This document shows, piece by piece, positions 1 through 64,000 of a stretch of DNA of 64,000 nt. Below the pieces are notes generated by a model. That model did not search any database, was not told where the DNA came from, and saw only the letters and a program-made list of their open reading frames with translations. Where the stretch lies: IMG/VR virus record IMGVR_UViG_3300025132_000021, positions 64,001-128,000 of that record; one strand, written 5' to 3'. The stretch is from a virus. Made by a program: the position numbers and the translations under genes. How positions within the stretch are numbered: position 1 is the stretch's first letter; each line of letters starts with the position of its first letter.

Positions 1-5
1 GGCCG

Positions 6-689
6 TTGCCAGATGGAGAACCCTCTTATGATTATCAAGGTGCTTTAGATTATCTTACCGCAGATTCCGTCAATAAGTTTTGGAACGGTTATGAAAAAGA
101 CCAAGGTTCCGCAGGTTCATCAGCCTATACTCGTGAACATGGTTTGAATTATGCTTTGAATGCTTTAGCAGCCATGGTTCCAGACGGAGAAAACAATGAA
201 GATTCGGCTTTTGAAGTAATGATTCGTAATTGTAAGAAACATGATATTCCCGGAATGATTACTGTATTTATTACTGATGGTCATAACTTAGCAGGTCCAG
301 TTAAAAATGGAGAACGCTCAGACGATGCAGACGGAATGACTTTTGACCAGTGGATGCGTCAATTTGGTCATGTGTTTTATATTGTTCTTCAAAGTCAATC
401 GGACGAAAGTGAAATCAGAAGATACAGAAACATGACTATTGAGGCGTTAATGAAAACTTATGGTTGGTCTCGTGAGTTGGCCTCAAAGTTTGTTTGGGGA
501 TTCCCCGATAGTAAAATGATTGACCCAGAAACCGAAGAAAGAATTACTGAAGTTCAAGACCAAATGGGTTGGTTGTTTGCAGAAATTGGCAGAATCTTTG
601 CTGGCACATCAGACGAGTTTGAAGACCTTGCTGAAGAACTTGGCGAAATTGGTCCAGATGGGGATTACAAGAATCCATTAGATGATTAG
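6..689 (+). CDS. C-terminal part of a putative vWA-domain protein (probably 5'-truncated by the window edge)
   Basis: ITVFITDG resembles the vWA MIDAS T/D strand; followed by YIVL beta strand; no start context visible. Confidence 0.45.
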   Translation: MPDGEPSYDYQGALDYLTADSVNKFWNGYEKDQGSAGSSAYTREHGLNYALNALAAMVPDGENNEDSAFEVMIRNCKKHDIPGMITVFITDGHNLAGPVKNGERSDDADGMTFDQWMRQFGHVFYIVLQSQSDESEIRRYRNMTIEALMKTYGWSRELASKFVWGFPDSKMIDPETEERITEVQDQMGWLFAEIGRIFAGTSDEFEDLAEELGEIGPDGDYKNPLDD

Positions 690-700
690 AACCAAAACAA

Positions 701-713
701 TTAAGTAGTCGTG
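701..713 (+). promoter_or_regulatory. Class I TATA-type promoter TTAAGTAGTCGTG
   Basis: Recurrent motif; ATG at 730 is 29 nt downstream. Confidence 0.8.
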
Positions 714-729
714 CCTATAATGACTTATT

Positions 730-1914
730 ATGGAGTCAGGTTCACCAATTACCAAAGCAGACCATGTTTGCCTCGGTCAGAAACTAACTTTTCCAGCGTA
801 TGGAGAAGATTCTTTAATTTCTAATGTCCTGTTTATCACAGGCAAGCGAGGTTCAGGTAAATCTTGGACAGCAGGTGTAATGATGGAAGAGTTTCATAGA
901 CTTGGATTACAATTTGTTTGTTTTGATGCTTTGAATGCTCACGGTGGCATTGATAGTCTGCCCAGAGTGGAATCATTGAAACCAGAAATCGGACAGTCTA
1001 TTGATATGAAATCTTTAGTAGACCGTTTGAAGACTACGGATAAAAGTTTAGTAATTGCTTTAGGAGGTTTGCCTCTGGTTAAGCAACAAGAACTTATCGG
1101 AGATTATTGCGAAGCCTTGATTGAGGCACGACTTGGTAAAGGCATACACACAGTTATTGAAGAATGTCAAGACTTTGTTCCTCAAATGGGCAGACCTATT
1201 TCTTTTGACCCAATCGTAAGACTCTGCAAACTTGGTCGTGCTTTAGGATATGGTGCGTCTTTGGTTTCCCAACGACCCGCAGGTGTGAACAAAGAAGCCC
1301 TTTCGCAAGCATCGGTATATTTAGTTCACAATGTCATTAACAACCGAGACTTGAAAACTTTGGACGAACAATTAAGTTTTGGAACAGACAAGCGATTGAT
1401 TAAGAAAATCTTGAATGGTATTGCTTCGGCTCGCAAAGGAGAGTGTGTTGCCTATGCCCCAGAGTTTTTCCGAGACCGAGGTTATCTGGTTATTGACAAA
1501 GTTCGTGGCGACCGTCAAGCCAAACACACAGGAAACAATGTAGATGTGCGAAGCACTTTGGGTGGAGTTAGCCATAGCGAAGATGAAGAAACAGAACCTT
1601 TTGAAGCCGTAACTTCAGCAGCAGAGTTAATGCCCTTTGCTCGTCAAAGTTCCTCAATAACACCTGCACCAACCCTCGCTAACGAAACATCGCCTTCGGC
1701 TCTCCCGCCGCTTTCCCAAGAGTTTAGAGGTATGGCTAAAGAATATGATGTTTGGGAGCCAAGTGTTGATGATTATGCAACCGAGTATGATACTGAACCA
1801 TTAGTAGAAAAGAAAGAATCTAAAAATACCAAGTGGATTCCTGTTGCTGCTGTGGGAGGAGTTAGCCTTACCGCAGGATTGTTAATGGTTGTTTTACAAG
1901 GTTTTAAGCGATAG
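730..1914 (+). CDS. HerA/FtsK-superfamily P-loop ATPase with C-terminal TM anchor; candidate genome-packaging ATPase
   Basis: Walker A GKRGSGKS, Walker B HTVIEECQ, KLGR arginine finger and SQRPA motif; hydrophobic C-tail ending GFKR. Confidence 0.75.
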   Translation: MESGSPITKADHVCLGQKLTFPAYGEDSLISNVLFITGKRGSGKSWTAGVMMEEFHRLGLQFVCFDALNAHGGIDSLPRVESLKPEIGQSIDMKSLVDRLKTTDKSLVIALGGLPLVKQQELIGDYCEALIEARLGKGIHTVIEECQDFVPQMGRPISFDPIVRLCKLGRALGYGASLVSQRPAGVNKEALSQASVYLVHNVINNRDLKTLDEQLSFGTDKRLIKKILNGIASARKGECVAYAPEFFRDRGYLVIDKVRGDRQAKHTGNNVDVRSTLGGVSHSEDEETEPFEAVTSAAELMPFARQSSSITPAPTLANETSPSALPPLSQEFRGMAKEYDVWEPSVDDYATEYDTEPLVEKKESKNTKWIPVAAVGGVSLTAGLLMVVLQGFKR

Positions 1915-1928
1915 TTTATATCGCTGAT
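1915..1928 (+). promoter_or_regulatory. Class II promoter-like motif TTTATATCGCTGAT
   Basis: Near-identical to TTTATATGGGTGAT at 54753-54766 and 54852-54865; GTG start about 30 nt downstream. Confidence 0.55.
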
Positions 1929-1945
1929 ACCGCTTACTTAAGAGC

Positions 1946-2785
1946 GTGACTATTTTTAATACACTTAGGGTTGGACAACCTCTTCTGTTGTGGGAGGATG
2001 TCAGAGATAAAGTCCCTTATGATGTAGAAATAGACGATTTTCATTCTTTGAATGCAGGTGATTTTGCTCGTCGTTATAGTCAAAGTAAAGTTGAACTGGT
2101 TGGAGATATGCGCTGTCCAGTGTGGTTTGCAGTTAGTCCCAAGACCAGAAAAAAGCAACATTATTGGAAAGTTGCTCAAGCCAATGGCGAAATCAAGTAT
2201 GTGCTACCCACCGATATTTTTAGCAGAGCCAAAGTTGCTCACCATAATAAAAACTTTGACCGTTGGGTTCATTTAGACTTGATTGTTCCTGATGGAGATA
2301 TAATGGATGTTGATAGACAACACTTACAGAAACATCCTTTTTCTTTTTTGTGTCCTATGACTGACCAATGGCTTCGTTATTCTACAATTCGTGGAAACTT
2401 TATTCTTCAAACTTTGCCTTACAAGTCTAATATCGGTGCAAGAGGGATTGTAGACCCAGATGATATGGAATTAGTAATGAACATGGGACATCTGAATCAA
2501 TGGAACTCAAAGTTTTACAAGTCTAAACATGGAATCGGCTATGTAGTTTCTCCAAAGTTCAAACCCGAATACTCTATTTCTAAAAAACTTAATGCAACTG
2601 CTTGGGAAAACTCTGGCGAAAAATGGCCTACTACTTTTGAGATGGATAATACAGATTATTACTATATCCCTTTATCATATTTTGAACCTTATGCCATTCC
2701 AGTATCCGACCTTGACCCTCTAACTACCCATGTTCTCAACTGGACAATCACTGGTTGCGACGATTTGATTAGAGCAAATCTTTAA
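1946..2785 (+). CDS. hypothetical protein
   Basis: 279-aa ORF; stop TAA lies inside the next TTAAGTA box (2782). Confidence 0.7.
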   Translation: MTIFNTLRVGQPLLLWEDVRDKVPYDVEIDDFHSLNAGDFARRYSQSKVELVGDMRCPVWFAVSPKTRKKQHYWKVAQANGEIKYVLPTDIFSRAKVAHHNKNFDRWVHLDLIVPDGDIMDVDRQHLQKHPFSFLCPMTDQWLRYSTIRGNFILQTLPYKSNIGARGIVDPDDMELVMNMGHLNQWNSKFYKSKHGIGYVVSPKFKPEYSISKKLNATAWENSGEKWPTTFEMDNTDYYYIPLSYFEPYAIPVSDLDPLTTHVLNWTITGCDDLIRANL

Positions 2786-2821
2786 GTATCAGGACTAACC
2801 AATTCTAATTAGGTTTTACCT

Positions 2822-3229
2822 ATGACAATGGATAATGGATTTAACGAACCCCTAATTGAAGACCCTAACTCTACGGTCGCAGACTATCCTTGGGATGGAG
2901 ACCACGGGGCAACTCGTTCATACCACACCAGTTCAATGGCTGTTATGACAAACCCAATGCCCTCTATGGTCGCACCAGCAAAGGACGCTGTTAGCGAAGA
3001 GTTTGAAGGATTAAAAGAAGAAGTTTCAGAGTCATCACCAGAAGGTGCTGACATGGGACAGACTGGCGACGCTGGTGGCGACGCAGACGGACAAAACTTT
3101 GGACAAGACCAAGGTTCACAAGATACAAAGGCTGCTGAAGGCATCAATGTGCCTATTGTTGGCTCTGTTTCTTTGATGACTATTGGTATTCTTGGCGTAG
3201 TTGGCTTCTTACTTTACAGGAGAAAGTAG
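2822..3229 (+). CDS. acidic disordered protein with C-terminal TM anchor (putative virion membrane protein)
   Basis: P-I at 2782 (40 nt); KAAE motif just before the TM; ends YRRK. Confidence 0.7.
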   Translation: MTMDNGFNEPLIEDPNSTVADYPWDGDHGATRSYHTSSMAVMTNPMPSMVAPAKDAVSEEFEGLKEEVSESSPEGADMGQTGDAGGDADGQNFGQDQGSQDTKAAEGINVPIVGSVSLMTIGILGVVGFLLYRRK

Positions 3230-3266
3230 GGCAATCTTTAAGTAGTAAAAGGAATAAGGTGATTAT

Positions 3267-4124
3267 ATGGCACGAGTAATTGGAAATGCAGTTCTACCAG
3301 ATTTGCCCTATTCCCCAAATCTAAACCCACTACCTTCAGTTAATATCACCCGTGATACACTGGCAGGATACAATGCAAAAATTGAAATGGGTCAAGGATT
3401 AAGTGCCAAGACCCCACGACCAGCACCCACACTAAGTAAAATGCCTGTAATCGGAGTTCCCGAATCAGCACCATTGTCAATGGAAGCACAGGCTATGGGT
3501 GCAGGATATGGACAAGGTATTGTTCCAATGACCCCTCGCCCAGCACCTACACAAATTAACATTCCTCGTGTAGATGTTCCTCTTGGTAGTATGGCTCAAG
3601 ATTACGCTTTGCAGAATTATGATTTGATGGGTCAAGGTATTACGCCTTCCGCACAATATCTACGCCCAACTCACACTATGGAAGTTTATGCACCAGCCGC
3701 AGCACCTAATGTTGCAGGTCTTGAGCGCATGAAGGCTGAAACCATGATGGGTCGTGTCAATGCACACCAACCAGCCATGAACTTCGGTGGAGACCCAAGA
3801 TTTGAAGCAGAGATGACTTCAATTCGTCCAACTAACCCTCGTCTACTTGCTCGTGCGCCAACAGTCAATGTTAAGCAATCCGAGCAAAGAATCCCAATTC
3901 GTGAGTTGCCTCTTGTGCCAGCCAGCACACAACCACGAGTTCCAAATGTCGGCAAACTTGTAGGCCCAGTTAAGGCTATCAAGATGGAAGCCGAGTATGT
4001 AGCCCCTCCTATCCGCAACTCTGACCTCGGTGGTATGTTAAACAGCACCAGTCGTGTTGGAGGATTTGGAAACAGTAGCGGTCGTAGTTTCGGTGCAGAA
4101 GCACCTTTGACAATGCGACTCTAA
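3267..4124 (+). CDS. Pro/Met-rich repeat protein with several Phi-x-A-E motifs
   Basis: P-I at 3238 (29 nt); GQG..TPRPAPT repeats; MEAQ, MKAE, FEAE, MEAE, FGAE. Confidence 0.75.
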   Translation: MARVIGNAVLPDLPYSPNLNPLPSVNITRDTLAGYNAKIEMGQGLSAKTPRPAPTLSKMPVIGVPESAPLSMEAQAMGAGYGQGIVPMTPRPAPTQINIPRVDVPLGSMAQDYALQNYDLMGQGITPSAQYLRPTHTMEVYAPAAAPNVAGLERMKAETMMGRVNAHQPAMNFGGDPRFEAEMTSIRPTNPRLLARAPTVNVKQSEQRIPIRELPLVPASTQPRVPNVGKLVGPVKAIKMEAEYVAPPIRNSDLGGMLNSTSRVGGFGNSSGRSFGAEAPLTMRL

Positions 4125-4154
4125 ACAAAATAAAAAAACGGAGATGAACAAAAA

Positions 4155-4373
4155 ATGGATACAAAAGTAATAATTGTAGGAACAAGTTTGTTGGTAGTCG
4201 GTGCTTTCGCAGCATTGGGTGGAACTTTAGAAGCGTTCACTGTGCCTCTCCCAATCGTCGGCATGAATGCCCTTCAAGTTGGAGGCGTTGTCGTTGCATT
4301 GGTAGGTGTAGGAACTCTTGTAGGTTTTGACCCACTTCGCTTGAAGCAAGCCGCAGCCTCAACAGCATTCTAA
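4155..4373 (+). CDS. small 2-TM membrane protein
   Basis: A-tract plus GGAGATGA SD; two hydrophobic helices. Confidence 0.75.
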   Translation: MDTKVIIVGTSLLVVGAFAALGGTLEAFTVPLPIVGMNALQVGGVVVALVGVGTLVGFDPLRLKQAAASTAF

Positions 4374-4404
4374 GTGCCGCCTACGCTTAGGCGGTGAGAT
4401 AGAA

Positions 4405-4755
4405 ATGGATTCCAAAACTTTAGCAGAAACACAACGCATTTGTGATGCAGGGCTTGGGGCATATTTGTCTCAAAAGCACTCAGACTTTAGGTTGAAAAAC
4501 TTTAGTCGTGGAATTGTTGCTGGTTCAGTTTTCTCTGTTATTACCTATGGACTTATGAGTTTTGTCTTTGATATGAAAACACAAGCCATGTCTTATGCTT
4601 TAATTCCATTTGGTGCAGGTCTTCTTGGTGGTTCTTACCGAGGATTGACTCAAGCCGAGTCTGAAGATACTTTACATACCACTGATTTTGATGAAGTTTG
4701 TGCCAGTTTAGAATCTGATGAAGATGAAGATGAAGCAGAAGAAGATTCTGAATGA
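4405..4755 (+). CDS. 2-TM membrane protein with acidic tail
   Basis: GGTGAG SD; two hydrophobic segments. Confidence 0.7.
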   Translation: MDSKTLAETQRICDAGLGAYLSQKHSDFRLKNFSRGIVAGSVFSVITYGLMSFVFDMKTQAMSYALIPFGAGLLGGSYRGLTQAESEDTLHTTDFDEVCASLESDEDEDEAEEDSE

Positions 4756-4794
4756 GCAGTAATCTTTAAGTAGTCGTTCCATTTCATTTTAATT

Positions 4795-5082
4795 ATGGCA
4801 ACAGATATGTTCTCCGTTATTGTCCCTATGGTCGTTGGTGTTGGTCTTACTGCGGTGGTTGTTAAACTACTAATGAAGAAAACCGAAAAGAAATCAGAAC
4901 AGCAATCTGCTTTGATTACATCACCTACTGAAAATGAGATGCTCATGCGTAGTTTGCTTATGCGACCTACCGTTAATGCAGAACTTAATGCTAAGTATGG
5001 CTCTGCACCAAGTCCAGTTTCAGTTAGCACCATGACTGACCTGATTGTGGGAACTCCTTTACCCAGAGCCATCTATTCTTGA
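4795..5082 (+). CDS. small protein with N-terminal TM
   Basis: P-I at 4766 (29 nt). Confidence 0.7.
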   Translation: MATDMFSVIVPMVVGVGLTAVVVKLLMKKTEKKSEQQSALITSPTENEMLMRSLLMRPTVNAELNAKYGSAPSPVSVSTMTDLIVGTPLPRAIYS

Positions 5083-5091
5083 GGTTTTATT

Positions 5092-5652
5092 ATGAGAACT
5101 ACCTACCTTAATAGTCAAAAATACGCCTTAATTGGCACACTTGCTGCTATTTGTGGTGGTGTTTTGATGGTAGATTATTTACAAAAACAAAAAGTTAATG
5201 AATCAGAAGATGAAAAAGATTCTGATTGTGGTTGCTCTCATAAGAAAAATGCAGAAGCCCGAATTACTCGTGGACAAGAGGTTTATCAGTCTGAAATGAA
5301 CCAAGATGTTTCTGGTTCTGCTGCTGATTTGAACAGACTTAATCCAGTAGAAGTTGGCGGTGCAGAAGATGTCTACGGTGCTGAAAGTTTTGACACACAA
5401 TATGTTAATATGAATCCAATGGATTATCAGACTCCAACGGCTTTTAGCAACTATTCAGGTTATGCTTCCCAACCTTTTTGGGACCAAGCCAATGATTACT
5501 TGCCAGAATATCGCTTTGCTATGCCATGGTCCAGCAGTTATCTACCAGTAGATGCTTACCGACCTCAAGATTACCAAGGCTACCCAGCAGGCCCACTTCC
5601 TTATGATATGAGAACTCGTAGTATGAATTATACTACTTATCAACGCTCTTGA
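5092..5652 (+). CDS. N-terminal TM protein with Y/P-rich tail and AE motifs
   Basis: TM aa 11-29; KNAE, GGAE, YGAE. Confidence 0.7.
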   Translation: MRTTYLNSQKYALIGTLAAICGGVLMVDYLQKQKVNESEDEKDSDCGCSHKKNAEARITRGQEVYQSEMNQDVSGSAADLNRLNPVEVGGAEDVYGAESFDTQYVNMNPMDYQTPTAFSNYSGYASQPFWDQANDYLPEYRFAMPWSSSYLPVDAYRPQDYQGYPAGPLPYDMRTRSMNYTTYQRS

Positions 5653-5686
5653 GAACTATTAAGTAGTATCTCTGACATTTAAGAGT

Positions 5687-6277
5687 ATGAAAACTCTTGA
5701 TGATGTGCAAGATGATAATTTTAATCCGAGGTATGCAGCCCCTAATTCTATGTTTGAATGGTTAAATGATAACTTACCTAATGGTTCTAAGATTTTAGAG
5801 TTCGGTTCAGGCACAGGAACAATTAAATTAACTAAAAGTTTTGAGGTCACTTCTATTGAAGATAATGAACAATGGTTGTATTTAGCCCCCGAAAGCACTT
5901 ACATTTATGCCCCATCAGTCAATGATTGGTATGATTGGCAAGCCTTAGAAATCTTACAAGATGAAACTTTTGAAGCAATTATTATTGACGGACCTGCTGG
6001 GATAAATAACCGAGTTCATTTGATAGATTGGATAAATGTTTATCCTAATGTTTTTAATCAAGCCAGATTTGTTGTCGTAGATGATGTCTTTTTACCAACT
6101 GGTGAAACGCCATTTGTTCAACTTTTCAAACAATTAGGGTGGGAATTACTACATCACAACCCAAGTGAGAAAGACGGTCATAATTGGAGTGTTTATGTTA
6201 AAATCCATGAATGTCCAGAATGCGGAGAAGAGTTTAATCGTTATAATGACATGATAGAATGTTGTGCTAATCTTTAA
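5687..6277 (+). CDS. class I SAM-dependent methyltransferase (probably glycan O-methyltransferase type)
   Basis: ILEFGSGTGT motif I, VTSIED, IIIDGP, VVVDD; P-I at 5659. Confidence 0.75.
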   Translation: MKTLDDVQDDNFNPRYAAPNSMFEWLNDNLPNGSKILEFGSGTGTIKLTKSFEVTSIEDNEQWLYLAPESTYIYAPSVNDWYDWQALEILQDETFEAIIIDGPAGINNRVHLIDWINVYPNVFNQARFVVVDDVFLPTGETPFVQLFKQLGWELLHHNPSEKDGHNWSVYVKIHECPECGEEFNRYNDMIECCANL

Positions 6278-6302
6278 GTAGTCGTAAGCCTCAACACATA
6301 CT

Positions 6303-6530
6303 ATGCGAAACTATCCAGCAGAGTTTTATGCGAAGGACAAAAAACCACTTCATCAAATTGGTTATAGTGTTTCTTTGGCTATGATGGCAGTAGGAGTTTT
6401 AGAAACTTTACATGGTGTCTATTATCAAGTGAAGCAAGGCGATGGAAACCTCATTCTTGGACCAGCCCTTTTTGTAGCAGGCGGTGGCACAGCCTACCTC
6501 TGGCTTAAAGAGGCTGGAGTTGTCTACTGA
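6303..6530 (+). CDS. small 2-TM membrane protein
   Basis: P-I at 6274 (29 nt); two hydrophobic helices. Confidence 0.7.
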   Translation: MRNYPAEFYAKDKKPLHQIGYSVSLAMMAVGVLETLHGVYYQVKQGDGNLILGPALFVAGGGTAYLWLKEAGVVY

Positions 6531-7069
6531 TGAGTGTTGAGTGTCCAATTTGTTTTCAAAAGTTTGACTCTTTCCGAGGGCTAAATGGACACATGAACCG
6601 CCATAGACCTAAACGCTTGCGTGCTGAATCATCTAATATGGATTGTCCTATTTGCGGTGAAACTTGTAGTCAAGTTTCCAATACTGATTATGAATGTTCC
6701 ACTTGTGAAACTTTGTGGACTAAAATGCAAGGCGATGGATTTACCTATTTAGAGGCCGAAGAAGAAGATATTCTCGTTCCTTTTTTTGAAGGACAAGTCA
6801 TTATGCTGGATTGTCCCTTATGTAGTTATAGAACACCTCTTATTCAAGTAGGCTCAGGATTTTGCGAGGATTGTGGAGAGATGGTAAGTGCTTTTGAATT
6901 AAAACATTATTGTTTAGAGAATCACCCAGAATCAGTGCGAGACATTATTGAAGATGACATAGATGCTTATAATGAAGCAGAGTTTTGGCTACTTGAGAGT
7001 CATGCAGATTTTTGCCCAGCCATTCAATCAGGAGCCTTCACAGTAGAGGACATAGAAGATAACCTTTAA
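6530..7069 (+). CDS. multi zinc-finger protein (C2H2 plus Zn ribbons) with domains separated by LRAE and LEAE
   Basis: CPIC-F-L-H-H C2H2; CPIC..CSTC; CPLC..CEDC. Confidence 0.75.
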   Translation: MSVECPICFQKFDSFRGLNGHMNRHRPKRLRAESSNMDCPICGETCSQVSNTDYECSTCETLWTKMQGDGFTYLEAEEEDILVPFFEGQVIMLDCPLCSYRTPLIQVGSGFCEDCGEMVSAFELKHYCLENHPESVRDIIEDDIDAYNEAEFWLLESHADFCPAIQSGAFTVEDIEDNL

Positions 7070-7094
7070 GTAGTCGTATCGTGAAGGGTTTTTT

Positions 7095-7538
7095 ATGGCA
7101 CTAATGACCAACGGTTATGTTCGTAAAGATTCTAATTCTAAAATGGGATTCTTACCACCAACTTCAACAGAGGCTTTAATGATGGGAGATGGTTCATTGA
7201 TGGATACTGCTGCTTTCCGTGATGGACACCCAACTACTAAATACACTCCTGCTGAACTCGGCATGGATGTTACGGCTTCACCTTTTTACGACCCTGAGAA
7301 AACTCAAGCAGCCAAAGCCGAGCCACAGCCGAGCGAAGGCGAGACAGTGGCACAGGATAGCCAAACGGCTGCCGACTCGGAGTTCGGTGCAGATACTCTT
7401 AATCCATTAGGAGTTTCTATGCCAGATGCACTCCAAAACTTTAATTCGTGGGCATCTCTAAATGTAGGCAAAATAATTCTGGGCGCAGGAGTTCTATATT
7501 TAGCCTATCGTTTGGGGGCTAACACTAATGCTTCGTGA
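7095..7538 (+). CDS. disordered protein with C-terminal TM
   Basis: P-I at 7066 (29 nt); FGAD motif before the anchor. Confidence 0.7.
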   Translation: MALMTNGYVRKDSNSKMGFLPPTSTEALMMGDGSLMDTAAFRDGHPTTKYTPAELGMDVTASPFYDPEKTQAAKAEPQPSEGETVAQDSQTAADSEFGADTLNPLGVSMPDALQNFNSWASLNVGKIILGAGVLYLAYRLGANTNAS

Positions 7539-8058
7539 GTGGCATCCCGGACAGCGTGTAACTTCAATTGCTGTTCAATCATTAGGAGTAGGAACAATTC
7601 TTGTTCCCTCAATTAGTCATGTAATCGTTGAGTGGGATGATGGTTCTTGGTCTAAAGAACGATACCAAGATATAATTTATGTTGGCGAGTCTAAACTTGA
7701 ACCCTTACCGATTCCCACCAAAGGTGGAAATCCGATACCCCGCCGAGGCTCTAATGATAGCACATTAGATGGTGCTAACAAACTTGACTTAGACCCACAA
7801 ATAGATTTTGATGATGACACTATTCCTAATCAGATGAATCCAGACAGACCCTCAAACCAAAATCCCTATTCTTCAGGTAGTCTGAATCCAGAGATATTTT
7901 CAGTTGAAAGTTTTGATGAGATTTCTTACGCACCCGACCGTGGACGATTTTCTAATCCAACCCTACTTAGACAACAAACTTTAGATTCGGCTTTAGAGCG
8001 TGCGATGACCAATTGGTTGCTACAAGGCGGAGGCGACCGAATGAGGAGGAAAATCTAA
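7528..8058 (+). CDS. hypothetical protein with N-terminal SH3/Tudor-like beta barrel
   Basis: WHPGQRV...GVGTI...VIVEWDDG pattern. Confidence 0.55.
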   Translation: MLREWHPGQRVTSIAVQSLGVGTILVPSISHVIVEWDDGSWSKERYQDIIYVGESKLEPLPIPTKGGNPIPRRGSNDSTLDGANKLDLDPQIDFDDDTIPNQMNPDRPSNQNPYSSGSLNPEIFSVESFDEISYAPDRGRFSNPTLLRQQTLDSALERAMTNWLLQGGGDRMRRKI

Positions 8059-9248
8059 TGATGCCTACTTATTATCAATCTTTTGATACAGGAGAAACTA
8101 AAACTCTTGATGCTTGGTCTCAAGGCTATGTGCTTTACACCCAAGCCGATGGCAGCATGGTAGGTTATACTAAGTTTTCAAATGGGATTCCACCTATTAC
8201 TTTGCGCCCTGTTGATTCACCTCCCGGTTCTGCTTCAGGACCCAACTTCCCTCCATTTGGGATTCAAACATCTGCTTTGTTTCATGCCGAGTCTACTCAA
8301 TTTGATTTACTACGCCGAGAACTTCGCTCACAAGGTTTAGACCTGCAAGCCAGCAAGCGTATTCCTGAAAACTGGGTAATCTTACTTGAAGAAAGTTTGC
8401 CTATGGGTTTTTCTATGCAAGCCTTAGTTGCCCCAGAATACTATTCGGGTTATGATGCTGACCCATTCCAACAAGTAGTAGGAGGACAAGGTGAAGCAGG
8501 AATTAACCAACAAGGAATCGGAGTTATTCTTCGTGGCAACGGACAAATGGCTAAAGATATTTGGTTAGAGGGTTCTTCTTTAGAACGCCAAACTGAAAAC
8601 TTTGACAAAGCCGTTAAAGTAGCCAGTCAATTTCTTAATCCAGTTGTTTCTCATCAAAACATTGGTGCGATTGAAGGTCGTAGTCCTTTCAACACAGATG
8701 GACGACCTTGGAAACCGGGCGACCTTGTGAATGTTTCCAGAGATTCATTAGATGGAGGCGGTTTAGCCACAGCCCATGTAGTCCGAGTTTATACTACTGA
8801 TGTTTTAGTTGTTTGGCCTAATGATGCTGACCACCCAAAGTCTGAATATCCACGAGGTTGGTTCACTCAAGAAGATAAAGAAGATTTAATTTTCATTAAA
8901 GAAGACCCAGCATGGTTGGTCGCATGGAAAAAACTTCCCTTGGATTTATCCTCTCGTTATGGTGCAGAAACTCGTTATGAAAATGAGTTAGGATACAATA
9001 TGGATGGACGCTGGTTCACCCCAAGTAATCCACTACCTTTGTATGGAGGCACGGCAGAACGCCAACAAGAAGCCATGATGATGGGTTCTCCTCCACCATG
9101 GGCTACTATGATAGATATGCCAATAGGCTTATCACTTCGCACTACACCTAAGCATTCTTCTTCAGATATTTACACCGAGATGGATGAAATCAGTCTTCAT
9201 CTTCGTCGTCAAGAGGCTCTTGCTGAACTCACAGGACTTCGCTTATAA
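8058..9248 (+). CDS. multi-module protein with FHAE and YGAE motifs and an internal SH3-like module
   Basis: GAGGAGG SD and TAATG overlap place the start at 8058; WKPGDLV..HVVRV..VLVVW module. Confidence 0.65.
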   Translation: MMPTYYQSFDTGETKTLDAWSQGYVLYTQADGSMVGYTKFSNGIPPITLRPVDSPPGSASGPNFPPFGIQTSALFHAESTQFDLLRRELRSQGLDLQASKRIPENWVILLEESLPMGFSMQALVAPEYYSGYDADPFQQVVGGQGEAGINQQGIGVILRGNGQMAKDIWLEGSSLERQTENFDKAVKVASQFLNPVVSHQNIGAIEGRSPFNTDGRPWKPGDLVNVSRDSLDGGGLATAHVVRVYTTDVLVVWPNDADHPKSEYPRGWFTQEDKEDLIFIKEDPAWLVAWKKLPLDLSSRYGAETRYENELGYNMDGRWFTPSNPLPLYGGTAERQQEAMMMGSPPPWATMIDMPIGLSLRTTPKHSSSDIYTEMDEISLHLRRQEALAELTGLRL

Positions 9249-9287
9249 TAGCAAATCTTTAAGTATCGGAATGGATACAGATTGAGT

Positions 9288-10160
9288 ATGCGTCTGACTC
9301 AAGTAGGATTAGGTGTCGCTCTACTGTCTGTTGTCGCTTACATTAGTAGCGATAAAGTAAAGGACATGGCTTCCAAAGTTTTTGGAGCCGATGCCATCAC
9401 ACCCGCCGAATTAGAAGAAATGCACATTGAATCAAGCGGAGTCACAGTAGACACCGTTCCTGTTTCCAATGTTCAAGCGTTCCTCGGTTGGGAACAATTG
9501 CACCTGCAACACACTACGGCTGTTGCTAATGACTCGCCATTTATGGATGGCGTAGTTGATGCTCAACCAGTTTATACCAATCCATTTGACATCGGATACA
9601 GTTTTGACCAAGAGTATTACGGTGCAGAAAGTTTTAACGCTGATGTTAATGGAGGATACTCTGGAAACTATGCAGGACAAGGTGCATCTTCTTTTGATGT
9701 AGCAAACCCACCTAATGAAGTTCCAACCGCAGGAACTCCATATCGTGTTCAAGCCCACACAGGTCAGGTTTATTCCACAGACCCCGCAACTGGTGTCAAT
9801 GGACAACCACTTCCCTATTCGGGTGCAACCCCTGTGGCACGGCTTCCACCCGAAGTCAATTCTGACTTCCCATACATGGTGAGTTTGGTTAATGCACCGT
9901 TTGTTACTGTTCCCACTTCTGAAACTGGTAGCAACCGTTTTGGTAGTTTGGCTCGCAACTCTGTTGATGATGCTATCAACGGTCGTTTTGGAGAAACAGC
10001 ATTGGCTCCTGAAGTTGATGCTTCTTACATGAGTCCAGATGGAACAACTATGCCTTTGAGTCAATGGCGTAGCAAATACACAGTCCTTCGTCATTCAGAC
10101 ACAATGGTTTCAGCCATTCCGTTTAGTGGTGGAGTAGAATTACAGTTAAGGAGAGTATAA
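9288..10160 (+). CDS. N-terminal TM protein with FGAD/YGAE/FNAD motifs
   Basis: P-I at 9259 puts the start at ATG 9288 (29 nt). Confidence 0.7.
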   Translation: MRLTQVGLGVALLSVVAYISSDKVKDMASKVFGADAITPAELEEMHIESSGVTVDTVPVSNVQAFLGWEQLHLQHTTAVANDSPFMDGVVDAQPVYTNPFDIGYSFDQEYYGAESFNADVNGGYSGNYAGQGASSFDVANPPNEVPTAGTPYRVQAHTGQVYSTDPATGVNGQPLPYSGATPVARLPPEVNSDFPYMVSLVNAPFVTVPTSETGSNRFGSLARNSVDDAINGRFGETALAPEVDASYMSPDGTTMPLSQWRSKYTVLRHSDTMVSAIPFSGGVELQLRRV

Positions 10161-10162
10161 GA

Positions 10163-11833
10163 ATGAGTAAGAAAATGTTATATGTCCGTTCTAAGGATTA
10201 TTGGGGCTATGATGCTTCAGATTTTGATGCAACTATGAACTTTTACAAATATACTTGGGTTGTTCCTGAAGCCATGTATAACGACATGGACGATAGCAAC
10301 AAATCCCGTTTGTATCCTTGTGCTTTGTTTTATGTTCAAGGAGTTACTGATAATCATAATTTCTTAACTATCAGTGTAAATGTTGATGGCTCAAATGCTA
10401 CTGTTAAGGGTATGCAAGGCACAAAGCGTAGAACTCGTAAGTTTGAAGTTGGCGTTCCTTTTGCTTATACTGTTGGTAGTTTAACTATGAAAGAAGCACC
10501 AGCAGGTGCAACTTCAGTAGACTTTATTCAAGAAGAAGTTAAAGAAGGGCGAGCCACTACTGAAGGAAGTTTCATTATTGATGGTTTCCTAACTGAAGCC
10601 ACAGATATTGCTGAAGTTGTGGGACTAAGTTCTACTGCTGAAGCCGAAACCGTAATGGAGCCTGCTGATATGGCTTCACCTATGGAAGATGAACCAACTC
10701 CAAGTGGTTATGAACCCACATCTTATGAAGCCGAAATTGATGATTCAGTCGCAGTTTCCGATTTCTACCCTCAAGAATCTGCTCAAACCCACGATGTTGC
10801 TTCTGGACATGGTGTTCCAGTGGCTTACGGTTCTGGGTCTTCCCAGAATCTTGAACCTCCAGTTGTTGTAGATGATGAATACATGGCGGCTGAAGATTTT
10901 GAAGCAGAAGTTTCAGATTTCTACCCACAATCCTCTGCTGAAGTTGGCGATACTCAATCAGGACATGGAGTTCCAGTTGCTTATGGCTCTGGCTCATCAC
11001 AATATGTAGAGCCACCAGTTATGGTAGACGAAGAAATGGCTGCTGAATATGACGATTCCGTAGAAGTTTCTGATTTCTACCCGCAGGAATCTGCCCAAAC
11101 TCACGATGTTGCCTCTGGTCATGGCGTGCCAGTTGCTTACGGCTCTGGTTCATCTCAAAACCTTGAACCACCAGTTGTAGTAGATGAAGAAATGGCTGCT
11201 GAATACCAAAAAGGTCGTCGTGGTGCTGGTGGAAGATTCCGAAGCAAGCGTGCTATTCGCAACGAAGTGTTCGGAGAAACAGTTGCTAATCAAATGGCAG
11301 GTTATTGGAGAACAGGTGTCGTTGGCACAAACCCAGTCGTAGGTTCAGATGTTGCTCGTAGTAATCCTGACAAGCGATACAATTATTTTACTCAACCAGC
11401 AGTTCGTAATGAAAACACAGGAATGTATAACAAAGGACCTAACTTCCGTCAAGCACACAAGATTGCTAAGGGAGTTGCATGGGACAGAGTAGAACGCCTT
11501 GGACTCGCTGCTGAAGCAGAAGTTCTTATGGCTGAATCCAAGTTTGAAACTTTGGCTTCTAAGATTGCCAAGCAATACGAGAAGAAAGGTATGGAACCGG
11601 GCAAGGCTATGGATATTGGCCGACGCACCGCTTACAAAGTTGGAGTTTCTAAGTATGGTAAATCAGGTATGACTCGCAAATCAATTGCAGGTCGCAAGGC
11701 TGCTGAATCTTACTCCGCAGACCGATTCGTAGATTCACTTAATGAAGCCGCCCCAGCACGCCTACCTATTAAGGGCATGGCTGCTGCTATTGTTGGCACA
11801 CTTCTTGGTGTCGGCTACGCTATGAAGAAGTGA
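10163..11833 (+). CDS. membrane-anchored polyprotein-like protein: globular N-domain, three acidic repeats, basic modules, C-terminal TM
   Basis: YEAE, MAAE x3, FEAE, KAAE and YSAD motifs separate the modules; ends TM-MKK. Confidence 0.75.
   Translation: MSKKMLYVRSKDYWGYDASDFDATMNFYKYTWVVPEAMYNDMDDSNKSRLYPCALFYVQGVTDNHNFLTISVNVDGSNATVKGMQGTKRRTRKFEVGVPFAYTVGSLTMKEAPAGATSVDFIQEEVKEGRATTEGSFIIDGFLTEATDIAEVVGLSSTAEAETVMEPADMASPMEDEPTPSGYEPTSYEAEIDDSVAVSDFYPQESAQTHDVASGHGVPVAYGSGSSQNLEPPVVVDDEYMAAEDFEAEVSDFYPQSSAEVGDTQSGHGVPVAYGSGSSQYVEPPVMVDEEMAAEYDDSVEVSDFYPQESAQTHDVASGHGVPVAYGSGSSQNLEPPVVVDEEMAAEYQKGRRGAGGRFRSKRAIRNEVFGETVANQMAGYWRTGVVGTNPVVGSDVARSNPDKRYNYFTQPAVRNENTGMYNKGPNFRQAHKIAKGVAWDRVERLGLAAEAEVLMAESKFETLASKIAKQYEKKGMEPGKAMDIGRRTAYKVGVSKYGKSGMTRKSIAGRKAAESYSADRFVDSLNEAAPARLPIKGMAAAIVGTLLGVGYAMKK
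10736..11203 (+). repeat. three tandem 46-53 aa repeats VSDFYPQ..SGHGVPVAYGSGSSQ..EPPV..MAAE
   Basis: Seen directly in the translation; copies differ mostly at synonymous sites. Confidence 0.9.
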
Positions 11834-11837
11834 TTTC

Positions 11838-12125
11838 ATGTATGGAGTTAATTCGTGGGATACCTACGGAACTCGTTTGGCCTTTAATGCTGATGAAGAA
11901 TCCGAAGATACTGAAGATTCTCAAGAAGATGTTGAAGAAACGACCCAATCTAAACCTTTGGCCGCCACTAAATCAAGTAATGTGTTAGGTTATGCAGTTC
12001 TGGGTGGAATTGGAGTCATGGCTTTTGGTTATCTTTACTTTATGATTAGTAATCCTCAAGCCTATGTTCAAGCCACGGCTATTCGCACAGGCGGAAACCT
12101 CTTGGGTCAAGCCTTAAGTTCATAA
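11838..12125 (+). CDS. small acidic TM protein
   Basis: FNAD motif; hydrophobic helix. Confidence 0.7.
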   Translation: MYGVNSWDTYGTRLAFNADEESEDTEDSQEDVEETTQSKPLAATKSSNVLGYAVLGGIGVMAFGYLYFMISNPQAYVQATAIRTGGNLLGQALSS

Positions 12126-12139
12126 GAGTAGTTTTACTT

Positions 12140-12502
12140 ATGAGTTCTATGGACGAGTTTAATTGGGGCATTTATGGTTATCCTGTTTCTGACGAAGATG
12201 AGTCAGAATCTTTAACTGAAATCACAGCCCTTGCTTGGACAGGAGATTATTCCAACTTAGATATTCAAGAATACCACTTTGTTGTAGGCCAACCCGACCC
12301 TCGTTGTAGCCAACATCAGGTCATGGCTATCCGCCGAGTTTCCTATCCTGATGCAGACCCAGAAATCCAAATACTTTTACAAGGCGAATGCACGGCTAAT
12401 TCATGGGAACAATTTAGAGTTTTAGCGTGGGAAACCTCTGCAATCGCAAAGGTGGCTTTTGAAAGCGAGATGTCTTGGGCAGGAACACCAAACTTTAAGT
12501 AG
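12140..12502 (+). CDS. hypothetical protein
   Basis: 120-aa ORF; TAG stop inside the next promoter. Confidence 0.65.
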   Translation: MSSMDEFNWGIYGYPVSDEDESESLTEITALAWTGDYSNLDIQEYHFVVGQPDPRCSQHQVMAIRRVSYPDADPEIQILLQGECTANSWEQFRVLAWETSAIAKVAFESEMSWAGTPNFK

Positions 12503-12523
12503 TCGTTCAACTCAACTCTGATT

Positions 12524-13456
12524 ATGTCAGACGAAGGTATCTCTCCATTTTTAGCAGAGATTGAATCCGAGATTACTACGGAAGCAGCAGGTAATCCAAA
12601 CAATGCTGTCGCTTTTGATATGGAATCTCAAAAAAACTCCGTAGTCGGTGCAGTAGAAATTACTGATAGCGATTACTCCAAATATCTTAGTTCATCTCAA
12701 CGCTCATCTTTGCCTAAGCATTTACAAGAAGGAATTATTCGTAAAAAGAAAACTGCTGAAGCCGAAGAAGAAGCGATGCCCAGTTTTGAATCTCTTCGTG
12801 ATGAAACCAATGCTTCAGTTCCAGAGGCTCCGCAAGACCCTGCCGAACCTGAACCAGATATTAGCCACATGGGGGAAACTCCTGAACCCGGTATGTTTGA
12901 GCCAGACCTCGGTATTACCGAAGAAGGTGGTCCTGAAGAACCTCCCGCCGCCCCTTTGCCTCGTCCAGAACCCGTAGAAGTAAGTTTTGTAGCAGAACGC
13001 CTTAATAATCAAGAACAAGAACTTAAGATTGCCAGCATGACTCAAAAGCAATATGAGGATTGGTTGTTCCCTGATAACAAAGAAGAATCAGATTGGGCAT
13101 CAGGACAAGTGGCTTTGGCTCGTATCATGGCGAATCTCAAAGCAGCAGGCTATGATTCTGTCAGCCTAAGTTTAGATGATGAGTTATTCCCTGCTTATGT
13201 CCAAGTTGCTTCGGCACTTTGGAGTCGTCAAAACTTTTCAACACCAGTTCGTGAAGATGTTATTACTCAAATAGAAAACGCACCTGCGGCTCAATTGGTT
13301 TCCACTTTAGAAGCCACAGCCAGTGCAGTTCCCACAGAATTAGCGGCAGAACTTTTCAGAGTTCCTGTTGAAGAATCTACTAACTACATTCCTTATGTGG
13401 GTGTAGGATTGGCAACATTGTTTGCATTTATGAGTCCATTCTTCTGGAAGAGATAG
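12524..13456 (+). CDS. acidic/Pro-rich protein with C-terminal TM
   Basis: P-I at 12495 (29 nt); KTAE, FVAE, LAAE; ends FWKR. Confidence 0.7.
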   Translation: MSDEGISPFLAEIESEITTEAAGNPNNAVAFDMESQKNSVVGAVEITDSDYSKYLSSSQRSSLPKHLQEGIIRKKKTAEAEEEAMPSFESLRDETNASVPEAPQDPAEPEPDISHMGETPEPGMFEPDLGITEEGGPEEPPAAPLPRPEPVEVSFVAERLNNQEQELKIASMTQKQYEDWLFPDNKEESDWASGQVALARIMANLKAAGYDSVSLSLDDELFPAYVQVASALWSRQNFSTPVREDVITQIENAPAAQLVSTLEATASAVPTELAAELFRVPVEESTNYIPYVGVGLATLFAFMSPFFWKR

Positions 13457-13493
13457 GCAAATCTTTAAGTATCAAGGACGGTGAGAATAATAC

Positions 13494-14297
13494 ATGAATC
13501 TTGACCTTGCTATTCAAAATGTTTTGAAGCGCAGTGAGATGGAGAACGCTATGCACGGCGTTATGTCCAACTTCGGCGGAACTTATCAACTTACTTCCTA
13601 CACCGAATCAGCCAAAGCAGCAGAAGATATTTTGGGAACTCCTGTGGCACACATGACTCCAAATGCTTTGAGCCGACCTACCTTGGTTCAACAGGCAGAA
13701 GTCTACGAAGCCAAGCCTCCTACTTCTAACATGAGTATGATGATTGATGGTTATGAAGTATCTTTTGACGCTCAAACTAAAAACTGGACTCTAAGCCAAG
13801 CAGGAAAGGCTGCTGGCTTCTGGGACAAACTTTTGGGTCGTGAGCCACAACCTACTATTATGGTTACTAAGTATGGAACTAATTCTACTAACCGATTCCT
13901 AAGTGCTGTGGAAAACTCTTCTATCAGCGCATCTACTAAAAATAAGATTGCAGGTTATGTTATGACCTCAATGCGTAGTGGTTCAGTTGAAACTTTTCAA
14001 CAAGGTTATTCAGTAGATACTAAACCTTCAGACGATGTGATTACTTCTTCATCATCTTCTCGCATTATGGAAGCCCCAACTCGTGAATATCATTCTCAAG
14101 AACTTAACCTTGCTTCCGAATATCAAGGAGTTGCCAAACAACGAAACAATACTTTCATGGGCGACACAGTTATTCCACAACCCTTGAGTTCTGCTCAAGT
14201 TGGTATGCTAAGAACACCACTCGGAGACCCAGTTGGACTTCATGTATCTCCGCCAACCCGCCACATGGGTAATGTAAAAACAAACCGAAGTCTTTAA
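13494..14297 (+). CDS. hypothetical protein with AE-type motifs
   Basis: P-I at 13465 (29 nt). Confidence 0.7.
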   Translation: MNLDLAIQNVLKRSEMENAMHGVMSNFGGTYQLTSYTESAKAAEDILGTPVAHMTPNALSRPTLVQQAEVYEAKPPTSNMSMMIDGYEVSFDAQTKNWTLSQAGKAAGFWDKLLGREPQPTIMVTKYGTNSTNRFLSAVENSSISASTKNKIAGYVMTSMRSGSVETFQQGYSVDTKPSDDVITSSSSSRIMEAPTREYHSQELNLASEYQGVAKQRNNTFMGDTVIPQPLSSAQVGMLRTPLGDPVGLHVSPPTRHMGNVKTNRSL

Positions 14298-14322
14298 GTA
14301 GTTGAACAGGAGAGTATGAAAT

Positions 14323-15345
14323 ATGAACGCAATAACGAATGTCGCTCAAGAATCCTATGATGGATTGATGGATTCAAGTTTCTATTCAGGTGTCGCTGGT
14401 ATTGCTGTCGGCGGTATCCTTGGTAGTGTTGTCACTCTACTTCCTTTTTACAAATTAGGAATGTTTGGTAATATCACTCGCACAGTAGCCACAATGGGTT
14501 CAGGTGCATACCTTGTTATGAAGTCTAACCAAGTAACTGGTGATATGCAATCTCTTTATCGTGGTGCAGGTGCAGTTCTCGGATTCATCGGCGCATCACA
14601 AGTTGTCGGTTATCTAACTGCAACCACAGGACTTTCCATCCCCGGATTCAACGGACTTGGTTCAGTTCTAACAGGAAGTTTTGCTTCTGAAGGAGAAGAA
14701 GTTATTGCCCAGCGTGGAGATGGCCGAGTTCTCGGACAAGAAACTGCTACTCAATCTTATTCTGACATTTACAATGCTGACACTTTTGAAGAAGGCACTG
14801 TTGAAATGCAAAACCGTGTTTCACCAGATGACCCAATCAACTCGGTTGTAGAAGAAGCCCCTCTCGGTCATGGAGTCACTCAATGGTTCGGTGCAGACGG
14901 TGTTTCCGCAACTGGCGGTGTTGCTCAAAGTTTTGGAGGAGTTGCTGAATCTTCTACTATGAATCATTCTCCTCAAACAAATGTTTCTCAATATGTTTCC
15001 TCTGTGGATTCATTGGGAACTCGTGCTATGAATCTTAACAAAGGTTCAGCACTTGTTCAGTCGGCTTATGGTAAGGGCTACGAACCTCCTGTCCACTACT
15101 CGGCTGAAGAACCAACAGTAAGTGTTGGACAACCAACTCCTACCCCAATGGCGGGTTCAATGCCTGACTTGTGGAGTGCTTACTCCAAGCCCGGAACTAC
15201 CGCCGAAGAAAGCATCATGGACACCGTTAGGATTATGGCTCCCGGTCAGCCTATTCAGTGGTATGGTGCAGAAACCAGTGCAACTGGTATGATTTCCAAC
15301 CATGTGTCTTCAGCAGAAGGCTTTGGCAGTGTGGTAGGACAATAA
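14323..15345 (+). CDS. membrane protein (N-terminal TMs) with a peptide-motif tail
   Basis: P-I at 14294 (29 nt); FASE, YNAD, WFGAD, YSAE, WYGAE. Confidence 0.7.
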   Translation: MNAITNVAQESYDGLMDSSFYSGVAGIAVGGILGSVVTLLPFYKLGMFGNITRTVATMGSGAYLVMKSNQVTGDMQSLYRGAGAVLGFIGASQVVGYLTATTGLSIPGFNGLGSVLTGSFASEGEEVIAQRGDGRVLGQETATQSYSDIYNADTFEEGTVEMQNRVSPDDPINSVVEEAPLGHGVTQWFGADGVSATGGVAQSFGGVAESSTMNHSPQTNVSQYVSSVDSLGTRAMNLNKGSALVQSAYGKGYEPPVHYSAEEPTVSVGQPTPTPMAGSMPDLWSAYSKPGTTAEESIMDTVRIMAPGQPIQWYGAETSATGMISNHVSSAEGFGSVVGQ

Positions 15346-15367
15346 ATAAAATGAATGGTGATTAAAA

Positions 15368-15625
15368 ATGATTGATAAATACTGTGAATGGACACAAGGA
15401 AAAAATGGAAAACTGATTTGTGCAACGCTTTCTACCGTTGGTGGATTGCATTTGCTAATGACCGCCCCACAACCTGTGCTTGGTTTCTTGCCAAGTTTCA
15501 GTTTCAATGTAATGGGTCGTGAAGTTGGCGCACAACAAATTGTTGGAATTGGACTATTAACTTGCGGAGTCTGCTGCTTAGTAGCCTGCCGTGGTAGCCC
15601 AGTTGCTAACATGATGGATATGTGA
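15368..15625 (+). CDS. small Cys-containing 2-TM membrane protein
   Basis: GGTGA SD; two hydrophobic helices. Confidence 0.7.
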   Translation: MIDKYCEWTQGKNGKLICATLSTVGGLHLLMTAPQPVLGFLPSFSFNVMGREVGAQQIVGIGLLTCGVCCLVACRGSPVANMMDM

Positions 15626-15637
15626 GTGTGATTAAAG

Positions 15638-16177
15638 ATGAACATTAAAGGAATGCTAATTAACAAATACACAGTCGGCGGTAGCCTTCTGTTAGTCGGT
15701 GCTGGATTCTTCAGCACTCGTTTTACTGACGCTCTATCTTACCAACTCTTTACCTTGCCATCGGGAATCCCAATGATTGGCGGTGCATCCGTCACTGTTG
15801 GCCGTGTCGCAGGTTTAGTCCCACTAAGTCTCGGAATCGCTTTCCTACTAAGTGAAGCACGACCTATCACCAGTCGTATTCCAGTAGTAGACCGTGTAGC
15901 CGCAATTGCAGACAACCTCGTTAGCGAGATTTCTGAACCAGTTTCCACTGAAGCCTCCACCATGGGCGCAGAAGAACTTGAAGCAGAAACCGTAGACCAC
16001 ATCAACCCTACTGAAGTTGCAGAAGACTCCGAAACAGAATCTTTTGAAGCAGAAGGTGGAAAGATGAAGTGGACTGATGCAGTTTCTAAGGCTCGCAAAG
16101 ACCTCGGAATTACTGGATTTACCCCTGTTAAGAAGGGAACTCCTCTTTACAACAAAGCCAAGTCATACACTGCTTGA
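15638..16177 (+). CDS. 2-TM protein with C-terminal DVNP-like basic module
   Basis: After FEAE comes KWTDAVSKARKDLGITGFTPVKKGTPLYNKAKSY. Confidence 0.7.
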   Translation: MNIKGMLINKYTVGGSLLLVGAGFFSTRFTDALSYQLFTLPSGIPMIGGASVTVGRVAGLVPLSLGIAFLLSEARPITSRIPVVDRVAAIADNLVSEISEPVSTEASTMGAEELEAETVDHINPTEVAEDSETESFEAEGGKMKWTDAVSKARKDLGITGFTPVKKGTPLYNKAKSYTA

Positions 16178-16215
16178 ACTTAAAAGTTTAATCATTGAAC
16201 CGTAGGTTGAATCTT

Positions 16216-16311
16216 ATGGTTCATAGACATTGGGACGATGAGCCTGAGCCAGAAATTACTTTAGGTCTATTACTGGTTATTATGATTTTCGTTTTGATTT
16301 CTTTTATCTAA
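16216..16311 (+). CDS. 31-aa single-TM microprotein (absent from the ORF track)
   Basis: MVHRHWDDEPEPEITLGLLLVIMIFVLISFI*; TTTAATCA box 29 nt upstream. Confidence 0.45.
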   Translation: MVHRHWDDEPEPEITLGLLLVIMIFVLISFI

Positions 16312-16385
16312 GGGGTCGTAGTTTAATTTGGAAGAACAACTCGTTTGCGACGAGTAGGCTGGGAGTTCAAATCTCCCCGACTCCA
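16312..16385 (+). tRNA. tRNA-Ala(UGC)
   Basis: Cloverleaf: acceptor GGGGTCG/CGACTCC with G3:U70, anticodon stem ACTCG/CGAGT with loop TT-TGC-GA, T arm GGGAG-TTCAAAT-CTCCC, discriminator A; CCA not encoded. Confidence 0.92.
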
Positions 16386-16404
16386 TACTTAGTTTTATGT
16401 AGGT

Positions 16405-16432
16405 TATACTATGTATGATATACTATGTATGA
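16405..16432. repeat. tandem 14-bp direct repeat TATACTATGTATGA x2
   Basis: Seen directly just downstream of the tRNA. Confidence 0.8.
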
Positions 16433-16501
16433 CCCAGAGAATGACCAGTTCGGAGAAATTGGTGCTTTGTTTTTACTCTTTCTTATTATGGTGACCTTAC
16501 T

Positions 16502-17392
16502 ATGAAATCAATTAGTTTGCATTGTTTTTTGGGTGAAAAACTCTACAAAGCAGAGGAAAAAGGCAACTTTGGTGATGAGATTTCCCCTATTATTGTGCAA
16601 AATCTTATAGGTTCTGACTATGATTTGAGATATAATGATGACAATTGTGATGAAAGATTGCTGGCAATAGGGTCATTATTGCATGATGCCCAACCAAATG
16701 ATTACATCTTTGGCACAGGTTTCGGTCTTGAAGATAACGATAAACTTTCAGAACTAAATGTTTGCGCTGTCCGAGGACCATTGTCTCGTGAAAAGTTATT
16801 AGAAATCGGTGTGGATTGTCCAGAAGTTTATGGAGATGCGGCTTTACTTTTACCTGATTATTATGAACCTAACTATCTTCCAAACTTAGAGGGAAAAATT
16901 GGTGTTGTCCCACATTGGACGACCTACCCACATTATGAGAAACTTTTAGCCAACTCTAAACAATTCTATTTTATCAACCCAACTAATTCATGGCAACAAG
17001 TTATTGATGAAATCTATTCTTGCGATAAAATCGTATCTCAAGCATTACATGGTTTGATTTGTGCTGACGCTTACCAAACTCCTAATGTTTGGTTAGAGGA
17101 AAATATCTGGGCTTGTGTTTGTGGCAAACTTAGTGTAGATTCAGTCCTTAATCCTATTGAACCTCAACCACCTTGCTCATGCGGGTGGAACTACCATTCC
17201 ATAGGTAAAAATCTACCATTCCATAATGGAAACTTTAAGTTTTTAGATTACTTAGCCAGTCAAAACCGAGAAGTATCTCCTATTTCCCACCTACGGGAAG
17301 CCATCGGTGCAGATTACTATGAAGATGGAAACCAAATAGACTTAGAATTATTAAGAAACTCCTTTCCATTTGGTCAAAATACAAACCTTTAA
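16502..17392 (+). CDS. polysaccharide pyruvyl transferase family protein (ExoV-like)
   Basis: GNFGD, AIGSLL, VRGPLSR, YGDAALL, VPHW, LHGLICADAY motifs. Confidence 0.85.
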   Translation: MKSISLHCFLGEKLYKAEEKGNFGDEISPIIVQNLIGSDYDLRYNDDNCDERLLAIGSLLHDAQPNDYIFGTGFGLEDNDKLSELNVCAVRGPLSREKLLEIGVDCPEVYGDAALLLPDYYEPNYLPNLEGKIGVVPHWTTYPHYEKLLANSKQFYFINPTNSWQQVIDEIYSCDKIVSQALHGLICADAYQTPNVWLEENIWACVCGKLSVDSVLNPIEPQPPCSCGWNYHSIGKNLPFHNGNFKFLDYLASQNREVSPISHLREAIGADYYEDGNQIDLELLRNSFPFGQNTNL

Positions 17393-17398
17393 GTAGTC
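17389..17398 (+). promoter_or_regulatory. Class I promoter of the putative major capsid operon
   Basis: TTAAGTAGTC; ATG of a 7-aa uORF exactly 29 nt downstream. Confidence 0.75.
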
Positions 17399-17468
17399 AA
17401 AAAGTCCAATTAGTATTATGAGCAACCATGTGTTGTTCTAAAACCAAAAAAAATGGAGAATGAAAAAT

Positions 17469-18161
17469 ATGAGTATGAGAAGCCAAGTATATGAATGGTC
17501 AAACCTCGCACCATCTGGACAAGAGTTCACTCTACGAAGAACAACTGCTGACTTGCCAAAGGCATTGACAGCAAATCGTGAGTATGACTTGTTTATTGGA
17601 GGCGTTGGATTGAACATTACCAAGCCAGCAGAAACGACCGCAACACAGTTTATTGTGATTGAAGATATTGCGTGCAGCCCAACCCTAAACGGTGCTGTCC
17701 AAATCCGAATCAACACAACTGACTACTTCCAGAACCCTGATGTTACCGATATGGTCGGTATCCCGGGACTGGCAAGCCCTTACCCTCGTGGCGCACCAGC
17801 AACAGTCAATTTGGCTGCTGCAACTGTCGGCGCAGGAATCGTAGATTCAGACAACATCCTAAAGTCTTTTGACCTTTACCCAGATGTTTATGTCCTACCG
17901 GGTCAGACTTTCCAGATTCTTTACACACCTCTTGAATCCAGTCTTGTTGGTGGCGCAGGTTCAACTGCGGTAGTCTCTGCATTCATCAAATACACACTAT
18001 ATGATGGACCAGACGCTCTTATTGCTAACAAACTTTTGGAACTTGGTGTCACCATCAACCCAAACAATGTTGATTGGTATAAGCGAAGTCTAATTGAACA
18101 ACAACAACGCTCTGCTGCTGCTTCTGCGGCTGCTATGGCTGCAACCAACGGAGGTGTCTGA
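17469..18161 (+). CDS. putative major capsid protein A (single jelly-roll-like)
   Basis: Alternating beta strands (YDLFIGG, FIVIEDI, VQIRIN, VYVLPGQTFQI, AFIKYTL); paralog of the next gene; start chosen by homology (MSMRSQ). Confidence 0.6.
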   Translation: MSMRSQVYEWSNLAPSGQEFTLRRTTADLPKALTANREYDLFIGGVGLNITKPAETTATQFIVIEDIACSPTLNGAVQIRINTTDYFQNPDVTDMVGIPGLASPYPRGAPATVNLAAATVGAGIVDSDNILKSFDLYPDVYVLPGQTFQILYTPLESSLVGGAGSTAVVSAFIKYTLYDGPDALIANKLLELGVTINPNNVDWYKRSLIEQQQRSAAASAAAMAATNGGV

Positions 18162-18162
18162 A

Positions 18163-18849
18163 ATGAGTATGCGAAGTCAAGTATATGAATGGGACGCTGG
18201 CCGTGGAACTAACCAAGTTCAAGCAGCCGAAGCAGGACAAAGAATCAGTATTTTTATCGGCGGATTCGGTAACAACATTACCAAGCCTGCTGAAACCACT
18301 GCAACCGAGTTCGTTGTTATTGAAGATATTGCTGTAACCCCTACACTATCTATTGGTGTAGATGCAACAGCAGGTGCGGCTGTCACAGGTCTTGCTGATG
18401 GTTCAGTTCGTGGTCTACTTTACAACAGCGTTCAGGGTGTCGCAGGTCCTCGTGCCTACACTCAAGTTCGTATCAACACCACTGATTACTTCTTGAACCC
18501 TGACAATGTGCCAAACGACGGTATTCCGGGAACTGCTTCCCCATACCCACGAAGTATCAACTTCCAGCCTTCGTTCAACCTATACCCTGATGTATATGTT
18601 CTACCGGGTCAAGTTTGGGATGTTATCGTAACCTTCTACAACGCACTTGGTCTTGGAGATGCTGCTACTGGCGCACCTCTGGCTGGCACAACCAATGTTG
18701 TCGCTACTAACCAATTGCAGTGTTTCGTGAAATACACTCTGTATGACGGACCTGATGCACTCATCGCTAACAAGTTGTTGGAGATGGGTATTTCCATCAA
18801 CCCCGGAAATGTAGACTGGTATAAGCGAAGCCTTCTTGCTTCACAGTAA
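18163..18849 (+). CDS. putative major capsid protein B (paralog of A)
   Basis: GGAGGTG SD; identical N-terminus MSMRSQVYEW and C-terminal KYTLYDGPDALIANKLLE..VDWYKRSL; TTC/AAC/ATC/TAC codon preference. Confidence 0.6.
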   Translation: MSMRSQVYEWDAGRGTNQVQAAEAGQRISIFIGGFGNNITKPAETTATEFVVIEDIAVTPTLSIGVDATAGAAVTGLADGSVRGLLYNSVQGVAGPRAYTQVRINTTDYFLNPDNVPNDGIPGTASPYPRSINFQPSFNLYPDVYVLPGQVWDVIVTFYNALGLGDAATGAPLAGTTNVVATNQLQCFVKYTLYDGPDALIANKLLEMGISINPGNVDWYKRSLLASQ

Positions 18850-18870
18850 GTGTAGGACGCTGAAACCAAC

Positions 18871-18939
18871 GAGCCGTTAGGCTTGTGGCCGAGGTATTGC
18901 CGAAAGGCTACCAATGAAGCCACAGCCTGATGTGCGCTC
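18871..18939 (+). ncRNA. long hairpin containing a kink-turn and a GAAA tetraloop
   Basis: AGGCT.GTGGC/GCCACAGCCT stem; GGC-CGA-GGTA paired with TACC-AAT-GA-AGCC; GCC-GAAA-GGC cap. Confidence 0.6.
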
Positions 18940-18955
18940 TAAGGGAGTAGATGTC

Positions 18956-19174
18956 ATGCGTAGGCTGTTAAAGGATGTTATCGTTGTCGGCACAGCACTT
19001 TTTGTGTTAGGCACATGGATGACTTCGCACCACAGTCATAAGGTAATAACACAGGAACACCCTGAACATAAAGTTCGGGACTTCTTGATTTACACTTGTG
19101 TCGGTATTGCGTTAATCACCGTGGGCAGCAACATGATGACTGATGGGTTCGTTAGCAGACTCCGAGGAGATTAG
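18956..19174 (+). CDS. small 2-TM membrane protein
   Basis: GGAG SD after the hairpin; paralog of the next gene. Confidence 0.65.
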   Translation: MRRLLKDVIVVGTALFVLGTWMTSHHSHKVITQEHPEHKVRDFLIYTCVGIALITVGSNMMTDGFVSRLRGD

Positions 19175-19175
19175 T

Positions 19176-19376
19176 ATGACCGTCAAGAATAGTTCACTAT
19201 TGATTGGCGGTGTTATGTTTCTCACAGGGTTTGTTTTAACAACTTATCATGTGTCGTATCTGATGGACCCTCAACGAAGTGCGCTAAAACACCTCGTCTG
19301 GGCGATAGTAGGCGTAGGTTTGTTCCAAATTGGTTCAAACTTAACTGCCAGTGGAATCCATGATAAGTTGTCTTAG
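19176..19376 (+). CDS. small 2-TM membrane protein
   Basis: GAGGAG SD; shares F..G...T..H and VG..L...GSN with the upstream gene. Confidence 0.65.
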   Translation: MTVKNSSLLIGGVMFLTGFVLTTYHVSYLMDPQRSALKHLVWAIVGVGLFQIGSNLTASGIHDKLS

Positions 19377-19387
19377 GTGTTGTTCAC

Positions 19388-19843
19388 ATGAGCATCTTTG
19401 ATGTAGATAAGTATTTTATTGTCAAAGATTGGGGCATTAACCCTTACGACCCAGATTCAACATGGGACGGATTGAAAAGCCTTCAGTTAAAAGAATTGAT
19501 GCGACTTGCTAAATCATTAACTGATGTTGATGGAGGCATGAAAAGCAACTACGAATCTTACAAAGAAAAGGATTCCTATGCGAAGCGAGACACACTCGTA
19601 GGTTGGATTATGGGTTTAATTTACTTTAATGATGTAAATTATTTCCACGACAAATTGAGTTCTCCGAAAGGATTTCTTGCACCCAGCCATCCTTTTGTAA
19701 TGTCTTTTGTTGAGTATTTTGTGCTGAACTATCAACGACCCACCCAGATTCTTAACTGTTCTGATGCCTTTTTAGTAAGTATGATGCGTCGTTATGGTGG
19801 AGGCAAATGGATTATTGCTCACAAGAAATATGGTGATGCTTAA
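19388..19843 (+). CDS. hypothetical protein
   Basis: 151-aa ORF translationally coupled to the next. Confidence 0.65.
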   Translation: MSIFDVDKYFIVKDWGINPYDPDSTWDGLKSLQLKELMRLAKSLTDVDGGMKSNYESYKEKDSYAKRDTLVGWIMGLIYFNDVNYFHDKLSSPKGFLAPSHPFVMSFVEYFVLNYQRPTQILNCSDAFLVSMMRRYGGGKWIIAHKKYGDA

Positions 19844-20463
19844 TGAATCCAGAGATATTTCAATCGCTACGACAGGCTCGTATTCTTAATTGGACTTATT
19901 TTGCTCACATAGAACAATTTATCCGTGCCAATCTTGAAGATTTTAAGAATCTTTACACTGATAGATACTGGCGTGCCAAAATGACAGACGAAGACCGCAA
20001 AATGGCGAGCCATCCAAATCGTGGATACAGATGGATACCTAATTATTTAGAGAAACAGCGTTCAGAATTACAAGAAAAACTTTTAGATTATGTAGTTGGA
20101 CCTGATAATTATGAAAGCGGTTTGTGGAGTAGTTCTAAGTTTTGTTATAGTTGTGGAGTTACACAAGAAGACCGCAACGATTTCTTAAGAGATATGAACG
20201 AATGCTTAAAAAGCAAATCTACGAAAACCCCTCCCGACGCATTTCTCACAGGCTTAGGTGTTTTAGAATATAAAAGGATAAGAAGTGCGTGTTTCCAAGA
20301 AACTTCTACTAAATATGACCCTAAAGTTTCTCTTAGTATGAGCGAAGAAAGGTGGGAAATGGGTTCAATTCCATTTGCGGCTACTATGAATTATGGTTTT
20401 TGTAGTGGTTGTTGGGACGATATTAAAAAACAGAGTCAAGAACTAATCCGAAGGTTTAAGTAG
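19843..20463 (+). CDS. hypothetical Zn-binding protein
   Basis: CYSC and CSGC pairs; GGTGA SD; TAG stop inside the next promoter. Confidence 0.65.
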   Translation: MNPEIFQSLRQARILNWTYFAHIEQFIRANLEDFKNLYTDRYWRAKMTDEDRKMASHPNRGYRWIPNYLEKQRSELQEKLLDYVVGPDNYESGLWSSSKFCYSCGVTQEDRNDFLRDMNECLKSKSTKTPPDAFLTGLGVLEYKRIRSACFQETSTKYDPKVSLSMSEERWEMGSIPFAATMNYGFCSGCWDDIKKQSQELIRRFK

Positions 20464-20485
20464 GTATCAACGCATAGTTAGCATA

Positions 20486-21373
20486 ATGTTTGATGTTATC
20501 GTCCCTACTTACAAAGTTTCTACCGAGTTCCTGAAACCTTGTTTAGACTCTATCTTGAATCAAAACTTTACAGATTGGCACTGTTGGATTGCAGATGGCA
20601 CACCCGAAGACGATGCTACTTACCAGCCCATGATGGACTTAATAGCAAACTATCCTGCGGATAGATTTACTTATCTGCGCCAATCGGGTCGTGGAGTTTC
20701 TCAAGCCCGAAACGAGGCTATTGCTCAAGGCACACAGCCCTTTATTGCTACTTTAGATGGTGATGATTTGTGGTATCCAGAACACTTAACTTGGATGGTA
20801 GAAGCGATTGAATCTACTACGGACGACCATGTTTTGTGGTGGGCAGGTGCAGATGCTCTCATAGAAATGATTTCAATGAAAACAGGAAACCATTATCAGA
20901 ACCGAGGCATTATTGGCTGGTTTGAAGATTACTCAAAGGTTCGTCCTGAAGATTTACATTTCTTTTTACGAGGCAACCCAGTTATTCCTTCCAACACAGT
21001 TTGTCGTCGTAATCGTTTTGAAACCGTTGGAGGCTACGATGAAGTCTTACAAATTGGAGAAGATACTGATTTATACACTCGTATGATTGCATGGGGTGAA
21101 CCCTACCGAGGCCATCAAATTGATGCTGTTTCAGGTTATCATGGTTGTGGACCACATCAAACTACTCAATTTGGTTCACAAAGTTCTGCGGCTCATGGTC
21201 GTAATGAAGACGAGTTAAAATCCGAGTTTATTAAACAGAAACTATACTGGTATGGCAAAAATAATGAAATGCCTGAATGTCCCGAAGGCGTAGACCCTGA
21301 TTATTGGTTCTGGTTAATAGATTCTGTGAACAACCGATTTAAGGATAACCTAATGTTTGAGATTCAGGGATAA
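20486..21373 (+). CDS. glycosyltransferase family 2
   Basis: VIVPTY, CLDSILNQ, GVSQARN, LDGDD, GGYDE..GEDTDL; P-I at 20456. Confidence 0.9.
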   Translation: MFDVIVPTYKVSTEFLKPCLDSILNQNFTDWHCWIADGTPEDDATYQPMMDLIANYPADRFTYLRQSGRGVSQARNEAIAQGTQPFIATLDGDDLWYPEHLTWMVEAIESTTDDHVLWWAGADALIEMISMKTGNHYQNRGIIGWFEDYSKVRPEDLHFFLRGNPVIPSNTVCRRNRFETVGGYDEVLQIGEDTDLYTRMIAWGEPYRGHQIDAVSGYHGCGPHQTTQFGSQSSAAHGRNEDELKSEFIKQKLYWYGKNNEMPECPEGVDPDYWFWLIDSVNNRFKDNLMFEIQG

Positions 21374-21409
21374 TGAACCTTAAGTAAGTCCTACAATCTA
21401 TGCTATGCT

Positions 21410-22771
21410 ATGAGCCGAATTGAAATAGAAACTCCTATCGGGCCAATTAGTGCCGATTTAGACAACCTAAGCGAAGATTTATCCTACCTACTAAGTAAGG
21501 TCAAGAAAACAGACAAAATTGATGAATCAACTTTGGCTTTCTTAGGTATTGCTCGTGATGATGATAGCGTGGCCGTAGAGTCTAAGAGAACCTACTATCA
21601 CGATAGGTCTTATGTGTTTTGGATGGATGCTATGCTCACAGTTTTAGAAAAAGATTACCGAATTGTTAAAACTGAAAATTACAATTACGGCAACAACAAA
21701 ACCGCACCTATTTGGTTTGATGAAAAAGTAGGAGATAAAACTATTAAAGTTCCACACAAATTAGTGATGTTTGTAGAGTCTAAAACCAATGATGAAAGAT
21801 TTGTTATTACTTTCTCACCATTTGACGAGTTTGAAATTGATATGTGTTTTCAATTCCGTAGTGATAATGATTTTAATTACACAACTTTCTGGGAATCAGT
21901 AGAAAGTTATTTCTATACAGAAGGCTTGCTCAAGAATGCTCACTTTTCAGCCGATTTCAAATTATTAGATACTGAAACTTTTACATGGAATCACATGGTT
22001 ATCAAAGATACTCACCGCCGTAGTCTGGAAAGAAACTTAGTAAGGTTTATTGATTCCGTAGAACTTTTCCAAAGCAAAGGACTTCGTGGTAGTCGTGGAG
22101 TTTTGCTTGCTGGACCACCCGGAACTGGTAAAACTTTGACTTGTAAGGTTTTAATGAGCGAAATTGATGCCACAGTGCTATATGTGGCTCGTGATGCTAT
22201 CCAAAATGTAGGACAAATCACAGAACTTTACAAAATGGCACGCCGTTTTGCACCTGCAATCGTTATCTTAGAAGATATTGACACGCTTGGAGGATTGGGT
22301 CGTGATGAAGGCGACCACCCGCTACTTGGAGAGTTCCTTAACTGTTTAGCAGGAGTAGAAGAAAACAATGGAGTAGTTACTTTGGCAACTACTAATCATC
22401 CTGAAAAACTTGATTGGGCATTGACAGACCGACCCGGTAGATTTGATGTTAGAATTACTTTTGATTATCCAGATTCAGACCATCGGTTAGCGATTCTGGA
22501 GAAGTATCTTGAACCATTTAACACCAAAAAACTCAACCTCAAGAAGATTATTAAGCGAACCGAAAAGTTTTCAGGTGCTTATCTACAAGAGTTGGTTCAA
22601 TCTGCCTTTATGTTAGCCCATGAAGAATGTGGTTATTGTTCTGAACCTCAAATTACTTTAACTCATTTGGAACAAGCCATGGAACTTTTAGAATCCCAAC
22701 GACGAAAAGTTAGCCGTGAAAAGAACCTAAGTTATGGTGATGAAGTTACTATTGAAGAACTGTATAACTAA
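21410..22771 (+). CDS. classic AAA+ ATPase (CDC48/PAN/FtsH clade)
   Basis: GVLLAGPPGTGKT, ILEDID, SRH TTNHPEKLDWALTDRPGRFD, FSGAYL; P-I at 21380. Confidence 0.9.
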   Translation: MSRIEIETPIGPISADLDNLSEDLSYLLSKVKKTDKIDESTLAFLGIARDDDSVAVESKRTYYHDRSYVFWMDAMLTVLEKDYRIVKTENYNYGNNKTAPIWFDEKVGDKTIKVPHKLVMFVESKTNDERFVITFSPFDEFEIDMCFQFRSDNDFNYTTFWESVESYFYTEGLLKNAHFSADFKLLDTETFTWNHMVIKDTHRRSLERNLVRFIDSVELFQSKGLRGSRGVLLAGPPGTGKTLTCKVLMSEIDATVLYVARDAIQNVGQITELYKMARRFAPAIVILEDIDTLGGLGRDEGDHPLLGEFLNCLAGVEENNGVVTLATTNHPEKLDWALTDRPGRFDVRITFDYPDSDHRLAILEKYLEPFNTKKLNLKKIIKRTEKFSGAYLQELVQSAFMLAHEECGYCSEPQITLTHLEQAMELLESQRRKVSREKNLSYGDEVTIEELYN

Positions 22772-22809
22772 GAGTAATCTTTAAGTATCAGGTGCGCCAA
22801 CCTTTTAGC

Positions 22810-24690
22810 ATGAGTGATTTCAATTATTACTATACATTTTATGACAAGTCCAGAGGCGACGAAGTTTTAACGGCCTTGCGTCAAAGTGGGGCAGAGACTA
22901 AATCTGAAGCCATTGATTTTTTGATAGACGGTGGTTATTTACATTCTGACGAAGTTTATGATTCTGCTGTTGCTAATGCTATGGGCGACTTTTTAGGCAT
23001 TTCCTCGTATAATCCTGATGAAGATGAAGAGTTTGAAGCCCCAGTTGGCACTAAGCATTCCGCACTTGATGAAGTCCACCAAAGACTTCGTGAATCAGGT
23101 AAGAAAAGACGACAGCAAGAGATTGCTAAGGCTCGCCGTATGAAACAAAGAAAGTTTGATGCAGAAGGCACTGTCCGAATGAAAATTGAATACGAGTGGT
23201 GGTGCGACTTTTATGATGATGAAGAGGGGAGACTATACAAAGATTACAAAGGTTATTCACAAGACGATAGAATGAAAATTGAAGACTTAGTTAAGAGAGA
23301 AATTGAGTTCCATCTTGCATCTGGTGATTCCTCTGGGTATTACCCTTATGGAATGGCTGAACTTGGCTGGTCAGATGATGAAGGTTCTTATGATATTGGA
23401 TACGAGTTTTATGTCATGGCTGACGCAGACGATGGAGTAGTTTTTGATGCTGACATGGAAATGACTCCAGATATTATGGATTATCCCGGTTTGCCAGTAG
23501 TTCCTGATTCTTACGGCACTAATTCTGCTTTAGATTCTGGTAATGGTGTTCCAGTTTGGTATGGTTCGGCTGAATCAAACAGAGCGCATGGGCAATTACG
23601 CTACGACGCACGCTTTGACAGAGACCAAACAGGAGAACAAGAATTATTGCAGAATTACTATGTAAAATATAGGGTTTATGATATTGAGAACGATAAAACC
23701 TATAATGACTTGCACCCAGCATTCAGATATGAGTTTAACAAAATGATTAAAGCAGACATTGAAAGTAATTTTGATACTTTATGGATGAACGATGAAGAAG
23801 ATTTGCGGAACTTCTATGGAGAGATTGAGTATGAGGGTCCAGAAGGAGAAAAAGTAGTAATTGACTACGAGGCAACTTTGAGTCCACCTCAAATCCTATC
23901 GGAAAAATTATATTCAGATAGGAGTAATTCATATTATGAGTTTGGTGTGAACTTCAAGGGTGAAACTTTTGAAGCCCCATTCGCTGGCGCAGGTTCATTG
24001 TTTAAGTTTGGAGGAAACGATTCAGCCCTTGGCGGTTTTACCGCCAAAGAATTGACCGAATCTTCGTCCATTCACGGCGATTTTGACCACGCTTCTTTGA
24101 ATTATTCTGGTAAGCAAAACATTGAAGCCCGTGCTGAAAGTGCTAATCCAACAGGCGGTGCTACTGGCGACCAAATTATCGCATGGGAACATAATGGACT
24201 TTCTTCTCCATCTGGACCTCCTTCTGATATTTTCTGGTCTGAAGGTTCATCTGATGGTATCCATATTGTAATTCCATCATCACAAGTAAAGGAATTAACT
24301 AATCACTTTGGTATTTCCAAAGAACAATTAGAAAAAATTATGAAACACGCCATTAAGGAAGAGTTAGAAACAACTCAACAAGGAAGTTATGCCAGTTTCC
24401 CGTATGGATACAATGATGATTTATCTAACATACAACTTGATGCTGAAGGCTATGGAGATGTTCAAAAGTATGTTTCTATTGATTTTAATTGGGATTATTC
24501 TGGAGAGCATGAAGATGCTGTTTCTGATGGTGATTACTACATCACCGACCAAATTAAAGATTTGGTAGAATCGGAGGTAGAAAGCGGTGAATACAGTGGT
24601 AGTGGTTGGTATTCTTACACAGTTGAAATTGAAGATGATAAAGGCGAAATTACCGAAGAAGATGTAGATATTGATTATTCATGGGGATGA
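22810..24690 (+). CDS. acidic polyprotein-like protein with many Phi-x-A-x motifs
   Basis: P-I at 22781 puts the start at ATG 22810; FEAP, FDAE, FDAD, GSAE, YDAR, LDAE. Confidence 0.75.
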   Translation: MSDFNYYYTFYDKSRGDEVLTALRQSGAETKSEAIDFLIDGGYLHSDEVYDSAVANAMGDFLGISSYNPDEDEEFEAPVGTKHSALDEVHQRLRESGKKRRQQEIAKARRMKQRKFDAEGTVRMKIEYEWWCDFYDDEEGRLYKDYKGYSQDDRMKIEDLVKREIEFHLASGDSSGYYPYGMAELGWSDDEGSYDIGYEFYVMADADDGVVFDADMEMTPDIMDYPGLPVVPDSYGTNSALDSGNGVPVWYGSAESNRAHGQLRYDARFDRDQTGEQELLQNYYVKYRVYDIENDKTYNDLHPAFRYEFNKMIKADIESNFDTLWMNDEEDLRNFYGEIEYEGPEGEKVVIDYEATLSPPQILSEKLYSDRSNSYYEFGVNFKGETFEAPFAGAGSLFKFGGNDSALGGFTAKELTESSSIHGDFDHASLNYSGKQNIEARAESANPTGGATGDQIIAWEHNGLSSPSGPPSDIFWSEGSSDGIHIVIPSSQVKELTNHFGISKEQLEKIMKHAIKEELETTQQGSYASFPYGYNDDLSNIQLDAEGYGDVQKYVSIDFNWDYSGEHEDAVSDGDYYITDQIKDLVESEVESGEYSGSGWYSYTVEIEDDKGEITEEDVDIDYSWG

Positions 24691-24694
24691 TTTA

Positions 24695-26698
24695 ATGAGT
24701 TTCAAACCTCCTCAATCTGCGATTAACAACGCCAAGCGTGGCTTAAAGTTGCGTCAAGAGTGGGGTCGTGGAGGCTTGTCGCCCGCAGAGGCTAAGGCTC
24801 AAGGTATTGATTCAGGAGTTACTCGTGCCAGAAAGATTTCATCAGGCACAGTTTCCGAACATGATGTTCGTAGAATGTCGGCTTTTAACCGACACCGTAA
24901 AAACTATCGCCCTGAAAAGAAAATGCCCGACGGAGGACCAACCGCAGGAACTATTGCATGGTTGCTTTGGGGTGGAACTTCTGGTGTGAATTGGGCTAAG
25001 AAAAAGTCTGCTGCTATGAATGCCGAAACTTTTAGTTCTGATGAGTTCACTGAAGAAGAAGAAACTTTAGAAGAACTCTACGAAGATTACTTAGAAGAAT
25101 TAGATACTTACGGACACGATGGTCCTATTATGTCTAAATCTGAATATGGTCGTTACCTTTCAGATATGGAAGATAAAACTTTTGAGGCTCCTAAGATTTG
25201 TTGGGAATGCAACAAAGAATGGGAATATAGTTCACGAGATAAAAGCCATTCCAACTTCTGTCACGATTGTTCTCCAAGACCAGAAACTTTTGATGCTGAA
25301 GAATACGCACCAGAGATGACTGATGAAGAAATGGAAGAGATTTTGCGACAGCGTGAAGCCTTTGAAGAGGAATTAGAACGCTTACAAAATGACCCAGATT
25401 TTACTACTCTTGAAGCCGAAGACCCTGATGACCCTGAATTATTAGGCTACATGGTTAATGTTCCTGTTTTACATTATTACACAGTTGGTCCAGTAGAAGC
25501 GTATAACCGAGAAGATGCTGAAGATGAAGTAGTAGACAACTGGCGTTATTGGCGAAGCACTATTGACAACAATGGCGATTGGGGAGGTCCTATTTGGCGT
25601 TATCGTGGTATTGACATCAGCGAACCAGAAGCCTATTTCCCCACAGAGTATCAAGCCGAATACAAAACCATGCGTAAAGATGAAATCGGTCAATTAGTCT
25701 CTGCTACCAAAGCCTGCTTAGATGCTTTGAATGATTGTTTAGAAGATGATGGGCGTTTCAACATGGACGAATATGATGCTCTTTGGGCTACACATCCTAT
25801 TCTGGCAGACTTACAATCCAAAAGATTTGAAGCGTCTGGTCTAACTATGCCCGCAGGTTTCCAAGAAACTGACGATTATTATTCCGACGACGGCGCACAC
25901 ATTATTACTGCTGAAATCCCATTTTTGGCTCCTAAAGGATACTATATTTCTGATATGGAGTTCCATGATGGACACATTGAAGTAATTTTTATCAGCGAAG
26001 ATGATAAAACTTTTGATGCAGATTGGCGAGAATTGCCTCGTGATTCCAAAGGTCGCTGGATGTCTAAAAAACAACCAAAAGTTTCAACTTATTCTCGTAG
26101 TCTAATTACTCTGCGTGACTTATCTGAACAACTTCAAGAAGGTTTAGGATTAGAAGATTTCAACTCCGCTTACTTTACGGTTCAACAAATGTTAGATGCT
26201 TTCCCCGGTGGAGATTCTGCCGAAGCCCGCCGAGCCTTAAGAGATACCATAGAAGACACGGCTCTTGTGCTACAATATAATGAAGAAATTGATTATCCTA
26301 CTCATATTCAAATCATGGCAGACATTTACCGAGAATCTGGTGATGTTCCTCCAGAACAATACGAAGATGCAGTATTCAATAGACTTGCTTTTGAAGATGA
26401 GTTCGCTGCTGAACGCCGAGTTAAACCAAATCTCCCAAGAACCAGTCCAGACTACACTTATTCTGAAACTTTTGGAAAGAACATTGTTTTGTTGGCAGAA
26501 GATGACGAAGACGAAGGACCTACCGTAGAAGATTTTTTCCGAGAGGCAGAAAAACTTTTCAACAAATATGGTGAGTTCAATTGGGATTCAGAACAGCACG
26601 ATGATGGTTTGCACATCAGTTGCTTTTTAGTTCCGTGGAATGGGGCATATAACTTTTTCCAATACGACGAAGATTTTTCCGAATATCGTGATGAATGA
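24695..26698 (+). CDS. polyprotein-like protein: basic N-terminal IAWLLWGG module followed by acidic modules
   Basis: MNAE, FEAP, FDAE, LEAE, YQAE, FEAS, FDAD, FAAE separate short modules. Confidence 0.75.
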   Translation: MSFKPPQSAINNAKRGLKLRQEWGRGGLSPAEAKAQGIDSGVTRARKISSGTVSEHDVRRMSAFNRHRKNYRPEKKMPDGGPTAGTIAWLLWGGTSGVNWAKKKSAAMNAETFSSDEFTEEEETLEELYEDYLEELDTYGHDGPIMSKSEYGRYLSDMEDKTFEAPKICWECNKEWEYSSRDKSHSNFCHDCSPRPETFDAEEYAPEMTDEEMEEILRQREAFEEELERLQNDPDFTTLEAEDPDDPELLGYMVNVPVLHYYTVGPVEAYNREDAEDEVVDNWRYWRSTIDNNGDWGGPIWRYRGIDISEPEAYFPTEYQAEYKTMRKDEIGQLVSATKACLDALNDCLEDDGRFNMDEYDALWATHPILADLQSKRFEASGLTMPAGFQETDDYYSDDGAHIITAEIPFLAPKGYYISDMEFHDGHIEVIFISEDDKTFDADWRELPRDSKGRWMSKKQPKVSTYSRSLITLRDLSEQLQEGLGLEDFNSAYFTVQQMLDAFPGGDSAEARRALRDTIEDTALVLQYNEEIDYPTHIQIMADIYRESGDVPPEQYEDAVFNRLAFEDEFAAERRVKPNLPRTSPDYTYSETFGKNIVLLAEDDEDEGPTVEDFFREAEKLFNKYGEFNWDSEQHDDGLHISCFLVPWNGAYNFFQYDEDFSEYRDE

Positions 26699-26733
26699 GA
26701 ATCTTTAAGTAGTCGTGATGATAAACAATTGTT

Positions 26734-28245
26734 ATGACTGACTTTGAGGCCATGTCCGTTTATGATGCGGGCGAAGACGACATTCTGAACACATTGAGTA
26801 AGTTCAGTAGAGATTATCCTTCCATGAATTACTCAAAAGGTAGTATGGAATACTTGACTTACACCAGTGGTGCATCCAACAAGTTCCACAATTTCTTCCT
26901 TGCTCAAGACGGTTCAGGAAACTATTTCGCTTTCAATGGCTATGCTCGTATTGGGTATGGTCCAACTATCCATCGTATTGCAGGACCTACTTCTGAAGAA
27001 ATGGCTCGTGGTGCTATGCGTAAAAAGATGCGTCAAAAGGAACGCAAGGGCTATGTGAACCGCACTCGTGATTTCAAAAGTTCTATGCGTGCTGAATATG
27101 TAGTCACTGAATCTGGACTTCCAGTTATTCCTGATTCCTATGGCACAAACTCCGCTTTGGACTCTGGACAAGGAGTTCCAGTTTGGTATGGCTCTGCTGA
27201 AGGTGATGACAAGGCTAATTCCGCCCGTAAGTTAGTTGAAATGCTCGGTAATGGAAAGATTGAAGTTAATTCAATTGATAATTTCGTCCAAAACTTTACT
27301 CGTGATACTGATTTCCATGAACTTAGTGAAGATGAATTAGATATTATTTTCCGTGATGGTTCAATGGCAACTATGATTGCTGATAAAACAGCAGATGGTT
27401 ATGAAATCAGCACAGTAGTTGTGGCTTATGACTCCGAACACCACAAGGGACAAGGATACAACGATGAGATGGACGAATCTCTCGGTATGAGACACCGAGG
27501 CTCACACAGCCAAAGTTTCAAAGACCGCCGAGATGAAGCCTCGGCTATGGATAAGCGACACTCCAAAATGGGTCGTAAATATGATGATGTGATGGCTATG
27601 GACAGTGAACACCACAAAGGACAAGGATATAATGATGAAATGGATGAATCTCTCGGAATGCGCCATCGTGGTTCGCACTCCCAAAGTTTCAAAGACCGAA
27701 GAGATGAAGCATCTGCTATGGATAAGAAATATGGCATGATGCGTAAGTATGACGATGTAGCCGCTATGGATGCTGAAGACTATGTAGTTCTTGAATCTGG
27801 ATTACCAGTTATTCCTGATTCTTACGGAACAAACTCTGCTCTTGACTCTGGACAAGGTGTGCCAGTTTGGTATGGTTCTGCTGAAGGAGATTATGATTAC
27901 CAAAGCACTATGGGCGACATTGACTCTGCACCATTTACAGAAGGCACAGTCAATCCAATTACTTTTACTCGTTTGGGTGCTTATGATGTCCCAGTGATTG
28001 ACAATTCTGAAGGCCAAGATTCCGCTATTGGAGGTCGTGGTGTCCCAGAATGGTATGGAAGTGCAGAAGGAGATTACGAAACTTTTATGGACGACTTTGA
28101 CCGCACTGAATACGAATACAAAGATGTTGAACTTGTTAAGCCTTTCAAGACTGGATTTATGGGTGCATTAGGAGTTATCATGGCTCCAGTAGCCGTAACT
28201 TTTGGTGCAGCACTTTTGGGAATGTTTTTGAACCGTGGTGAATAA
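26734..28245 (+). CDS. membrane-anchored polyprotein-like protein with WGR-like domain and peptide repeats
   Basis: P-I at 26705 (29 nt); SNKF..YARIG..KKMRQKERKGY; C-terminal TM. Confidence 0.75.
   Translation: MTDFEAMSVYDAGEDDILNTLSKFSRDYPSMNYSKGSMEYLTYTSGASNKFHNFFLAQDGSGNYFAFNGYARIGYGPTIHRIAGPTSEEMARGAMRKKMRQKERKGYVNRTRDFKSSMRAEYVVTESGLPVIPDSYGTNSALDSGQGVPVWYGSAEGDDKANSARKLVEMLGNGKIEVNSIDNFVQNFTRDTDFHELSEDELDIIFRDGSMATMIADKTADGYEISTVVVAYDSEHHKGQGYNDEMDESLGMRHRGSHSQSFKDRRDEASAMDKRHSKMGRKYDDVMAMDSEHHKGQGYNDEMDESLGMRHRGSHSQSFKDRRDEASAMDKKYGMMRKYDDVAAMDAEDYVVLESGLPVIPDSYGTNSALDSGQGVPVWYGSAEGDYDYQSTMGDIDSAPFTEGTVNPITFTRLGAYDVPVIDNSEGQDSAIGGRGVPEWYGSAEGDYETFMDDFDRTEYEYKDVELVKPFKTGFMGALGVIMAPVAVTFGAALLGMFLNRGE
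27430..27768 (+). repeat. tandem 57/56-aa repeat DSEHHKGQGYNDEMDESLGMRHRGSHSQSFKDRRDEASAMDK...
   Basis: Two near-identical protein copies with synonymous DNA divergence. Confidence 0.9.
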
Positions 28246-28247
28246 GT

Positions 28248-28601
28248 ATGAAAACAGGAAACTTTTTGGCTATTGGTCTGGCAATTGCTGGAGTCATAGT
28301 TGTTTTTCAAGGAATGAAAAATAAAGAAACCAAAGAGGCTCATGTTTCTCCATCTCAAGAACAATTCGTAGCACGCAACTGGGGAACAGTAGAGCGTGTT
28401 TCTACTGAACGCAACATTTTGGGAGGACAAGCCGTAGGACAAACTTTGAACTATAATGGCATGGGTATCACTCCTGCTGGGCTACAATCCTCAAATGGTA
28501 TTGGACAAGTTTTAGATTTGAATGTTTATGCAGCAACTATGCGTAGCACTGACCCTATCTGGGGACAGAACTACCCGGGTCGTGCTATTGGACAAGAGTA
28601 A
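28248..28601 (+). CDS. N-terminal TM protein
   Basis: GGTGA SD; hydrophobic N-terminus. Confidence 0.7.
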   Translation: MKTGNFLAIGLAIAGVIVVFQGMKNKETKEAHVSPSQEQFVARNWGTVERVSTERNILGGQAVGQTLNYNGMGITPAGLQSSNGIGQVLDLNVYAATMRSTDPIWGQNYPGRAIGQE

Positions 28602-28644
28602 TCTTTAAGTAGTTGGGCAACGCCATAATACTTGGAGATAGATT

Positions 28645-29178
28645 ATGCTGGATTTTGCAGAACTTCGCAACCGTATTCTTTTGGGAGAAGATGAAGTCTC
28701 CGAAGATGTTAAAGAATCTCCAATAACTCAAGAGTTTCTCCGCCCTGCTACTGGTTTTCCAATTTTGTTTGGTGGACTTTCAGTTGCCTTTGTTATTGCC
28801 GATAAACTCAAGTTAGAAATCTTAGCCGAAGATGGTGAATACAACTATCGTCCTTTGATTCTTTCTATCTTTGGATTATTCCCATTGGGCTTTGGTCTGG
28901 GAGAACTATTCCGTGGACTCTCGGCTCAAAAACAATTTGAACGCTATGAACGCTTAGTCGTGGCTGCTGAATCCGAAGTTGAACGCCTTACCGAAGAAGA
29001 GGAAGAACAAGCAGAACAAGACAATGCTAACGAAGGCAACACCTACGAAGCCGAAAGTTTCTTTAATTTAGACCCAATTGCAGGAGTAGAAGGCGTATTT
29101 TCAGGACCTTTAGTGGGTCAGACTTCTCCTACTATGGGGCGAAGACCTTCGTATGAAGCACAGACCTTTGGATGGTAA
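28645..29178 (+). CDS. 2-TM membrane protein with coiled coil
   Basis: P-I at 28605 (40 nt) plus GGAGA SD; YEAE, YEAQ. Confidence 0.7.
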   Translation: MLDFAELRNRILLGEDEVSEDVKESPITQEFLRPATGFPILFGGLSVAFVIADKLKLEILAEDGEYNYRPLILSIFGLFPLGFGLGELFRGLSAQKQFERYERLVVAAESEVERLTEEEEEQAEQDNANEGNTYEAESFFNLDPIAGVEGVFSGPLVGQTSPTMGRRPSYEAQTFGW

Positions 29179-29210
29179 GTATTAAGTAGTCGTAAGTAAT
29201 AGGTGATAAT

Positions 29211-30011
29211 ATGGAAAAGTTCTATTGTGTCGGTTGTAAAAATCACTACGAACTGGAGGTTGTAGAAGCCGTAGAGAAACCTTCAAAGGGAGGTAGCATT
29301 CGTTATTCTTTGGTTTCACGCTGTCCGAAAGGGCATAAAACTACTAAAATCTGCAAGCGAGAGGTTTATGATTCCTATTCTTCTATGGAGGCTGAAACTA
29401 TTGATACCACACCAGTTGAGGCTCCTGCCTCTGAACCTGAAGGTTCAGAACCAACCCCTGCGGGTCCTTCCGCCGTTCCTGCGGTTGATGACCCACGATT
29501 AGAAGTTCCCAAGGCTTTCTGTGCAGAACACAATGAAAGTTTTGAGGCTTGCGGTTGTTCCAGCAAAGATGCTGAAACCATTGTTGGCACAATGACTCCC
29601 GGTGTTAATCTTGAAGCCCTAACTCCTTTGGAGGGTGGCTTAGAAAACGGCGACGGAGAGCCATTAGTTCCTGCTGATGACTTCCTTCCAGAAGGCTCTG
29701 GTCGTGTGATTGGTTCACAATCTACCAGTCATAATTACACACCTATGCACGCTGAAGATGTAGGCGATGACGAAGATGTTTGCGACTCTTGTGGAATTGT
29801 TTGTGGATTAGATGAAATGGTTTATTTCGTAGATGAAGATGACGCTGTTCATCAGAGTGCTTGTTCTGCTTGCTTTGATTCTGAAGAAGTAGAAATGATT
29901 TATGTTGGTGAACCTCGTTCATGGGCAGACAGAAACCGTGCTAAACTTGCTACTGCGGCGGCTGCATTAGCACTTGGTATCCTTTATTTCAATTCCCAGA
30001 AAAAAGAGTAA
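29211..30011 (+). CDS. Zn-ribbon protein with acidic modules and C-terminal TM
   Basis: P-I at 29182 (29 nt); YCVGCK..CPKGH; MEAE, KDAE, MHAE. Confidence 0.7.
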   Translation: MEKFYCVGCKNHYELEVVEAVEKPSKGGSIRYSLVSRCPKGHKTTKICKREVYDSYSSMEAETIDTTPVEAPASEPEGSEPTPAGPSAVPAVDDPRLEVPKAFCAEHNESFEACGCSSKDAETIVGTMTPGVNLEALTPLEGGLENGDGEPLVPADDFLPEGSGRVIGSQSTSHNYTPMHAEDVGDDEDVCDSCGIVCGLDEMVYFVDEDDAVHQSACSACFDSEEVEMIYVGEPRSWADRNRAKLATAAAALALGILYFNSQKKE

Positions 30012-30043
30012 TCTTTAAGTATCAAGATGACTAAATCTTAGTC

Positions 30044-30613
30044 ATGGCAGGATACAATATCTCGTGCGACCCCGGTGATTTATACTCTCGTAAGTGTTAT
30101 GTCGTTACCTCATCAGGTGATAGACAAGAAATTATTGGCTATGACCAGCAAGGCAACCCTATTTCTAAAGCACCTACAACTGCGGCAGGAACAGCGTGGC
30201 AACCCAGCATCACAGTTTTAGATGATTCTGGAAATGCTTATCAACCTTATGGCAGCGCAGGACTACCATTTACTATGAGTGGAATCTCTGGTGTCGGAGG
30301 CATTATGCCCTCATCTGGTGCAGACCCACAAGATTGGAAGTATATTACTGAATCCGCACCCGGTTCACAAGCCCGAAAGATGTATCAAGAGCGCACCTGC
30401 AATCCGCTTTGGCCTACCTTTGGATGTAAAACTTCTAAGAATATCAATCCCACAGGCGTTACCACAGCCCCAACTGATGGCAACCCTCCTGCTGCTTCTG
30501 AAGCATGGTATAACAAGTATTTTGGTTGGTTTAATGCAGAAGAAGATAACTATGCAGACAAAACCACAGATTCTAAGATTTTGACATGGTGTAAAAGTTT
30601 ATTCGGTCAGTGA
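30044..30613 (+). CDS. hypothetical protein
   Basis: P-I at 30015 (29 nt); FNAE. Confidence 0.7.
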   Translation: MAGYNISCDPGDLYSRKCYVVTSSGDRQEIIGYDQQGNPISKAPTTAAGTAWQPSITVLDDSGNAYQPYGSAGLPFTMSGISGVGGIMPSSGADPQDWKYITESAPGSQARKMYQERTCNPLWPTFGCKTSKNINPTGVTTAPTDGNPPAASEAWYNKYFGWFNAEEDNYADKTTDSKILTWCKSLFGQ

Positions 30614-30617
30614 TATT

Positions 30618-30923
30618 ATGACAGACCACGAAAAGAGTCGTATTGAAGAAGAGTTTGCTTCTAAGCAAAAGGCTCAAGAAATTGCGGCTCGTCAAGCATG
30701 GCGAGGACTTTTAGTTCCTGCTGTCGGTTCAGCAGCGTTTTTTGCGTCAGCCGTTGTTGGTTTTATTCGCACCTATCGTAAATATGGATTTCCACACGAT
30801 GCTTTCAAACCATTTGATTATGCTCTAATGGGTATTCCGTTTGTGATTATCGGCATGGCATTCTTCTATCAGTCTGAAGAAGCCGAGTTGGAAAGCAACG
30901 GAGGCAGTTCAAGTGCCGTTTAA
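30618..30923 (+). CDS. small 2-TM membrane protein
   Basis: Two hydrophobic helices. Confidence 0.65.
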   Translation: MTDHEKSRIEEEFASKQKAQEIAARQAWRGLLVPAVGSAAFFASAVVGFIRTYRKYGFPHDAFKPFDYALMGIPFVIIGMAFFYQSEEAELESNGGSSSAV

Positions 30924-32364
30924 GTCCCGAAAACAGCAAGACTTCTTGCGAATCAATGAACCTGAAATCTATGATAGATGGATGCGTCTTTATGGACCTT
31001 ATGAAGCCGACTCTGAATCTTGGCAAGGCATTTCTTTAGCAGGTAAAGTAGATGAAATCTCTGAAATGTTAGGAACTCGTAAGAAAAAAGCCGAAGGTGA
31101 CCCAAGTTGGATGAAAAATCCTGAAGAGAAAAGAAAAGTTTTCTTAAAACTTCAGAAACAAGATGGAGTCCCTCGTATTTGTGAAGTCTGCGAAGATGCC
31201 TACACAGGTTTGTATTACTACACAGAAGATAACGAAACTTTTGTAGTTTGTCGCCCGTGTGTTCAACAAGGAGAACAAGATTGGTCAGAACTATTTGGTG
31301 TTAAACCAGATTGGACAGGTGAACGAGGAGGTCGCACTCGTAATTTAGTAATGCGTAGTGATTATGATTATGTGCCTAAAGCAGATTGTTCTAATTGTGG
31401 AAAACCTGCTGACTTTGCAGTTTATTCTTTGCCCGTTGGTAGCCGATATTTCTGTCAAGAACGCTGTTATTCTGATTATGTAGGATTGCCACCAGAGCCA
31501 GAAGGTTATTATGGCTACACAGCCGAAGATGAACCCGAATGGGTAGTATCTTCTGAAGATATTCAAATCGGAGATAAAGTTAGAAGTTATGATTTTTGTT
31601 TTGGAGGTAAAACTTTACAACTTGATTCTTATGTAGAAGGATATGTTTTACAAATTGCCCCTGTTGAATGGTGTTCACCAACTTGTAATCATTATCATAT
31701 TCGCACCACTGCTCGCCTAATGGGTGGAAAAGTGCAAGAAGATTACGAAGATTATTACTTTCCAGTAGCCGATGCGAACCAAACCGTAGTTAGGCGTTTG
31801 CGAAGTATGAATGCTGAAGATACTCCAAAGCGTATATTTAGCCTAAGTAATCTATGTTGCTCTCGCTGTGGTAGGTATAGTTTTTGTAAAGAAACTTTCA
31901 AATGCTTGCGAGAAGATTGTGACTATGAAGAAGAACCAAGAGAAAGAGTAAGTAATGTGATTACTCTCAAAGGTAAAGTAGTAGATAAAGGACATGGAAC
32001 TATCACAGGATTTGAAGAAAATGATTTATGGGATGTCCATGATTCTGAAAATTGGGGTGGAGACCCAGAAGGACAATTAGCGAAAGCATTGGCTAAGGCT
32101 CGTGAAGATTCTAAAAAGCCTCGTCGTCCATTAAAAATAACTAAACTTCCGCACCGAGACCAAAAAACTTTGAAAGATTTTGAAGCCGAGACTGAAAAAG
32201 AAGTGGCTTTTGAAATGACTCGTAAAGATATTGCTTTAGTAAGTTTTGGTGCTATTCTGGGTGTGATTTCAGGAGTTGTTGGAGAAGTTTTAGCAGAGTT
32301 TTGGTTAGACCGCTACCGCAGAGACCCAGAATTAGTAGTTAGTGAAGAAAAACAGAACGCTTAA
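30913..32364 (+). CDS. multi-module Zn-finger/SH3-like protein with C-terminal TM
   Basis: GTG start with GGAGG SD; CxxC pairs; YEAD, YTAE, MNAE, FEAE between modules. Confidence 0.7.
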   Translation: MPFKSRKQQDFLRINEPEIYDRWMRLYGPYEADSESWQGISLAGKVDEISEMLGTRKKKAEGDPSWMKNPEEKRKVFLKLQKQDGVPRICEVCEDAYTGLYYYTEDNETFVVCRPCVQQGEQDWSELFGVKPDWTGERGGRTRNLVMRSDYDYVPKADCSNCGKPADFAVYSLPVGSRYFCQERCYSDYVGLPPEPEGYYGYTAEDEPEWVVSSEDIQIGDKVRSYDFCFGGKTLQLDSYVEGYVLQIAPVEWCSPTCNHYHIRTTARLMGGKVQEDYEDYYFPVADANQTVVRRLRSMNAEDTPKRIFSLSNLCCSRCGRYSFCKETFKCLREDCDYEEEPRERVSNVITLKGKVVDKGHGTITGFEENDLWDVHDSENWGGDPEGQLAKALAKAREDSKKPRRPLKITKLPHRDQKTLKDFEAETEKEVAFEMTRKDIALVSFGAILGVISGVVGEVLAEFWLDRYRRDPELVVSEEKQNA

Positions 32365-32389
32365 GTAGGTGCGTGCTTTTATTCTGCTT

Positions 32390-32860
32390 ATGGATGCCGA
32401 TAGTTTCTGGAAGGGTTATTTGATGGCTCGTCGGGAAAGATTTGCACAAGAAAAGCGTGCTTTAATTGGTGGCGAATACAATTCTAATACCAAGTATTGG
32501 GATGGCATGATTGAACAAGAATGGCTTATTTTCAAAGATAGATTGTCTACGGGGTTTGATGTTTCCAAAGATGTTAAAGCCCAATTAGGATTAGATTTTT
32601 TCACTCTTGATGAAATCCACTCACCTGTCTCTGGAACTTACACTTTAGAATCAGGTGAAACTTTGCCGTTTTATGCTTATGAAGATTATGTGATGTTAAG
32701 TAATCAAGGTATTTTCCGAGAAGAAGATTTTATTTTAGACCGTGAACGCCGTTGGCAACCCAAAGTTGAAAAACTTTTAGCCAAGTCAGGTTATCAACGA
32801 GTAGATGTTATTTGGGACGGAGGTGTGTCGTATCTTAGATTCTGCAAAAGAACAGACTAA
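32390..32860 (+). CDS. hypothetical protein
   Basis: P-I at 32361 puts the start at ATG 32390. Confidence 0.65.
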   Translation: MDADSFWKGYLMARRERFAQEKRALIGGEYNSNTKYWDGMIEQEWLIFKDRLSTGFDVSKDVKAQLGLDFFTLDEIHSPVSGTYTLESGETLPFYAYEDYVMLSNQGIFREEDFILDRERRWQPKVEKLLAKSGYQRVDVIWDGGVSYLRFCKRTD

Positions 32861-33359
32861 ATGGGAAAAAGTTTCTGAACAAGAGTTCATCACTGTTCGG
32901 ATTATGATTAAGATTATTGTTTCTTTATCATTAGTGATTCAGATTCCATTTATTGCTATGGCCGAAATGTGGAATGTAGCACCCTTTAGTTTTGAATGGT
33001 GGATGATGCAATTTTTCGGATTTGTTATGGCAACCAACTTGGGTGCTGTGATTTTGGCTATGATTGCTCAAGATTCTGCTACTAAAATTGGGGCGATACA
33101 ATCTACTGCATTTACGGCTGAGTTTATGGAAGGTGTAGAAACTTTAACTAAAATAATGACTGTTTTTAATGAAACTGCGTCCGAAGAAAATGAATCTTTA
33201 GATGCTCAAATTGAAGAGTTTGCACCCGCATTCTACCGATTGGGACTACAATACTTGCGAACTCATGCCCTTCCTTCGGAAGAACCACCCACTCTTGATG
33301 AGTTGGGTATCGCCGCCGCCGATTTCCAGTGTGAAGATGAAGAACTCTTTGAAGCATAA
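32805..33359 (+). CDS. 2-TM membrane protein (start uncertain)
   Basis: Two hydrophobic helices, acidic tail. Confidence 0.6.
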   Translation: MLFGTEVCRILDSAKEQTKWEKVSEQEFITVRIMIKIIVSLSLVIQIPFIAMAEMWNVAPFSFEWWMMQFFGFVMATNLGAVILAMIAQDSATKIGAIQSTAFTAEFMEGVETLTKIMTVFNETASEENESLDAQIEEFAPAFYRLGLQYLRTHALPSEEPPTLDELGIAAADFQCEDEELFEA

Positions 33360-33402
33360 TGCCATAACACTTAAATAGTAAAAACCCACAAAAAGGAGTA
33401 AT

Positions 33403-33771
33403 ATGAACCGTCTTGTTAATTGGTATTTTTACATAGTCATCTTGTTATTATCTTCATGTGTCTATTACACTTATTTGGTAATGCAAGTAGGTTCTATGAA
33501 TCCCCAAGTAATACGAGCCGAAATACTTAAAGATAGCACTTCATTAGGCGCATGGGCATTTTTGTTAGATATTATCTTTTTGTTTTTGATTGGAGTATTC
33601 ATTAAAAAACGCATGGTAAAAAGAAAAGAAACTAAATGGATGTCGGCGTTTGACGGACAATCTCAACTTATTATGGACTTAGAACCACTTCCAGTCCCGC
33701 ATTTACCTCCACCACCTCCCACACCAGAACAAATGGAATTGTTAGGCATACTTAAAGATGAGAACCTTTAA
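33403..33771 (+). CDS. 2-TM membrane protein with Pro-rich tail
   Basis: TTAAATA box at 33371 and AGGAG SD. Confidence 0.65.
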   Translation: MNRLVNWYFYIVILLLSSCVYYTYLVMQVGSMNPQVIRAEILKDSTSLGAWAFLLDIIFLFLIGVFIKKRMVKRKETKWMSAFDGQSQLIMDLEPLPVPHLPPPPPTPEQMELLGILKDENL

Positions 33772-33796
33772 GTATCAGAACCAACCTATCTGAAGT

Positions 33797-34276
33797 ATGG
33801 CAAATCAAGACCCTCAACCAGAAGTCTACACAACCAGTCACCAATTCGCTGGTGCTGCTCTATCTGGAACTTCAAATGTAATCTCAATTTTTACCAACCA
33901 AGCAAACAACGAAGAAGTCCGTTTGTATGCTATTGGAATTGAAATGTTGGATGCTACCACTGGTTCGCCTTTAGCGGCAGACCTTGATTATTCCGTATCT
34001 ATTCAAGTAGGTCCAAACAATGTTCCTTCTAACGCTTTCAGCGCAGGATTTATCAACAGCAAGAACGACCGCACTTTGGCTTTTAGTAGCCCAATTCTTT
34101 GTTTGTTCCAGCAACCACTTCAAGTAACCGTTACTACCAACCAAGCCGTTGCAGCCAACGGAAGCATTATCAAAGTAACACTCATTGGAGAACTTGCTAT
34201 CCAAAAGATTGCAGTTCACGCTGGCAACTGGGAACATCAGATGAACTCTATGGGACCACAATCTCGCCAACGCTAA
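33797..34276 (+). CDS. putative minor capsid/penton protein (jelly-roll-like)
   Basis: P-I at 33768 (29 nt); all-beta pattern (VRLYAIGIE, YSVSIQVG, PLQVTVT, IKVTLIGE). Confidence 0.45.
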   Translation: MANQDPQPEVYTTSHQFAGAALSGTSNVISIFTNQANNEEVRLYAIGIEMLDATTGSPLAADLDYSVSIQVGPNNVPSNAFSAGFINSKNDRTLAFSSPILCLFQQPLQVTVTTNQAVAANGSIIKVTLIGELAIQKIAVHAGNWEHQMNSMGPQSRQR

Positions 34277-34319
34277 GTAGATGGAATGCTTTAAGTAGCA
34301 GACCCGTCATATTACGACT

Positions 34320-35027
34320 ATGAGCATTCGTCGTCAAGCCTATGAGTGGCGAAACATTGTTCAGGGTTCTACTGCTATTGTCAGTAATTCTGGACATCCT
34401 ATTTTGAATTACGCTGGTGATACCTCCGTAATAGGCAGAGCAATTGAGATTCCGCCATTCGTTCCTTATGATATTATGGTCGGAGGCATCGGAAACAACT
34501 TAGAAGAACCAGCCATGCTTAGAGCGCATCAATTGATTGTAATAGACCACATGGGTAGTTATCCTGCTTCAGCAGGTCTAAACATTCGTATTGGCACAAC
34601 TCGTTATTTTCAAAATCCAGACGGTATTCCTGATATTGGAATGCCCTCATCGGCTATGCCTTTTCAACCAATTACTATTTCGGTTGGTGAATCCAAGTTA
34701 GGATTTTTTGAAGAAATCACTCCTCCTGTCTATGTCTTACCCGGTCAAACATGGGGTATTGAGTTCACTTCTTTTGAAACTTTGAACTCTGGAAGTCCAG
34801 TTCCTACATCAGACACCCAAATTGCCAGAGCCTATGTGCGTTATTTACTGATTGATGGTCCTGACCAACTAATTGCTATGAAACTTTTACAACAAAACAT
34901 TCCTATCAGTCCAGAAAACATTCAGTGGTATAAGCAAAACTTAATTCGCAACCGACTTCGTGCTGATTTGGGAATGGAAGAAATGCTGGAAGAACGCCTC
35001 CGTGATAAAGAAAGGAGGTTGATTTGA
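34320..35027 (+). CDS. capsid protein paralog C
   Basis: P-I at 34291; QAYEW, VYVLPGQTW, YLLIDGPDQLIAMKLL, IQWYK shared with A/B. Confidence 0.6.
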   Translation: MSIRRQAYEWRNIVQGSTAIVSNSGHPILNYAGDTSVIGRAIEIPPFVPYDIMVGGIGNNLEEPAMLRAHQLIVIDHMGSYPASAGLNIRIGTTRYFQNPDGIPDIGMPSSAMPFQPITISVGESKLGFFEEITPPVYVLPGQTWGIEFTSFETLNSGSPVPTSDTQIARAYVRYLLIDGPDQLIAMKLLQQNIPISPENIQWYKQNLIRNRLRADLGMEEMLEERLRDKERRLI

Positions 35028-35794
35028 TGGCAATTACTTATCAAAACTATGAATGGACACTGGCAGGCCAAAGTTCTACGGGAGCAGCCAGACCCTCGGA
35101 TTTTCCACCTGCTGGTGTAGAAACTTCTATCTTTGTAGGTGGTTTTGGAAATAACATTGAGATTCCACCATTTGTCAATGAAGACCAATTTGTAGTAATT
35201 GAAAAGTTTGGTAGCACAGGAGGTGTATTAGCAAATATCCGAGTAACAGGAGATGGAACACATAGATTAACAAACTTTGTTCCCAATGGTTTCATTCAAA
35301 TTGTTATCAATTCAACTGGATATTATCAAGACCCACAAAACACATGGCAACATGGAATTAGTGGTGATGCAGCCCCTTATCCATTCGGAACTACTGATAT
35401 TCCACCCAGTTATGTGTTAGACCCTCCTGTTTATGTGCTTCCAGAGCAAACATGGGATATTCGCTACACCATGATGAATAATCTACCAGAGTTTATTCAA
35501 GCATACAATGTAACTAACACGCCAAATACTCTTAAGATTCCTCCAACCACTCAAATTGCCAAATGTCATGTGCAATATCATTTATTTGATGGACCAGATG
35601 CTTTAATTTGTCATCAACTTTTAGAATTGGGTATTCCTATCAATGTCGCTACGGTAGAGTGGTATCGTAGAATCTTGCTTAAAAGTCGTGGTTTGGACAC
35701 ATCTACATGGGAACATTACTTGGAAGTTTCTCAAGCCTTCCGAGACAAAGAAAAAAAGTATGAAGAACTCTATGGTCGCCAAAGAAAGGCATAA
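35027..35794 (+). CDS. capsid protein paralog D
   Basis: GGAGG SD, TGATG overlap; QNYEW, VYVLPEQTWDI, DGPDALICHQLLELG, VEWYRR. Confidence 0.6.
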   Translation: MAITYQNYEWTLAGQSSTGAARPSDFPPAGVETSIFVGGFGNNIEIPPFVNEDQFVVIEKFGSTGGVLANIRVTGDGTHRLTNFVPNGFIQIVINSTGYYQDPQNTWQHGISGDAAPYPFGTTDIPPSYVLDPPVYVLPEQTWDIRYTMMNNLPEFIQAYNVTNTPNTLKIPPTTQIAKCHVQYHLFDGPDALICHQLLELGIPINVATVEWYRRILLKSRGLDTSTWEHYLEVSQAFRDKEKKYEELYGRQRKA

Positions 35795-35826
35795 ACTTTA
35801 AGTAGTCGGAGGAGGTAAGGATAAGT

Positions 35827-36786
35827 ATGTCAGGCTCGTATGGAGAAGATATTAGGGATGTTAAGCGTCCTTATCGTAAGAAAGCCTTCCAAACAGGTTA
35901 TTCACAAAAAGGTTCTGCTGTTTCCAGCACACCGTTGCCACAGCACACCTATTCAACTACTACTACGCAACAAACTGAAGCCCAGAGACCGGGAGTAGAC
36001 CCTCACACCTTTCGTCGTGCCGTCAGGCCAACCCCTGAATCTTTGGACGGAGGCACAGCAATTGCTGGTGCGTTTTATCCGTGGCATACATCACCTAAGC
36101 CAGAATCGGCTAACTTGGTTCAAAGACAAAAAGTAGATTTGAATGCTACACCCCTTCCTCAAAACAATTATATTGATGCCGTAGTTATCAATGTATCAGA
36201 TGGTTCAATAGGAACTACCTCTTGGGTCGCTGGAGTGCCAACACCCACTCCATTTACAGGAGTAGCACCAGCACCACAAATCGCTCAAAATGCAGGTTTA
36301 ATTACGAATACGCCCGGTGCGCCCAGTTCAACTACACAGGCTAAAACTGTGTCTGCTTCTACTAATCCTAACTCTCCACAAGCCACAGGAGGAACAACAT
36401 TTGTTCCACAAGGAGTTCCCGCAGGACCAGCACCCCAAGTGAATGCTTTGATTACACCCGGTTCTAACCAAGAGATTTACCGAGTTTCTACATTTGGACA
36501 CTCCGAAACCGCAGCAGGAACAGCAGGAGTCACTTATCAAATCTGGGTAGATGGTTCATTGTTTATGGAATGGTCTGACTATCAATGGTCGCCTATTACT
36601 CCTCGTTCCTACCAATGGTTCTTTGATAATCCTATCGTAGTTCAACAACAAATTGTCTATCGTGTTATTAACGAAACTTCGGGTGCAATTAGCGCAGCAG
36701 GAGAAGTTGCTGAAGCCGCCTTTGCAGGTTGGACTGAACAACGCTTCGGATACAACGATGTTGGATACACACAACTTCAATCTTGA
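35827..36786 (+). CDS. putative structural protein with C-terminal beta-sandwich
   Basis: P-I at 35798; T/P-rich linker then YQIWVDG, NPIVVQQQIVYRVIN, AAFAGW. Confidence 0.5.
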   Translation: MSGSYGEDIRDVKRPYRKKAFQTGYSQKGSAVSSTPLPQHTYSTTTTQQTEAQRPGVDPHTFRRAVRPTPESLDGGTAIAGAFYPWHTSPKPESANLVQRQKVDLNATPLPQNNYIDAVVINVSDGSIGTTSWVAGVPTPTPFTGVAPAPQIAQNAGLITNTPGAPSSTTQAKTVSASTNPNSPQATGGTTFVPQGVPAGPAPQVNALITPGSNQEIYRVSTFGHSETAAGTAGVTYQIWVDGSLFMEWSDYQWSPITPRSYQWFFDNPIVVQQQIVYRVINETSGAISAAGEVAEAAFAGWTEQRFGYNDVGYTQLQS

Positions 36787-36821
36787 TAAACTTTAAGTAG
36801 TTGTGCAACTAATGAAGGAAC

Positions 36822-39800
36822 ATGGCATCCTCTACGCCTCCAGAATATACGGGTTCAGACCGTGGTAGTGGTTTGCTTACGGTTACTGATGGCACAATTA
36901 TTGGTAACAACATTAACGAAATCGTAGTCTCACCGGGAACTTTAGGAGTTACGGGACAAACAGCCACAATAGCCACAGGCGGAGGTGGCGGTGGTGGTTC
37001 TGGAACAGTCACTTCTGTTAGCACTACTTTATCTGGCATTACTGTCAATAATTCTACTACGGCGGCTCAAATTGTGGGAACTTTAGGAGTTGCTTCAGGA
37101 GGAACAGGTGCAACTACATTAACCGATGGCGGAATCCTGTTGGGTTCTGGAACAGGGGTTATCACGGCTACGGCACAACCCGCTAATGGACAGTTGCTTA
37201 TTGGTTCATCAGGTTCAGACCCCGTATTAGCAAACTTAACTGAAGGCACGAACATTACTATTCAAAATACTCCCGGTGGTATTGAAATTGGAACTACGGC
37301 TGCCGCTTACGGCAATTGGACTGTAAAAGCAGGAGCCTCAACAGGTTTAGTAGCCTCTGGAGATGAAGTAGATTTTGTAGGTGGAACAGGTATAGCCACA
37401 CCTACACTAACAGGTGCGAGTCCCAACTTTGATGTCAATATCGCTGTGGATAGCACAGTTCTGACTGTTTCTCCAGCACCGAGCGCAAATCAACTTCCTT
37501 ATTTTAGTGGTGTGGGTGCAGGTATCAGCGCAGTAGGACCCCTTGCGAATGGAGAATTGTTGATTGGTAGCGGAGGTAGCGCACCAGTTCCCGCCGTTTT
37601 AACCGAAGGTGCAAACATTACTATTGCCGAAGGACCGGGAACAATTACCATTGGAACAACAGGACTCGGAACTATGAGTCAATGGGATATAGCAGCAACG
37701 GCTGGTGCTACCCAATCAGTTCAGAACGGACAAGAAGTGGAGTTCTTAGGAGATACAGCCCTTTTACCTACTGTTGCAGCAGGAGGCATAGACTATACTT
37801 TAACTTACAGTATTATCCCAACAGGTGACATACAATCCAGTTCAAATGTTCAATTTAAGTTCACTCAAGCAACTGATTCCACAGATGGACCTGAACTTAG
37901 ACTTCGCAAAACCAGAGGCAACACGGGTGCGCCTTCAGCCATTTCAGACGGAGATACTCTCGGTCGCATTACTGCCTATCCTTACACAAGCACAGTTCCC
38001 ACTTATGAATTATCTGGTGGATTAGGCTGGACAGCCAACGGCAACGCAGGAGATTCTCGGTATAGTGTTGATACTCAAGTTTCAAATGTTACTGCCATGC
38101 GATTTGGAACGACTAATGCAGGAAACTTTTACGCAGGTAATCTTACCGCAGCCACAGGATATGCTTTCCCACTCGTAGATGGTTCTGCTAATCAAACTTT
38201 AGTTACTGATGGTGGAGGAAACTTAAGTTTCGCTACCACAGGTTCAATCAGTAGCGGAGTTGCCACTCAAGTAGCCTTTTATTCCGCCACTAATACTTTA
38301 ACAGGTTCAAGTAAGTTCACATGGGACGACACAGCAGCAGCAGAACACTTAGAGATTCAATCAAGCAATCCGTTGCCAATGATTATTGCTACCTCATCTT
38401 CAGGAATTAACGGAGCCAGAATGGATTTAACCAGCACAGCCACAGCATTGGACAATCGTTCCGTAGGAATTATTGACTTTGCAGGACAGGATTCCGCAGG
38501 TAATTCAGATTATTATGTTATTGTTTCGGGCAAGTCTAAACTTACAACAAGTGGTTCAGAGCAAGGTTTATTGAGTTTCCAAGTAGCAGGAACTTCTGAC
38601 ACGGTGCAAGGATTCCCAGAAGTTATGACTTTAGATAACACAGGGGTTATTGTCAATCCGGGAACTTTAACTGAAATGGATTTCACAGTTGCCACAGCCA
38701 ATTTTGATACTGCTTTCCAAATAGATGCTTCTTTAGACGATATTGTTACCGCAGTTCCTTTCCGTAATGAAATTGAAATCAAAAAGATTGATGCAGGAAT
38801 CAATGTAGGACCAGACTTAAAACTTTATAGAGATTCTGCTTCACCTGCTGCTTCCGATATTTTAGGACAAGTTTTGTTTTCGGGCAACGATGATACATCA
38901 CCTACTCCTGTGAAGATAAATTATGCTTCAATTACTGGATTTATTACAGATGCTACCGCAGGGGCGCATGATGGTTCAATTGTATTCAACTGTGTGCGAA
39001 ACGGCACAAGTGCGCCCTATATGAACATTGGTAAGTTATCTGCTGGTGGTGTGCGAAGTGTTACTATTAACGAAAATCAATTAGACAATGATTTTATCGT
39101 GGCGACCACTGGGCAAGCCGAAGCCCTCAAGATTGATGGTTCAACCGATACTCTCTCATTGGCTGTTCCTATTAACAGTTATCAGGGTTCAACCCCTGCT
39201 AATGGTGAATTACTGATTGGAAACGGCTCGCAATTCACTAAAAACACTTTAACACAAGGGACAGGAATCACCATTACCCCCGGTGCAGGTTCTATTGAAA
39301 TTGCCGCTACAACATTGGGAACGGTCACAGAAGTAGGCTTGGCAGCCCCCGCCGCTTTCACGGTAAGTGGTTCACCAGTCACAGGTTCAGGAACTTTAAC
39401 TTTCGCTGGTGCTGGAAACGCAACTCAAGTAGTTCTGGGAAATGGAAACTTAGGAACAAAGTTTGAACAATTTACGGTTTCAGGCAATACAGGAACTCCT
39501 CAAGATATTACCACAGGCAACACCCTCAAGATTGATGGAACAGCAGCATCAGGAATTACCACCGAGGCTATTGCTACCGACACCTTAAGAGTAAGTTTAA
39601 CTACCACAGGAGTTACTGCTGCAACTTATGGTTCGGAATCAGTTGTCCCAGTTATTACCGTAGATGCACAGGGGCGCATCACCAGCGTAGTTGATACTAC
39701 TATCGCAGGATTTACTCTAACGGCTGATTCTGGTAGCAACCAAACAGTATCTATTGGCGAGACCATGGATATTGCTGGAGGAACAGCGATTAGCACAGTA

Positions 39801-40949
39801 GTCGGTGCTACGGATACTGTCACTATTAACCTTGATGACATAGCAGGTGTAGAAGGTGTTTATACCAATGCCGACATTACTGTTGATGGTCAAGGTCGTG
39901 TCACAGCCGCCGCAAGCGGTAGTGGTGGAGGCGGAGTCATAGTTCAAGACGAAGGAACACCATTAGCCACTACTGCCACCACTCTTAACTTTGTAGGTTC
40001 TGGCGTAGTAGCATCGGGAACAGGGGCTACCAAAACTATTACCATCTCAGGTGGAAGTGGTTCAGGAACAGTCAATACAGCCAATCAATTTGAAGTTGCT
40101 TATTATGCCGCCGCAGGCACAGCAGTTAGTGGAAACACAGGTTTTACCTATAATGATACAGGAATCGCTGGCACAGCAGGATTATCTGTGGCCGAGGATA
40201 TTTTCGTAGGTAGCAAATTACAACACTTGGGAGATGCTGATACTTACCTTGAGTTCAGCGTAGATACTCTAAACGGCTTTACAGGTGGTAAAAACTGGCT
40301 TAATTCACAAGCCTCTCAAACCTCGGTTGGTTATGCTGATGATTTAACAGCCCCGACAACTGGTTTTGCAGCGAACTTTCAGGCTTCCAGATTCAGCATT
40401 GAGTCTTTTAGCGACCAAATTGGCCGTTTTAACAAGAACGGCACAGACAATCAAGTTACCCTAACTAAACTACACACAACGGCATTTGGACAATCTACTC
40501 GTGCGATTACGGGTTCTGGAACTACAACTGCGACTCCAGAAGGTTCTGGTGTTTATGCGGTTCAAACAACTGCCGCAGTAGTAGTTGATTTAACAGTGGG
40601 CATAATTGACTTAGGTGGTGGCAATCTGGGCGGTGTAGACAGCAGAACTGTGCCTGTTGGACAAGTCGCAGATACAGGATTTAATGGATATGGAACTTGG
40701 CAAGTCGGAGACCAAGTAACTATTATTGCTGATTGTGGAGGCACACCTAACATTACTATTGTTTCACAATACAATGAAACAGATGGTGCAGGAAATGTAA
40801 CCTCCGCAGCCGCAGGTCAAGTTAATATCAATCAAAGTGCTGCCCCAGTTACTATTACCACAGACTTTACAGCCAAAACTTTTGTTTTAGTTGAAGATAG
40901 TTCGGCAGGTGCAACCGCCCCTGATGTTCGTTGGGTCGCTATCGGGTGA
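36822..40949 (+). CDS. long fibre/spike (receptor-binding) protein
   Basis: P-I at 36793; G/T/S/A-rich beta repeats, NG[QE]LLIG..LT.G..ITI..G x3, ITVD.QGR.T fibre motifs. Confidence 0.75.
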   Translation: MASSTPPEYTGSDRGSGLLTVTDGTIIGNNINEIVVSPGTLGVTGQTATIATGGGGGGGSGTVTSVSTTLSGITVNNSTTAAQIVGTLGVASGGTGATTLTDGGILLGSGTGVITATAQPANGQLLIGSSGSDPVLANLTEGTNITIQNTPGGIEIGTTAAAYGNWTVKAGASTGLVASGDEVDFVGGTGIATPTLTGASPNFDVNIAVDSTVLTVSPAPSANQLPYFSGVGAGISAVGPLANGELLIGSGGSAPVPAVLTEGANITIAEGPGTITIGTTGLGTMSQWDIAATAGATQSVQNGQEVEFLGDTALLPTVAAGGIDYTLTYSIIPTGDIQSSSNVQFKFTQATDSTDGPELRLRKTRGNTGAPSAISDGDTLGRITAYPYTSTVPTYELSGGLGWTANGNAGDSRYSVDTQVSNVTAMRFGTTNAGNFYAGNLTAATGYAFPLVDGSANQTLVTDGGGNLSFATTGSISSGVATQVAFYSATNTLTGSSKFTWDDTAAAEHLEIQSSNPLPMIIATSSSGINGARMDLTSTATALDNRSVGIIDFAGQDSAGNSDYYVIVSGKSKLTTSGSEQGLLSFQVAGTSDTVQGFPEVMTLDNTGVIVNPGTLTEMDFTVATANFDTAFQIDASLDDIVTAVPFRNEIEIKKIDAGINVGPDLKLYRDSASPAASDILGQVLFSGNDDTSPTPVKINYASITGFITDATAGAHDGSIVFNCVRNGTSAPYMNIGKLSAGGVRSVTINENQLDNDFIVATTGQAEALKIDGSTDTLSLAVPINSYQGSTPANGELLIGNGSQFTKNTLTQGTGITITPGAGSIEIAATTLGTVTEVGLAAPAAFTVSGSPVTGSGTLTFAGAGNATQVVLGNGNLGTKFEQFTVSGNTGTPQDITTGNTLKIDGTAASGITTEAIATDTLRVSLTTTGVTAATYGSESVVPVITVDAQGRITSVVDTTIAGFTLTADSGSNQTVSIGETMDIAGGTAISTVVGATDTVTINLDDIAGVEGVYTNADITVDGQGRVTAAASGSGGGGVIVQDEGTPLATTATTLNFVGSGVVASGTGATKTITISGGSGSGTVNTANQFEVAYYAAAGTAVSGNTGFTYNDTGIAGTAGLSVAEDIFVGSKLQHLGDADTYLEFSVDTLNGFTGGKNWLNSQASQTSVGYADDLTAPTTGFAANFQASRFSIESFSDQIGRFNKNGTDNQVTLTKLHTTAFGQSTRAITGSGTTTATPEGSGVYAVQTTAAVVVDLTVGIIDLGGGNLGGVDSRTVPVGQVADTGFNGYGTWQVGDQVTIIADCGGTPNITIVSQYNETDGAGNVTSAAAGQVNINQSAAPVTITTDFTAKTFVLVEDSSAGATAPDVRWVAIG

Positions 40950-40954
40950 TTAAC

Positions 40955-41809
40955 ATGAGTCCACCAATTATTATCGGAGTTTGCGCTCAACAAAGTAGCG
41001 GAGGTGGAGGCGGAGGCATTACTTTTTCTATTAACTCCGTTGGTGGAAACAATCAGTCACCAGTTACTTCACCACCCGGTTCTTCTGCTTCATTTGCAGA
41101 TGTCGGAAACTCATTTACCTTTCCTTTGGCAGTAGACAATCCACCCAACTCCACAGGACTTGCCTCTACCCTTGTCGTAGGAGGCACACCCGGAGCAGGA
41201 AGGTATGATTGGGGCATCAGATATGATAGCACACCTTTTGATGGTTCTCAAAATCTTTTTAGTGCTGGTAAGGTCTTAGACGGTGCTTCTTCAGGACCCA
41301 ATGCAGGTAAGGCTATGAAAATCTCTTGGGAATATGATGTTTCAGTGCTTGGCGACCCCGGTTTAGTTGATGCTTTATACGAAACTTGGTGGGCTTTTGA
41401 TGAGGAGAATCAACTTTACCCACCACTTTCTGCTTCACCCGGTAAGATAGAAGTTAATATACTTGGTGGCACAGTTCCCGTTAATGCTGTTATGCCCGGT
41501 GGAGGCGGATTGGTGACTGTTAATTTGGGCGACCCTGCGAATCCATTTATTGAACCCGGTTCTATTATTAGAGTTACTTCTGATTCAGACCCCGACGGCA
41601 TCCCTGCCTCCCCAGAATTATTCAAATGGGGTTCTAATGGTGCATATTTTGACAGTGGTGAGTTGGGAACACCTACAATCCCTATGCTTCAAACCATTAC
41701 TTTTATCGCCCTTGATGGCACAGAAAGCACCGCCACTCAAAATCTGATTTGGACTTGTGGATTGAACCCATTTGACACACCAATTGCAGATGTCTTAACT
41801 TATCCATGA
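40955..41809 (+). CDS. fibre-associated structural protein
   Basis: GGGTGA SD before ATG 40955; poly-Gly hinge; beta-rich. Confidence 0.6.
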   Translation: MSPPIIIGVCAQQSSGGGGGGITFSINSVGGNNQSPVTSPPGSSASFADVGNSFTFPLAVDNPPNSTGLASTLVVGGTPGAGRYDWGIRYDSTPFDGSQNLFSAGKVLDGASSGPNAGKAMKISWEYDVSVLGDPGLVDALYETWWAFDEENQLYPPLSASPGKIEVNILGGTVPVNAVMPGGGGLVTVNLGDPANPFIEPGSIIRVTSDSDPDGIPASPELFKWGSNGAYFDSGELGTPTIPMLQTITFIALDGTESTATQNLIWTCGLNPFDTPIADVLTYP

Positions 41810-41847
41810 TGTAAAGGTTTAAGTAAGTCCTACACGATAGTCTTATT

Positions 41848-42015
41848 ATGCCTACCGTAGAGTTAAGCAACGAAGATATTACGCTTCTTTTAGAAGTATT
41901 GAACCAAACCACCATTCAAGGTCGTGAAGGTGCGATTCGCTTTTTGAAAGTATATCATGCACTGGAAAACGGTCTTGAAGAATCCGAAGGAGATGAAAAC
42001 CATGACGACAATTGA
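41848..42015 (+). CDS. 55-aa helical protein (absent from the ORF track), paralog of the next gene
   Basis: P-I at 41819 (29 nt); MPTVELSNEDITLLLEVLNQTTIQG... Confidence 0.75.
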   Translation: MPTVELSNEDITLLLEVLNQTTIQGREGAIRFLKVYHALENGLEESEGDENHDDN

Positions 42016-42157
42016 ATTAGAAAATAAAGAAATTGGAATCCTACTTCAAATCTTGAATACTACTCAAATACAAGGTGCAGAAAACATTAAAGTATTCATG
42101 GAAATCTGGGATAAACTGGTTTCAGTTTATGAACCCACTACTAACATTGAAGACTAA
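42002..42157 (+). CDS. 51-aa helical protein
   Basis: GGAGATGA SD; MTTIELENKEIGILLQILNTTQIQG aligns with the upstream paralog. Confidence 0.75.
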   Translation: MTTIELENKEIGILLQILNTTQIQGAENIKVFMEIWDKLVSVYEPTTNIED

Positions 42158-42189
42158 ACTTTAAGTAGTCGTGGGTAGTAATACTCACT

Positions 42190-42384
42190 ATGACTCCTGC
42201 TGACCGCACTTGGACATGGCTTTCTATGGGCTTTGCTGCTTTAGCCATGCTAACCAGTTTATTTGCTTTAGCCACCGACCCATCTTTTACCAAACAATCT
42301 GAAGTTGATTACTTAGATGAAAACCTTCCTGAAGAAGTCTTAGATGAGATGAGAGGCTTAGGAATGTCTACCTCGGACAACTAA
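42190..42384 (+). CDS. small N-terminal TM protein
   Basis: P-I at 42161 (29 nt). Confidence 0.7.
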   Translation: MTPADRTWTWLSMGFAALAMLTSLFALATDPSFTKQSEVDYLDENLPEEVLDEMRGLGMSTSDN

Positions 42385-42422
42385 TACAAAGCATTAAGTA
42401 TCAGCCACTATTATGAATAATC

Positions 42423-42629
42423 ATGTCGGAAGAGAGTCCAATCCCTAAACGCATGACTGTCAAGAAGTTGGGTCAAAAAGTGGATGAACTACAAGAAGTC
42501 GTAGATATTATCCATAGTGATATTGGAGAACTCAAAGAACTTTTGAAGACTATGATTGAACTTCAAATTGTTAAAACTCCAGAAATTGCTGATTCCAATG
42601 CGGCTTGGGTAGACCGTATGTATTCATAG
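42423..42629 (+). CDS. small coiled-coil protein
   Basis: P-I at 42394 (29 nt); heptad pattern. Confidence 0.65.
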   Translation: MSEESPIPKRMTVKKLGQKVDELQEVVDIIHSDIGELKELLKTMIELQIVKTPEIADSNAAWVDRMYS

Positions 42630-45600
42630 TTTCTCAAACAAAGTTTGTTGTTTGCCTAATTCTTTGCTTTCAAATGTTTCGGCTACCCATTTGCTCACTT
42701 GAGCATACAAGCCCGCAATATAATGATTACATCCATATTTGTCAATAAGGGTCTGCATCAGTCCATCATATTTACTAACACCACCTTCAGTCACAGTCAA
42801 AATCAAACGACCGGGACATAAAGTTTCTACTTCTTCGCCCGTGAATGGGTCAGTCTTGGTTTCCATAATAGTCCGACACTTACCACTCACAGGCACACGG
42901 CGATAACTTGCCCCACACTTAGGACATCTAACCTTTTGTTGCCCATAGGCTCTTAGATTACCTCGCATATCTCTGATAAGGTGTCTGTCTATCAATTTAC
43001 TGGCTTGTTCTTTATTGTCCACAGAAGCCAACATCTCACCTAATGCGAACTGTTCCATAGTTTTCCTTCGCATAGAATCTAAAGTATTGTAAGGATTGTT
43101 TCTTGGACCTGCTGCACAATCTTCAGTATCGTGCGTATAGCCGATTTTACCTACGGGCAATTCGCCAGCATCGGTTAAAGTTTCTACAATGGCTATGCCT
43201 TCAACTTTCAAAGCCGACTTCGGACTTGGTGGTTCATCTGCCTGAGTCAATTCATAAAACTCCACAGGATATTCCCAAACCACATCTACATTCAAGGCTT
43301 CTTTATCAATTTCAGTAGCCACAATTCTGGTTGTCAAAGTCAAAGGTGCGTCCATGCGTCCACCACGACTCTTAGGTAAAAACATACGGCTAAAGTTTAT
43401 TAGTCCTTCTGCCAAGAGCAAGATACAATCAATATCTCCATCACAATTTCGGCGTTTCGCTGCATGATAAAATGGATGTCCGTAATGACCTTTAACACCC
43501 GCTACACCAATGATACGAGCCAATACTGCCCCACTGGTATGCGGTGCAAGACCCATAATCAATTGTCCAATCAAACTTTCTTGAGGGTTATCTTCGTTGA
43601 TTTCATAAAAAGGTTCAAGTTCATACATGGTTTCTAACATATCATTAGTAAATCTCATAGCGGCGACCAAAGAGTTCACACAATTTTCAGCAACCACTAC
43701 ATCTTGAGGCATCAATTCAATAATCTGGTCATCTGCGACCACAGGTTTTCCTTGACAATCTACCACATAACCTAAATCTACTGCTTGTGCTGCCGTTAGT
43801 CCGATTTCATCGGGTCTAAAATGAGTCATGGTAATATCTACCATGTCAAAGCGAATAGTGCCATCACGGAAGGCACTCGTTCCATTTCGGTGTCTTAACA
43901 CTCCTTTGAGCATAGCCTCTGGAGTTTTCTCAGCACTTCGTAGACCTTTGCTACCTTTTACTTCAGGTTCAGTGGCTTGATGAGTAGTTTCTAAACAATC
44001 TTTCCAAATCTCCTCTGTCCCCAGATGTTGTTTAATGACTCCTACAAAGTTTGTTTCCGTTGCCTCGTGCGGTGCTGTCGCATCGCCCGAACAAACACCC
44101 CGCCAAGTCTGTGTATCACAAGTTGGACACACACGGACACCTACTGATACGCTTTCGTTCTTGCGAGCAGCATCACGAATACGGCGTTGAGAACCAGAGT
44201 TAAAACCCACAGGCCAAAGCCCATGCACAGGAGGATTCATCTCCCGATGTTTAGAACCTTCGGGCTTGCCCATTCTGGCTCCAATTCGCAAAGTTGTTCT
44301 GGGTCGGATTTCATAATCGGCCAAATCATTTAACCACTCTATTGCGGATTCATAAATACTTAAGTTTATTTTCAAAGATTTCTCAACTTTGGCTAATAAA
44401 TTAAGAACTAATAAACTTTCATCTCCAAACAGATTGCCCTCTGCGTCTATGTTAATCTGCGCTCGGTAGACCAATTCCCTAAACTTTTCAGGAACTTGAA
44501 TCTTTTCTCCACACAGGCTAATCGTGATATTACTCATCAACTCATAACCTTCTTCGGCTGTCAAATCTTGCCAGCCTGTGGCGACATATTGAGGTGCAAT
44601 TGGCACGCCATAAACTTTTGATTGTTCTACCGCTTCCAAGAAATTAGCAGGTGCGCTAATCATTTCTTTCTTTAACACAGCATTGTGCCATTCTGAAACA
44701 TAAGGACTCGGAGGAAGTGGATGGTTATTTTCTAAGAACTCACCTAATGGAACTAAGAGTTCACCCAAGTCCCAAACTTTACGAATCGGCCACTCTGGTT
44801 CAGTTGGCAGAACCGTCCAATCGTCCTCTGGTTCTAATCCTGCTAAAACTTTCAACTCTGCATCGGAATTAAACCTCTGTGCCGAACCATCATTAAGTTC
44901 TACATAAGGTCCGTCAATACTTGTGCAAGGAGTTGCCACAGTTGCTTTACCCGGTCTCTCATATTTCATTTGAGTTCCACAGATAACGAAACCTGCCATA
45001 GCCATCATAGTAACTGGGTGCATAGCAGTTGTCGCCAATCCTGCTAATCGGCTTCGCCCATAGCGCAATCTTAACCCGCCGCTTTGCATGGGCAATCCAA
45101 ACAAAGGTCGTCCTGCTAAGAAATCACTCATAAACTTATCACTTGGTTTAATTTCCGTAGACCCTGTTTTTGTTTGCACAAAACTTTTTAGCCAATCCCA
45201 GCCATCAAGTTCTAACGCTTCCACATATTTTAGAATCTTTGGTGCTTTCAGAACCAGACCTTCACACATAACCAACAGCATACCTTCACGAACTTTGTTA
45301 GTTGGCACTCTGGGTAAATCACGCTGTCCTGTGACTTCACCACCCACGCCTTCACCATCAACATAAACAGGACAATTTTGGGCAATTACTTCTAATTGAG
45401 GATTACTTGGTCTGTATTGTAGACCACGACTATATTTAGAAACTTCTTCCTTGTATCTTTCCACTTCTGCAAAAGTAACTTTCGGAGTTCCCAAACCAAA
45501 ATCACGGCGTAAGACATCTGCAATCAAAACACTAAGAGCCTGACCTGTTCCACCTGCTGAACGAATTGGTCCAGCATAGTTCACGGCTAAACATTCCGTA

Positions 45601-46190
45601 GCGTCATCATTAGATAGAATCCGACAGGATACTACACCTTCCAGTGGGGCTACAAGGATTCCTTCAGTTAGCACCGCCAATCCTGCACAGATACCATGAT
45701 ACAAACAAGCAGAGATTCTCAAATGTTCACCACGAGCCTTCTGCGCTTCAGTTTCATAAGTTTCTAAAGTTTCTTTCCAATTGGCTTTTCCAATGTCATT
45801 ATTGAATCCCATAACACTTCCAGTGCCTCCGCAATCATCACACGGAACTTTCCAAGTGGGTGTTTTAGCAATTTCACCAGAACCATTACAAGGTTTGCAC
45901 TTTTGTTTAACACCATACAATAAACTTTCAGCCGTTACAATACGAGCAATATCAATTGCTACCAATTCACGGTTTCCATCGTGAATCTCTGTTAATTCAC
46001 GGATTTGCTCTGCGGTGCGACGAAGATGTAAGAAATCCAGAAGTTTTTGAGTTCGGTCTGCCAAGTCGCTGGCTCTTGGGATTTCTACTGTTAAACGAGG
46101 GTCTAAACCTTTCGCACGAGCCTTATCTGCTAATTGATAAACAACATCACACTCTTCTTCTAATCTCTGAATGTATGCTTCATAATCCAT
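42624..46190 (-). CDS. polC: DNA polymerase D large subunit DP2
   Basis: ARAKGLDP..VEIP, LTEGILVAPLEG, YAGPIRSAGGT, RLRYGRSR, ERPGKA, GTIRFD, GLAPHTS, HAAKRRNCDGD, GGRMDAPL, C-terminal Zn site and PIP-like QQTLF. Confidence 0.97.
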   Translation of the reverse strand: MDYEAYIQRLEEECDVVYQLADKARAKGLDPRLTVEIPRASDLADRTQKLLDFLHLRRTAEQIRELTEIHDGNRELVAIDIARIVTAESLLYGVKQKCKPCNGSGEIAKTPTWKVPCDDCGGTGSVMGFNNDIGKANWKETLETYETEAQKARGEHLRISACLYHGICAGLAVLTEGILVAPLEGVVSCRILSNDDATECLAVNYAGPIRSAGGTGQALSVLIADVLRRDFGLGTPKVTFAEVERYKEEVSKYSRGLQYRPSNPQLEVIAQNCPVYVDGEGVGGEVTGQRDLPRVPTNKVREGMLLVMCEGLVLKAPKILKYVEALELDGWDWLKSFVQTKTGSTEIKPSDKFMSDFLAGRPLFGLPMQSGGLRLRYGRSRLAGLATTAMHPVTMMAMAGFVICGTQMKYERPGKATVATPCTSIDGPYVELNDGSAQRFNSDAELKVLAGLEPEDDWTVLPTEPEWPIRKVWDLGELLVPLGEFLENNHPLPPSPYVSEWHNAVLKKEMISAPANFLEAVEQSKVYGVPIAPQYVATGWQDLTAEEGYELMSNITISLCGEKIQVPEKFRELVYRAQINIDAEGNLFGDESLLVLNLLAKVEKSLKINLSIYESAIEWLNDLADYEIRPRTTLRIGARMGKPEGSKHREMNPPVHGLWPVGFNSGSQRRIRDAARKNESVSVGVRVCPTCDTQTWRGVCSGDATAPHEATETNFVGVIKQHLGTEEIWKDCLETTHQATEPEVKGSKGLRSAEKTPEAMLKGVLRHRNGTSAFRDGTIRFDMVDITMTHFRPDEIGLTAAQAVDLGYVVDCQGKPVVADDQIIELMPQDVVVAENCVNSLVAAMRFTNDMLETMYELEPFYEINEDNPQESLIGQLIMGLAPHTSGAVLARIIGVAGVKGHYGHPFYHAAKRRNCDGDIDCILLLAEGLINFSRMFLPKSRGGRMDAPLTLTTRIVATEIDKEALNVDVVWEYPVEFYELTQADEPPSPKSALKVEGIAIVETLTDAGELPVGKIGYTHDTEDCAAGPRNNPYNTLDSMRRKTMEQFALGEMLASVDNKEQASKLIDRHLIRDMRGNLRAYGQQKVRCPKCGASYRRVPVSGKCRTIMETKTDPFTGEEVETLCPGRLILTVTEGGVSKYDGLMQTLIDKYGCNHYIAGLYAQVSKWVAETFESKELGKQQTLFEKL

Positions 46191-46221
46191 GGCTACGCCT
46201 CTCTATGATAACATAGGGGCT

Positions 46222-46235
46222 ATCACTGGCTTAAA
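46222..46235 (-). promoter_or_regulatory. Class II-like promoter TTTAAGCCAGTGAT upstream of DP2
   Basis: 45 nt from the ATG, same spacing as the MCM motif; contains the upstream stop codon. Confidence 0.45.
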
Positions 46236-48939
46236 CTTGTCCGTCCATGAAAGAATATGGGCTACGGTCGTTAATAGAAACAACTTTTAGTTCACCATTC
46301 CAAACTAAAGTAGAACCATTTTCTAACTTGCGAGAAGGAATTGGTGCTAACGCCAAATCAGGGAAAGACCCTGAATCTTTAGGGAAACCTTTCTCTACAT
46401 TAAAACTTTCAATTTGCATCTCTGAACCATCTGGGAAAATCAGATAAATAAAATCTTCAGAATAAGTGTTGCCTAAATCTACGGCCACTACCATATCTTC
46501 GGATTTCCAATCCTCCATTCCTACATCATCAGCAGCCATTTCTATCCAGTTTAACAAATACTCGGCTAATTGAAAACTAATGTTTTCTAATCCATCGTTA
46601 TTCTTTTCTTCAAAAGAAAGAATTGGTTGTCTAAGCATAGTAATATCGCCATCATTATATCCTAAATAACTAAAACTAAATTGACGAGGTGAGCGAGCAT
46701 TAGCATCTCTAATAAAACCAAAGTTTTTACTACGATAGATACGGGCTAAGTTTCGGTGAAATACTAAGTTTTCATCTGACATCCAGAGCCAAAACAAATC
46801 AGCATCACTACTTACTGAACTTTCAGCCCCTTTTGCTAATGCCTTGTAGCAAGCACACTTTGGTTCAATTGCCGAGCAACTCATTGGCTCAGGTGCTTTC
46901 ATGCAAACACAAGGATTGGATTTAGTAGCACCACAGCAACACGAAGTTTTGCTAAGTTTTTCTTCAGCATCACGACGGCGTTTGAGCGACGGTGTTCCGT
47001 CCAGAGGAGTCCAGTTCACAGGTTCTCCAAACTCCATTGGTCTTTGAATAGGTGCAGAACCTTCTTCAGATGCAAAAGGATTTAATTTTTTAGCAGCAGT
47101 TTGAGCCTTATCTTTAATTTTTTGAGTTGCTGGCATCTGTTCTACGGTAGACCTTACTCCACCATATTTGCGGTTGCACCACTCTTCTTGTCTTTCTCTT
47201 TCCTCTACCAATGCCGACTCATCTTTAGTATTCGCAAAGACAGATGCTTTAATTGCATTCCCGAACTCTTGATAAAATGCTGCTTTTTCATTATGTGTCA
47301 GACCTGAGATTTCGGGGGCAACATCTTCTACCAACATATTAACAATCATTGAGCAATTTATGTTCTTTTGAGGAGTTGAATACAGGGTGTAGTTATCATC
47401 ACCAGCCCGACAATAAATACCCATAGCCCTCGCAATAGGCCATGCCAATCTTTTAATTGCGCCTGATGGAATCTCAAACCGTTGCTTAACATAATCTTTA
47501 CCTTCTTTCTTATCCACCATTGTTGCTTGTTTAGTAAAACTACTAACCATTTCTGCAACACCCATCACTGAAGGTTCACTTGTTGCACTGGCGGTTGGAA
47601 TCTTTGACATAGGTTCTCCACGAGCCAAGGCCGCTACCACATCTAATGGAGATTGCACCACACCAGTTCCACTGACAGTAGGACCAGTAGTGCCTGTTTC
47701 TAATTGGGCTAACTCTTCCATCATAATTGATGACAAATCTCTGTAAAACTTCTGACTTTTATTTCCATAAGGCGGTGCAGCCACGACATAACCATCTTTG
47801 GCTAATCTTTTTAATCCACCAATTAAAGCGGCTCGTAATGGTTCAGTTCTTGATTTTGCCCCATCAACTTCTCCCTTAACATAATCTGCTTGAAAACTTT
47901 GTTCAGCACGCATTTCTGGAGGCTTATAGGTGCGACCCAACAAATCATAGATTTCTTCTTCAGTTGCCCCGCCGAGATACTCGTTGGTATCACGGTCAAA
48001 CAATCCGTATTCATTAAGTTTCAAACCTTTGCGCTTGGCTGCCGAGCGCATACCAATGTTATATCCAGAAGGTCCTGTAAAATAAAGTAAGGCTGCGCCG
48101 ATACCAGTAGGTGTGCTAACTTTAATATCTACTTTAACACCATCAATAACTAATTGAGTTTTCTTTTCACCCAACCAATTATATTTCTCATAGTTTCCTT
48201 CTAAGTCGGCTACTATTTCTGGCAAAGTAATACCTTCTTTAAGAATAACTACTACATCAAGGTCGCCCGGGTCTTCCCGACCACGACGATAACTTCCACA
48301 AACTTCTACAAAGTCTGCATAAGGTTCTAACATATCTGAAACTTTATTGGCTAAGAGTTCTGCTTCTGCACGAGTCATACGCTCTGATTCATCTCGGTCT
48401 TCTGCCCCAAACTTTTCAACTAATTGTTTCATAATTTCTTCTTCACTAATCAATCCTAATCTAACCATAGATTCCAACTGCAACAAAGTTTCTTGCATCT
48501 GGGCTTCTTCAATCATCTTTTGATACATCACAGCACGCTCGGCGTAACCTTTTGGAACTTTACCTCTGACCACGGCATTAAAAGTTTCAATTTCGTCCAC
48601 ATCAACTTCTTCCATAACATACAAAATACGATAAGCAGGTTCGTCGTCTAAACTTTCTTCTTGGAGAATGTAGGAAACTTGGTCTTCCGCTTCGCCACGA
48701 ACACCAATGAAAACTTTGTAAGGTAAATCTGCTTTAGTAGACACGGCTTCTAAACTCACGAACTCATCAGCAGGCAAAAGTTCTTGAACACGATATTCCG
48801 CATCAAAGTCCATTAGATATTTAGAATTACGAAACATTTGTTGAGCAAATTGATAAGGCACTAAAACATACCTTTGATTATCTCTGGGGTCAGAAACAAT
48901 AGTTCCCATAGGAGATACAGAAACAAAATTAAGTTGCAT
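46231..48939 (-). CDS. polX: polyprotein-like protein containing a minimal family X DNA polymerase (aa ~181-346)
   Basis: CGSYRRG..GDLDVVV, KVDI, LLYFTG, GLKLNEYGL, EEEIYDLLG..PPEMR; bracketed by FGAE and MRAE; P-I at 48969. Confidence 0.85.
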   Translation of the reverse strand: MQLNFVSVSPMGTIVSDPRDNQRYVLVPYQFAQQMFRNSKYLMDFDAEYRVQELLPADEFVSLEAVSTKADLPYKVFIGVRGEAEDQVSYILQEESLDDEPAYRILYVMEEVDVDEIETFNAVVRGKVPKGYAERAVMYQKMIEEAQMQETLLQLESMVRLGLISEEEIMKQLVEKFGAEDRDESERMTRAEAELLANKVSDMLEPYADFVEVCGSYRRGREDPGDLDVVVILKEGITLPEIVADLEGNYEKYNWLGEKKTQLVIDGVKVDIKVSTPTGIGAALLYFTGPSGYNIGMRSAAKRKGLKLNEYGLFDRDTNEYLGGATEEEIYDLLGRTYKPPEMRAEQSFQADYVKGEVDGAKSRTEPLRAALIGGLKRLAKDGYVVAAPPYGNKSQKFYRDLSSIMMEELAQLETGTTGPTVSGTGVVQSPLDVVAALARGEPMSKIPTASATSEPSVMGVAEMVSSFTKQATMVDKKEGKDYVKQRFEIPSGAIKRLAWPIARAMGIYCRAGDDNYTLYSTPQKNINCSMIVNMLVEDVAPEISGLTHNEKAAFYQEFGNAIKASVFANTKDESALVEERERQEEWCNRKYGGVRSTVEQMPATQKIKDKAQTAAKKLNPFASEEGSAPIQRPMEFGEPVNWTPLDGTPSLKRRRDAEEKLSKTSCCCGATKSNPCVCMKAPEPMSCSAIEPKCACYKALAKGAESSVSSDADLFWLWMSDENLVFHRNLARIYRSKNFGFIRDANARSPRQFSFSYLGYNDGDITMLRQPILSFEEKNNDGLENISFQLAEYLLNWIEMAADDVGMEDWKSEDMVVAVDLGNTYSEDFIYLIFPDGSEMQIESFNVEKGFPKDSGSFPDLALAPIPSRKLENGSTLVWNGELKVVSINDRSPYSFMDGQV

Positions 48940-48965
48940 ATAACTAAGTTATACTCAACCGATAC

Positions 48966-50351
48966 TTAAAGATATGGATAAGGAGTAGCACTCCAAACCT
49001 CTATGGTTTCCGCACCATATTCTCCAGACATCAATTCATAACCAACAAACTTCCAGATTTCAGCCCATGAGCCTCCGCAGGAATTACACCTTACTTCTTG
49101 TAAGCCGTTTTCTAAAGAACCCTCGTAGCCAATATCGTCTGCACCACACCAAGGACAGTGCATCAATTCTGCCATTTCCATGAAAGTTTCAGCATTCATA
49201 GCCTTGTCTATCTCCCAATCTCCATCATTATTCTCTTCATCAAGATAATTACGGGATACTCCAAGTTCATACACAGGTTCTTTATCCATGACACAAAGTT
49301 CATTTTCTTGCCAGAAAAAACTGATGTTATAGGCAATTGTAGAAGCCCAATCTACGGCTTCCCACGGAATCCAAGCAGTTAATACGATACGGTCAAAATC
49401 TTTTCCTTCTTCGCCTTTCATGTGGTCTATACCCTCATGTCCGAACAATGCCCCTGCGTAAAACTTACTCTGCCACAACCAAGAAGTAATCTTATCTCCA
49501 TAAACTCCATATTGGTCTTGCTTTCTATTTTCCCAATTGCCTAATGAATCTACATTAACTGGTGTGCCTACGGGAACATAAAGAACTCTCCATGCTTGCA
49601 TCATTATTCCATGGTCGTCATCAGAATACATCCAAGTTCCCTTTTCAAATCTTTCAAGCCAAATATCAAACATCCTCTCAAAGTATTCATCTTTAGTGGT
49701 ATCTTCGCCAAGTTCCGAACCATCAGGCAAGTCAAACCCTTCCTCATAAGCCCCCAATCCTCCTCCAGCCATATTATGTTCTGCCCAATGTTTAATATCT
49801 TCTTGAGCAGGTGAATACCAAATCCGTTTTATTTCATTTATGATATAATCTGTGCAAGCAAAGTTTTCTTCACTTGATTCTGCATCCAATCTACGGGTCT
49901 CATTGTTTTTGGGAAATAAACTGCTGCCCCAAAACTTTTTGCCAGTGCGCTTGGCCTTACGAACTACCATTGGAGTTCCTGTGCTATCACGAGGCACACG
50001 GTTTAGATAACCAGACTTGACTAAGTTCTCTAACTCATAAACACGGTTTAACAAATTGCGTCGCCAGTTTTCTACTCGGTGAACTCTGGTCGTTCCAGCA
50101 ACTTTCACTCCATCTACCCAGTATTGCACTCGGATAGCATCACGACCTTTCGCCCGACTGGTCTGCCCAGTCACGCTGGAATAAACTCGGATTTCGCCCT
50201 CACCCAAAGGACGGGTGAACACTCTTTCTTTGACAACTCGGATTGCCCCACTGGGATATTTACTGGACCGTTCTTCTATGGAAAGTTCCCTAAAACTCAA
50301 GGCTTCCATAAAATCTTGCATTTGAGCCACGCTAATATCAACATAACTCAT
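48966..50351 (-). CDS. multi-domain protein: basic N-domain, degenerate topoisomerase Zn ribbon, ADP-ribosyltransferase-like domain, Zn ribbon
   Basis: P-I at 50380 (29 nt); LDAE, MNAE, YGAE boundaries; R..S..ExE arrangement. Confidence 0.6.
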   Translation of the reverse strand: MSYVDISVAQMQDFMEALSFRELSIEERSSKYPSGAIRVVKERVFTRPLGEGEIRVYSSVTGQTSRAKGRDAIRVQYWVDGVKVAGTTRVHRVENWRRNLLNRVYELENLVKSGYLNRVPRDSTGTPMVVRKAKRTGKKFWGSSLFPKNNETRRLDAESSEENFACTDYIINEIKRIWYSPAQEDIKHWAEHNMAGGGLGAYEEGFDLPDGSELGEDTTKDEYFERMFDIWLERFEKGTWMYSDDDHGIMMQAWRVLYVPVGTPVNVDSLGNWENRKQDQYGVYGDKITSWLWQSKFYAGALFGHEGIDHMKGEEGKDFDRIVLTAWIPWEAVDWASTIAYNISFFWQENELCVMDKEPVYELGVSRNYLDEENNDGDWEIDKAMNAETFMEMAELMHCPWCGADDIGYEGSLENGLQEVRCNSCGGSWAEIWKFVGYELMSGEYGAETIEVWSATPYPYL

Positions 50352-50373
50352 AGATTATCTCAAGTCGTGCGAC

Positions 50374-50390
50374 TACTTAAAGATTAAGTA
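50374..50390. promoter_or_regulatory. back-to-back class I boxes TACTTAA-AGA-TTAAGTA
   Basis: Perfect inverted repeat; the minus copy is 29 nt from ATG 50351, the plus copy has no ATG at 29 nt. Confidence 0.7.
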
Positions 50391-50394
50391 TCAA

Positions 50395-50521
50395 GGACTC
50401 GCAGCCCTCATCCCATCGGCTTCGCCTCAAGTGTCTACGACACAGGGGGCAACCTATCCCTCTGTTGCTACGCAACATTCACCCCATCCGGGGAGAGGAG
50501 ATTCCTCTTAGGGTATAGTCC
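50395..50521. other. GC-rich multi-hairpin non-coding element
   Basis: Six adjacent short inverted repeats enclosed by GGACT/AGTCC and CCCT/AGGG. Confidence 0.6.
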
Positions 50522-50523
50522 AC

Positions 50524-50682
50524 TTACTCGTTGAGGTCGGCCATGCGGTCGCTCAAAAGCAATAGTGCTGATGCCCAAAGTCCGACAAAGATACCAAGGT
50601 TCTCGTCGTGAGCAAAGTAAATAGCAATACTACCCAAGATTGATACAAGGCTTGCACCTAATCCCAACTTTTTCCAGTTCAT
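50524..50682 (-). CDS. 52-aa 2-TM membrane protein (absent from the ORF track)
   Basis: MNWKKLGLGASLVSILGSIAIYFAHDENLGIFVGLWASALLLLSDRMADLNE*; ATGA overlap and GGAGG SD. Confidence 0.8.
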   Translation of the reverse strand: MNWKKLGLGASLVSILGSIAIYFAHDENLGIFVGLWASALLLLSDRMADLNE

Positions 50683-51101
50683 GCCAATGCCTCCTGAAGT
50701 CGTGCCAACAAGTCTGCCTTCTTACCAGTGATAGGAAGGTTAAGTTCTTTGAGTCGGTCTTTAAGTTGAGCGACAGTCAGAGCCTTGAGTTCTTCAATTT
50801 CTTCAGTAGCCGACTCAACAGCAGAGTCCACCGCAGCATCTACTACATCTTCAATGCTTTCTCCTGCTTCCAATGCTTCTTCTACATCGTCTACCACATC
50901 TTCTGCAACATCTTCTGCGGCAGAAGCAATAGTTTCAACGACACTATCAAGTTCTACATCAATGCCTGTGGCATCTTCAATAGCGTCTTCAATTTTGTCA
51001 GCAATTTGTTCAATCGTCTTTCCTCGGTTTTTGAGCCACCAGCCAGCGACAGCCGCCGTAGCGATGCCCAGACCAGTTAGCAATACGGTGTTTGGTTCCA
51101 T
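50679..51101 (-). CDS. membrane-anchored SAP-domain DNA-binding protein
   Basis: N-terminal TM, acidic helical linker, LTVAQLKDRLKELNLPITGKKADLLARL SAP motif; P-I at 51130 (29 nt). Confidence 0.85.
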   Translation of the reverse strand: MEPNTVLLTGLGIATAAVAGWWLKNRGKTIEQIADKIEDAIEDATGIDVELDSVVETIASAAEDVAEDVVDDVEEALEAGESIEDVVDAAVDSAVESATEEIEELKALTVAQLKDRLKELNLPITGKKADLLARLQEALA

Positions 51102-51126
51102 GATTCTAATAAGTCGTATGACCTAC

Positions 51127-52077
51127 TTAAAGTTGTTCATCATTGAGATTGTGTTTAACCTCTATGACTTCTGGCTTAGTGGGATACTGCATGGCCGTAT
51201 CTTCATTAAGGAACATCACTTGAAATTGTCCCTTTGAGGTTTCTTCGGTTAATTCACTCTTGGATAAATAAATAGGTGGTCGGAACATTAAGTTATCATC
51301 AACACCTGTGGATACATCACTCATCATCTTGGCTTCGTATCTTTGCAGGATTTGTTCTAAGCGAGTTAAGTCCATATCTCCAGATGCCGAAATACGACCT
51401 GTGCTGGCAGCGTGAGCCGAAACTTTTGAATTGCCTAAGAACTTGTTGGCTAAATCAGCATCAGAAATAATTAAACTTTCCAACTTTTGTCTAAGTATTG
51501 TCATTACTTGCGGTTTCCAAAACTCTGCTACTTCAAAAGGACTCAAGGTGCTGTTCCAGTTTTCAAAGTCCACTTGCCACCAAATATCCATGTATTCAGC
51601 ATCGGCTTCAGCAGGTGTAGCCTTTGGTCCCATTTGTTCTCCACGACCAATAGTAGTTCCACCCAATCCCAGAATGCCTCCATAATATACTAATGAATAG
51701 TTTTCAGTTTTGACAAAGTTTGTTTGCCACTTACCACCAGTTCTGGAGATAACATATTCTTCAACTCCACTACCCGGAAAAGTTTCATAAGTTTGTCTGC
51801 TCATGGTTTTCACAGTGGTTTCTAATTCTTTTGCAGCCGCAGTTGCCGACTTTCCTTCATTCATTAGGTCAATCATTTCAAATCTTTTCTGTTCAGGTGT
51901 GCGAACAATTTCAAATCTGCGGTTCTTGATAATCCATTTAATTCCTTTGGCAGCCAAATAACCTTTCAAAGTTTTCGGAGTAGTGCGTGCCAGTTTAGTG
52001 GCTCTGGTCATACTAATGCCACGACTCAATAACAAATCCAGAGCAATTAAGGCTCTTTGTTGGGTCAATGGATTCAT
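51127..52077 (-). CDS. tandem HTH DNA-binding protein
   Basis: SMTRATKLARTTPKTL and SATAAAKELETTVKTM; P-I at 52106 puts the start at ATG 52077. Confidence 0.6.
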   Translation of the reverse strand: MNPLTQQRALIALDLLLSRGISMTRATKLARTTPKTLKGYLAAKGIKWIIKNRRFEIVRTPEQKRFEMIDLMNEGKSATAAAKELETTVKTMSRQTYETFPGSGVEEYVISRTGGKWQTNFVKTENYSLVYYGGILGLGGTTIGRGEQMGPKATPAEADAEYMDIWWQVDFENWNSTLSPFEVAEFWKPQVMTILRQKLESLIISDADLANKFLGNSKVSAHAASTGRISASGDMDLTRLEQILQRYEAKMMSDVSTGVDDNLMFRPPIYLSKSELTEETSKGQFQVMFLNEDTAMQYPTKPEVIEVKHNLNDEQL

Positions 52078-52102
52078 ATTATCACTATCTCCTATCAACT
52101 AC

Positions 52103-53827
52103 TTAACTGTTGTCATCGTCCCACATATCAGGTGGAAGCACTTGAATGAATGTGGCTTTCTGTATGTTTTTCTCTGTGCATTCCAACCAACCTTGGTTAA
52201 TCATGTATTCCCATTCTTTGTCGCTAAATGGAACTCTGTCCCGCATTTCTTTGACATCTGCAAACGCTCTTTCTAAAGTTTGTGCATAGTCATTTAAGCG
52301 TTGGTGAACTTCAGCAATTCTTTTAGATGCCCCTGACTTAATATACTTCCAATCTCCATCTTGAATCAATGTATTCAAAGATTCAGTAAAGATGCGCTCG
52401 GCTTTTTCAATACTCATGCGAGAAACTACTCTTTCACCATTTAGTCGGGCAAACCCTTTGCACAGGTTCACAAACTCTTGAAACTTTCGGAAATCACGAC
52501 TGGTTCTTTTGTCTAAGAAAGCAGCAGAGAACTCTGGCATCGCCTTAATACGATTCATGGCTTCACGAATGTCCATACGATGTGGAGTAATATCGGGTTC
52601 TTGTTCACTTACATACCTTAGATACTGACGGAAGAAACTTCTCCACATACTCAAGTTGTTGTTAAACTCTTTCTTGAGATACTTACCATTCATAGCATCA
52701 AGGATTTTATCTTCAATAGCATACTCGGTATCACCATCAGTCAAGGTCATACGAGCGAAAATCAATGTCAAACGACTAAGAATCTGTGGTGTGTATTCTC
52801 CAAAAGCACCTAACATACCCATTTTAGCAGGTCTACCATCTTTGGTTTCTGTTTTGGGGTCCCAATCACGAGGAGGATTACCTAAGAACATAAAATTAAC
52901 TTTACCTTCTCTTTTGGTGTCCACTTGTCCTTTTTGCATTGTGAAACTACCATTAGCCATCACATTCATTAGTTCACCGAATACCTCTTGATTCCATGTT
53001 TGAAACTCGGACACAGCGATGCGTTCATTATTCATCTTTGGTATCAATCCCAACTCAATTGAGTTGAGGTCTTCGCCACTCATGGCTCCGAATAACCCCG
53101 GAATTGTGCAAAGTTTTCCACTGGAGGCTACGCCACACGGCACTAAAGGTTCAATCATCTGTTCAATCAAATGGTCTTTACCCTCGCCCATACTGCTGAT
53201 AATACCCATGTGTAGCATATCAGTTTTCTTTTGAGGACTTAGGCAATACAACATAACTCCATATTTGATAGGAGGGTCTGCATAAAGTTTAGACCATAAA
53301 GTATCATCACGAACCATCAATTCTAATGGGCTGAAAGCAGGACCGTGTTCATCACACAAAGCCATAAACTCCGTGAACTGTTCATCAGTCATCTGGCTAC
53401 TTTGCATTTCAACATTCTTTTGAATGTCAGTGACTACAAAGACCTTATCACGACCCATCATTTGATAAGCACCGCTTACCATGAGTTGTGAACCATCACG
53501 AATACTTTCAGTTAGCATCATCATTGTTTGACGCAGCCGTTCTGAATCCATACCACCGGGTCTGGAATCTAAACTACCATTATGTGCCATGCACTCTACG
53601 GCGTAAGTTCCATCACTGATGAAGAAACGAATAGCCGACTGGTCAGGATTAGGACTTTTAGAATTAAGAGGAACTTCTTCCATCTTCAGACAAATGCCTG
53701 AACCTATTTCTAAATGCTTCTGTGAAATCTTAGCGGCATAGATGCGCTCAATGTTGGCATCGGTGCTATGATAGGTGGATGTTGCAGACTCTACGAACTC
53801 ATGTATTTCGCTCGGAATGTCTAACAT
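52103..53827 (-). CDS. mcm: divergent MCM-family replicative helicase
   Basis: LHMGIISSMGEGKD, TIPGLFGA, IELGLI, IAVSEF, MANGSFTMQKG, GNP, ILSRLTL arginine finger, FARL; N-terminal OB fold. Confidence 0.8.
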   Translation of the reverse strand: MLDIPSEIHEFVESATSTYHSTDANIERIYAAKISQKHLEIGSGICLKMEEVPLNSKSPNPDQSAIRFFISDGTYAVECMAHNGSLDSRPGGMDSERLRQTMMMLTESIRDGSQLMVSGAYQMMGRDKVFVVTDIQKNVEMQSSQMTDEQFTEFMALCDEHGPAFSPLELMVRDDTLWSKLYADPPIKYGVMLYCLSPQKKTDMLHMGIISSMGEGKDHLIEQMIEPLVPCGVASSGKLCTIPGLFGAMSGEDLNSIELGLIPKMNNERIAVSEFQTWNQEVFGELMNVMANGSFTMQKGQVDTKREGKVNFMFLGNPPRDWDPKTETKDGRPAKMGMLGAFGEYTPQILSRLTLIFARMTLTDGDTEYAIEDKILDAMNGKYLKKEFNNNLSMWRSFFRQYLRYVSEQEPDITPHRMDIREAMNRIKAMPEFSAAFLDKRTSRDFRKFQEFVNLCKGFARLNGERVVSRMSIEKAERIFTESLNTLIQDGDWKYIKSGASKRIAEVHQRLNDYAQTLERAFADVKEMRDRVPFSDKEWEYMINQGWLECTEKNIQKATFIQVLPPDMWDDDNS

Positions 53828-53858
53828 TTATCATCACCTTCACCTACCAATACTCGCT

Positions 53859-53872
53859 ATTACCCTATTAAG
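53859..53872 (-). promoter_or_regulatory. Class II promoter-like motif CTTAATAGGGTAAT upstream of MCM
   Basis: 45 nt before the ATG; followed by GGTGATGA SD. Confidence 0.5.
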
Positions 53873-54126
53873 GATGATGCAGTAGCCGCCGAACCCCTTT
53901 TTTGACGAAGGAGGGGGATTCATTATCACCAATTACGGTGTTTTGACCCAATCCATTCCTGACGCATTATTACTTTTCAATAACGCTAACGCCAATCATG
54001 TTAGTGGTGGCAACAACGGGGGTGTAAAGTCCGACGCAGCAAGGAGCCTTACAGGAAGGAGCCTATACGCTACGCCAGACCCTACATTACGAAGTCTGCA
54101 TCAACCCCAGACGGGGCTGGTTTGTC

Positions 54127-54675
54127 TCACTCTGATGGTGCAGGTGGGCTGTATGGTTCAGTAGTTTGCTGGTCAGCAGGGACTTCTGGTAGAGCCTCAC
54201 GGAGAGCGTCAGCGTCAGCGTTTCGGATAATTCCGTGGAAGGACTTGAAGGTTCTTCCTGCATTCTTCTGACTCTCGTTCATCTTACGAAGGAAGTCAAG
54301 TTGGACTGGCAAGTGATATTGGTTCTTACCATCTTCATTCATTTCAACAAGGTTGTTCTGCTTGATAAAGCGTTCAAAGTCTTGCTTTTCGTATCCATTC
54401 AAGTAAAACTTGACACGGCGGCCTGCATCTGCTTCACCATCATTACCCGGTGCGACACATCGTAGAACCATAGACTCACTACCCAGTGGGCTTGTGGTCT
54501 CGTTGTATGAAATTAGTGTGTATCCAGAATAGACTTTACCCATCTCTGGCTTAATAACCTCATATACGGTGCGAGGGCCACGAGTTGCGGCACGCTCGGC
54601 TCGGCGGTCGTTGTCAATTGTTTCAAGTTCCGAAAGGAACGCATCTACATCATTATTTACGGTTTCTTTGCTCAT
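54127..54675 (-). CDS. putative OB-fold ssDNA-binding protein
   Basis: Beta-rich core, disordered acidic tail, next to MCM; A-tract plus GGAGATGA SD favours the MSKET start. Confidence 0.45.
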   Translation of the reverse strand: MSKETVNNDVDAFLSELETIDNDRRAERAATRGPRTVYEVIKPEMGKVYSGYTLISYNETTSPLGSESMVLRCVAPGNDGEADAGRRVKFYLNGYEKQDFERFIKQNNLVEMNEDGKNQYHLPVQLDFLRKMNESQKNAGRTFKSFHGIIRNADADALREALPEVPADQQTTEPYSPPAPSE

Positions 54676-54752
54676 TTTGTTCATCTCCATTTTTGTTTTC
54701 AGTTTTTTTTTTAATGCGCCCAATTCAGTGGTGGGCAATCTTACTAAGTGGT

Positions 54753-54766
54753 ATCACCCATATAAA
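54753..54766 (-). promoter_or_regulatory. Class II promoter TTTATATGGGTGAT (copy 1)
   Basis: Exact 14-bp repeat of 54852-54865. Confidence 0.6.
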
Positions 54767-54851
54767 CATAAGCATCTACTCGCAGAAGCGAATAGAAACC
54801 ACATAGTTCTGATTGCTGACCTCCTTGTTGGACATAATACTACTATGGGTC

Positions 54852-54865
54852 ATCACCCATATAAA
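54852..54865 (-). promoter_or_regulatory. Class II promoter TTTATATGGGTGAT (copy 2)
   Basis: ATG at 54835 lies at leaderless spacing and opens a 19-aa ORF. Confidence 0.6.
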
Positions 54866-54873
54866 GTTGCAGA

Positions 54874-55320
54874 TTATTGGGTCTTAATCTTGGTTTCAAC
54901 CGCTTTCACATGAAACAGAAAGCAGTGTTTTTGGTGTGAAGCAGGAATACTATTGATTCTATCCAGACCTTCTTTGCCAGTGTAATACAATTCAAAACCT
55001 TCATCTTGAATCGCCGCCCAGAATAACCAGAAATCTACTGTGCCATCATTCATTTCTTGAGACTTACGGCATATTTTGTCAAACGCCGTGGCTTCATCAT
55101 CGTCTAAGTAATCCTCAAACTCCTGTTGATAAAATGAAGTCACTCGCATACTTTTTAACATTTCCAATAAGTTCTCGTAAATATCTTGGTCAGTCATGGG
55201 TAAATAACGAATACGGGTTTTAGTAATCGGCAGTTTGGCAGGATTACTTTTAGACACACGCATGAGTAACACCTTATTAGGTGGCGCACGAGTCCAGTTG
55301 ATAATATCTATTGGGTTCAT
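54874..55320 (-). CDS. hypothetical protein
   Basis: TGATG coupling and GGTGAG SD support the start at 55320. Confidence 0.65.
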   Translation of the reverse strand: MNPIDIINWTRAPPNKVLLMRVSKSNPAKLPITKTRIRYLPMTDQDIYENLLEMLKSMRVTSFYQQEFEDYLDDDEATAFDKICRKSQEMNDGTVDFWLFWAAIQDEGFELYYTGKEGLDRINSIPASHQKHCFLFHVKAVETKIKTQ

Positions 55321-56216
55321 CAATAACTCACCATTAGGGCATCTCCATCTACTTCTACATAGAAAATATCCCAACGGTCAATTGCTTTACCTAAACTTTT
55401 TGATTTGGCAGTTTCTACATGAACAGAAGTTGTATCTGAATAAGTAATAGTAATACCTGATTCTTTGAACCATTCTGTCAAAGCAGAAATTGTAGACATC
55501 ATACGGTCGCCCAAAAGTTTTACCTCTTCACAGACCATCCAACCCTTTGGAGGAGTTTCCATCATGGCTTCTTCACCAGTTTTGATATTGACGCAAAGTT
55601 TTTCACGACCTGTGAACATTCCGCCTCTAACTGTTTGTTTAGTTTTATCCGCCATAGCAGTATAACCACTATATTCTACTTCAGCGATTTCTCCAGAGAG
55701 CGAATTATCATTGATTGCTAAGTTTTGTTCCATAACTACATCAGGTGGTAAAAACATTTTGAGGTTTTCTTTTCTCATAAACAAACACCAATGTCCTTTC
55801 GCAGCGATTATCATTGGCGCAGCCATAGCCGCAGGAACAAGGTCTTTTGAAGAAATAATCACAAAGTTTTCAGGGTCAGGATTCTGCACCCAATCTACGA
55901 TATTAACTTCATAACCAATACCCAGATAAGGTGGTGCATAACCATTCATAATTTGTCCTAAAACATAATCCGTCATTTTTCCATTGTGTTCTGGATTTTC
56001 AAACAGAGTCATCTGTCCATTAAAATTGATAATCTCGGTAGCCTCTCCTAATTGACGCTCATATTCTTGTTCACTCATAGATTCAAGTTGGTCTTGTTTA
56101 TCCATTTGTTCGTCCCAACCCTTGTCGTAATCCTCTTTATCACTATCGGGTAGTCCTGATTCAGTAAATGCTTGTTCTTTTGCATCTTTGTAAGGTTTAA
56201 CCATTCCACGACTCAT
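55320..56216 (-). CDS. hypothetical protein
   Basis: TAATG coupling and GGAGG SD support the start at 56216. Confidence 0.7.
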   Translation of the reverse strand: MSRGMVKPYKDAKEQAFTESGLPDSDKEDYDKGWDEQMDKQDQLESMSEQEYERQLGEATEIINFNGQMTLFENPEHNGKMTDYVLGQIMNGYAPPYLGIGYEVNIVDWVQNPDPENFVIISSKDLVPAAMAAPMIIAAKGHWCLFMRKENLKMFLPPDVVMEQNLAINDNSLSGEIAEVEYSGYTAMADKTKQTVRGGMFTGREKLCVNIKTGEEAMMETPPKGWMVCEEVKLLGDRMMSTISALTEWFKESGITITYSDTTSVHVETAKSKSLGKAIDRWDIFYVEVDGDALMVSY

Positions 56217-58348
56217 TATACCATGCCTCCTCTGGCATTTAGCCAATCACGGGCTTCATCTTCTTCTTCAAAGATTATATCTTCTCCATAAGTAGTTGCT
56301 ACCCACGAGTTTGTATCCGTATTCCAAATGCCCCATTGATTTTCAGATTGTGTTTCTGCACGCTGTAATTGTTCTTGCATTTGAGTGTTTTCATCTAATG
56401 CTTTTTGCACATCAGGGTCAGAACCGTCCATTTCATTAAGTGCTTGTGCCGTATCTTCTAAGGCTTCTTTCATCGCCTCACGGTCTTCGGGATTATACGG
56501 ATTCATAGCATCCATCGCTTCTTTGGATTTATCATGCGCTTCTAACGCTTTTTCTTGAGCATTTTCTAATTCATCAGGACTACTGGCATCTTGCGAGTCG
56601 TTAATACTTTCTTTAGCCTTTTCTGATGCTTCTTTCGCTTTGTTTTGACATTCGGCTCTATCCTCTTGTCGGTCTTTAACTTCTTCGTGCGCTTCTTGTA
56701 GCATATCACGAAGTTTGTCTGCGGTTTCTTCATCTATTTCATCGGCTTGTTCAGCGTAATCAATTGCCCATTCTGCATCTTCAATGGCTTGCATAGCCGA
56801 ATCGTCTGCATCAGCCATGTTTTTCTGGTCTTGAGTATTACGCTCATCACCTTTTTCGTTAGCACGGTCGGCGGCTTCTTTAGAAGCCATAGCCTGTTCA
56901 ATAGCCTCCATCATAGCATCAGCACTATTGTCATCTCTTTTTTCGGCTTCATCTTTGGCTTCTGATGCGGCCTCTTGATGTGCCTTTGCTTCTTGAGCAG
57001 CCATACCCGATGGGCTGGTATCTTGCCCCGGTTTCATATCATCTACTGCATCTTTGAGAGCATCTGCCTTGGTTTTTTGAGCATCGGCTTGCTCTTGAGT
57101 CATATCACCTTGTTCTACGGCTTTATCTGCGGCTTCTTTGGCTGCGTCCAAAGCATCTTTAGCATCTTGCTTGGCTTGTTCGGCCATATCTACTTCATCA
57201 GGTTTATCAGGATTACAGTTTCCGCAACATTCTCTTGCCCCATCAACTGCTTCTTTAGCGGCTTGCGCTGCTTGTTCAAAGTCCGAAGGCATTTCTCCAC
57301 CGCCAGATGGGTCGCCATCTTCAGAGGGTTCTCCACCTTCTCCAGTTCCCGATGGTTCGCCTTCACCTTCTCCTGAACCTTCTCCTTCACCGCCTTCGCC
57401 TTCGCCTTCGCCGCCCTCTCCAGAACCTTCTCCCCCTTCGCCACCTTCACTTCCGCTTCCAGAACCTTCGCCACTACCTTCTCCGCCTTCTCCGCCTCCG
57501 CTTCCACTGCTTTCGCCTGAACCCGAACCGCTTCCTTCAGAACCATCACTTTCGCCGCCGCCTTTGCCTGCTGCTTTTTCTGCATCGGCTTTACCTTGCG
57601 CTGCTCTTTCTGCACCTTGTTGCATACCTTGTTGGCGTTGGGCTTCAGATTGAGCCTGTGATTTTTGAGCATCAGATTGACCTTTAGATTCTGCGGAACT
57701 TTCTCCACTTCCAGAGCCACTACCTTCTCCTCCACTCATACCATTGATTCCTTCTCCTTCGCCACCTTCTCCATCTAAAAATGGGTCTGGTCCGGGGAAT
57801 GGTGGTGGTTGTTCGGGAGATGGTCCCGGTGATGGTCCCGGTGATGGACCCGGTGCTGGCCCGGGTCTTGCTGGTCCTCTTTGTGGCCCGGGTGTCGGTG
57901 TTCCTCTTTGTCCTCCTCCTCCGCCCGGTGGTGCTTCATCATAAACGAAATCATCATCTGTGGCATCGGACATCCCGACCCATTGAGATTTTTCAGGCCA
58001 TGTGGTTCTCTCTACATAAGTAAATACTAAAGCATCTCCGAAACCAGACATTTCAATACACCAAAATTGAGTTAGTGCATCAGCGATTACATCTATGTCA
58101 GAGGGATTTACTACAAAACCTTCTACCCGATATACTGCATCATTGGCAGGATTGCGAATCAGTTTAACTTCTTCTAACGAAGTATTGGCACGCAACCATT
58201 CTGCGAAACTGACCAGTGTGCTACGAAAAATAGAACCTTTAACTATTACCCATTTTACAGGCAACCAACCCTCATTGGCTTGATAGAGGTTTTCATCACC
58301 TTCTATTATCTCACCAGAGCCTACATTAACCCATTGAACCGTTGCCAT
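56216..58348 (-). CDS. large low-complexity protein (PG-rich, GE/GS-rich, acidic helical)
   Basis: TTAAATA box at 58378; PGPS repeats, GEGEG tract, A/D/E/K helical region. Confidence 0.75.
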   Translation of the reverse strand: MATVQWVNVGSGEIIEGDENLYQANEGWLPVKWVIVKGSIFRSTLVSFAEWLRANTSLEEVKLIRNPANDAVYRVEGFVVNPSDIDVIADALTQFWCIEMSGFGDALVFTYVERTTWPEKSQWVGMSDATDDDFVYDEAPPGGGGGQRGTPTPGPQRGPARPGPAPGPSPGPSPGPSPEQPPPFPGPDPFLDGEGGEGEGINGMSGGEGSGSGSGESSAESKGQSDAQKSQAQSEAQRQQGMQQGAERAAQGKADAEKAAGKGGGESDGSEGSGSGSGESSGSGGGEGGEGSGEGSGSGSEGGEGGEGSGEGGEGEGEGGEGEGSGEGEGEPSGTGEGGEPSEDGDPSGGGEMPSDFEQAAQAAKEAVDGARECCGNCNPDKPDEVDMAEQAKQDAKDALDAAKEAADKAVEQGDMTQEQADAQKTKADALKDAVDDMKPGQDTSPSGMAAQEAKAHQEAASEAKDEAEKRDDNSADAMMEAIEQAMASKEAADRANEKGDERNTQDQKNMADADDSAMQAIEDAEWAIDYAEQADEIDEETADKLRDMLQEAHEEVKDRQEDRAECQNKAKEASEKAKESINDSQDASSPDELENAQEKALEAHDKSKEAMDAMNPYNPEDREAMKEALEDTAQALNEMDGSDPDVQKALDENTQMQEQLQRAETQSENQWGIWNTDTNSWVATTYGEDIIFEEEDEARDWLNARGGMV

Positions 58349-58371
58349 CACTATACCGTATGCGTAGCAAC

Positions 58372-58403
58372 TATTTAATGTTTGTTATGGTTAATCTTAA
58401 ATA
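58372..58403. promoter_or_regulatory. divergent TTAAATAGTTG promoter pair
   Basis: Class I variant on both strands, 30 and 28 nt from the respective ATGs. Confidence 0.65.
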
Positions 58404-58424
58404 GTTGAGTCCTAAACAATAAAC

Positions 58425-59180
58425 ATGGTTGCCAATGTTGCCATTCAAATCTCTGCGTGGTGGGGTGAGATTGATGATGACTCCACAGCCTTTACTTCAT
58501 TTTCTGGTCAAAGAATTATGTTGGCTCAAAACTTTGATATTAAGAAATTGATGACTATGACTAATCAACAAGCCTTAAAACATTTTGTAGTTAATGTAGA
58601 TATGAGAGGGCCTCAACAGATTTATGCTGATAAAGAGGGTTATGCAAAAGCCATAGACGGAGTTCGTAATAAACCCATCAAAAGTCTTAGTTATAGTCCC
58701 AGTTCAATCACTGATGGAAATAATGATTGGCTCTGGATTGATTTATACCCAGTAGAGTTCTTGGCTCACGAGGACACCGAATCAGAGTTTGCGATGTTTA
58801 ACGAATCACTTGGGGATGATGAGAGCCTAAATTACTTTAACTTTTGCTATAATCTAAAAGAATGGCTCACTGCATGGAATAGACAACTCCAGTTCACAGA
58901 GGGTTCAAAAAAAATAATCTCCAAACTATCAGCAGGCCGTATGCCTCTTTTTGAAAGTTTTAAGACAATACCTGATTATGTAGGACCTCCGGGAATAAAT
59001 GTAGATGAAACTTACACAAATCTCATAGATAATCCTGAATATCAAAGATTAAAAGATTTTGGCATTTATTTGATGTCTTCCGAAGCAGCCACAGATTTTA
59101 GAAGGCTTCTGGGTAATTTAACTAATTCTATTCTAAATTGGACACAAACTTCGGTTGATGACCTGCTAAACTTTAAGTAG
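58425..59180 (+). CDS. hypothetical protein
   Basis: 251-aa ORF; TAG stop inside the next promoter. Confidence 0.7.
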   Translation: MVANVAIQISAWWGEIDDDSTAFTSFSGQRIMLAQNFDIKKLMTMTNQQALKHFVVNVDMRGPQQIYADKEGYAKAIDGVRNKPIKSLSYSPSSITDGNNDWLWIDLYPVEFLAHEDTESEFAMFNESLGDDESLNYFNFCYNLKEWLTAWNRQLQFTEGSKKIISKLSAGRMPLFESFKTIPDYVGPPGINVDETYTNLIDNPEYQRLKDFGIYLMSSEAATDFRRLLGNLTNSILNWTQTSVDDLLNFK

Positions 59181-59201
59181 TCGTGCGACAGCATGGTAAC
59201 T

Positions 59202-59999
59202 ATGGAACCTTGGCGTAAGCACTTTGAAATGTTTTCAGCAGATGCTCTGGAGGACATGAAAACTTATTCTGACAATACTCACGAAGAAAGGGAATGGATG
59301 TGTTATGTCTACGAAAAGGATGGTCGTTATGAACTTGGCTCGCCGTCGCTTGGCACAGAATCTCGTATTGAGGTTAATCCAGTCGCTAAGGCAGCGCAAG
59401 ATGCTGGCAAAGGTTTGACTAATCGTATGTGGACTATCCACGGACACCCTCTAAAAGATGGTAAGATTTACACAGGTCGCCAATACTTTTCCTCTACGGA
59501 TATTATCAATGAGTTCCTAAAAACTCGTGATACCAACGAACCCGTAGTTCAATGGATTACTTATCCTCATCAACAATTAGATACTAATACTGGTAAGAAA
59601 GTTATTCACAACCGATGCCGAACTTTAGTGTTTCCATCTCGTGATGTAGTTATCAAGGCCATGCAAGTTAGCAATCCAGATGTAGATGTTATGGCAATTA
59701 CCAGAGAATCTGGACAAAACCGCAACGCTGCCGATGGTAGTTTAGTAAATGATTCAGGTATTGATTGGTTCGCTTTCCAAGAAGCACTGGGAGATATGGG
59801 CTACATGGGCATTATGGATTTAGAAGGACCAGCCGCAGGAGCCAAGCCTTTCCGTAGTGAATCTATGTTTGTGAAAAAGTTTGGAATGCTTTCTGTGATT
59901 GCACTCGGAATTGCAGGATTCGCATACTTGAGCAAAACTCAAGGATTTGGTGCAGAAGTTGAAGTCGTTGATGGCTTAGGCGAATGGCACGAAATCTGA
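59202..59999 (+). CDS. JAB/MPN-like Zn metalloprotease with C-terminal TM
   Basis: EREW..TIHGHP..FSSTD (E, HxH, SxxD); P-I at 59173 puts the start at ATG 59202. Confidence 0.65.
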   Translation: MEPWRKHFEMFSADALEDMKTYSDNTHEEREWMCYVYEKDGRYELGSPSLGTESRIEVNPVAKAAQDAGKGLTNRMWTIHGHPLKDGKIYTGRQYFSSTDIINEFLKTRDTNEPVVQWITYPHQQLDTNTGKKVIHNRCRTLVFPSRDVVIKAMQVSNPDVDVMAITRESGQNRNAADGSLVNDSGIDWFAFQEALGDMGYMGIMDLEGPAAGAKPFRSESMFVKKFGMLSVIALGIAGFAYLSKTQGFGAEVEVVDGLGEWHEI

Positions 60000-60008
60000 T
60001 GTGAGTTT

Positions 60009-61631
60009 ATGTTTGGTAAGATTGTGGGTGCAGGACAAGCAGGATTCGTTTTTGAGAATCCCAAAAATCCCGATAGTTATTACAAAATTGTGGCTTTACC
60101 AGAACAACCTTTAGAAAAAATGCCTTTGCGTTCCACGAAAGCCCGATTAGGTGCTATCAATCAAAATCAAGCAGAACTTTTCTTTAGACTCTACCAAGAA
60201 GACTTGGACATCCCACAACTTCCAAAAGTTTTTGCTTTCTACACTGGGACAGTAACGCCGAAACTGCGCCGAAACTTATTGAACGCTGCTTCTGAAGATG
60301 AGGAACTTGAAAGTTTAGTTCGTGGTCTCAAAACTAATCAAAAAATTGCTGTGTGGGAAATGGAACGCATACCTTGTTTGAGCGAAAATGATTTCTGCGA
60401 GCGTTATCCTACTCGTCAGCCTCATAATAATCCAGATTATCAAAACTTATTGGATACTATGTTAGACCTTGGTTTTGTAGTTCGTGATGTTGCCAATCCT
60501 GAAAACTTTGGTTATCGTGAAAATGGAACACAAGTTTTCTACGACCCTATTGTGGCTCCTTGGCCTGTGCAAGAGGTAACAAAAGTTTCAGACCCGAACC
60601 GTTATGCTCGTTTCGTAGCCAGTTTTGGTCCCGACCAGATTAGCACCACTCGTCGTGCGATTCAATCTGGAGATTATTTCGGTTGGTATCATAGTGGAGG
60701 AGTTATGGAGGCAGAAATGTCCCATGAACAGGATGCTGACATAGTTAATGAATACCGATATGCAACATTTATTCTAATTGCTCGCACGCCAAGTGGTAAT
60801 GATTACCAAGTTTCACCTTTAAGCGAACATAATTCGGCTTGGAGAACCGCTTTTGGCAAGAAACCACACGGCGTAGAAGAATTAGTTGAAGAAATTGCTT
60901 TCATATTTGATAATCTGGGGACAGCACCTAATCCCTATGCCATTGATATTTTCCTTTTAGTTCCTGATGGAAGGCTGAAGTTAGCAGGTGTAATCAAATA
61001 TGGTAAAGTAGAAGCCAGTTATCCTTACGAGAACCTTGCTAAACTTTTGAATCGTCGTCTGGACTTTGAGCGTTCTGCTGAAACTTTGCAGGACAACTAT
61101 TTCCCAGAAGGAACTATTTACAATCCTAATCAATCAGGAGCCATAAACTGGATTAAACCTGCACCTTATTTAGACATCTGGGCTTCTTTTTATGGTGATA
61201 TTGTAGAGTGGCTACAAGAAAATGTTTATGAAATGGATGATGATGGCGATTCAGCCATAGAAATGTGGGAACGATTCTCACCTGACTTAAAACCACTTAT
61301 GGAGTATGTTCAACAAAACGATTTAGACCCCGATGATATTTTACCAGAAATCATGGAGGAATCTCCATTGAACAGACCTTATTCAACAGTTTCTAAACCC
61401 CAACTAATCAAATCCAGAAATGCAGGATTTTTGAACTTCATGCGTAGAGCCACTTTATCCGTTCCATGTGCTGAATGTTATGGTAAAGGATACATCAATC
61501 GCACAGCAGGAGAATACGATGAACACGAGTGGACAGAAGAGTGCGAAACTTGTAATGAAGAAGGAGAAGTAGATATTGATAACACTGATAATCGCTATTA
61601 TAGACAGCATAAGGAGGACTACCCACTATGA
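60009..61631 (+). CDS. multi-domain protein: N-terminal protein-kinase-like domain, C-terminal DnaJ-type Zn finger
   Basis: GAGQAGFVF..YYKI, WEMERI, RDVANPENFG..FYDP; MEAE and RSAE boundaries; CAECYGKG..CETC. Confidence 0.65.
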   Translation: MFGKIVGAGQAGFVFENPKNPDSYYKIVALPEQPLEKMPLRSTKARLGAINQNQAELFFRLYQEDLDIPQLPKVFAFYTGTVTPKLRRNLLNAASEDEELESLVRGLKTNQKIAVWEMERIPCLSENDFCERYPTRQPHNNPDYQNLLDTMLDLGFVVRDVANPENFGYRENGTQVFYDPIVAPWPVQEVTKVSDPNRYARFVASFGPDQISTTRRAIQSGDYFGWYHSGGVMEAEMSHEQDADIVNEYRYATFILIARTPSGNDYQVSPLSEHNSAWRTAFGKKPHGVEELVEEIAFIFDNLGTAPNPYAIDIFLLVPDGRLKLAGVIKYGKVEASYPYENLAKLLNRRLDFERSAETLQDNYFPEGTIYNPNQSGAINWIKPAPYLDIWASFYGDIVEWLQENVYEMDDDGDSAIEMWERFSPDLKPLMEYVQQNDLDPDDILPEIMEESPLNRPYSTVSKPQLIKSRNAGFLNFMRRATLSVPCAECYGKGYINRTAGEYDEHEWTEECETCNEEGEVDIDNTDNRYYRQHKEDYPL

Positions 61632-62800
61632 AAACAATACCAAACTTTCCGTTTCCTGAACCCGACTTAGCACCCACTGGCAAAGCCCTTGATGTAGAGG
61701 CTCGTAAGCCTCGTCAAATGTTTAACCCTGCTAATGGTTCAGAATGGTGGTGTCTCAACAAATATGACGGTGTTCGTTCTTTATCAGGATATTGGGCTGT
61801 CAATGATTACTTAGCCCAGACCAGTCGCAAAGACAACATCCAAGATGGATATAACACTGAATACCCCCGTGAATGTCTACAAGAGGTTTATCGTTATCTT
61901 CGTGATGCAGGAGTCTGGAAACAAGTAGGCGAGGGCGTAGGGCCTGTTATTGATGGTGAGATGTATGATGACCGAGTAACTGCCGACCCTGACTATTTTG
62001 ATACCTTAAGTGGTATGGTTCGTAAATCTTCAGGAACATCACCGGGCTTTGAAGGTATTTACTATTTGATATTTGATTGCTATTGGCCTGATGACCCAGA
62101 CTTAGTATATCAAGACCGCATGACTCGTTTAATTGCTGATATGCAATATGCTTTGGGATTGTTAGAACCCACTTGGCCGAATCAAAGAAAAAATAAATTG
62201 CGTTTCTGTTCTATTCCCACTTCTGGTGAATCTTATTTTCTATACAATGACCCTGCACTTGCACCTGCATACAGCACCACTCCCGATACCTTAGACCTTA
62301 GCACTCCGTCAGAATCTTTTGTTCCCAAAGACCACGCCGCTATTAACATTTTGAATCCTGATTATTGGAAGATTTTAGGTATAGGAACTTCTTCTTATAC
62401 GGATACTGCCGAGTTATTGGTTTATTATTTAGAATCTGCTGAAAGTTTAGGTTTAGAAGGAATTATGGTTCGTAGTAATCACAGAGGATATATCGGTGGA
62501 CGAGCAGGAACAAATCTTTACAAGTTAAAATCTTTTGAAGATGACGAGTTTGAAATTATTGGCTACAATGGAGTAATGTCTGAAGCAGGAATACTTTTGA
62601 ATCGTCCAGTATGGAAATGTATTACTAAATCTGGAGAAGAGTTCTTAGCCAGCGCACCGGGAACTCATGCTTCACAAGAGCAACAATGGGAAGACCGAGA
62701 CAAGATTGTTGGCAAGATGCTGACTGTCAAATATCAAAACCTTTCGGCCAGAGGTGTCCCAAGATTCCCCAAAGGTGTAGCCATTCGTGATTACGAGTAA
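61628..62800 (+). CDS. lig: ATP-dependent DNA ligase (minimal viral type)
   Basis: KYDGVR (I), IDGEMY (III), LIFDC (IIIa), EGIMVR (IV), LYKLK (V), PRFP (VI). Confidence 0.92.
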   Translation: MKTIPNFPFPEPDLAPTGKALDVEARKPRQMFNPANGSEWWCLNKYDGVRSLSGYWAVNDYLAQTSRKDNIQDGYNTEYPRECLQEVYRYLRDAGVWKQVGEGVGPVIDGEMYDDRVTADPDYFDTLSGMVRKSSGTSPGFEGIYYLIFDCYWPDDPDLVYQDRMTRLIADMQYALGLLEPTWPNQRKNKLRFCSIPTSGESYFLYNDPALAPAYSTTPDTLDLSTPSESFVPKDHAAINILNPDYWKILGIGTSSYTDTAELLVYYLESAESLGLEGIMVRSNHRGYIGGRAGTNLYKLKSFEDDEFEIIGYNGVMSEAGILLNRPVWKCITKSGEEFLASAPGTHASQEQQWEDRDKIVGKMLTVKYQNLSARGVPRFPKGVAIRDYE

Positions 62801-62838
62801 AATCCCAATTGGATATTTGAAAATATCGGGGTTTTTTG
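62801..62838 (+). terminator. possible terminator between convergent genes
   Basis: GATATT-TGAA-AATATC hairpin followed by a T6 tract. Confidence 0.35.
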
Positions 62839-62864
62839 AGCCTTGTCAAAATTGAAACTTATGC

Positions 62865-63410
62865 TTATTCCGATTCCCAAGCCATCTTAATAGCATCAAA
62901 CACCGCATCCGAATCAGAGGCCATAATGTTTAACCAAATATAGTCCTCTGGAATCTGCGAAACTTCAGTTTCACTTGGGTCTCCTCGGTTATCCCAATGA
63001 ACTTCCCAATCTGGATAAGTTCTTTCCAAACGCTCACGCTGTAAATCTTCTTCAATATGAAGTCTCACGATTCGCCAGCCCTGTGCTGATAACTTTTCTG
63101 CTTCATTGATAAATCTCACATCATCTACAATTGCTACATCATATTTATCTGCTGCAAAATCTTCGTCAATGGTGCGATTCATATAATCAATCCAAACATC
63201 AGGTCGGATTTCTCGCATCTTCATTCCAATTTGCTGTAAAAGTTTTCTATCCTTTTCTACCATTCCAAAAAGATTACTACCAATTTCTTTAACTTTGGTT
63301 GCTAATGAATGACGCTCTACTCGGTAGTCCAGTGAAATTAACTCCTCTTGCATTTTGTTTGCTAATGTGGATTTACCACTTGCCATCTGCCCTGCAATCG
63401 CAATCTTCAT
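62865..63410 (-). CDS. deoxynucleoside monophosphate kinase-like P-loop kinase
   Basis: IAIAGQMASGKST, RKLLQQIG..MR, DDVRFINE, SET. Confidence 0.8.
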   Translation of the reverse strand: MKIAIAGQMASGKSTLANKMQEELISLDYRVERHSLATKVKEIGSNLFGMVEKDRKLLQQIGMKMREIRPDVWIDYMNRTIDEDFAADKYDVAIVDDVRFINEAEKLSAQGWRIVRLHIEEDLQRERLERTYPDWEVHWDNRGDPSETEVSQIPEDYIWLNIMASDSDAVFDAIKMAWESE

Positions 63411-63935
63411 TTACTCACCCCACATCTTAATTTCTGTATCGCCTTCATATCCACGCTTCATGTGAATTGCTGCCGCAGGGAATCCAAATGGGAATCCACA
63501 ACGACTGGCTCCAATAATGTGCATTGAGACAAAACCACCATAGTCTAAAACTTTGTTGATACGACGCAAACTTGAAACCACTTTTGCCAGAGGCACTAAG
63601 AAACAAACATTATCTGCAATTTTAAGTGAATGAGTCAAAAACTCTTCAAAGATACTATATGGCGGGTTGCTAATAATCCAATCTACTGAATCAGTGTAAG
63701 CGAAAAAGTCTCGCCCTTCGCTAATCTCGCACCAATCTTTTTCACAATCAGCAGGATAGTTATTGTAAAACACTCCTTCTCCCGAACAAGGGTCTAAAAC
63801 CTTTGCACCTTTAGGAATATCATAAAGAGCAATCATTTCTTTAGCAATCGGTTCTGGTGTCAAAATAACATCATTCGGCTTCAAGGCAGGATTGGTCTTG
63901 AAAGTTCCGCTTCCAAAAGATTCATGCACACTCAT
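63411..63935 (-). CDS. DNA N6-adenine methyltransferase-like protein
   Basis: LTPE, VLDPCSGEGVF motif I, DFF, ISNPPY motif IV. Confidence 0.8.
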   Translation of the reverse strand: MSVHESFGSGTFKTNPALKPNDVILTPEPIAKEMIALYDIPKGAKVLDPCSGEGVFYNNYPADCEKDWCEISEGRDFFAYTDSVDWIISNPPYSIFEEFLTHSLKIADNVCFLVPLAKVVSSLRRINKVLDYGGFVSMHIIGASRCGFPFGFPAAAIHMKRGYEGDTEIKMWGE

Positions 63936-64000
63936 TCTTTCACCTCATCAAGTTTATACGGCGGGTCGCAGAAAAAACATTCTCCTTTTTTTGTCAAACT

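Follow-up and report, generated by a model that had tools for sequence, protein, structure and literature searches.

Phage sigma-factor switches include those that involve gp55 and the late promoters of T4 and gp28 of SPO1. In poxviruses, the factor VITF-3 is TBP/TFIIB-like (PMC12917281), and archaeal viruses are generally said to depend on the TBP and TFB of the host (PMC5569661). An annotated TFB is present in Aoguangviridae (figure in PMC10768690), and we found annotated TFB in the Sulfolobales viruses YNP1/2, several rudiviruses and Halorubrum tailed viruses, and annotated TBP in HJTV-2 and HRTV-9. In mapped archaeal promoters, the median distance from the start site is 23 bp for the TATA box and 33 bp for the BRE (PMC4247193); a WW element at -10 has been described, as have leaderless mRNAs whose transcription begins on the start codon (PMC4983044). 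The promoters of the rudiviruses SIRV1 and SIRV2, as far as presented in the review that cites Kessler et al. 2004 (PMC5569661), carry a GTC motif, specific to these viruses, after the TATA box.

Here we analyze the IMG/VR record IMGVR_UViG_3300025132_000021, the ~160-kb genome of a marine archaeal virus; positions 64,001 to 128,000 of this record make up the window (64,000 nt), in which coordinates are given unless marked as genome coordinates. The predominant putative promoters of this virus resemble the cellular BRE/TATA/Inr promoters of Haloferax volcanii (PMC4983044) and Thermococcus kodakarensis (PMC4247193) in having the same A-rich element at ~33 bp and the end of the TATA box at 23 bp before the (here putative) start, an A/T element at -10, a pyrimidine-purine start, a leaderless first cistron and Shine-Dalgarno (SD) sequences on internal cistrons. 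They differ in that the virus box is nearly invariant (one 7-mer, TTAAGTA, in 62 promoters) and contains a G, whereas cellular TATA boxes are degenerate, also in the probable host. With the SIRV1 and SIRV2 promoters, to the extent that the review describes them, they share virus-wide stereotypy and a GTC word after the TATA box (GTCG in 15 of 62 sites); the host phylum and the virus type are different, and here the TCAG/TCAA and GTTG tails are equally frequent and swap between orthologues. The likeness to the T4, SPO1 and VITF-3 systems consists in a virus-encoded promoter-recognition factor, a uniform virus-only promoter class and the location of the factor genes behind a different promoter class; the difference is that the factors of this virus are complete archaeal TBP and TFB proteins whose DNA-contact residues are unchanged, and that their link to the box is putative. 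The virus shares with the TFB- or TBP-carrying archaeal viruses the possession of basal transcription factors and differs from them in carrying TBP and TFB together. HJTV-2 contains no TTAAGTA-N22-ATG site, and in the literature searched we found no report tying a viral TFB or TBP to a promoter class.

Occurrence of the TTAAGTA box and the genes behind it

TTAAGTA occurs 38 times in the window compared to 10.4 ± 3.6 expected (maximum 19) in 100 dinucleotide shuffles. An ATG is located at +29 in 26 of the 38 sites (including 50380, 51130 and 52106 on the minus strand), at +30 in three (20456, 21380 and, on the minus strand, 48969) and at +28 in one (5659); all the coordinates and distances of the 30 boxes that the earlier note had placed 28-30 nt before an ATG, 26 of them at 29, were confirmed. 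Given that ATG starts at 1.9% of the positions in the window, the concentration of 26 of 38 sites at a single offset has P = 4e-36, and in the entire genome an ATG is found at +29 in 50 of 91 copies (P = 5e-61). Boxes of this class (hereinafter class 1) start ~62 of the ~223 ORFs of the genome, about a quarter of the genes; ~10 additional class-1 boxes in the genome imply leaders of 7-17 nt, and variants with one mismatch are nearly unused. Two sites in good context, 2782 and 28605 (ATG at +40), are outside the earlier list. The class-1 sites of the window, with the ATG at +29 unless stated otherwise, are:

701-707, plus strand: box; ATG 730, 394 aa, weak HerA/FtsK-like ATPase
2782-2788, plus strand: box in good context; ATG 2822 at +40, implied 11-nt leader starting AGGT
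3238-3244, plus strand: box; ATG 3267, 285 aa, box kept in the G001 orthologue
4766-4772, plus strand: box; ATG 4795, 95-aa ORF absent from the longest-ORF list
5659-5665, plus strand: box; ATG 5687 (+28), 196 aa
6274-6280, plus strand: box; ATG 6303, 75 aa
7066-7072, plus strand: box; ATG 7095, 147 aa, compared with G001
9259-9265, plus strand: box; ATG 9288, 290 aa, replaces TTG 9282
12495-12501, plus strand: box; ATG 12524, 310 aa
13465-13471, plus strand: box; ATG 13494, 267 aa
14294-14300, plus strand: box; ATG 14323, 340 aa
17389-17395, plus strand: box; ATG at +29 opens 7 codons only
20456-20462, plus strand: box; ATG 20486 (+30), 295 aa, family-2 glycosyltransferase
21380-21386, plus strand: box; ATG 21410 (+30), 453 aa, AAA+ ATPase
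22781-22787, plus strand: box; ATG 22810, 626 aa, replaces GTG 22792
26705-26711, plus strand: box; ATG 26734, 503 aa, WGR domain
28605-28611, plus strand: box in good context; ATG 28645 at +40, implied 11-nt leader starting GGAG
29182-29188, plus strand: box; ATG 29211, 266 aa
30015-30021, plus strand: box; ATG 30044, 189 aa
32361-32367, plus strand: box; ATG 32390, 156 aa, replaces GTG 32369
33768-33774, plus strand: box; ATG 33797, 159 aa
34291-34297, plus strand: box; ATG 34320, 235 aa
35798-35804, plus strand: box; ATG 35827, 319 aa
36793-36799, plus strand: box; ATG 36822, 1375 aa
41819-41825, plus strand: box; ATG 41848, 55 aa
42161-42167, plus strand: box; ATG 42190, 64 aa
42394-42400, plus strand: box; ATG 42423, 68 aa
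48963-48969, minus strand: box; ATG 48939 (+30), 902 aa, PolX-like gene
46190-42624, minus strand: PolD DP2 gene after the PolX-like gene, without its own box
50374-50380, minus strand: box; ATG 50351, 461 aa
51124-51130, minus strand: box; ATG 51101, 140 aa, SAP-domain protein
52100-52106, minus strand: box; ATG 52077, 316 aa, replaces TTG 52098
59173-59179, plus strand: box; ATG 59202, 265 aa, replaces ATG 59193

Because the frame at +29 of the 17389 box comprises just 7 codons, the gene at 17460 is probably expressed from this box through an mRNA with a leader. The claim that the box reveals missed ORFs holds, for example, for the 95-aa ORF at 4795. Among the proposed corrections of start codons, those at 9288, 32390 and 52077 are backed by collinear box-defined N-termini in the related virus G001, whereas those at 22810 and 59202 have no orthologue to compare.

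The majority of the class-1 genes have no recognizable family in PHROGs or Pfam, and no function emerged from the protein atlas for two class-1 proteins that are conserved. The recognizable genes are the PolX-like/PolD DP2 operon, the AAA+ ATPase, the family-2 glycosyltransferase, the SAP-domain protein and the weak HerA/FtsK-like ATPase; no virion protein was identifiable among the class-1 genes with PHROGs, Pfam and the protein atlas. The earlier description of the class as late (structural) is not supported: the class is not restricted to virion genes and, given that the box also drives the PolX-PolD operon and the ATPase, glycosyltransferase and SAP genes, it is a general majority promoter rather than one of structural genes.

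Architecture and conservation of the putative promoter

In a logo built from 48 aligned sites and numbered with the A of the ATG as +1 (start site inferred from geometry), TTTAAGTA occupies positions -30 to -23. The logo consists of AA at -34/-33, C at -31, T at -30, TTAAGTA at -29 to -23, a G/T-Y-N-G tail at -22 to -19 and a weak A-rich -10 element, and includes the context described in the earlier note, AA(T/A)CT upstream and GTCG, GTTG or TCAG downstream. The BRE-like A is present at -34 in 46 and at -33 in 44 of the 48 sites, and likewise in the related viruses G001 and G018; position -1 is a pyrimidine (T or C) in 48/48 class-1 sites and in 48/48 in G001, compared to 47.5% at other gene starts. 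Thus, the TATA-box position, the BRE adenines and the Py(-1)/Pu(+1) initiator are all those of an archaeal BRE/TATA/Inr core promoter. The start codon is ATG behind all class-1 boxes counted as leaderless, and an SD-like 4-mer precedes 12 of 46 class-1 starts (26%) versus 91 of 162 other starts (56%), that is, an AUG start with no SD requirement as in leaderless mRNAs, whereas later cistrons within class-1 operons have GGAGG or GGTGA ribosome-binding sites. The geometry matches an archaeal promoter starting on the ATG and so supports the earlier proposal of leaderless transcripts. It appears highly probable that promoters of the TTAAGTA class are of the archaeal type and yield mRNAs with no leader or almost none, and we are similarly confident in the prediction of a BRE-TATA-Inr core promoter in which TTAAGTA forms the core of an archaeal TATA box specific to the virus; the predicted start of transcription on the A of the ATG derives from promoter geometry. 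Under this scheme, TBP would bend the TTTAAGTA box, TFB would read the AA element and perhaps the tail as well, the host RNA polymerase would be positioned to initiate on the A of the ATG, and the first cistron would be translated leaderless.

The arrangement is conserved in related viruses. G001, which aligns to 31% of this genome with 70% nucleotide identity, has 48+12 sites and the same logo, and more distant TBP-encoding relatives have 18 (G017) and 47 (G018) sites; the TBPs of the relatives that keep the G box are just 55-70% identical. In 33 orthologous genes the box and the spacing are kept although the spacer diverged, in relatives with ~70% nucleotide identity or less. Across 22 collinear pairs of orthologues, positions -34 to -19 are 72-100% identical and positions -10/-9 68%, compared to ~40% for the rest of the spacer. 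The comparison with G001 took in the window sites 3238, 4766, 7066, 9259, 12495, 13465, 14294, 32361, 34291 and 35798, as well as 42161, 50380 and 52106 (the last two on the minus strand). The possibility that the GTCG and TCAG tails represent two temporal subclasses was ruled out because orthologues swap them freely (19 same, 14 different). A scan of IMG/VR with the extended 16-mer AATCTTTAAGTAGTCG yielded, besides G001, nine checked contigs that are single chance matches without an excess of TTAAGTA-N22-ATG; among the matches listed in a scan with box, GTCG and ATG, several matches were found only in known TBP-encoding relatives, which says little on breadth.

The probable hosts are Poseidoniales. 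In five genomes of these archaea, no excess of TTAAGTA at the leaderless distance was detected (0-5 sites each, the control level). The host TATA boxes look degenerate in an analysis based on the upstream regions of tRNA and TBP genes and on distance peaks; a consensus derived from AT-rich words in G005 was discarded because it merely reflected an AT-rich island within the initial ~10 kb of the contig. Among the candidate leaderless promoters of the probable host is TTTATGTA, in which the same position is a G.

Virus-encoded TBP and TFB and the minority class of boxes

The factors that the earlier note had predicted were both found elsewhere in the genome, with scores over the Pfam cut-offs:

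genome 15803-16381: TBP (PF00352), two repeats, 90 and 68 bits
genome 139124-140107, minus strand: TFB/TFIIB, PF08271 at 38.8 bits and PF00382 twice, at 85.6 and 72.4 bits

Both TBP repeats exceed the curated cut-off and contain the DNA-kinking Phe pairs; the best solved match is Pyrococcus TBP (1e-37), and the EQFPG and LxF motifs are kept. The TFB contains the Zn ribbon, two cyclin folds and the C-terminal BRE-reading helix, and is 52-57% identical to Poseidoniales TFBs, with the four Cys and the GVTEVTIRNR helix invariant relative to the host proteins. The classical DNA-contact residues of TBP and the BRE-reading helix and RGRS loop of TFB are identical in virus and host, so that the proteins predict no changed specificity. 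A 7-residue stirrup insertion and an Ala-to-Cys replacement on the DNA-facing sheet are common to both viral TBPs.

A minority class (class 2) of ~15 host-like boxes at -30 (TTTATAT, TTAAATAGG and TTTATGTA) is present in the 160-kb genome and serves as promoter for the viral TBP and TFB genes and for those of an XPD-like helicase, a PriS-like primase and a Get3-like ATPase. Class-2 boxes in the window are:

33371-33377, plus strand: TTAAATA; ATG 33403 at +32, AAGGAG immediately before the ATG
58372-58378, minus strand: TTAAATA; ATG 58348, 710 aa, divergent from the 58397 box
58397-58403, plus strand: TTAAATA; ATG 58425 (+28), 251 aa

The TBP and TFB genes are located behind non-TTAAGTA boxes (TTTATAT or TTAAATAGG) in G000, G001, G018 and three further contigs. 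Judged solely by the genes behind each box, the most likely order of events would be an early reading of the minority class by host factors, followed by a preference of the viral TBP/TFB pair for the TTAAGTA class. In G018, TTAAATA and TTAAGTA boxes have some flanks in common (e.g., ...TAGTCG); hence A versus G at -25 by itself may not separate the classes.

Which factors read the box

The presence of viral TBP and TFB suggests a viral switch of the host transcription machinery. That these proteins are what selects the TTAAGTA box is a reasonable possibility that falls short of probable, and we propose, yet more tentatively, that they form a private pair which would redirect the host RNA polymerase from TTAAATA/TTTATAT to the G-containing TTTAAGTA box. 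A serious alternative, in itself plausible although not probable, is that the host's own TBP and TFB read the box, its uniformity reflecting selection for one strong consensus, possibly spread by cassettes, and the viral factors merely raising or protecting transcription capacity without new specificity. The identity of the DNA-contact residues in virus and host, the G in host TTTATGTA, the flanks partly shared by the A and G versions in G018 and the reviews according to which archaeal viruses use host TBP and TFB (PMC5569661) are all in line with this alternative. It is at odds with the lack of a box excess at the leaderless distance in the host genomes, with the retention of the G version in at least 60 boxes per genome across relatives with 55-70% identical TBPs, with the consistent avoidance of the TTAAGTA box by TBP and TFB genes in the lineages checked, and with the stirrup insertion and Ala-to-Cys replacement in both viral TBPs.

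It is improbable that avoidance of restriction sites produced the G at -25 as a side effect, with TTTAAATA and TTTATATA forbidden and TTTAAGTA the nearest allowed word. Palindromes are indeed purged from the 160 kb: not a single copy exists of 57 of the 64 possible 6-bp palindromes, among them TTTAAA and TATATA with 106 expected each, or of seven 4-bp ones, and the class-2 boxes here are precisely the neighbouring words still permitted (TTTATAT with C, G or T after it, and TTAAATA with no T before it). This explanation is already weakened because G001 keeps 34 TTTAAA and has ~11 in-register cTTTAAATA boxes, yet uses TTTAAGTA in ~60 promoters; the purge explains why the minority class looks as it does in this genome, but it does not explain the majority box.

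Finally, it is most unlikely that the word is no TATA box at all but forms the conserved 5' end of a leader fixed at 29 nt, marks the site of a different viral regulator or is a promoter used by an unrecognized viral RNA polymerase: most large viral proteins have no family, which leaves room for such a polymerase or regulator, but the TBP/TFB geometry (PMC4247193) is matched exactly by the position of the box, the adenines at -34/-33, the -10 element and Py/A at -1/+1, the spacer lacks conservation, SD-like words come after the boxes 40 nt from an ATG at the very place expected from a start at +29, and a non-exhaustive search (the NADFDGD-type motif in any of six frames and the families of the scanned large proteins) detected no viral RNA polymerase gene.

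Neither this promoter nor a Poseidoniales virus encoding PolD is described in the literature that we searched. The box fixes start codons and exposes small genes in an otherwise unannotatable genome, and is a simple signature for recognizing this virus clade in ocean metagenomes. This lineage has both factors and a two-class promoter code directly readable from the genome, so that two recombinant proteins and a pair of short DNA templates would suffice to test the idea of a switch of basal factors in the course of infection. If the viral TBP and TFB are indeed a private pair, they would be the archaeal equivalent of the sigma switch of phages, retained throughout a deep clade of large viruses that infect marine archaea and use PolD for replication.

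The TTAAGTA box and its distance from start codons

The heptamer TTAAGTA occurs 38 times in the window, against 10.4±3.6 in shuffled sequences, and in 26 of the 38 copies an ATG lies exactly 29 nt downstream (+29; P = 4e-36). The 29-nt spacing described in an earlier note holds, and all 30 sites that it reported, with an ATG 28-30 nt downstream, proved real and correctly measured. The whole genome contains 91 copies; when only ATGs opening at least 40 codons are considered, 48 of these copies have the start codon at +29, 11 at +30 and 3 at +28. The leftover copies (~26) match the chance expectation for the whole genome, so that the 7-mer alone is not avoided within genes, and hardly any one-mismatch variants are in use at the right distance.

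Alignment of 48 sites, with the A of the ATG set as +1, yields a logo that extends beyond the heptamer: A at -34 (46/48) and -33 (44/48), C at -31 and T at -30, then TTAAGTA at -29 to -23, followed by G/T at -22, C/T at -21, G at -19 and a weak A-A at -10/-9. Position -1 is T or C in all 48 sites, compared with a pyrimidine in 47.5% of the other gene starts of the genome. At mapped Thermococcus start sites, the TATA box lies a median of 23 bp away and the BRE 33 bp (PMC4247193), and Haloferax has a WW element at -10, with the majority of mRNAs beginning on the start codon (PMC4983044). If transcription begins on the A of the ATG, the viral sites agree with these positions. Shine-Dalgarno (SD)-like words precede 26% of the starts behind this box (hereinafter class 1) vs 56% of the other starts, a distribution that is consistent with first cistrons lacking a leader and internal cistrons preceded by an SD. 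About 10 more boxes in good context lie 36-46 nt upstream of an ATG, with an SD-like word right after the predicted transcription start (e.g., at window 2782 and 28605). In the 17389-17460 segment of the window, a 7-codon frame lies at +29 from a class-1 box, with an A-run and GGAGA next and then a gene at 17460; this arrangement could represent either a small upstream ORF or just a leader of 42 nt.

The same logo was detected in a 166-kb TBP-encoding relative (G001) that aligns to just 31% of this genome, at 70% identity; there, 48 sites are at +29 and 12 at +30, and -1 is never a purine. For 33 orthologous proteins (29-69% identity), the box is retained in both genomes. Where the N-termini are collinear (22 pairs), the two sequences are 72-100% identical at the nucleotide level at -34 to -19, 68% at -10/-9 and ~40% in the remaining spacer and farther upstream. 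As judged from these alignments, selection has acted on the box and its distance rather than on the region overall. The box is also used by two viruses whose TBPs are 54-56% identical to that of this virus (18 sites in G017; 47 at +29/+30 in G018) and on contigs with TFBs 61-68% identical to the viral TFB. No such site is present in HJTV-2, a haloarchaeal virus with a TBP of its own.

Genes behind the two box classes

Most of the class-1 genes have no recognizable family; those that do comprise a PolX-like/PolD operon, an AAA+ ATPase, a family-2 glycosyltransferase, a SAP-domain protein, a WGR-domain protein and a weak HerA/FtsK-like ATPase. Because these are the recognizable families, the earlier designation of the box as a late (structural) promoter is unsupported. 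Ten large proteins gave no terminase, portal or HK97 capsid match.

Located features
window 730-1914, plus strand: weak HerA/FtsK-like ATPase, 394 aa (P-loop match of 20.2 bits, below cut-off)
window 16312-16385, plus strand: tRNA-Ala(TGC), with neither box class recognizable in the 60 nt upstream
window 42624-48939, minus strand: 902-aa PolX-like gene and PolD DP2 (1188 aa), head to tail behind one class-1 box
genome 15803-16381: viral TBP, matching Pyrococcus TBP at 1e-37
genome 139124-140107, minus strand: viral TFB

The virus-encoded TFB and TBP predicted in the note were both found, with scores over the Pfam cut-offs. These genes belong to a set of ~15 with a different box at -30 (class 2), namely TTTATAT followed by C, G or T, or TTAAATAGG, or TTTATGTA; the set includes TBP, the operon containing TFB, an XPD-like helicase, a PriS-like primase and a Get3/ArsA ATPase. 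In every genome or contig that could be checked, the TBP and TFB genes are located behind class-2-type boxes: TTTATATGGG for both in G001, TTAAATAGGTG for both in G018 and TTAAATAGGT for TFB in three further contigs. This placement would be consistent with a two-step programme: host factors would initially recognize the minority class, after which the viral TBP and TFB would act on the TTAAGTA class. Both termini of G001 carry a copy of its first class-2 box together with the associated 73-aa ORF.

The probable host and the palindrome purge

The IMG/VR virus record, of which the window covers bases 64001-128000, is 160,342 bp long and has inverted terminal repeats (genome 1-50 / 160293-160342; exact over 50 nt, inexact over 100 nt) and 41% G+C. 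The window codes for an archaeal PolD large subunit, a PolX-like protein and an MCM-like ATPase; almost no large window protein was recognized with PHROGs, and literature searches found neither a description of this lineage nor a report of a PolD-encoding virus. On other virus-like contigs, the viral TFB has relatives with 77-99% identity. Because its nearest cellular relatives are TFBs of Poseidoniales (Marine Group II) only, with 52-57% identity, the host is probably a member of this group.

In five Poseidoniales genomes (1.2-2 Mb), TTAAGTA-N22-ATG occurs 0-5 times each, not above the reversed-pattern control, and a search for fixed-distance words before host ATGs gave SD-like signals only. 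Host tRNA and TBP genes have boxes such as TTAAATA, TTGAAATA, TTTTATATA and TTTATAAG ~30 nt upstream. Ahead of start codons in a high-GC host contig, AT-rich octamers show a peak at 29-30 nt; the boxes in this peak are degenerate and three are TTTATGTA, from which it appears that the host produces some leaderless mRNAs from degenerate boxes and that its own boxes can have G at that position. The sole host case observed of the viral box adjoining a gene (cacTTTAAGTAaata) is immediately before a predicted, unusually long (99 nt) tRNA-Leu in a Poseidoniales single-cell genome (L136; G007:C2, about 68,840). An AT-rich island with many TTTAAAT words makes up the first ~10 kb of a 59% G+C host contig (L096; G005:C1:1-10000).

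The viral genome contains zero copies of CGCG, ACGT, GTAC, TCGA, CTAG, AGCT and GATC in 160 kb (565-1172 expected for each), and lacks CCWGG and 57 of the 64 6-bp palindromes. The missing palindromes include TTTAAA and TATATA, so that canonical boxes such as TTTAAATA are forbidden words, and this purge could in principle be the origin of the G in the majority box. The purge of CTAG and GATC is common to all five relatives checked and that of AGCT, CGCG and GTAC to most; G001, however, retains ACGT, TCGA and TTTAAA. It tolerates 34 copies of TTTAAA and has ~11 in-register cTTTAAATA boxes with their own flanks, and nonetheless keeps TTTAAGTA in ~60 promoters. For this genome, the purge accounts for the unusual forms of the minority boxes but does not account for the majority box.

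Factor specificity and novelty

The BRE-reading helix and RGRS loop of TFB are the same in virus and host, and the DNA-facing TBP residues (Asn, Val, Phe pairs, Leu, Val, Thr) are conserved too. In the viral TBPs, the N-terminal stirrup is extended by a 7-residue insertion; they lack the 30-58-residue repeat-2 insert of Poseidoniales TBPs (L146, L147, L148), and carry Cys instead of Ala at one position that, from motif alignment with yeast TBP, we take to be DNA-facing. Some TTAAATA boxes of G018 have the ...TAGTCG flank of the G class. Because the DNA-contact residues are unchanged and the flanks are partly common in G018, we consider a switch of promoter specificity to the TTAAGTA class by the viral TBP and TFB possible, while leaning somewhat against it.

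Other archaeal viruses also have annotated TFBs and TBPs (PMC10768690), as likewise found in this analysis, and rudiviruses have a virus-specific GTC motif downstream of the TATA box (PMC5569661). What is new is a near-invariant, G-containing box that is conserved throughout a deep clade, shows no excess at the leaderless spacing (22 nt upstream of an ATG) in five probable host genomes, and is paired with viral TBP and TFB genes that themselves avoid it.

Follow-up and report, generated by a model that had tools for sequence, protein, structure and literature searches.

The question raised by this locus is why a motif of four residues should recur in so many proteins of a single virus. In the window (the whole stretch of 64,000 nucleotides analysed here), the original prediction had named 22 ORFs sharing the pattern [FYMLK]-x-A-[ED] and had read it as a processing code at the module borders of late precursors. 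Each of these ORFs does contain at least one match where it was said to lie. The central reading passed the tests that were run and draws further support from swapped cassettes that stop at the motif and from an excess of sites right before tail anchors. The points to be amended are the conserved unit given as x-A-[E/D], the inclusion of K and L at the first position, the placing of FSAD at a border, membrane tethering, which applies to about half of the carriers, and the role of the JAB protein.

The genome that carries the window is linear, about 160 kb long, with inverted terminal repeats, jelly-roll-like capsid genes and its own PolD replisome, TBP and TFB; it is apparently that of an undescribed large ocean virus with an archaeal host. 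The group is abundant in metagenomes, where 324 clusters of homologs of its JAB protein and at least 497 matches to the capsid gene were counted. Twin capsid-like genes (single-jelly-roll-like; 17460..18849, + strand) lack the motif, and no site was found in any of the five capsid-like paralogs. The capsid-like model, which is of low confidence (pLDDT 48), has the SPV1 capsid as best structural match (Z 7.6, rmsd 4.0, 137 aligned). A HerA/FtsK-like ATPase (730..1914, +), with weak HerA matches below the curated cut-offs, is present in 5/5 genomes and is a putative packaging motor. The virion is probably tailless and membrane-containing; an internal lipid membrane is suggested by the large number of transmembrane (TM) proteins and by the Get3-family ATPase that the virus encodes. 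Several core genes are unannotated, including that at 32390 of the window, and a MoxR-vWA cluster encodes an HExxH peptidase.

Enrichment and form of the motif

Expected counts were obtained from per-protein shuffles that keep composition. In the window, the wide pattern is observed 98 times against 47.8 ± 6.4 expected, and [FYM]-x-A-[ED] 64 times against 22.7 ± 4.6 (z 9.0). The F, Y and M starts of the wide pattern are enriched and K and L add little: across the whole window, neither L-x-A-[ED] (z 1.4) nor K-x-A-[ED] (z 1.2) is in excess. In the block from 2.8 to 33.4 kb, a weak enrichment is seen for L-x-A-E (z 3.5) and K-x-A-[ED] (z 3.0), and [FYM]-x-A-[ED] reaches 52 against 12.2 (z 11.3); the remainder of the genome has 34 against 26.3 (z 1.5). 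As the original prediction implied, the excess over shuffles is not shared by control proteins: 20 of them (DP2, MCM, ligase, capsid-like paralogs, fibre, HerA, AAA and others) hold 4 sites where 8.3 are expected. The enrichment is limited to non-replicative, non-capsid proteins.

In three of four genomes, the enrichment is restricted to genes behind a TTAAGTA promoter class that the structural genes also have. These genes carry 79 motifs against 33 expected, and the other genes 19 against 15.6. The exception is G003, where the excess of motifs does not follow this class by the definition used here. At the DNA level, 165 sites are spelled by 123 different sequences, with over-use of GCT (79/165) and GAA (120/131). 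In marine viruses, the core is followed by an extended tag, [TS]-F-[EN]-A. The motif also occurs in tandem at a spacing of five residues, and a few residues from the C-terminus. Some variants have proline at position 4 (FEAP, MSAP); these are hard to reconcile with a cut before or after that residue and speak against cleavage.

Module borders, cassette shuffling and membrane anchors

Several of the predicted borders were confirmed. In the polyprotein 46231..48939 (− strand), the Pfam match of a minimal PolX (residues 187-344) lies between FGAE177 (48400-48411) and MRAE343 (47902-47913), beside further shuffled modules; this cassette is found inside a different polyprotein in G002. In the tail-anchored polyprotein 26734..28245 (+), the WGR domain (Pfam, residues 41-111) is closed by MRAE118 and accompanied by repeats of peptide cassettes that end on YGSAE or MD[AS]E. 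The three repeat units of the tail-anchored protein 10163..11833 (+), which also has basic modules, end on MAAE. In the precursor 15638..16177 (+), which has an N-terminal membrane anchor, FEAE136 (16043-16054) precedes a basic DVNP-like peptide, whose Pfam match is weak (E 4e-4, below the cut-off). The module described as a kinase belongs to a polyprotein (60009..61631, +) adjoining the JAB gene, as also in L041 and L044. Homology to relatives does stop at its closing MEAE233 (60705-60716), but no profile matches the module, and the kinase-like call comes from sequence motifs only. For the polyprotein 48966..50351 (−), with LDAE (49878-49889), MNAE (49188-49199) and YGAE (49008-49019), the ART-like domain placed between the first two sites was not upheld by Pfam, NCBIfam or Atlas.

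The other carriers, all on the + strand, comprise an acidic cassette polyprotein without TM helix (22810..24690; FDAE, FDAD, YGSAE, LDAE), a cassette polyprotein with seven sites (24695..26698), a tail-anchored cassette protein (29211..30011; MEAE, FCAE, KDAE, MHAE) and a tail-anchored cassette polyprotein with FEAE (32179-32190) right before its TM helix (30982..32364; the start at 30913 is a GTG in frame with ATG 30982). To these are added a conserved membrane protein with four sites (14323..15345), proteins 28645 and 30044 (28645..30613), which are of membrane or virion type and have one site each, and ORFs 3267, 5092, 6530, 7095, 8058, 9288, 11838 and 12524 (3267..13456), with 1-4 sites each, the single-site ones being individually not significant.

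Cassettes of many types (PolX, WGR, kinase-like, GNAT, Zn-finger, basic DNA-binding and acidic peptides) are swapped between proteins and between strains, and are always separated by the motif. Their homology ends, on the C-terminal side, exactly on the acidic residue in 85/363 cases against 5.5 expected, as foreseen for a border signal, and its N-terminal end falls inside the motif in 156/373. The strain swap breakpoints at 25027 (MNAE) and 25300 (FDAE) in 24695..26698, and at 27201 in 26734..28245, are the last base of a Glu codon. Moreover, a cassette found at the very beginning of a protein in one virus comes directly after the motif in another.

Terminal TM helices are found in 18/34 carriers versus 81/408 other proteins. 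In three sets, the motif lies at most 35 residues before a C-terminal TM helix in 12/69, 29/145 and 10/19 cases, against 2.8, 7.0 and 2.4 expected. The terminal anchors ascribed to many of the 22 carriers are present in about half of them and lacking in the other half. None was found in the large enzyme polyproteins 22810, 24695, 46231, 48966 and 60009; such missing anchors count against a membrane-tether scheme.

Conservation in related viruses

Conservation in relatives, a further expectation of the original prediction, is observed in four related genomes (z 5.7-9.6; 77 against 41.8) and in 80 metagenomic loci (1047 against 333). Sites are kept while their flanks diverge, and chance matches in enzymes are not conserved. 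For instance, YEAE188 of 10163..11833 is kept in 11/11 orthologs at 33% flank identity, and YGAE314 of 14323..15345 in 20/20 at 39%. Sites are also conserved in single-copy core proteins without shuffling.

A distant freshwater lineage, with a GC content of 56%, combines on one contig an anchored JAMM protein (30% identical), the capsid family and punctuated polyproteins. Its motif is [YF]-[SAG]-A-x, in which Glu is not conserved; therefore, the conserved core is aromatic-x-Ala, Glu being lineage-specific. The unit shared across lineages is aromatic/Met-x-Ala, not x-A-[E/D]. The freshwater repeat is an element of 12-14 residues, [AS][AS][IVL]HxxQRxA after an aromatic residue. It is longer than a cut site requires, which argues against a cleavage code. 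One freshwater polyprotein starts with the tag alone.

A tail-anchored JAMM protein as candidate protease

The search for a protease in the genome, also proposed at the outset, gave no enzyme of the T4, HK97 or Ulp1 type but did yield a candidate. None of the S77, S78, C5 and C48 families was found in the genomes searched. S77 and S78 prohead proteases were sought in four genomes, two of them with intact terminal repeats, and nothing matched at E<=1 in this search, which very remote homologs may escape. For the Ulp1/adenain family, PF00770 and PF02902 had no match, and PF03290 (I7) did not come up when 115 unannotated proteins were compared with Pfam. The candidate is a tail-anchored JAB/JAMM metalloprotease (59193..59999, +; ATG 59202 is in frame within this ORF), with a late-type promoter.

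With the model of its fold (pLDDT 77) as query, almost every top match in Foldseek and VIA is an MPN protein, among them BRCC36 (the best Foldseek E, 8.5e-5) and PfJAMM1 (Z 7.9, rmsd 3.4, 122 aligned), the best Z values being 7.9-8.0. The predicted catalytic residues, E34, H83, H85, S100 and D103, are intact in 119/119 full-length homologs and are kept in divergent members except P0171. The gene occurs in 5/5 genomes; its identity of about 51% is near that of DP2, and the protein has a 14-residue His-Ser spacer and a C-terminal helical extension. Its weak Pfam relative is DUF4329, a JAB of polymorphic toxins. The JAB domain had been described as bracketed by FSAD and FRSE. The second border holds: FRSE (59850-59861) precedes the TM helix (about 59865-59927), which is followed by FGAE (59946-59957), and the pre-anchor site is kept in 35/36 homologs. 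FSAD14 is not the N-terminal border: the model folds the region around it with confidence, and only 12/36 homologs have a relaxed motif on the N-terminal side of the catalytic Glu.

JAMMs from archaea and bacteria act on precursors and fusion proteins by cleaving a linear peptide bond (PMC6043591, PMC8832034). The characterised members bind a ubiquitin-like domain in its folded state and cleave behind Gly-Gly (PMC6043591). Among the Pfam matches of the 115 unannotated proteins there was no Ubl, E1 or E2 family; host SAMPs could be substrates. We know of no JAMM that reads a bare motif of three or four residues. The JAB protein is better read as a candidate protease than as cargo.

Proposed mechanism and alternative explanations

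The favoured explanation, with a probability of about 0.6, is that the motif is a protease recognition code and that late precursors are cut by a viral enzyme. Cleavage at the motif, taken by itself, is likely. If cleavage occurs, the JAMM protein would more likely than not be the cutting enzyme, and the version that names it stands slightly below even odds. A cut after Ala would be mildly preferred to one after Glu. The proposal builds on the enrichment, border position, shuffling, conservation and co-occurrence directly established here, together with the JAMM fold and its intact active-site residues.

Late genes would produce precursors made of interchangeable cassettes joined by aromatic/Met-x-Ala-(Glu) linkers. 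In about half of the precursors, a terminal helix would serve as membrane anchor, with the viral Get3-family ATPase as a plausible agent of its insertion, and the precursors would be gathered into the assembling particle. The tail-anchored JAMM, on the same membrane, would cut at the motif, so that modules and JAMM are freed from their anchors and from each other. The freed modules, which would be present in virions, may serve to condense DNA or may accompany the genome into the next host. A conserved AAA ATPase of the classic clade (PAN/FtsH/Cdc48-like; 21410..22771, +), directly upstream of the polyprotein cluster, is a possible accessory factor.

It may also be imagined that another enzyme, such as the product of 32390, the HExxH peptidase or a host protease, makes the cut, and that the JAB protein is cargo, for example a desampylase countering a ubiquitin-like host defence. 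The JAB protein is indeed built like cargo (domain, site, anchor), its weak relative is DUF4329, several core genes are unannotated and known JAMMs require a ubiquitin-like fold (PMC6043591). However, this protein is single-copy, never fused in the genomes examined and conserved about as DP2, whereas cargo cassettes are hypervariable and shuffled; no S77, S78, C5 or C48 protease was found in the genomes searched, and no Ubl, E1 or E2 is seen among the Pfam matches of the unannotated proteins. In the G003 contig, where the motif reaches z 9.3, nothing matches the HExxH cluster. Signal peptidase I is not suited by an aromatic residue at -3. Altogether, a different cutter is unlikely.

Less probable still is an uncut docking or packaging peptide, recognised by a scaffold, the inner face of the capsid or the viral AAA ATPase. 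The extended tags of both lineages, the freshwater polyprotein starting with the tag alone and the Pro variants would suit it, and the T4 capsid-targeting sequence (CTS) unites targeting and processing (PMC9026906). But docking does not need a motif at both ends of a module, between a domain and its own anchor, in five-residue tandems or near the C-terminus, nor does it account for shuffled cassettes always being separated by the motif; the tag may well serve for docking as well as for cleavage. It is very improbable, and largely refuted, that the motif has no function in the protein and merely results from DNA recombination, as an integron-like or microhomology scar, or from acidic composition. 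Strain breakpoints on motif codons and the over-used GCT and GAA would fit such an origin; against it stand shuffles that keep composition, the diversity of DNA spellings, the sites conserved in unshuffled core proteins and before the JAB anchor, and a protein core kept at 56% GC.

Comparison with known systems

A hallmark shared by tailed phages and the jelly-roll viruses of eukaryotes is proteolysis during maturation; for this step, ASFV, poxviruses and adenoviruses rely on proteases of the Ulp1 family. To our knowledge, neither a maturation protease nor polyproteins are known in the single-jelly-roll archaeal viruses SH1, HHIV-2 and SPV1 and their families, and a targeted literature search found none. 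No report was found of maturation proteolysis in tailless archaeal viruses or of a JAMM used for it, and no paper on this motif-processing system. It is tempting, if tentative, to imagine large archaeal viruses with a single jelly roll as a widespread group, so far undescribed, in which a JAMM that no longer needs a ubiquitin-like fold serves as maturation protease. The motif would be a universal joint for interchangeable packaged effector and DNA-binding cassettes on tail anchors, and it would have changed in step with the enzyme as marine and freshwater viruses diverged. In that case, ubiquitin-like-modifier proteases would have been recruited for virion maturation a second time, independently, and this would be the first JAMM reading a short linear motif. 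Whether or not this holds, the motif is of practical use: with it, orphan ORFs of this abundant group of ocean viruses, which number in the dozens, can be split into their true modules, and the virion cargo can be predicted.

T4 cuts at L/I-X-E (PMC9026906) and SPN3US at A-X-E, with repeated cuts in propeptides (PMC10052503). The systems of T4 gp21, phiKZ gp175 and SPN3US gp245 share with the present one a motif of 3-4 residues on many internal proteins, acidic spacers and short targeting peptides. In contrast, sites here part internal cassettes instead of removing terminal propeptides, Ala immediately precedes Glu, and Glu is dispensable in a related lineage. Here the capsid-like proteins are motif-free, and no HK97 capsid, portal or terminase was found among the Pfam or PHROG matches of the 115 unannotated proteins. 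A T4 gp21/phiKZ-type prohead system is not supported: the search for S77 and S78 gave nothing at E<=1 in the four genomes, and the five capsid-like paralogs are devoid of the motif.

Known JAMM/MPN+ proteins (HvJAMM1, PfJAMM1, CsRpn11, DrJAMM, CBASS Cap3) have the same fold and E-HxH-SxxD site; the viral protein differs by its 14-residue spacer, its helical extension and its tail anchor, by a genome with no recognised ubiquitin-like partner and by its proposed short linear substrate. Halopanivirales SH1 and HHIV-2 and the portoglobovirus SPV1 share jelly-roll-like capsid paralogs, a HerA/FtsK-like ATPase, numerous membrane proteins and a linear genome with ITRs, but their genomes are of about 20-30 kb, as compared with 160 kb including a PolD replisome, TBP and TFB.

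In ASFV, pp220 and pp62 are cut at a short motif by pS273R, a viral protease from the ubiquitin-like-modifier protease family (PMC11311002). Multi-module, membrane-attached precursors with a repeated short motif at their borders, a feature of ASFV-type processing, are found here. With ASFV, and also vaccinia I7 and adenain, the present case would share membrane-attached polyproteins, a short motif and a tailless dsDNA virus containing a membrane, which is here deduced from genes. Ulp1-type processing itself is not supported, with no match to PF00770 or PF02902 and a consensus, [FYM]-x-A-[ED], that is not Gly-Gly or Ala-Gly. The host is archaeal, the capsid single-jelly-roll-like and the candidate a JAMM zinc enzyme rather than a Ulp1/SUMO-type cysteine protease; helical anchors and aromatic-x-Ala take the place of myristate and Gly-Gly. 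Finally, where ASFV has two conserved core-shell polyproteins, these viruses have at least 12 variable precursors with shuffled enzyme cassettes.

Distribution and conservation of the motif

The motif [FYM]-x-A-[ED] occurs 64 times in the window, for 22.7 occurrences expected from shuffled sequences. In the block from 2.8 to 33.4 kb, 52 copies are observed for 12.2 expected, and in the remainder of the genome 34 for 26.3. Every ORF named in the original prediction carries the wider pattern proposed there, of which the F, Y and M starts are enriched and those with Leu or Lys contribute little. Twenty control proteins (replication, capsid-like and enzyme) hold only 4 sites versus 8.3 expected. 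The excess sits in genes with a TTAAGTA promoter (79 versus 33 expected, against 19 versus 15.6 for the remaining genes), a class that also drives structural genes; the same tie is found in two related genomes, G001 and G002, but not in a third, G003. A strong TTTAAGTA promoter consensus is seen about 30 nt upstream of late-type genes, representing about half of the window genes, and a TTAAATA variant is commoner in G002 and G003.

The marine consensus can be written [FYM]-[GSADEN]-A-E, with Y-G-S-A-E as a longer variant; in many cases a second, looser copy, [TS]-F-[EN]-A-x, comes next. Differences in charge between the two sides of the motif barely exceed background (p 0.02), and a disorder proxy gives a modest contrast (79% vs 63%).

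The excess extends to four related genomes (z 5.7-9.6; 77 vs 41.8), and 80 metagenomic capsid loci contain 1047 motifs for 333 expected. Many sites are kept in orthologs despite divergence of their flanks: YEAE188 of the protein encoded at 10163 and YGAE314 of that at 14323 are 100% conserved, with flank identities of 33% and 39%, and at MRAE118 of 26734 [AS][ED] is kept in 80% versus 24% flank identity. Chance matches in a glycosyltransferase and a pyruvyltransferase do not persist across orthologs, and some sites in carriers, the proteins holding the motif, likewise lack conservation.

Cassette borders

The motif delimits PolX, WGR, the DVNP-like peptide, the kinase-like module and the repeats of 10163, in agreement with the original prediction. 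Two points call for correction: FSAD lies within the folded N-terminus of the JAB protein and is not conserved, and the ADP-ribosyltransferase-like label of the module of 48966 found no support, ESM Atlas giving no usable match. Membrane anchors, attributed to many carriers, are present in about half of them and absent from the other half; upstream of C-terminal anchors, the motif is 3- to 4-fold enriched within 35 residues.

Long carriers are mosaics: their cassettes are found again in different proteins and in different viruses, with homology ending on the motif. Alignments of 169 carriers have 363 internal C-ends, of which 85 coincide exactly with the acidic residue (5.5 expected), and 373 N-ends, of which 156 lie inside the motif. 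When contigs of other strains are aligned to the window, their breakpoints (25027, 25300 and 27201) each coincide with the final base of a Glu codon of the motif. One cassette, a 30-residue peptide closed by YGSAE, recurs inside and among several genes as well as in relatives (window 27115-27210 and 23490-23580; L003:3271-4203, L001-L006 being other stretches of the same genome). Contigs from RNA runs cover capsid and cargo genes, though such contigs cannot show transcription.

A freshwater lineage and the proposed scissile bond

When 1.8 billion proteins were searched with a profile, divergent anchored JABs were retrieved, one of them (30% identical) in a freshwater-sediment virus of 56% GC, whose contig also encodes polyproteins of 700-1400 residues and a further member of the capsid-like family (40% identity, E 9e-49). 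In this relative (L156, L157 and L160, from JGI 3300003852 and 3300027896; a 155-kb contig exists), the anchored JAMM is encoded at L156:6646-7449, one capsid-like gene is seen and giant polyproteins are punctuated by a 12-14 residue repeat. There [FYM]xA[ED] shows no excess (9 vs 6 expected), unlike [FYM][SAG]A (35 vs 10.9), after which comes Ala, Glu, Asp, Pro, Asn or Val, so that the conserved core is aromatic-x-Ala. The pattern was first chosen by eye on contigs L146/L147; an unbiased 3-mer ranking on L156 then placed YSA first. A tag, [IVL]-H-x-x-Q-R-x-A, lies downstream of many sites (25 copies), two strains differ by a cassette swap directly after YSA, and the motif precedes the anchor in 10 of 19 tail-anchored proteins (2.4 expected).

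Comparison of stand-alone and internal cassette starts is compatible with a cut on either side of Glu. If the motif is cleaved, three features favour a cut after Ala: the aromatic-x-Ala core, the [IVL] of the tag, which is invariant in both spacings, and the small residue found at P1 in known JAMM substrates. The strong marine preference for Glu and the T4 precedent would keep a cut after Glu open.

Candidate protease

The JAB gene (59193-59999, plus strand) is present in all five genomes (this virus and four marine relatives), with an identity close to that of DP2, and has 324 homolog clusters. Its predicted structure has the JAMM fold by structural comparison, and E-HxH-SxxD is kept in 119/119 full-length homologs. 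The gene has a late-type promoter and its product is tail-anchored, with the motif between domain and anchor in 35 of the 36 homologs with a detected TM. Its co-occurrence with the motif is seen in the material covered, five contigs of marine origin and a single freshwater lineage. Prediction of a complex of the JAB domain, Zn and a 32-residue motif peptide scored 0.00 and was counted neither for nor against. A distant relative, P0171 (contig L148), has lost the catalytic Glu, both His and the tail anchor.

HMM searches found no S77, S78, C5 or C48 protease, no protease turned up when 115 unannotated proteins were scanned against Pfam and PHROG, a PDB sequence search with the JAB alignment returned nothing meaningful and the core gene 32390 had no usable ESM Atlas match. 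Further core genes lie at 30044 and 51127 and at genome positions 50273 and 51561. A cluster of a MoxR-type AAA ATPase, an HExxH metallopeptidase, a Zn-finger protein and a vWA protein (L004:2236-11689; genome 55236-64689) is unmatched in the G003 contig, a contig that has the motif.

Other genes deserve mention. A classic-clade (PAN/FtsH/Cdc48-like) AAA ATPase (21410-22771) is core to the five genomes and lies directly upstream of the polyprotein cluster; the AAA-plus-JAMM pair recalls Rpt-Rpn11 and Cdc48-Npl4. A long Pro/Gly/Glu-rich low-complexity protein (56216-58348) adjoins the JAB locus in all relatives seen.

Proposed mechanism and alternatives

We estimate at about 0.75 the probability that the motif is cleaved. 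Late precursors would be produced as chains of cassettes, about half of them tethered to a membrane, possibly with Get3-assisted insertion. A co-anchored JAMM would cut the joints during or after assembly, so that enzymes and DNA-binding peptides are freed and can be delivered. Cargo could be swapped by recombination at the joints with domains left unbroken, and tags after the site may supply docking or prime-side recognition.

Given cleavage, the JAMM is a somewhat better than even candidate for the enzyme. Linear precursors and fusions are among the substrates that JAMMs process (PMC6043591, PMC8832034); those studied so far recognise a ubiquitin-like fold (PMC6043591), which is the weak link in this assignment. 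That another protease cuts the motif appears unlikely. Signal peptidase was rejected, since an aromatic residue at -3 does not suit signal peptidase I. Still less probable is a motif acting purely as a docking signal. The breaks at motif codons might also suggest a scar at the DNA level, a very improbable reading: all synonymous codons are used, with 123 spellings among 165 sites. Cleavage remains the preferred reading.

Virus and host

The genome is a single contig of 160,342 bp, both ends of which are exact inverted repeats; the window covers its bases 64001-128000. It is that of an archaeal virus, because it encodes PolD (DP1, DP2), an MCM-like helicase, PCNA, ligase, TBP, TFB and ribonucleotide reductase. 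Its DNA is found in marine sequencing runs from many studies. The best TFB matches (54-56%) lie in genomes of 1.5-2.1 Mb, one a Tara Red Sea euryarchaeal MAG; they would fit a Poseidoniia host without proving it, and a marine member of the Thermoplasmatota is the probable host. The group includes several contigs of 140-175 kb. Some of its contigs (L128-L131; protein P0113) were placed in MAGs that carry the labels Rickettsiales, Woesearchaeota, Methanobacteriota and Thorarchaeota.

A twin pair of genes, at 17460 and 18163 (17460-18849), gave weak single-jelly-roll models with the SPV1 capsid as best match in structure comparison, and a HerA-like ATPase is encoded at 730. No head-tail genes were recognised in Pfam and PHROG scans of the 115 unannotated proteins. 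At least five proteins, one of 951 residues, share a capsid-like C-terminal helical signature (17460-18849, 34320-35794; L003:5093-7948). A Get3/TRC40/ArsA ATPase (L003:8473-9618; genome 46473-47618), over the TIGR00345 cut-off, occurs in all five genomes alongside many tail-anchored proteins. Also observed were a tRNA-Ala(TGC) at 16312-16385, between the DVNP precursor and capsid genes; three tandem DNA cytosine methyltransferase paralogs (L006:6617-9263; genome 148617-151263); a GC skew sign change at a gene-orientation flip adjoining DP2 (41000-43000); a protein in which a decapeptide resembling the C-terminus of the archaeal ribosomal stalk occurs twice (L001:9419-9907); and a protein of Gln-Gly repeats that also has Asp-rich repeats of calcium-binding-like type (L002:19653-20000 onward; genome 38653-40365).

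Comparison with known systems

A literature search, with subscription journals mostly outside its reach, found no prior report of this virus group, of the motif or of a JAMM maturation protease. The proposed system belongs neither to the ASFV class nor to that of T4 and SPN3US, since the proteases, capsids and motifs of those viruses were not found here. It would nevertheless work like the processing of pp220/pp62 by pS273R in ASFV (PMC11311002) and like head maturation in T4 and SPN3US (PMC9026906, PMC10052503).

Follow-up and report, generated by a model that had tools for sequence, protein, structure and literature searches.

An intact gene for DP2, the large (catalytic) subunit of family-D DNA polymerase (PolD), was found on the minus strand at 42624..46190 of a 64,000-nt window, that is, the whole stretch of DNA analysed, which covers positions 64,001 to 128,000 of the 160,342-bp IMG/VR record IMGVR_UViG_3300025132_000021. 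Coordinates are given in window numbering, except those marked contig, which follow the whole record. The reading frame encodes 1188 aa with no internal stop and carries the N-terminal (PolC_DP2_N), central and catalytic domains of DP2 in one polypeptide (Pfam PF03833, PF24844 and PF24846; E = 8e-83, 3e-86 and 1e-105, respectively). It scores 929 bits against TIGR00354 (cut-off 702), and its top PDB match is DP2 of P. abyssi (6t8h_B, E = 2.8e-203), in agreement with a preliminary description of this DNA that had claimed a full-length DP2. GC content over the gene (0.41-0.43) is the same as in the remaining window.

The catalytic motif, NCDGDID (residues 915-921; 43428..43448, minus strand), aligns with NCDGDED of P. 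abyssi and lies in an active-site segment, HAAKRRNCDGD-x-D, shared with the solved PolD-PCNA enzymes of P. abyssi and Thermococcus (6t8h, 6hms, 6knb), to which the protein is homologous over its full length. D917, D919 and D921 are invariant in the alignment, and the sole change is E to I at the sixth position of the motif, between the second and third Asp. DGDID was found in all 121 DP2 of the clade to which this protein belongs (120 NCDGDID, one NADGDID) and in none of 114 cellular DP2, every one of which has NCDGDED. Near the N-terminus, residues 83-166 (45693..45944, minus strand) stand in for P. abyssi residues 87-107 in the alignment to 6t8h_B and form an insertion specific to the viral clade, which the solved enzymes lack. 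It contains two CxxCxGxG zinc-finger motifs, CKPCNGSG (98-105) and CDDCGGTG (117-124), as well as weak Pfam matches to DnaJ_CXXCXGXG and Anti-TRAP, and both motifs in strict form occur in 93/121 clade members versus 0/114 cellular DP2.

Two further features lie at the C-terminus. A four-Cys zinc module (C1089, C1092, C1105 and C1125; 42816..42926, minus strand), whose cysteines are invariant in the alignment, corresponds to the module that contacts DP1 in solved PolD (PMC6355029, PMC7544198). The protein then ends in ...KQQTLFEKL, a PIP-like but non-canonical tail (residues 1177-1188; 42627..42662, minus strand) recognised from conservation, tail comparison and a complex model, with the core Q1181-x-x-L1184-F, in which Q1181 is invariant and L1184 near-invariant. 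Across the viral clade this tail reads QxxL[FW], as opposed to QxxLxxF[LFM] in a canonical PIP. In P. abyssi and Thermococcus, PCNA binds via the DP2 C-terminal tail (PMC7594292); the viral tail is shortened and the viral PCNA very divergent by comparison. A clamp-docking tail common to several proteins of the genome was considered and rejected, DP2 being the sole carrier of such a tail among 201 ORFs (~1.4 expected by chance). The catalytic motif, the double CxxCxGxG insertion and the PIP-like tail had all been noted in the preliminary description, and each was recovered at the residues given above.

The genes around DP2 are mostly without a family in Pfam or NCBIfam, as the earlier mention of ORFan flanks had it, except for a PolX-like fusion protein and an MCM-like helicase. 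The PolX-like fusion (902 aa; 46231..48939, minus strand) has an N-terminal palm and thumb (Pfam DNA_pol_B_thumb 1e-20, palm 6e-07; NCBIfam PolX 2e-18) and a C-terminal 550 aa with no usable ESM Atlas match; it sits in a variable region and is only partly conserved in relatives. It is followed by a 461-aa protein (48966..50351, minus strand) with no Pfam or NCBIfam family and no PDB match at E<=10, of which the N-terminal ~170 aa are conserved in relatives (37-72% identity by tblastn), and by a 140-aa protein (50679..51101, minus strand) that is 34-55% identical by tblastn to genes with a SAP DNA-binding domain (PF02037) in three related loci (L008, L136 and L137). A conserved 323-aa protein of no known family (51127..52098, minus strand; 32-80% identity in 6/6 related loci by tblastn) always lies between DP2 and the MCM-like gene. 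The latter encodes a candidate replicative helicase (574 aa; 52103..53827, minus strand; Pfam MCM 5.6e-04) that is kept in 6/6 related loci and stands beside DP2 in every relative examined; its orthologues in loci L135 and L137 carry PF00493. Six independent assemblies show the same gene order on both flanks of DP2, and all nine DP2/DP1-clade loci inspected for context are the same type of ORFan-rich element.

No DP1 gene adjoins DP2, as the preliminary description had already stated. For the partner, that account allowed for a viral DP1 encoded elsewhere or for the DP1 and PCNA of the host; the first of these is what the genome shows. An intact DP1 of 447 aa lies on the same contig (contig 19245-20588), ~86 kb from DP2, and contains OB and phosphoesterase domains (PF04042, 40.9 bits against a cut-off of 29.1; NCBIfam NF003118, E = 1e-124), with the phosphoesterase motifs DxH, GDxxD, GNHD and GHTH all invariant in 31 clade members. 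Both subunits were found together in all three genomes of at least 150 kb, and are likewise 88-101 kb apart in G001, a 166-kb genome with inverted terminal repeats (ITRs), and in the 150-kb IMG/VR contig 3300027845_000169. The DP1 and DP2 genes of Marine Group II (MGII) chromosomes are also unlinked, so their separation here is no sign of a missing partner. Viral DP1 proteins are short (420-460 aa versus 514-552 aa in MGII), with ~80-100 fewer N-terminal residues.

The contig also encodes counterparts of the other two replication proteins of interest to the preliminary description, PCNA and primase. The PCNA (contig 31072-31809) is divergent, with 175 matches at E<=1e-3 among 1.84 billion representatives. 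A model of it with DP2 residues 1095-1188 scored 0.64 (best control 0.00), a level reached by 58/80 solved complexes and 2/110 mismatched pairs, but because PCNA-PIP complexes have already been solved this score may reflect likeness to them and not binding by this particular pair. Contact agreement between runs was at least 63%, partner pLDDT was at least 48, and the modelled contacts join DP2 1177-1187 to PCNA 40-47, 119-123 and 240-245. Besides a PriS-like primase, the contig encodes a 5'-3' exonuclease and an ATP-dependent DNA ligase (390 aa; 61628..62800, plus strand; Pfam DNA_ligase_A_M 4e-07 and OB_2 2.5e-08; phrog_114 9e-29). I was unable to find PolA, PolB or PolC on the contig by profile scans of the Pfam/NCBIfam/PHROGs type (with a PF00136 search for PolB), or to recognise an RFC clamp loader, the AAA proteins present resembling other AAA+ types.

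More than 100 homologues at 53-100% identity make up the viral clade. A DP2 tree set against Thermoplasmatota lineages, as the preliminary description had envisaged, places them as a deep clade sister to MGII (Poseidoniales; SH-aLRT 100, LG+C20+F+G4), and the DP1 clade is likewise deep and sister to MGII (SH-aLRT 99, LG+G4). Both are monophyletic with 100% support (46/46 sampled DP2 and 39/39 sampled DP1), and the two trees are congruent. The closest cellular DP2 among 151 Poseidoniia genomes and the 80 best GTDB matches is ~48% identical at most, and recent capture was rejected on that ground. The sister position of both subunits fits capture from the MGII lineage, as foreseen in the earlier proposal of a captured host replicase, and since the clade is deep and has its own signatures, that capture is better regarded as ancient. 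Judging from the sequences, an ancestor of the MGII lineage probably supplied both subunits at once, and these then evolved inside the virus lineage; a direction from host to virus is suggested by the sister position.

PolD of MGII/III (Poseidoniia, Thermoplasmatota) resembles the viral enzyme in its three-domain DP2, two-barrel core with Asp triad, C-terminal zinc module and DP1 partner with OB and phosphoesterase domains, as well as in the unlinked genes and the sister relationship in both trees. It differs in sequence (40-48% identity), in having DGDED instead of DGDID, in lacking the ~60-aa double CxxCxGxG insertion, in its longer DP1 and in a tail ending in QxxLxDF[LFM] where the viral one ends in QxxL[FW]. 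MGII DP2 is 1300-1450 aa long and contains a large insertion that the viral clade (1105-1206 aa) lacks. Finally, the viral PolD resides on a 160-kb ITR element.

That element has perfect 99-bp ITRs (its relative G001 has ITRs too) and is rich in ORFans, most of its large ORFs being without family assignment. Scanning 144 kb with Rfam and ARAGORN revealed no rRNA and a single RNA gene, a tRNA-Ala (UGC) at 16312..16385 on the plus strand (Rfam 65.7 bits). A HerA/FtsK-type ATPase (394 aa; 730..1914, plus strand) matches both phrog_2666 (head and packaging, 5e-13) and NCBIfam HerA (1e-09), and this HerA-type P-loop protein is a candidate for the genome-packaging ATPase expected of a virus. A 233-aa protein (17460..18161, plus strand) with 1564 homologues, the best 120 of them above 70% identity, shows the strongest conservation of all proteins examined in the family. 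Its AF2 model (moderate pLDDT, 72) has the SPV1 capsid as its top fold match (Foldseek E 2.7e-3; VIA Z 8.3, rmsd 3.3 A over 135 aa, which are middling scores) and also matches HHIV-2 (Z 7.4), so that modelling suggests a jelly-roll, capsid-like protein and a candidate capsid. A paralogue with 62% identity in the alignment overlaps it (18094..18849, plus strand), and a second tandem pair (34320-35027 and 35024-35794, plus strand; 37% identity each) belongs to the block beside DP2 in all relatives. CheckV estimates completeness at 53-65% for this record and its relatives, IMG/VR classes this record as viral and one relative as a provirus, and no contig carrying DP2 among those read exceeds 200 kb.

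Two known groups of viruses invite comparison. Magroviruses (Magrovirales), viruses of MGII of about 100 kb, are marine and encode archaeal-type PCNA, primase and ligase (PMC5434244, PMC11706807). The element shares with them the marine habitat, a probable MGII host and a large archaeal-type replication gene set; magroviruses, in contrast, are tailed, with HK97 capsid, terminase and PolB, while the element has PolD and a genome of 160-180 kb. None of the Magrovirales hallmarks (HK97 capsid, terminase, portal or PolB) was recognisable in it by Pfam and PHROGs over all ORFs of at least 100 aa and by PF00136. The other group, viruses with single jelly-roll capsid proteins and a HerA/FtsK-type ATPase (SPV1; the sphaerolipoviruses HHIV-2, SH1 and HCIV-1; P23-77), supplies the best fold matches of the capsid-like protein, and the element resembles it in its paired capsid-like paralogues, HerA/FtsK-type ATPase and linear dsDNA with ITRs. 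The similarity is one of structure, with sequence identity of about 5-13% and Z 6-8. Genomes of those viruses measure about 17-31 kb, so that the element is five to ten times larger, and they are not known to have a comparable replisome.

Taken together, these observations make it probable that the gene is the catalytic subunit of a complete, virus-encoded PolD that replicates a linear dsDNA genome of ~160 kb with ITRs. A non-tailed virus of marine Thermoplasmatota is the likeliest identity of the element, with MGII as the probable host, an assignment drawn solely from the phylogenetic affinity of PolD. Viral DP1 and DP2 would assemble via the C-terminal zinc module of DP2 into a heterodimer, which the shortened QxxL[F/W] tail would tether to the highly divergent PCNA that the virus itself encodes. 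This polymerase would replicate the viral genome with the help of the MCM-like helicase, the PriS-like primase, the 5'-3' exonuclease and the ATP-dependent ligase. The change from DGDED to DGDID, the double CxxCxGxG insertion and the truncated DP1 N-terminus would have been gained inside the virus lineage. With somewhat less assurance, I also favour the broader view that non-tailed archaeal viruses of 160-180 kb form a globally distributed lineage, so far undescribed, which has carried a complete PolD, its own clamp, TBP and TFB since before the extant MGII radiation.

Could the element be something other than a virus? A large linear extrachromosomal element of marine archaea, plasmid-like or Borg-like, might encode PolD for its own replication, and the lack of a recognisable HK97 capsid, portal or classical terminase, the middling capsid fold scores and the many cellular-type genes (TBP, TFB, RNR, repair enzymes and an ArsA/ParA-type ATPase) would all suit it. 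I regard this as unlikely, given that the HerA/FtsK ATPase falls in a PHROG family of head and packaging proteins, that a highly conserved and very abundant ~230-aa protein is present in four paralogues for which two independent aligners rank the SPV1 and HHIV-2 capsids as best fold matches, and that IMG/VR classes the record as viral. Granting a virus, its DP2 might still work with host DP1, host PCNA or both, leaving the viral DP1 and PCNA in some other role, as the distance between the two genes and the shortened DP1 N-terminus could be taken to mean. This is a good deal less probable: the subunits co-occur in every genome of sufficient length with congruent trees, the DP1 catalytic motifs are invariant, MGII itself keeps the genes apart, and the DP2 tail is unlike the canonical host-type PIP and was modelled on the viral PCNA.

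Nor is it at all probable that this PolD serves repair or recombination while the genome is copied by the host replisome or by some polymerase that went unrecognised among the many ORFans. The wealth of repair genes (UvdE, Fpg, XPF, Hjc-like and PolX) and the majority of large ORFs without a family leave room for such a role, yet in every case studied PolD is the essential replicase (PMC7594292, PMC7544198), DP2 lies next to an MCM-like helicase in every relative, and no polymerase of families A, B or C was found. An assembly chimera or a mis-binned cellular contig with a host DP2 is hardly credible. In NCBI, copies of clade members go under the labels Flavobacteriaceae, Woesearchaeota, Thorarchaeota and Bathyarchaeota, but these labels contradict one another and so point to mis-binning of viral contigs, and the 'Woesearchaeota' MAG with a clade member has its own, ordinary DP1 as a second copy. 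The conserved synteny on both sides of DP2, for which a chimera was rejected, the uniform GC and the distance to any cellular DP2 (<50% identity) tell against it too; chimeric assembly and near-identity to a cellular DP2 were the two grounds on which the preliminary description would have been overturned, and neither holds.

A virus-encoded PolD would be a departure from the published record. A survey of dsDNA viruses reports no homologue of family D in any of them (PMC4889955). A synthesis published in 2020 confines PolD to archaea, with two-barrel polymerases following cells and palm-domain polymerases following viruses (PMC7281927), and in a paper from 2024 the only families listed as common in DNA viruses are A, B and C (PMC11348598). 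The open full-text literature yielded no description of a viral PolD, and in what is searchable PolD is treated as a purely cellular replicative family. If true, this would be the first viral PolD and a counter-example to the view that assigns two-barrel replicases to cells and palm-domain polymerases to viruses, and a clade so deep and diverse would change the cell-only picture of the family. It would also offer natural PolD variants for structure-function work (an altered neighbour residue in the active site, an extra zinc finger, a minimal DP1 and a shorter clamp tail). As a phylogenetic marker, it would serve to trace large marine archaeal viruses of a group that is undescribed and seems to be abundant. 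Finally, the viral clade would explain the 'DNA polymerase II' genes in MAGs labelled as unrelated organisms.

The polymerase encoded here is a complete viral PolD, the archaeal family-D enzyme, from a large, old and apparently undescribed lineage. Its large catalytic subunit, DP2, lies at window positions 42624-46190 on the minus strand; the window covers bases 64001-128000 of a single IMG/VR virus record of 160,342 bp, both ends of which are 99-bp perfect inverted repeats. The ORF is uninterrupted (1188 residues), has hits to each of the three Pfam DP2 domains (E 8e-83, 3e-86 and 1e-105), exceeds the TIGR00354 cut-off and aligns throughout with the DP2 of P. abyssi (6t8h_B, E 2.8e-203), confirming that a complete DP2 stands among viral ORFans; the gene and its flanks do not differ in GC content. 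Where Pyrococcus has HAAKRRNCDGDEDA, the catalytic segment of the viral protein is HAAKRRNCDGDIDC; all three aspartates are retained, and the sole change falls between the last two of them. P. abyssi residues 87-107 are replaced here by residues 83-166, which contain CKPCNGSG and CDDCGGTG, and the C-terminal residues are KQQTLFEKL. The catalytic motif, CxxCxGxG insertion and tail named in the preliminary description are thus real, as judged by alignment with P. abyssi and with relatives, and they mark a clade of virus-type homologues set apart from cellular PolD. All 121 clade members carry DGDID, whereas all 114 cellular DP2s carry NCDGDED, and 93 of the 121, but none of the 114, have two strict CxxCxGxG motifs. 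Cellular DP2s have the canonical archaeal PIP box, KQxxLxDF[LFM], at their C-terminus; in most clade members the ending is QxxL[FW], at the C-terminus or at most 3 residues from the end.

A captured host replicase working with either a distant viral DP1 or host partners had been proposed, and this reading is both supported and sharpened, as a viral DP1 (the small, proofreading subunit) and a viral PCNA are present on the same contig. Scanning the ORFs themselves yields a 447-aa DP1 at 19245-20588 (contig positions, those of the whole record), about 86 kb from DP2, with an OB fold, a Metallophos domain (3e-11), DNA_pol_E_B (40.9 bits, cut-off 29.1) and a match to the NCBIfam DP1 model NF003118 (E 9.6e-125). 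Its phosphoesterase motifs DxH, GDxxD, GNHD and GHTH are invariant across 31 relatives. A whole-contig PF04042 profile search gave zero candidates, although a direct scan puts this ORF over the Pfam cut-off, and whole-contig negatives for families such as PolB therefore call for caution. Both subunits occur in all three IMG/VR genomes of at least 150 kb, 86-101 kb apart, and they are also far apart in the MGII (Marine Group II, Poseidoniales) genomes with large contigs (n=2); the absence of DP1 next to DP2 is therefore ancestral rather than anomalous.

Of the other partners looked for on the rest of the contig, PCNA lies at contig 31072-31809, directly after the XPF/ERCC4 nuclease gene, and a PriS-like primase at contig 146142-147095 (PF01896, 28.9 bits). 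A 5'-3' exonuclease is encoded at contig 27305-28486, and the window itself contains an MCM-like helicase, a PolX fusion protein, a dNMP kinase and an ATP-dependent ligase. No PolB, PolA or PolC was found among ORFs of at least 100 aa, which leaves PolD as the only recognisable candidate replicase. DP1 and DP2 are intact, conserved and encoded alongside a clamp, helicase, primase, ligase and flap-type nuclease; they would form a PolD holoenzyme, which may copy the viral genome on the viral clamp. That clamp is very divergent, with only 175 matches at E<=1e-3, and 25 at E<=1e-10, among 1.84 billion representatives; the PolD subunits, by comparison, retain about 45% identity to MGII. A complex model of the viral PCNA with DP2 residues 1095-1188 scores 0.64 (best control 0.00); among solved complexes 58 of 80 attain that value, among mismatched pairs 2 of 110. 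Its runs share at least 63% of contacts, partner pLDDT is at least 48, and DP2 1177-1187 is placed against PCNA 40-47, 119-123 and 240-245, the usual PIP site. The model supports binding of the DP2 tail by the viral PCNA, as a likeness rather than proof given that solved PCNA-PIP complexes exist. No tail of the DP2 type was found on other proteins of the genome.

DP2 homologues recovered by protein searches form a continuous identity series from 96% down to 53%, and the loci examined at 88%, 71%, 60%, 55%, 55% and 54%, drawn from Tara/ENA, JGI and IMG/VR assemblies, are alike and ORFan-rich. None of the DP2-carrying contigs inspected exceeds 200 kb. By tblastn, relatives share the flanking genes on both sides: an MCM-like helicase, a 323-aa protein and a SAP protein upstream, and small ORFs, a 319-aa protein and a capsid-like pair downstream. 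Between the genes for the SAP protein and DP2 (window 46231-50351, minus strand) lies a variable segment; in this genome it comprises a 902-aa PolX palm/thumb fusion, whose 550-aa C-terminal half is unassigned, and a 461-aa ORFan, and in relatives 1120-aa or 1384-aa proteins instead. This shared synteny rules out an assembly chimera. A recently stolen host gene is likewise rejected, as no cellular DP2 exceeds about 48% identity among the 80 best GTDB hits and 151 Poseidoniia genomes, and the viral PolD is neither a recent theft nor an artefact. Clade proteins at NCBI include MBT4113776.1, MBN88034.1 and MHA1287615.1; public MAGs labelled Flavobacteriaceae, Woesearchaeota and Thorarchaeota carry a clade DP2, and one labelled Bathyarchaeota carries a clade DP1. 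Given that these labels conflict and that the 'Woesearchaeota' MAG has its own ordinary DP1 besides, these are probably mis-binned viral contigs contaminating the bins.

The best DP2 matches in GTDB species genomes are 35-42% identical. Among the 151 Poseidoniia genomes, DP2 of MGIII (Marine Group III) is 40-44% identical and that of MGII (1300-1450 aa) 43-48% over the C-terminal half; DP1 identities are 34-39% and 43-48%, respectively. In the comparison with MGII genomes G050-G155, MGII DP2 aligns to the viral protein in two pieces, MGIII DP2 being about 1100 aa long, and these alignments suggest that the N-terminal half of MGII DP2 contains a large insertion specific to that lineage. In a FastTree of 96 DP2 sequences, the 46 clade members sampled all group together (support 100, stem 0.8); their sister group is MGII, with MGIII branching next, all within Thermoplasmatota. 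Because this join was flagged as one of long branches, a second tree was built from 37 sequences (LG+C20+F+G4), and it too recovers the clade as monophyletic (100) with MGII as its sister group (SH-aLRT 100). In the DP1 tree all 39 clade members are monophyletic, with MGII as sister (support 99). These congruent positions suggest that DP1 and DP2 were taken together from the MGII stem lineage and inherited vertically since. As the whole clade nests within cellular Thermoplasmatota, I infer that transfer ran from host to virus.

Is the element a virus at all? Most of its ORFs are without family, and family scans of the ORFs found no HK97 capsid, portal or classical terminase, as might be expected of a large linear plasmid-like replicon. 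That reading is nevertheless unlikely, and the element is with good confidence a virus: a 394-aa HerA/FtsK-type ATPase (window 730-1914) matches a PHROG head-and-packaging family (E 5e-13), there are capsid-like paralogues, and a cellular core is lacking, with no rRNA and a single tRNA found in the 144 kb scanned, tRNA-Ala (UGC) at window 16312-16385, just upstream of the first capsid-like gene pair. The four capsid-like proteins, of about 230-250 aa, are arranged as two tandem pairs; the first has 1564 homologues, the best 120 of which are all >70% identical. Its AlphaFold model (pLDDT 72) folds as a beta-sandwich carrying a helix at the C-terminus, and the capsid protein of Sulfolobus polyhedral virus 1 is its top match both in Foldseek (E 2.7e-3) and in an independent all-against-all aligner (Z 8.3, rmsd 3.3 A over 135 residues), followed by the capsid proteins of HHIV-2, HCIV-1, SH1 and P23-77. 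With middling fold scores, this model is no more than suggestive of a capsid identity. A 123-kb relative with DP2 and capsid-like paralogues (G157, IMGVR_UViG_3300038530_004289) is classed as a provirus by IMG/VR; the record is without flanks, and the label may point to integration or else have arisen artefactually from the cell-like genes.

The open full-text literature yielded no account of a PolD encoded by a virus, though work outside it could exist. Viral family-D homologues were not found by Kazlauskas et al. (2016; PMC4889955), PolD is listed as archaeal only by Koonin et al. (2020; PMC7281927), a paper from 2024 gives A, B and C as the families common in viruses (PMC11348598), and described MGII viruses use PolB (PMC11706807).

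The gene content of the contig is unusually cell-like for an archaeal virus. Beyond replication, it encodes TBP (PF00352, 5e-46) and TFB (PF00382, 3e-45), both outside the window, a class II ribonucleotide reductase, UvdE, Fpg, XPF, an Hjc-like resolvase, an XPD-like helicase and three C5 DNA methyltransferases. Genes for dCMP deaminase, MazG, NUDIX, PP2C and an ArsA-type ATPase also lie outside the window. Within it, a CDC48/FtsH-like AAA+ ATPase (PF00004, 2e-22) and a WGR-domain protein (window 21410-22771 and 26734-28245) are surrounded by large ORFans in the region presumed to be structural.
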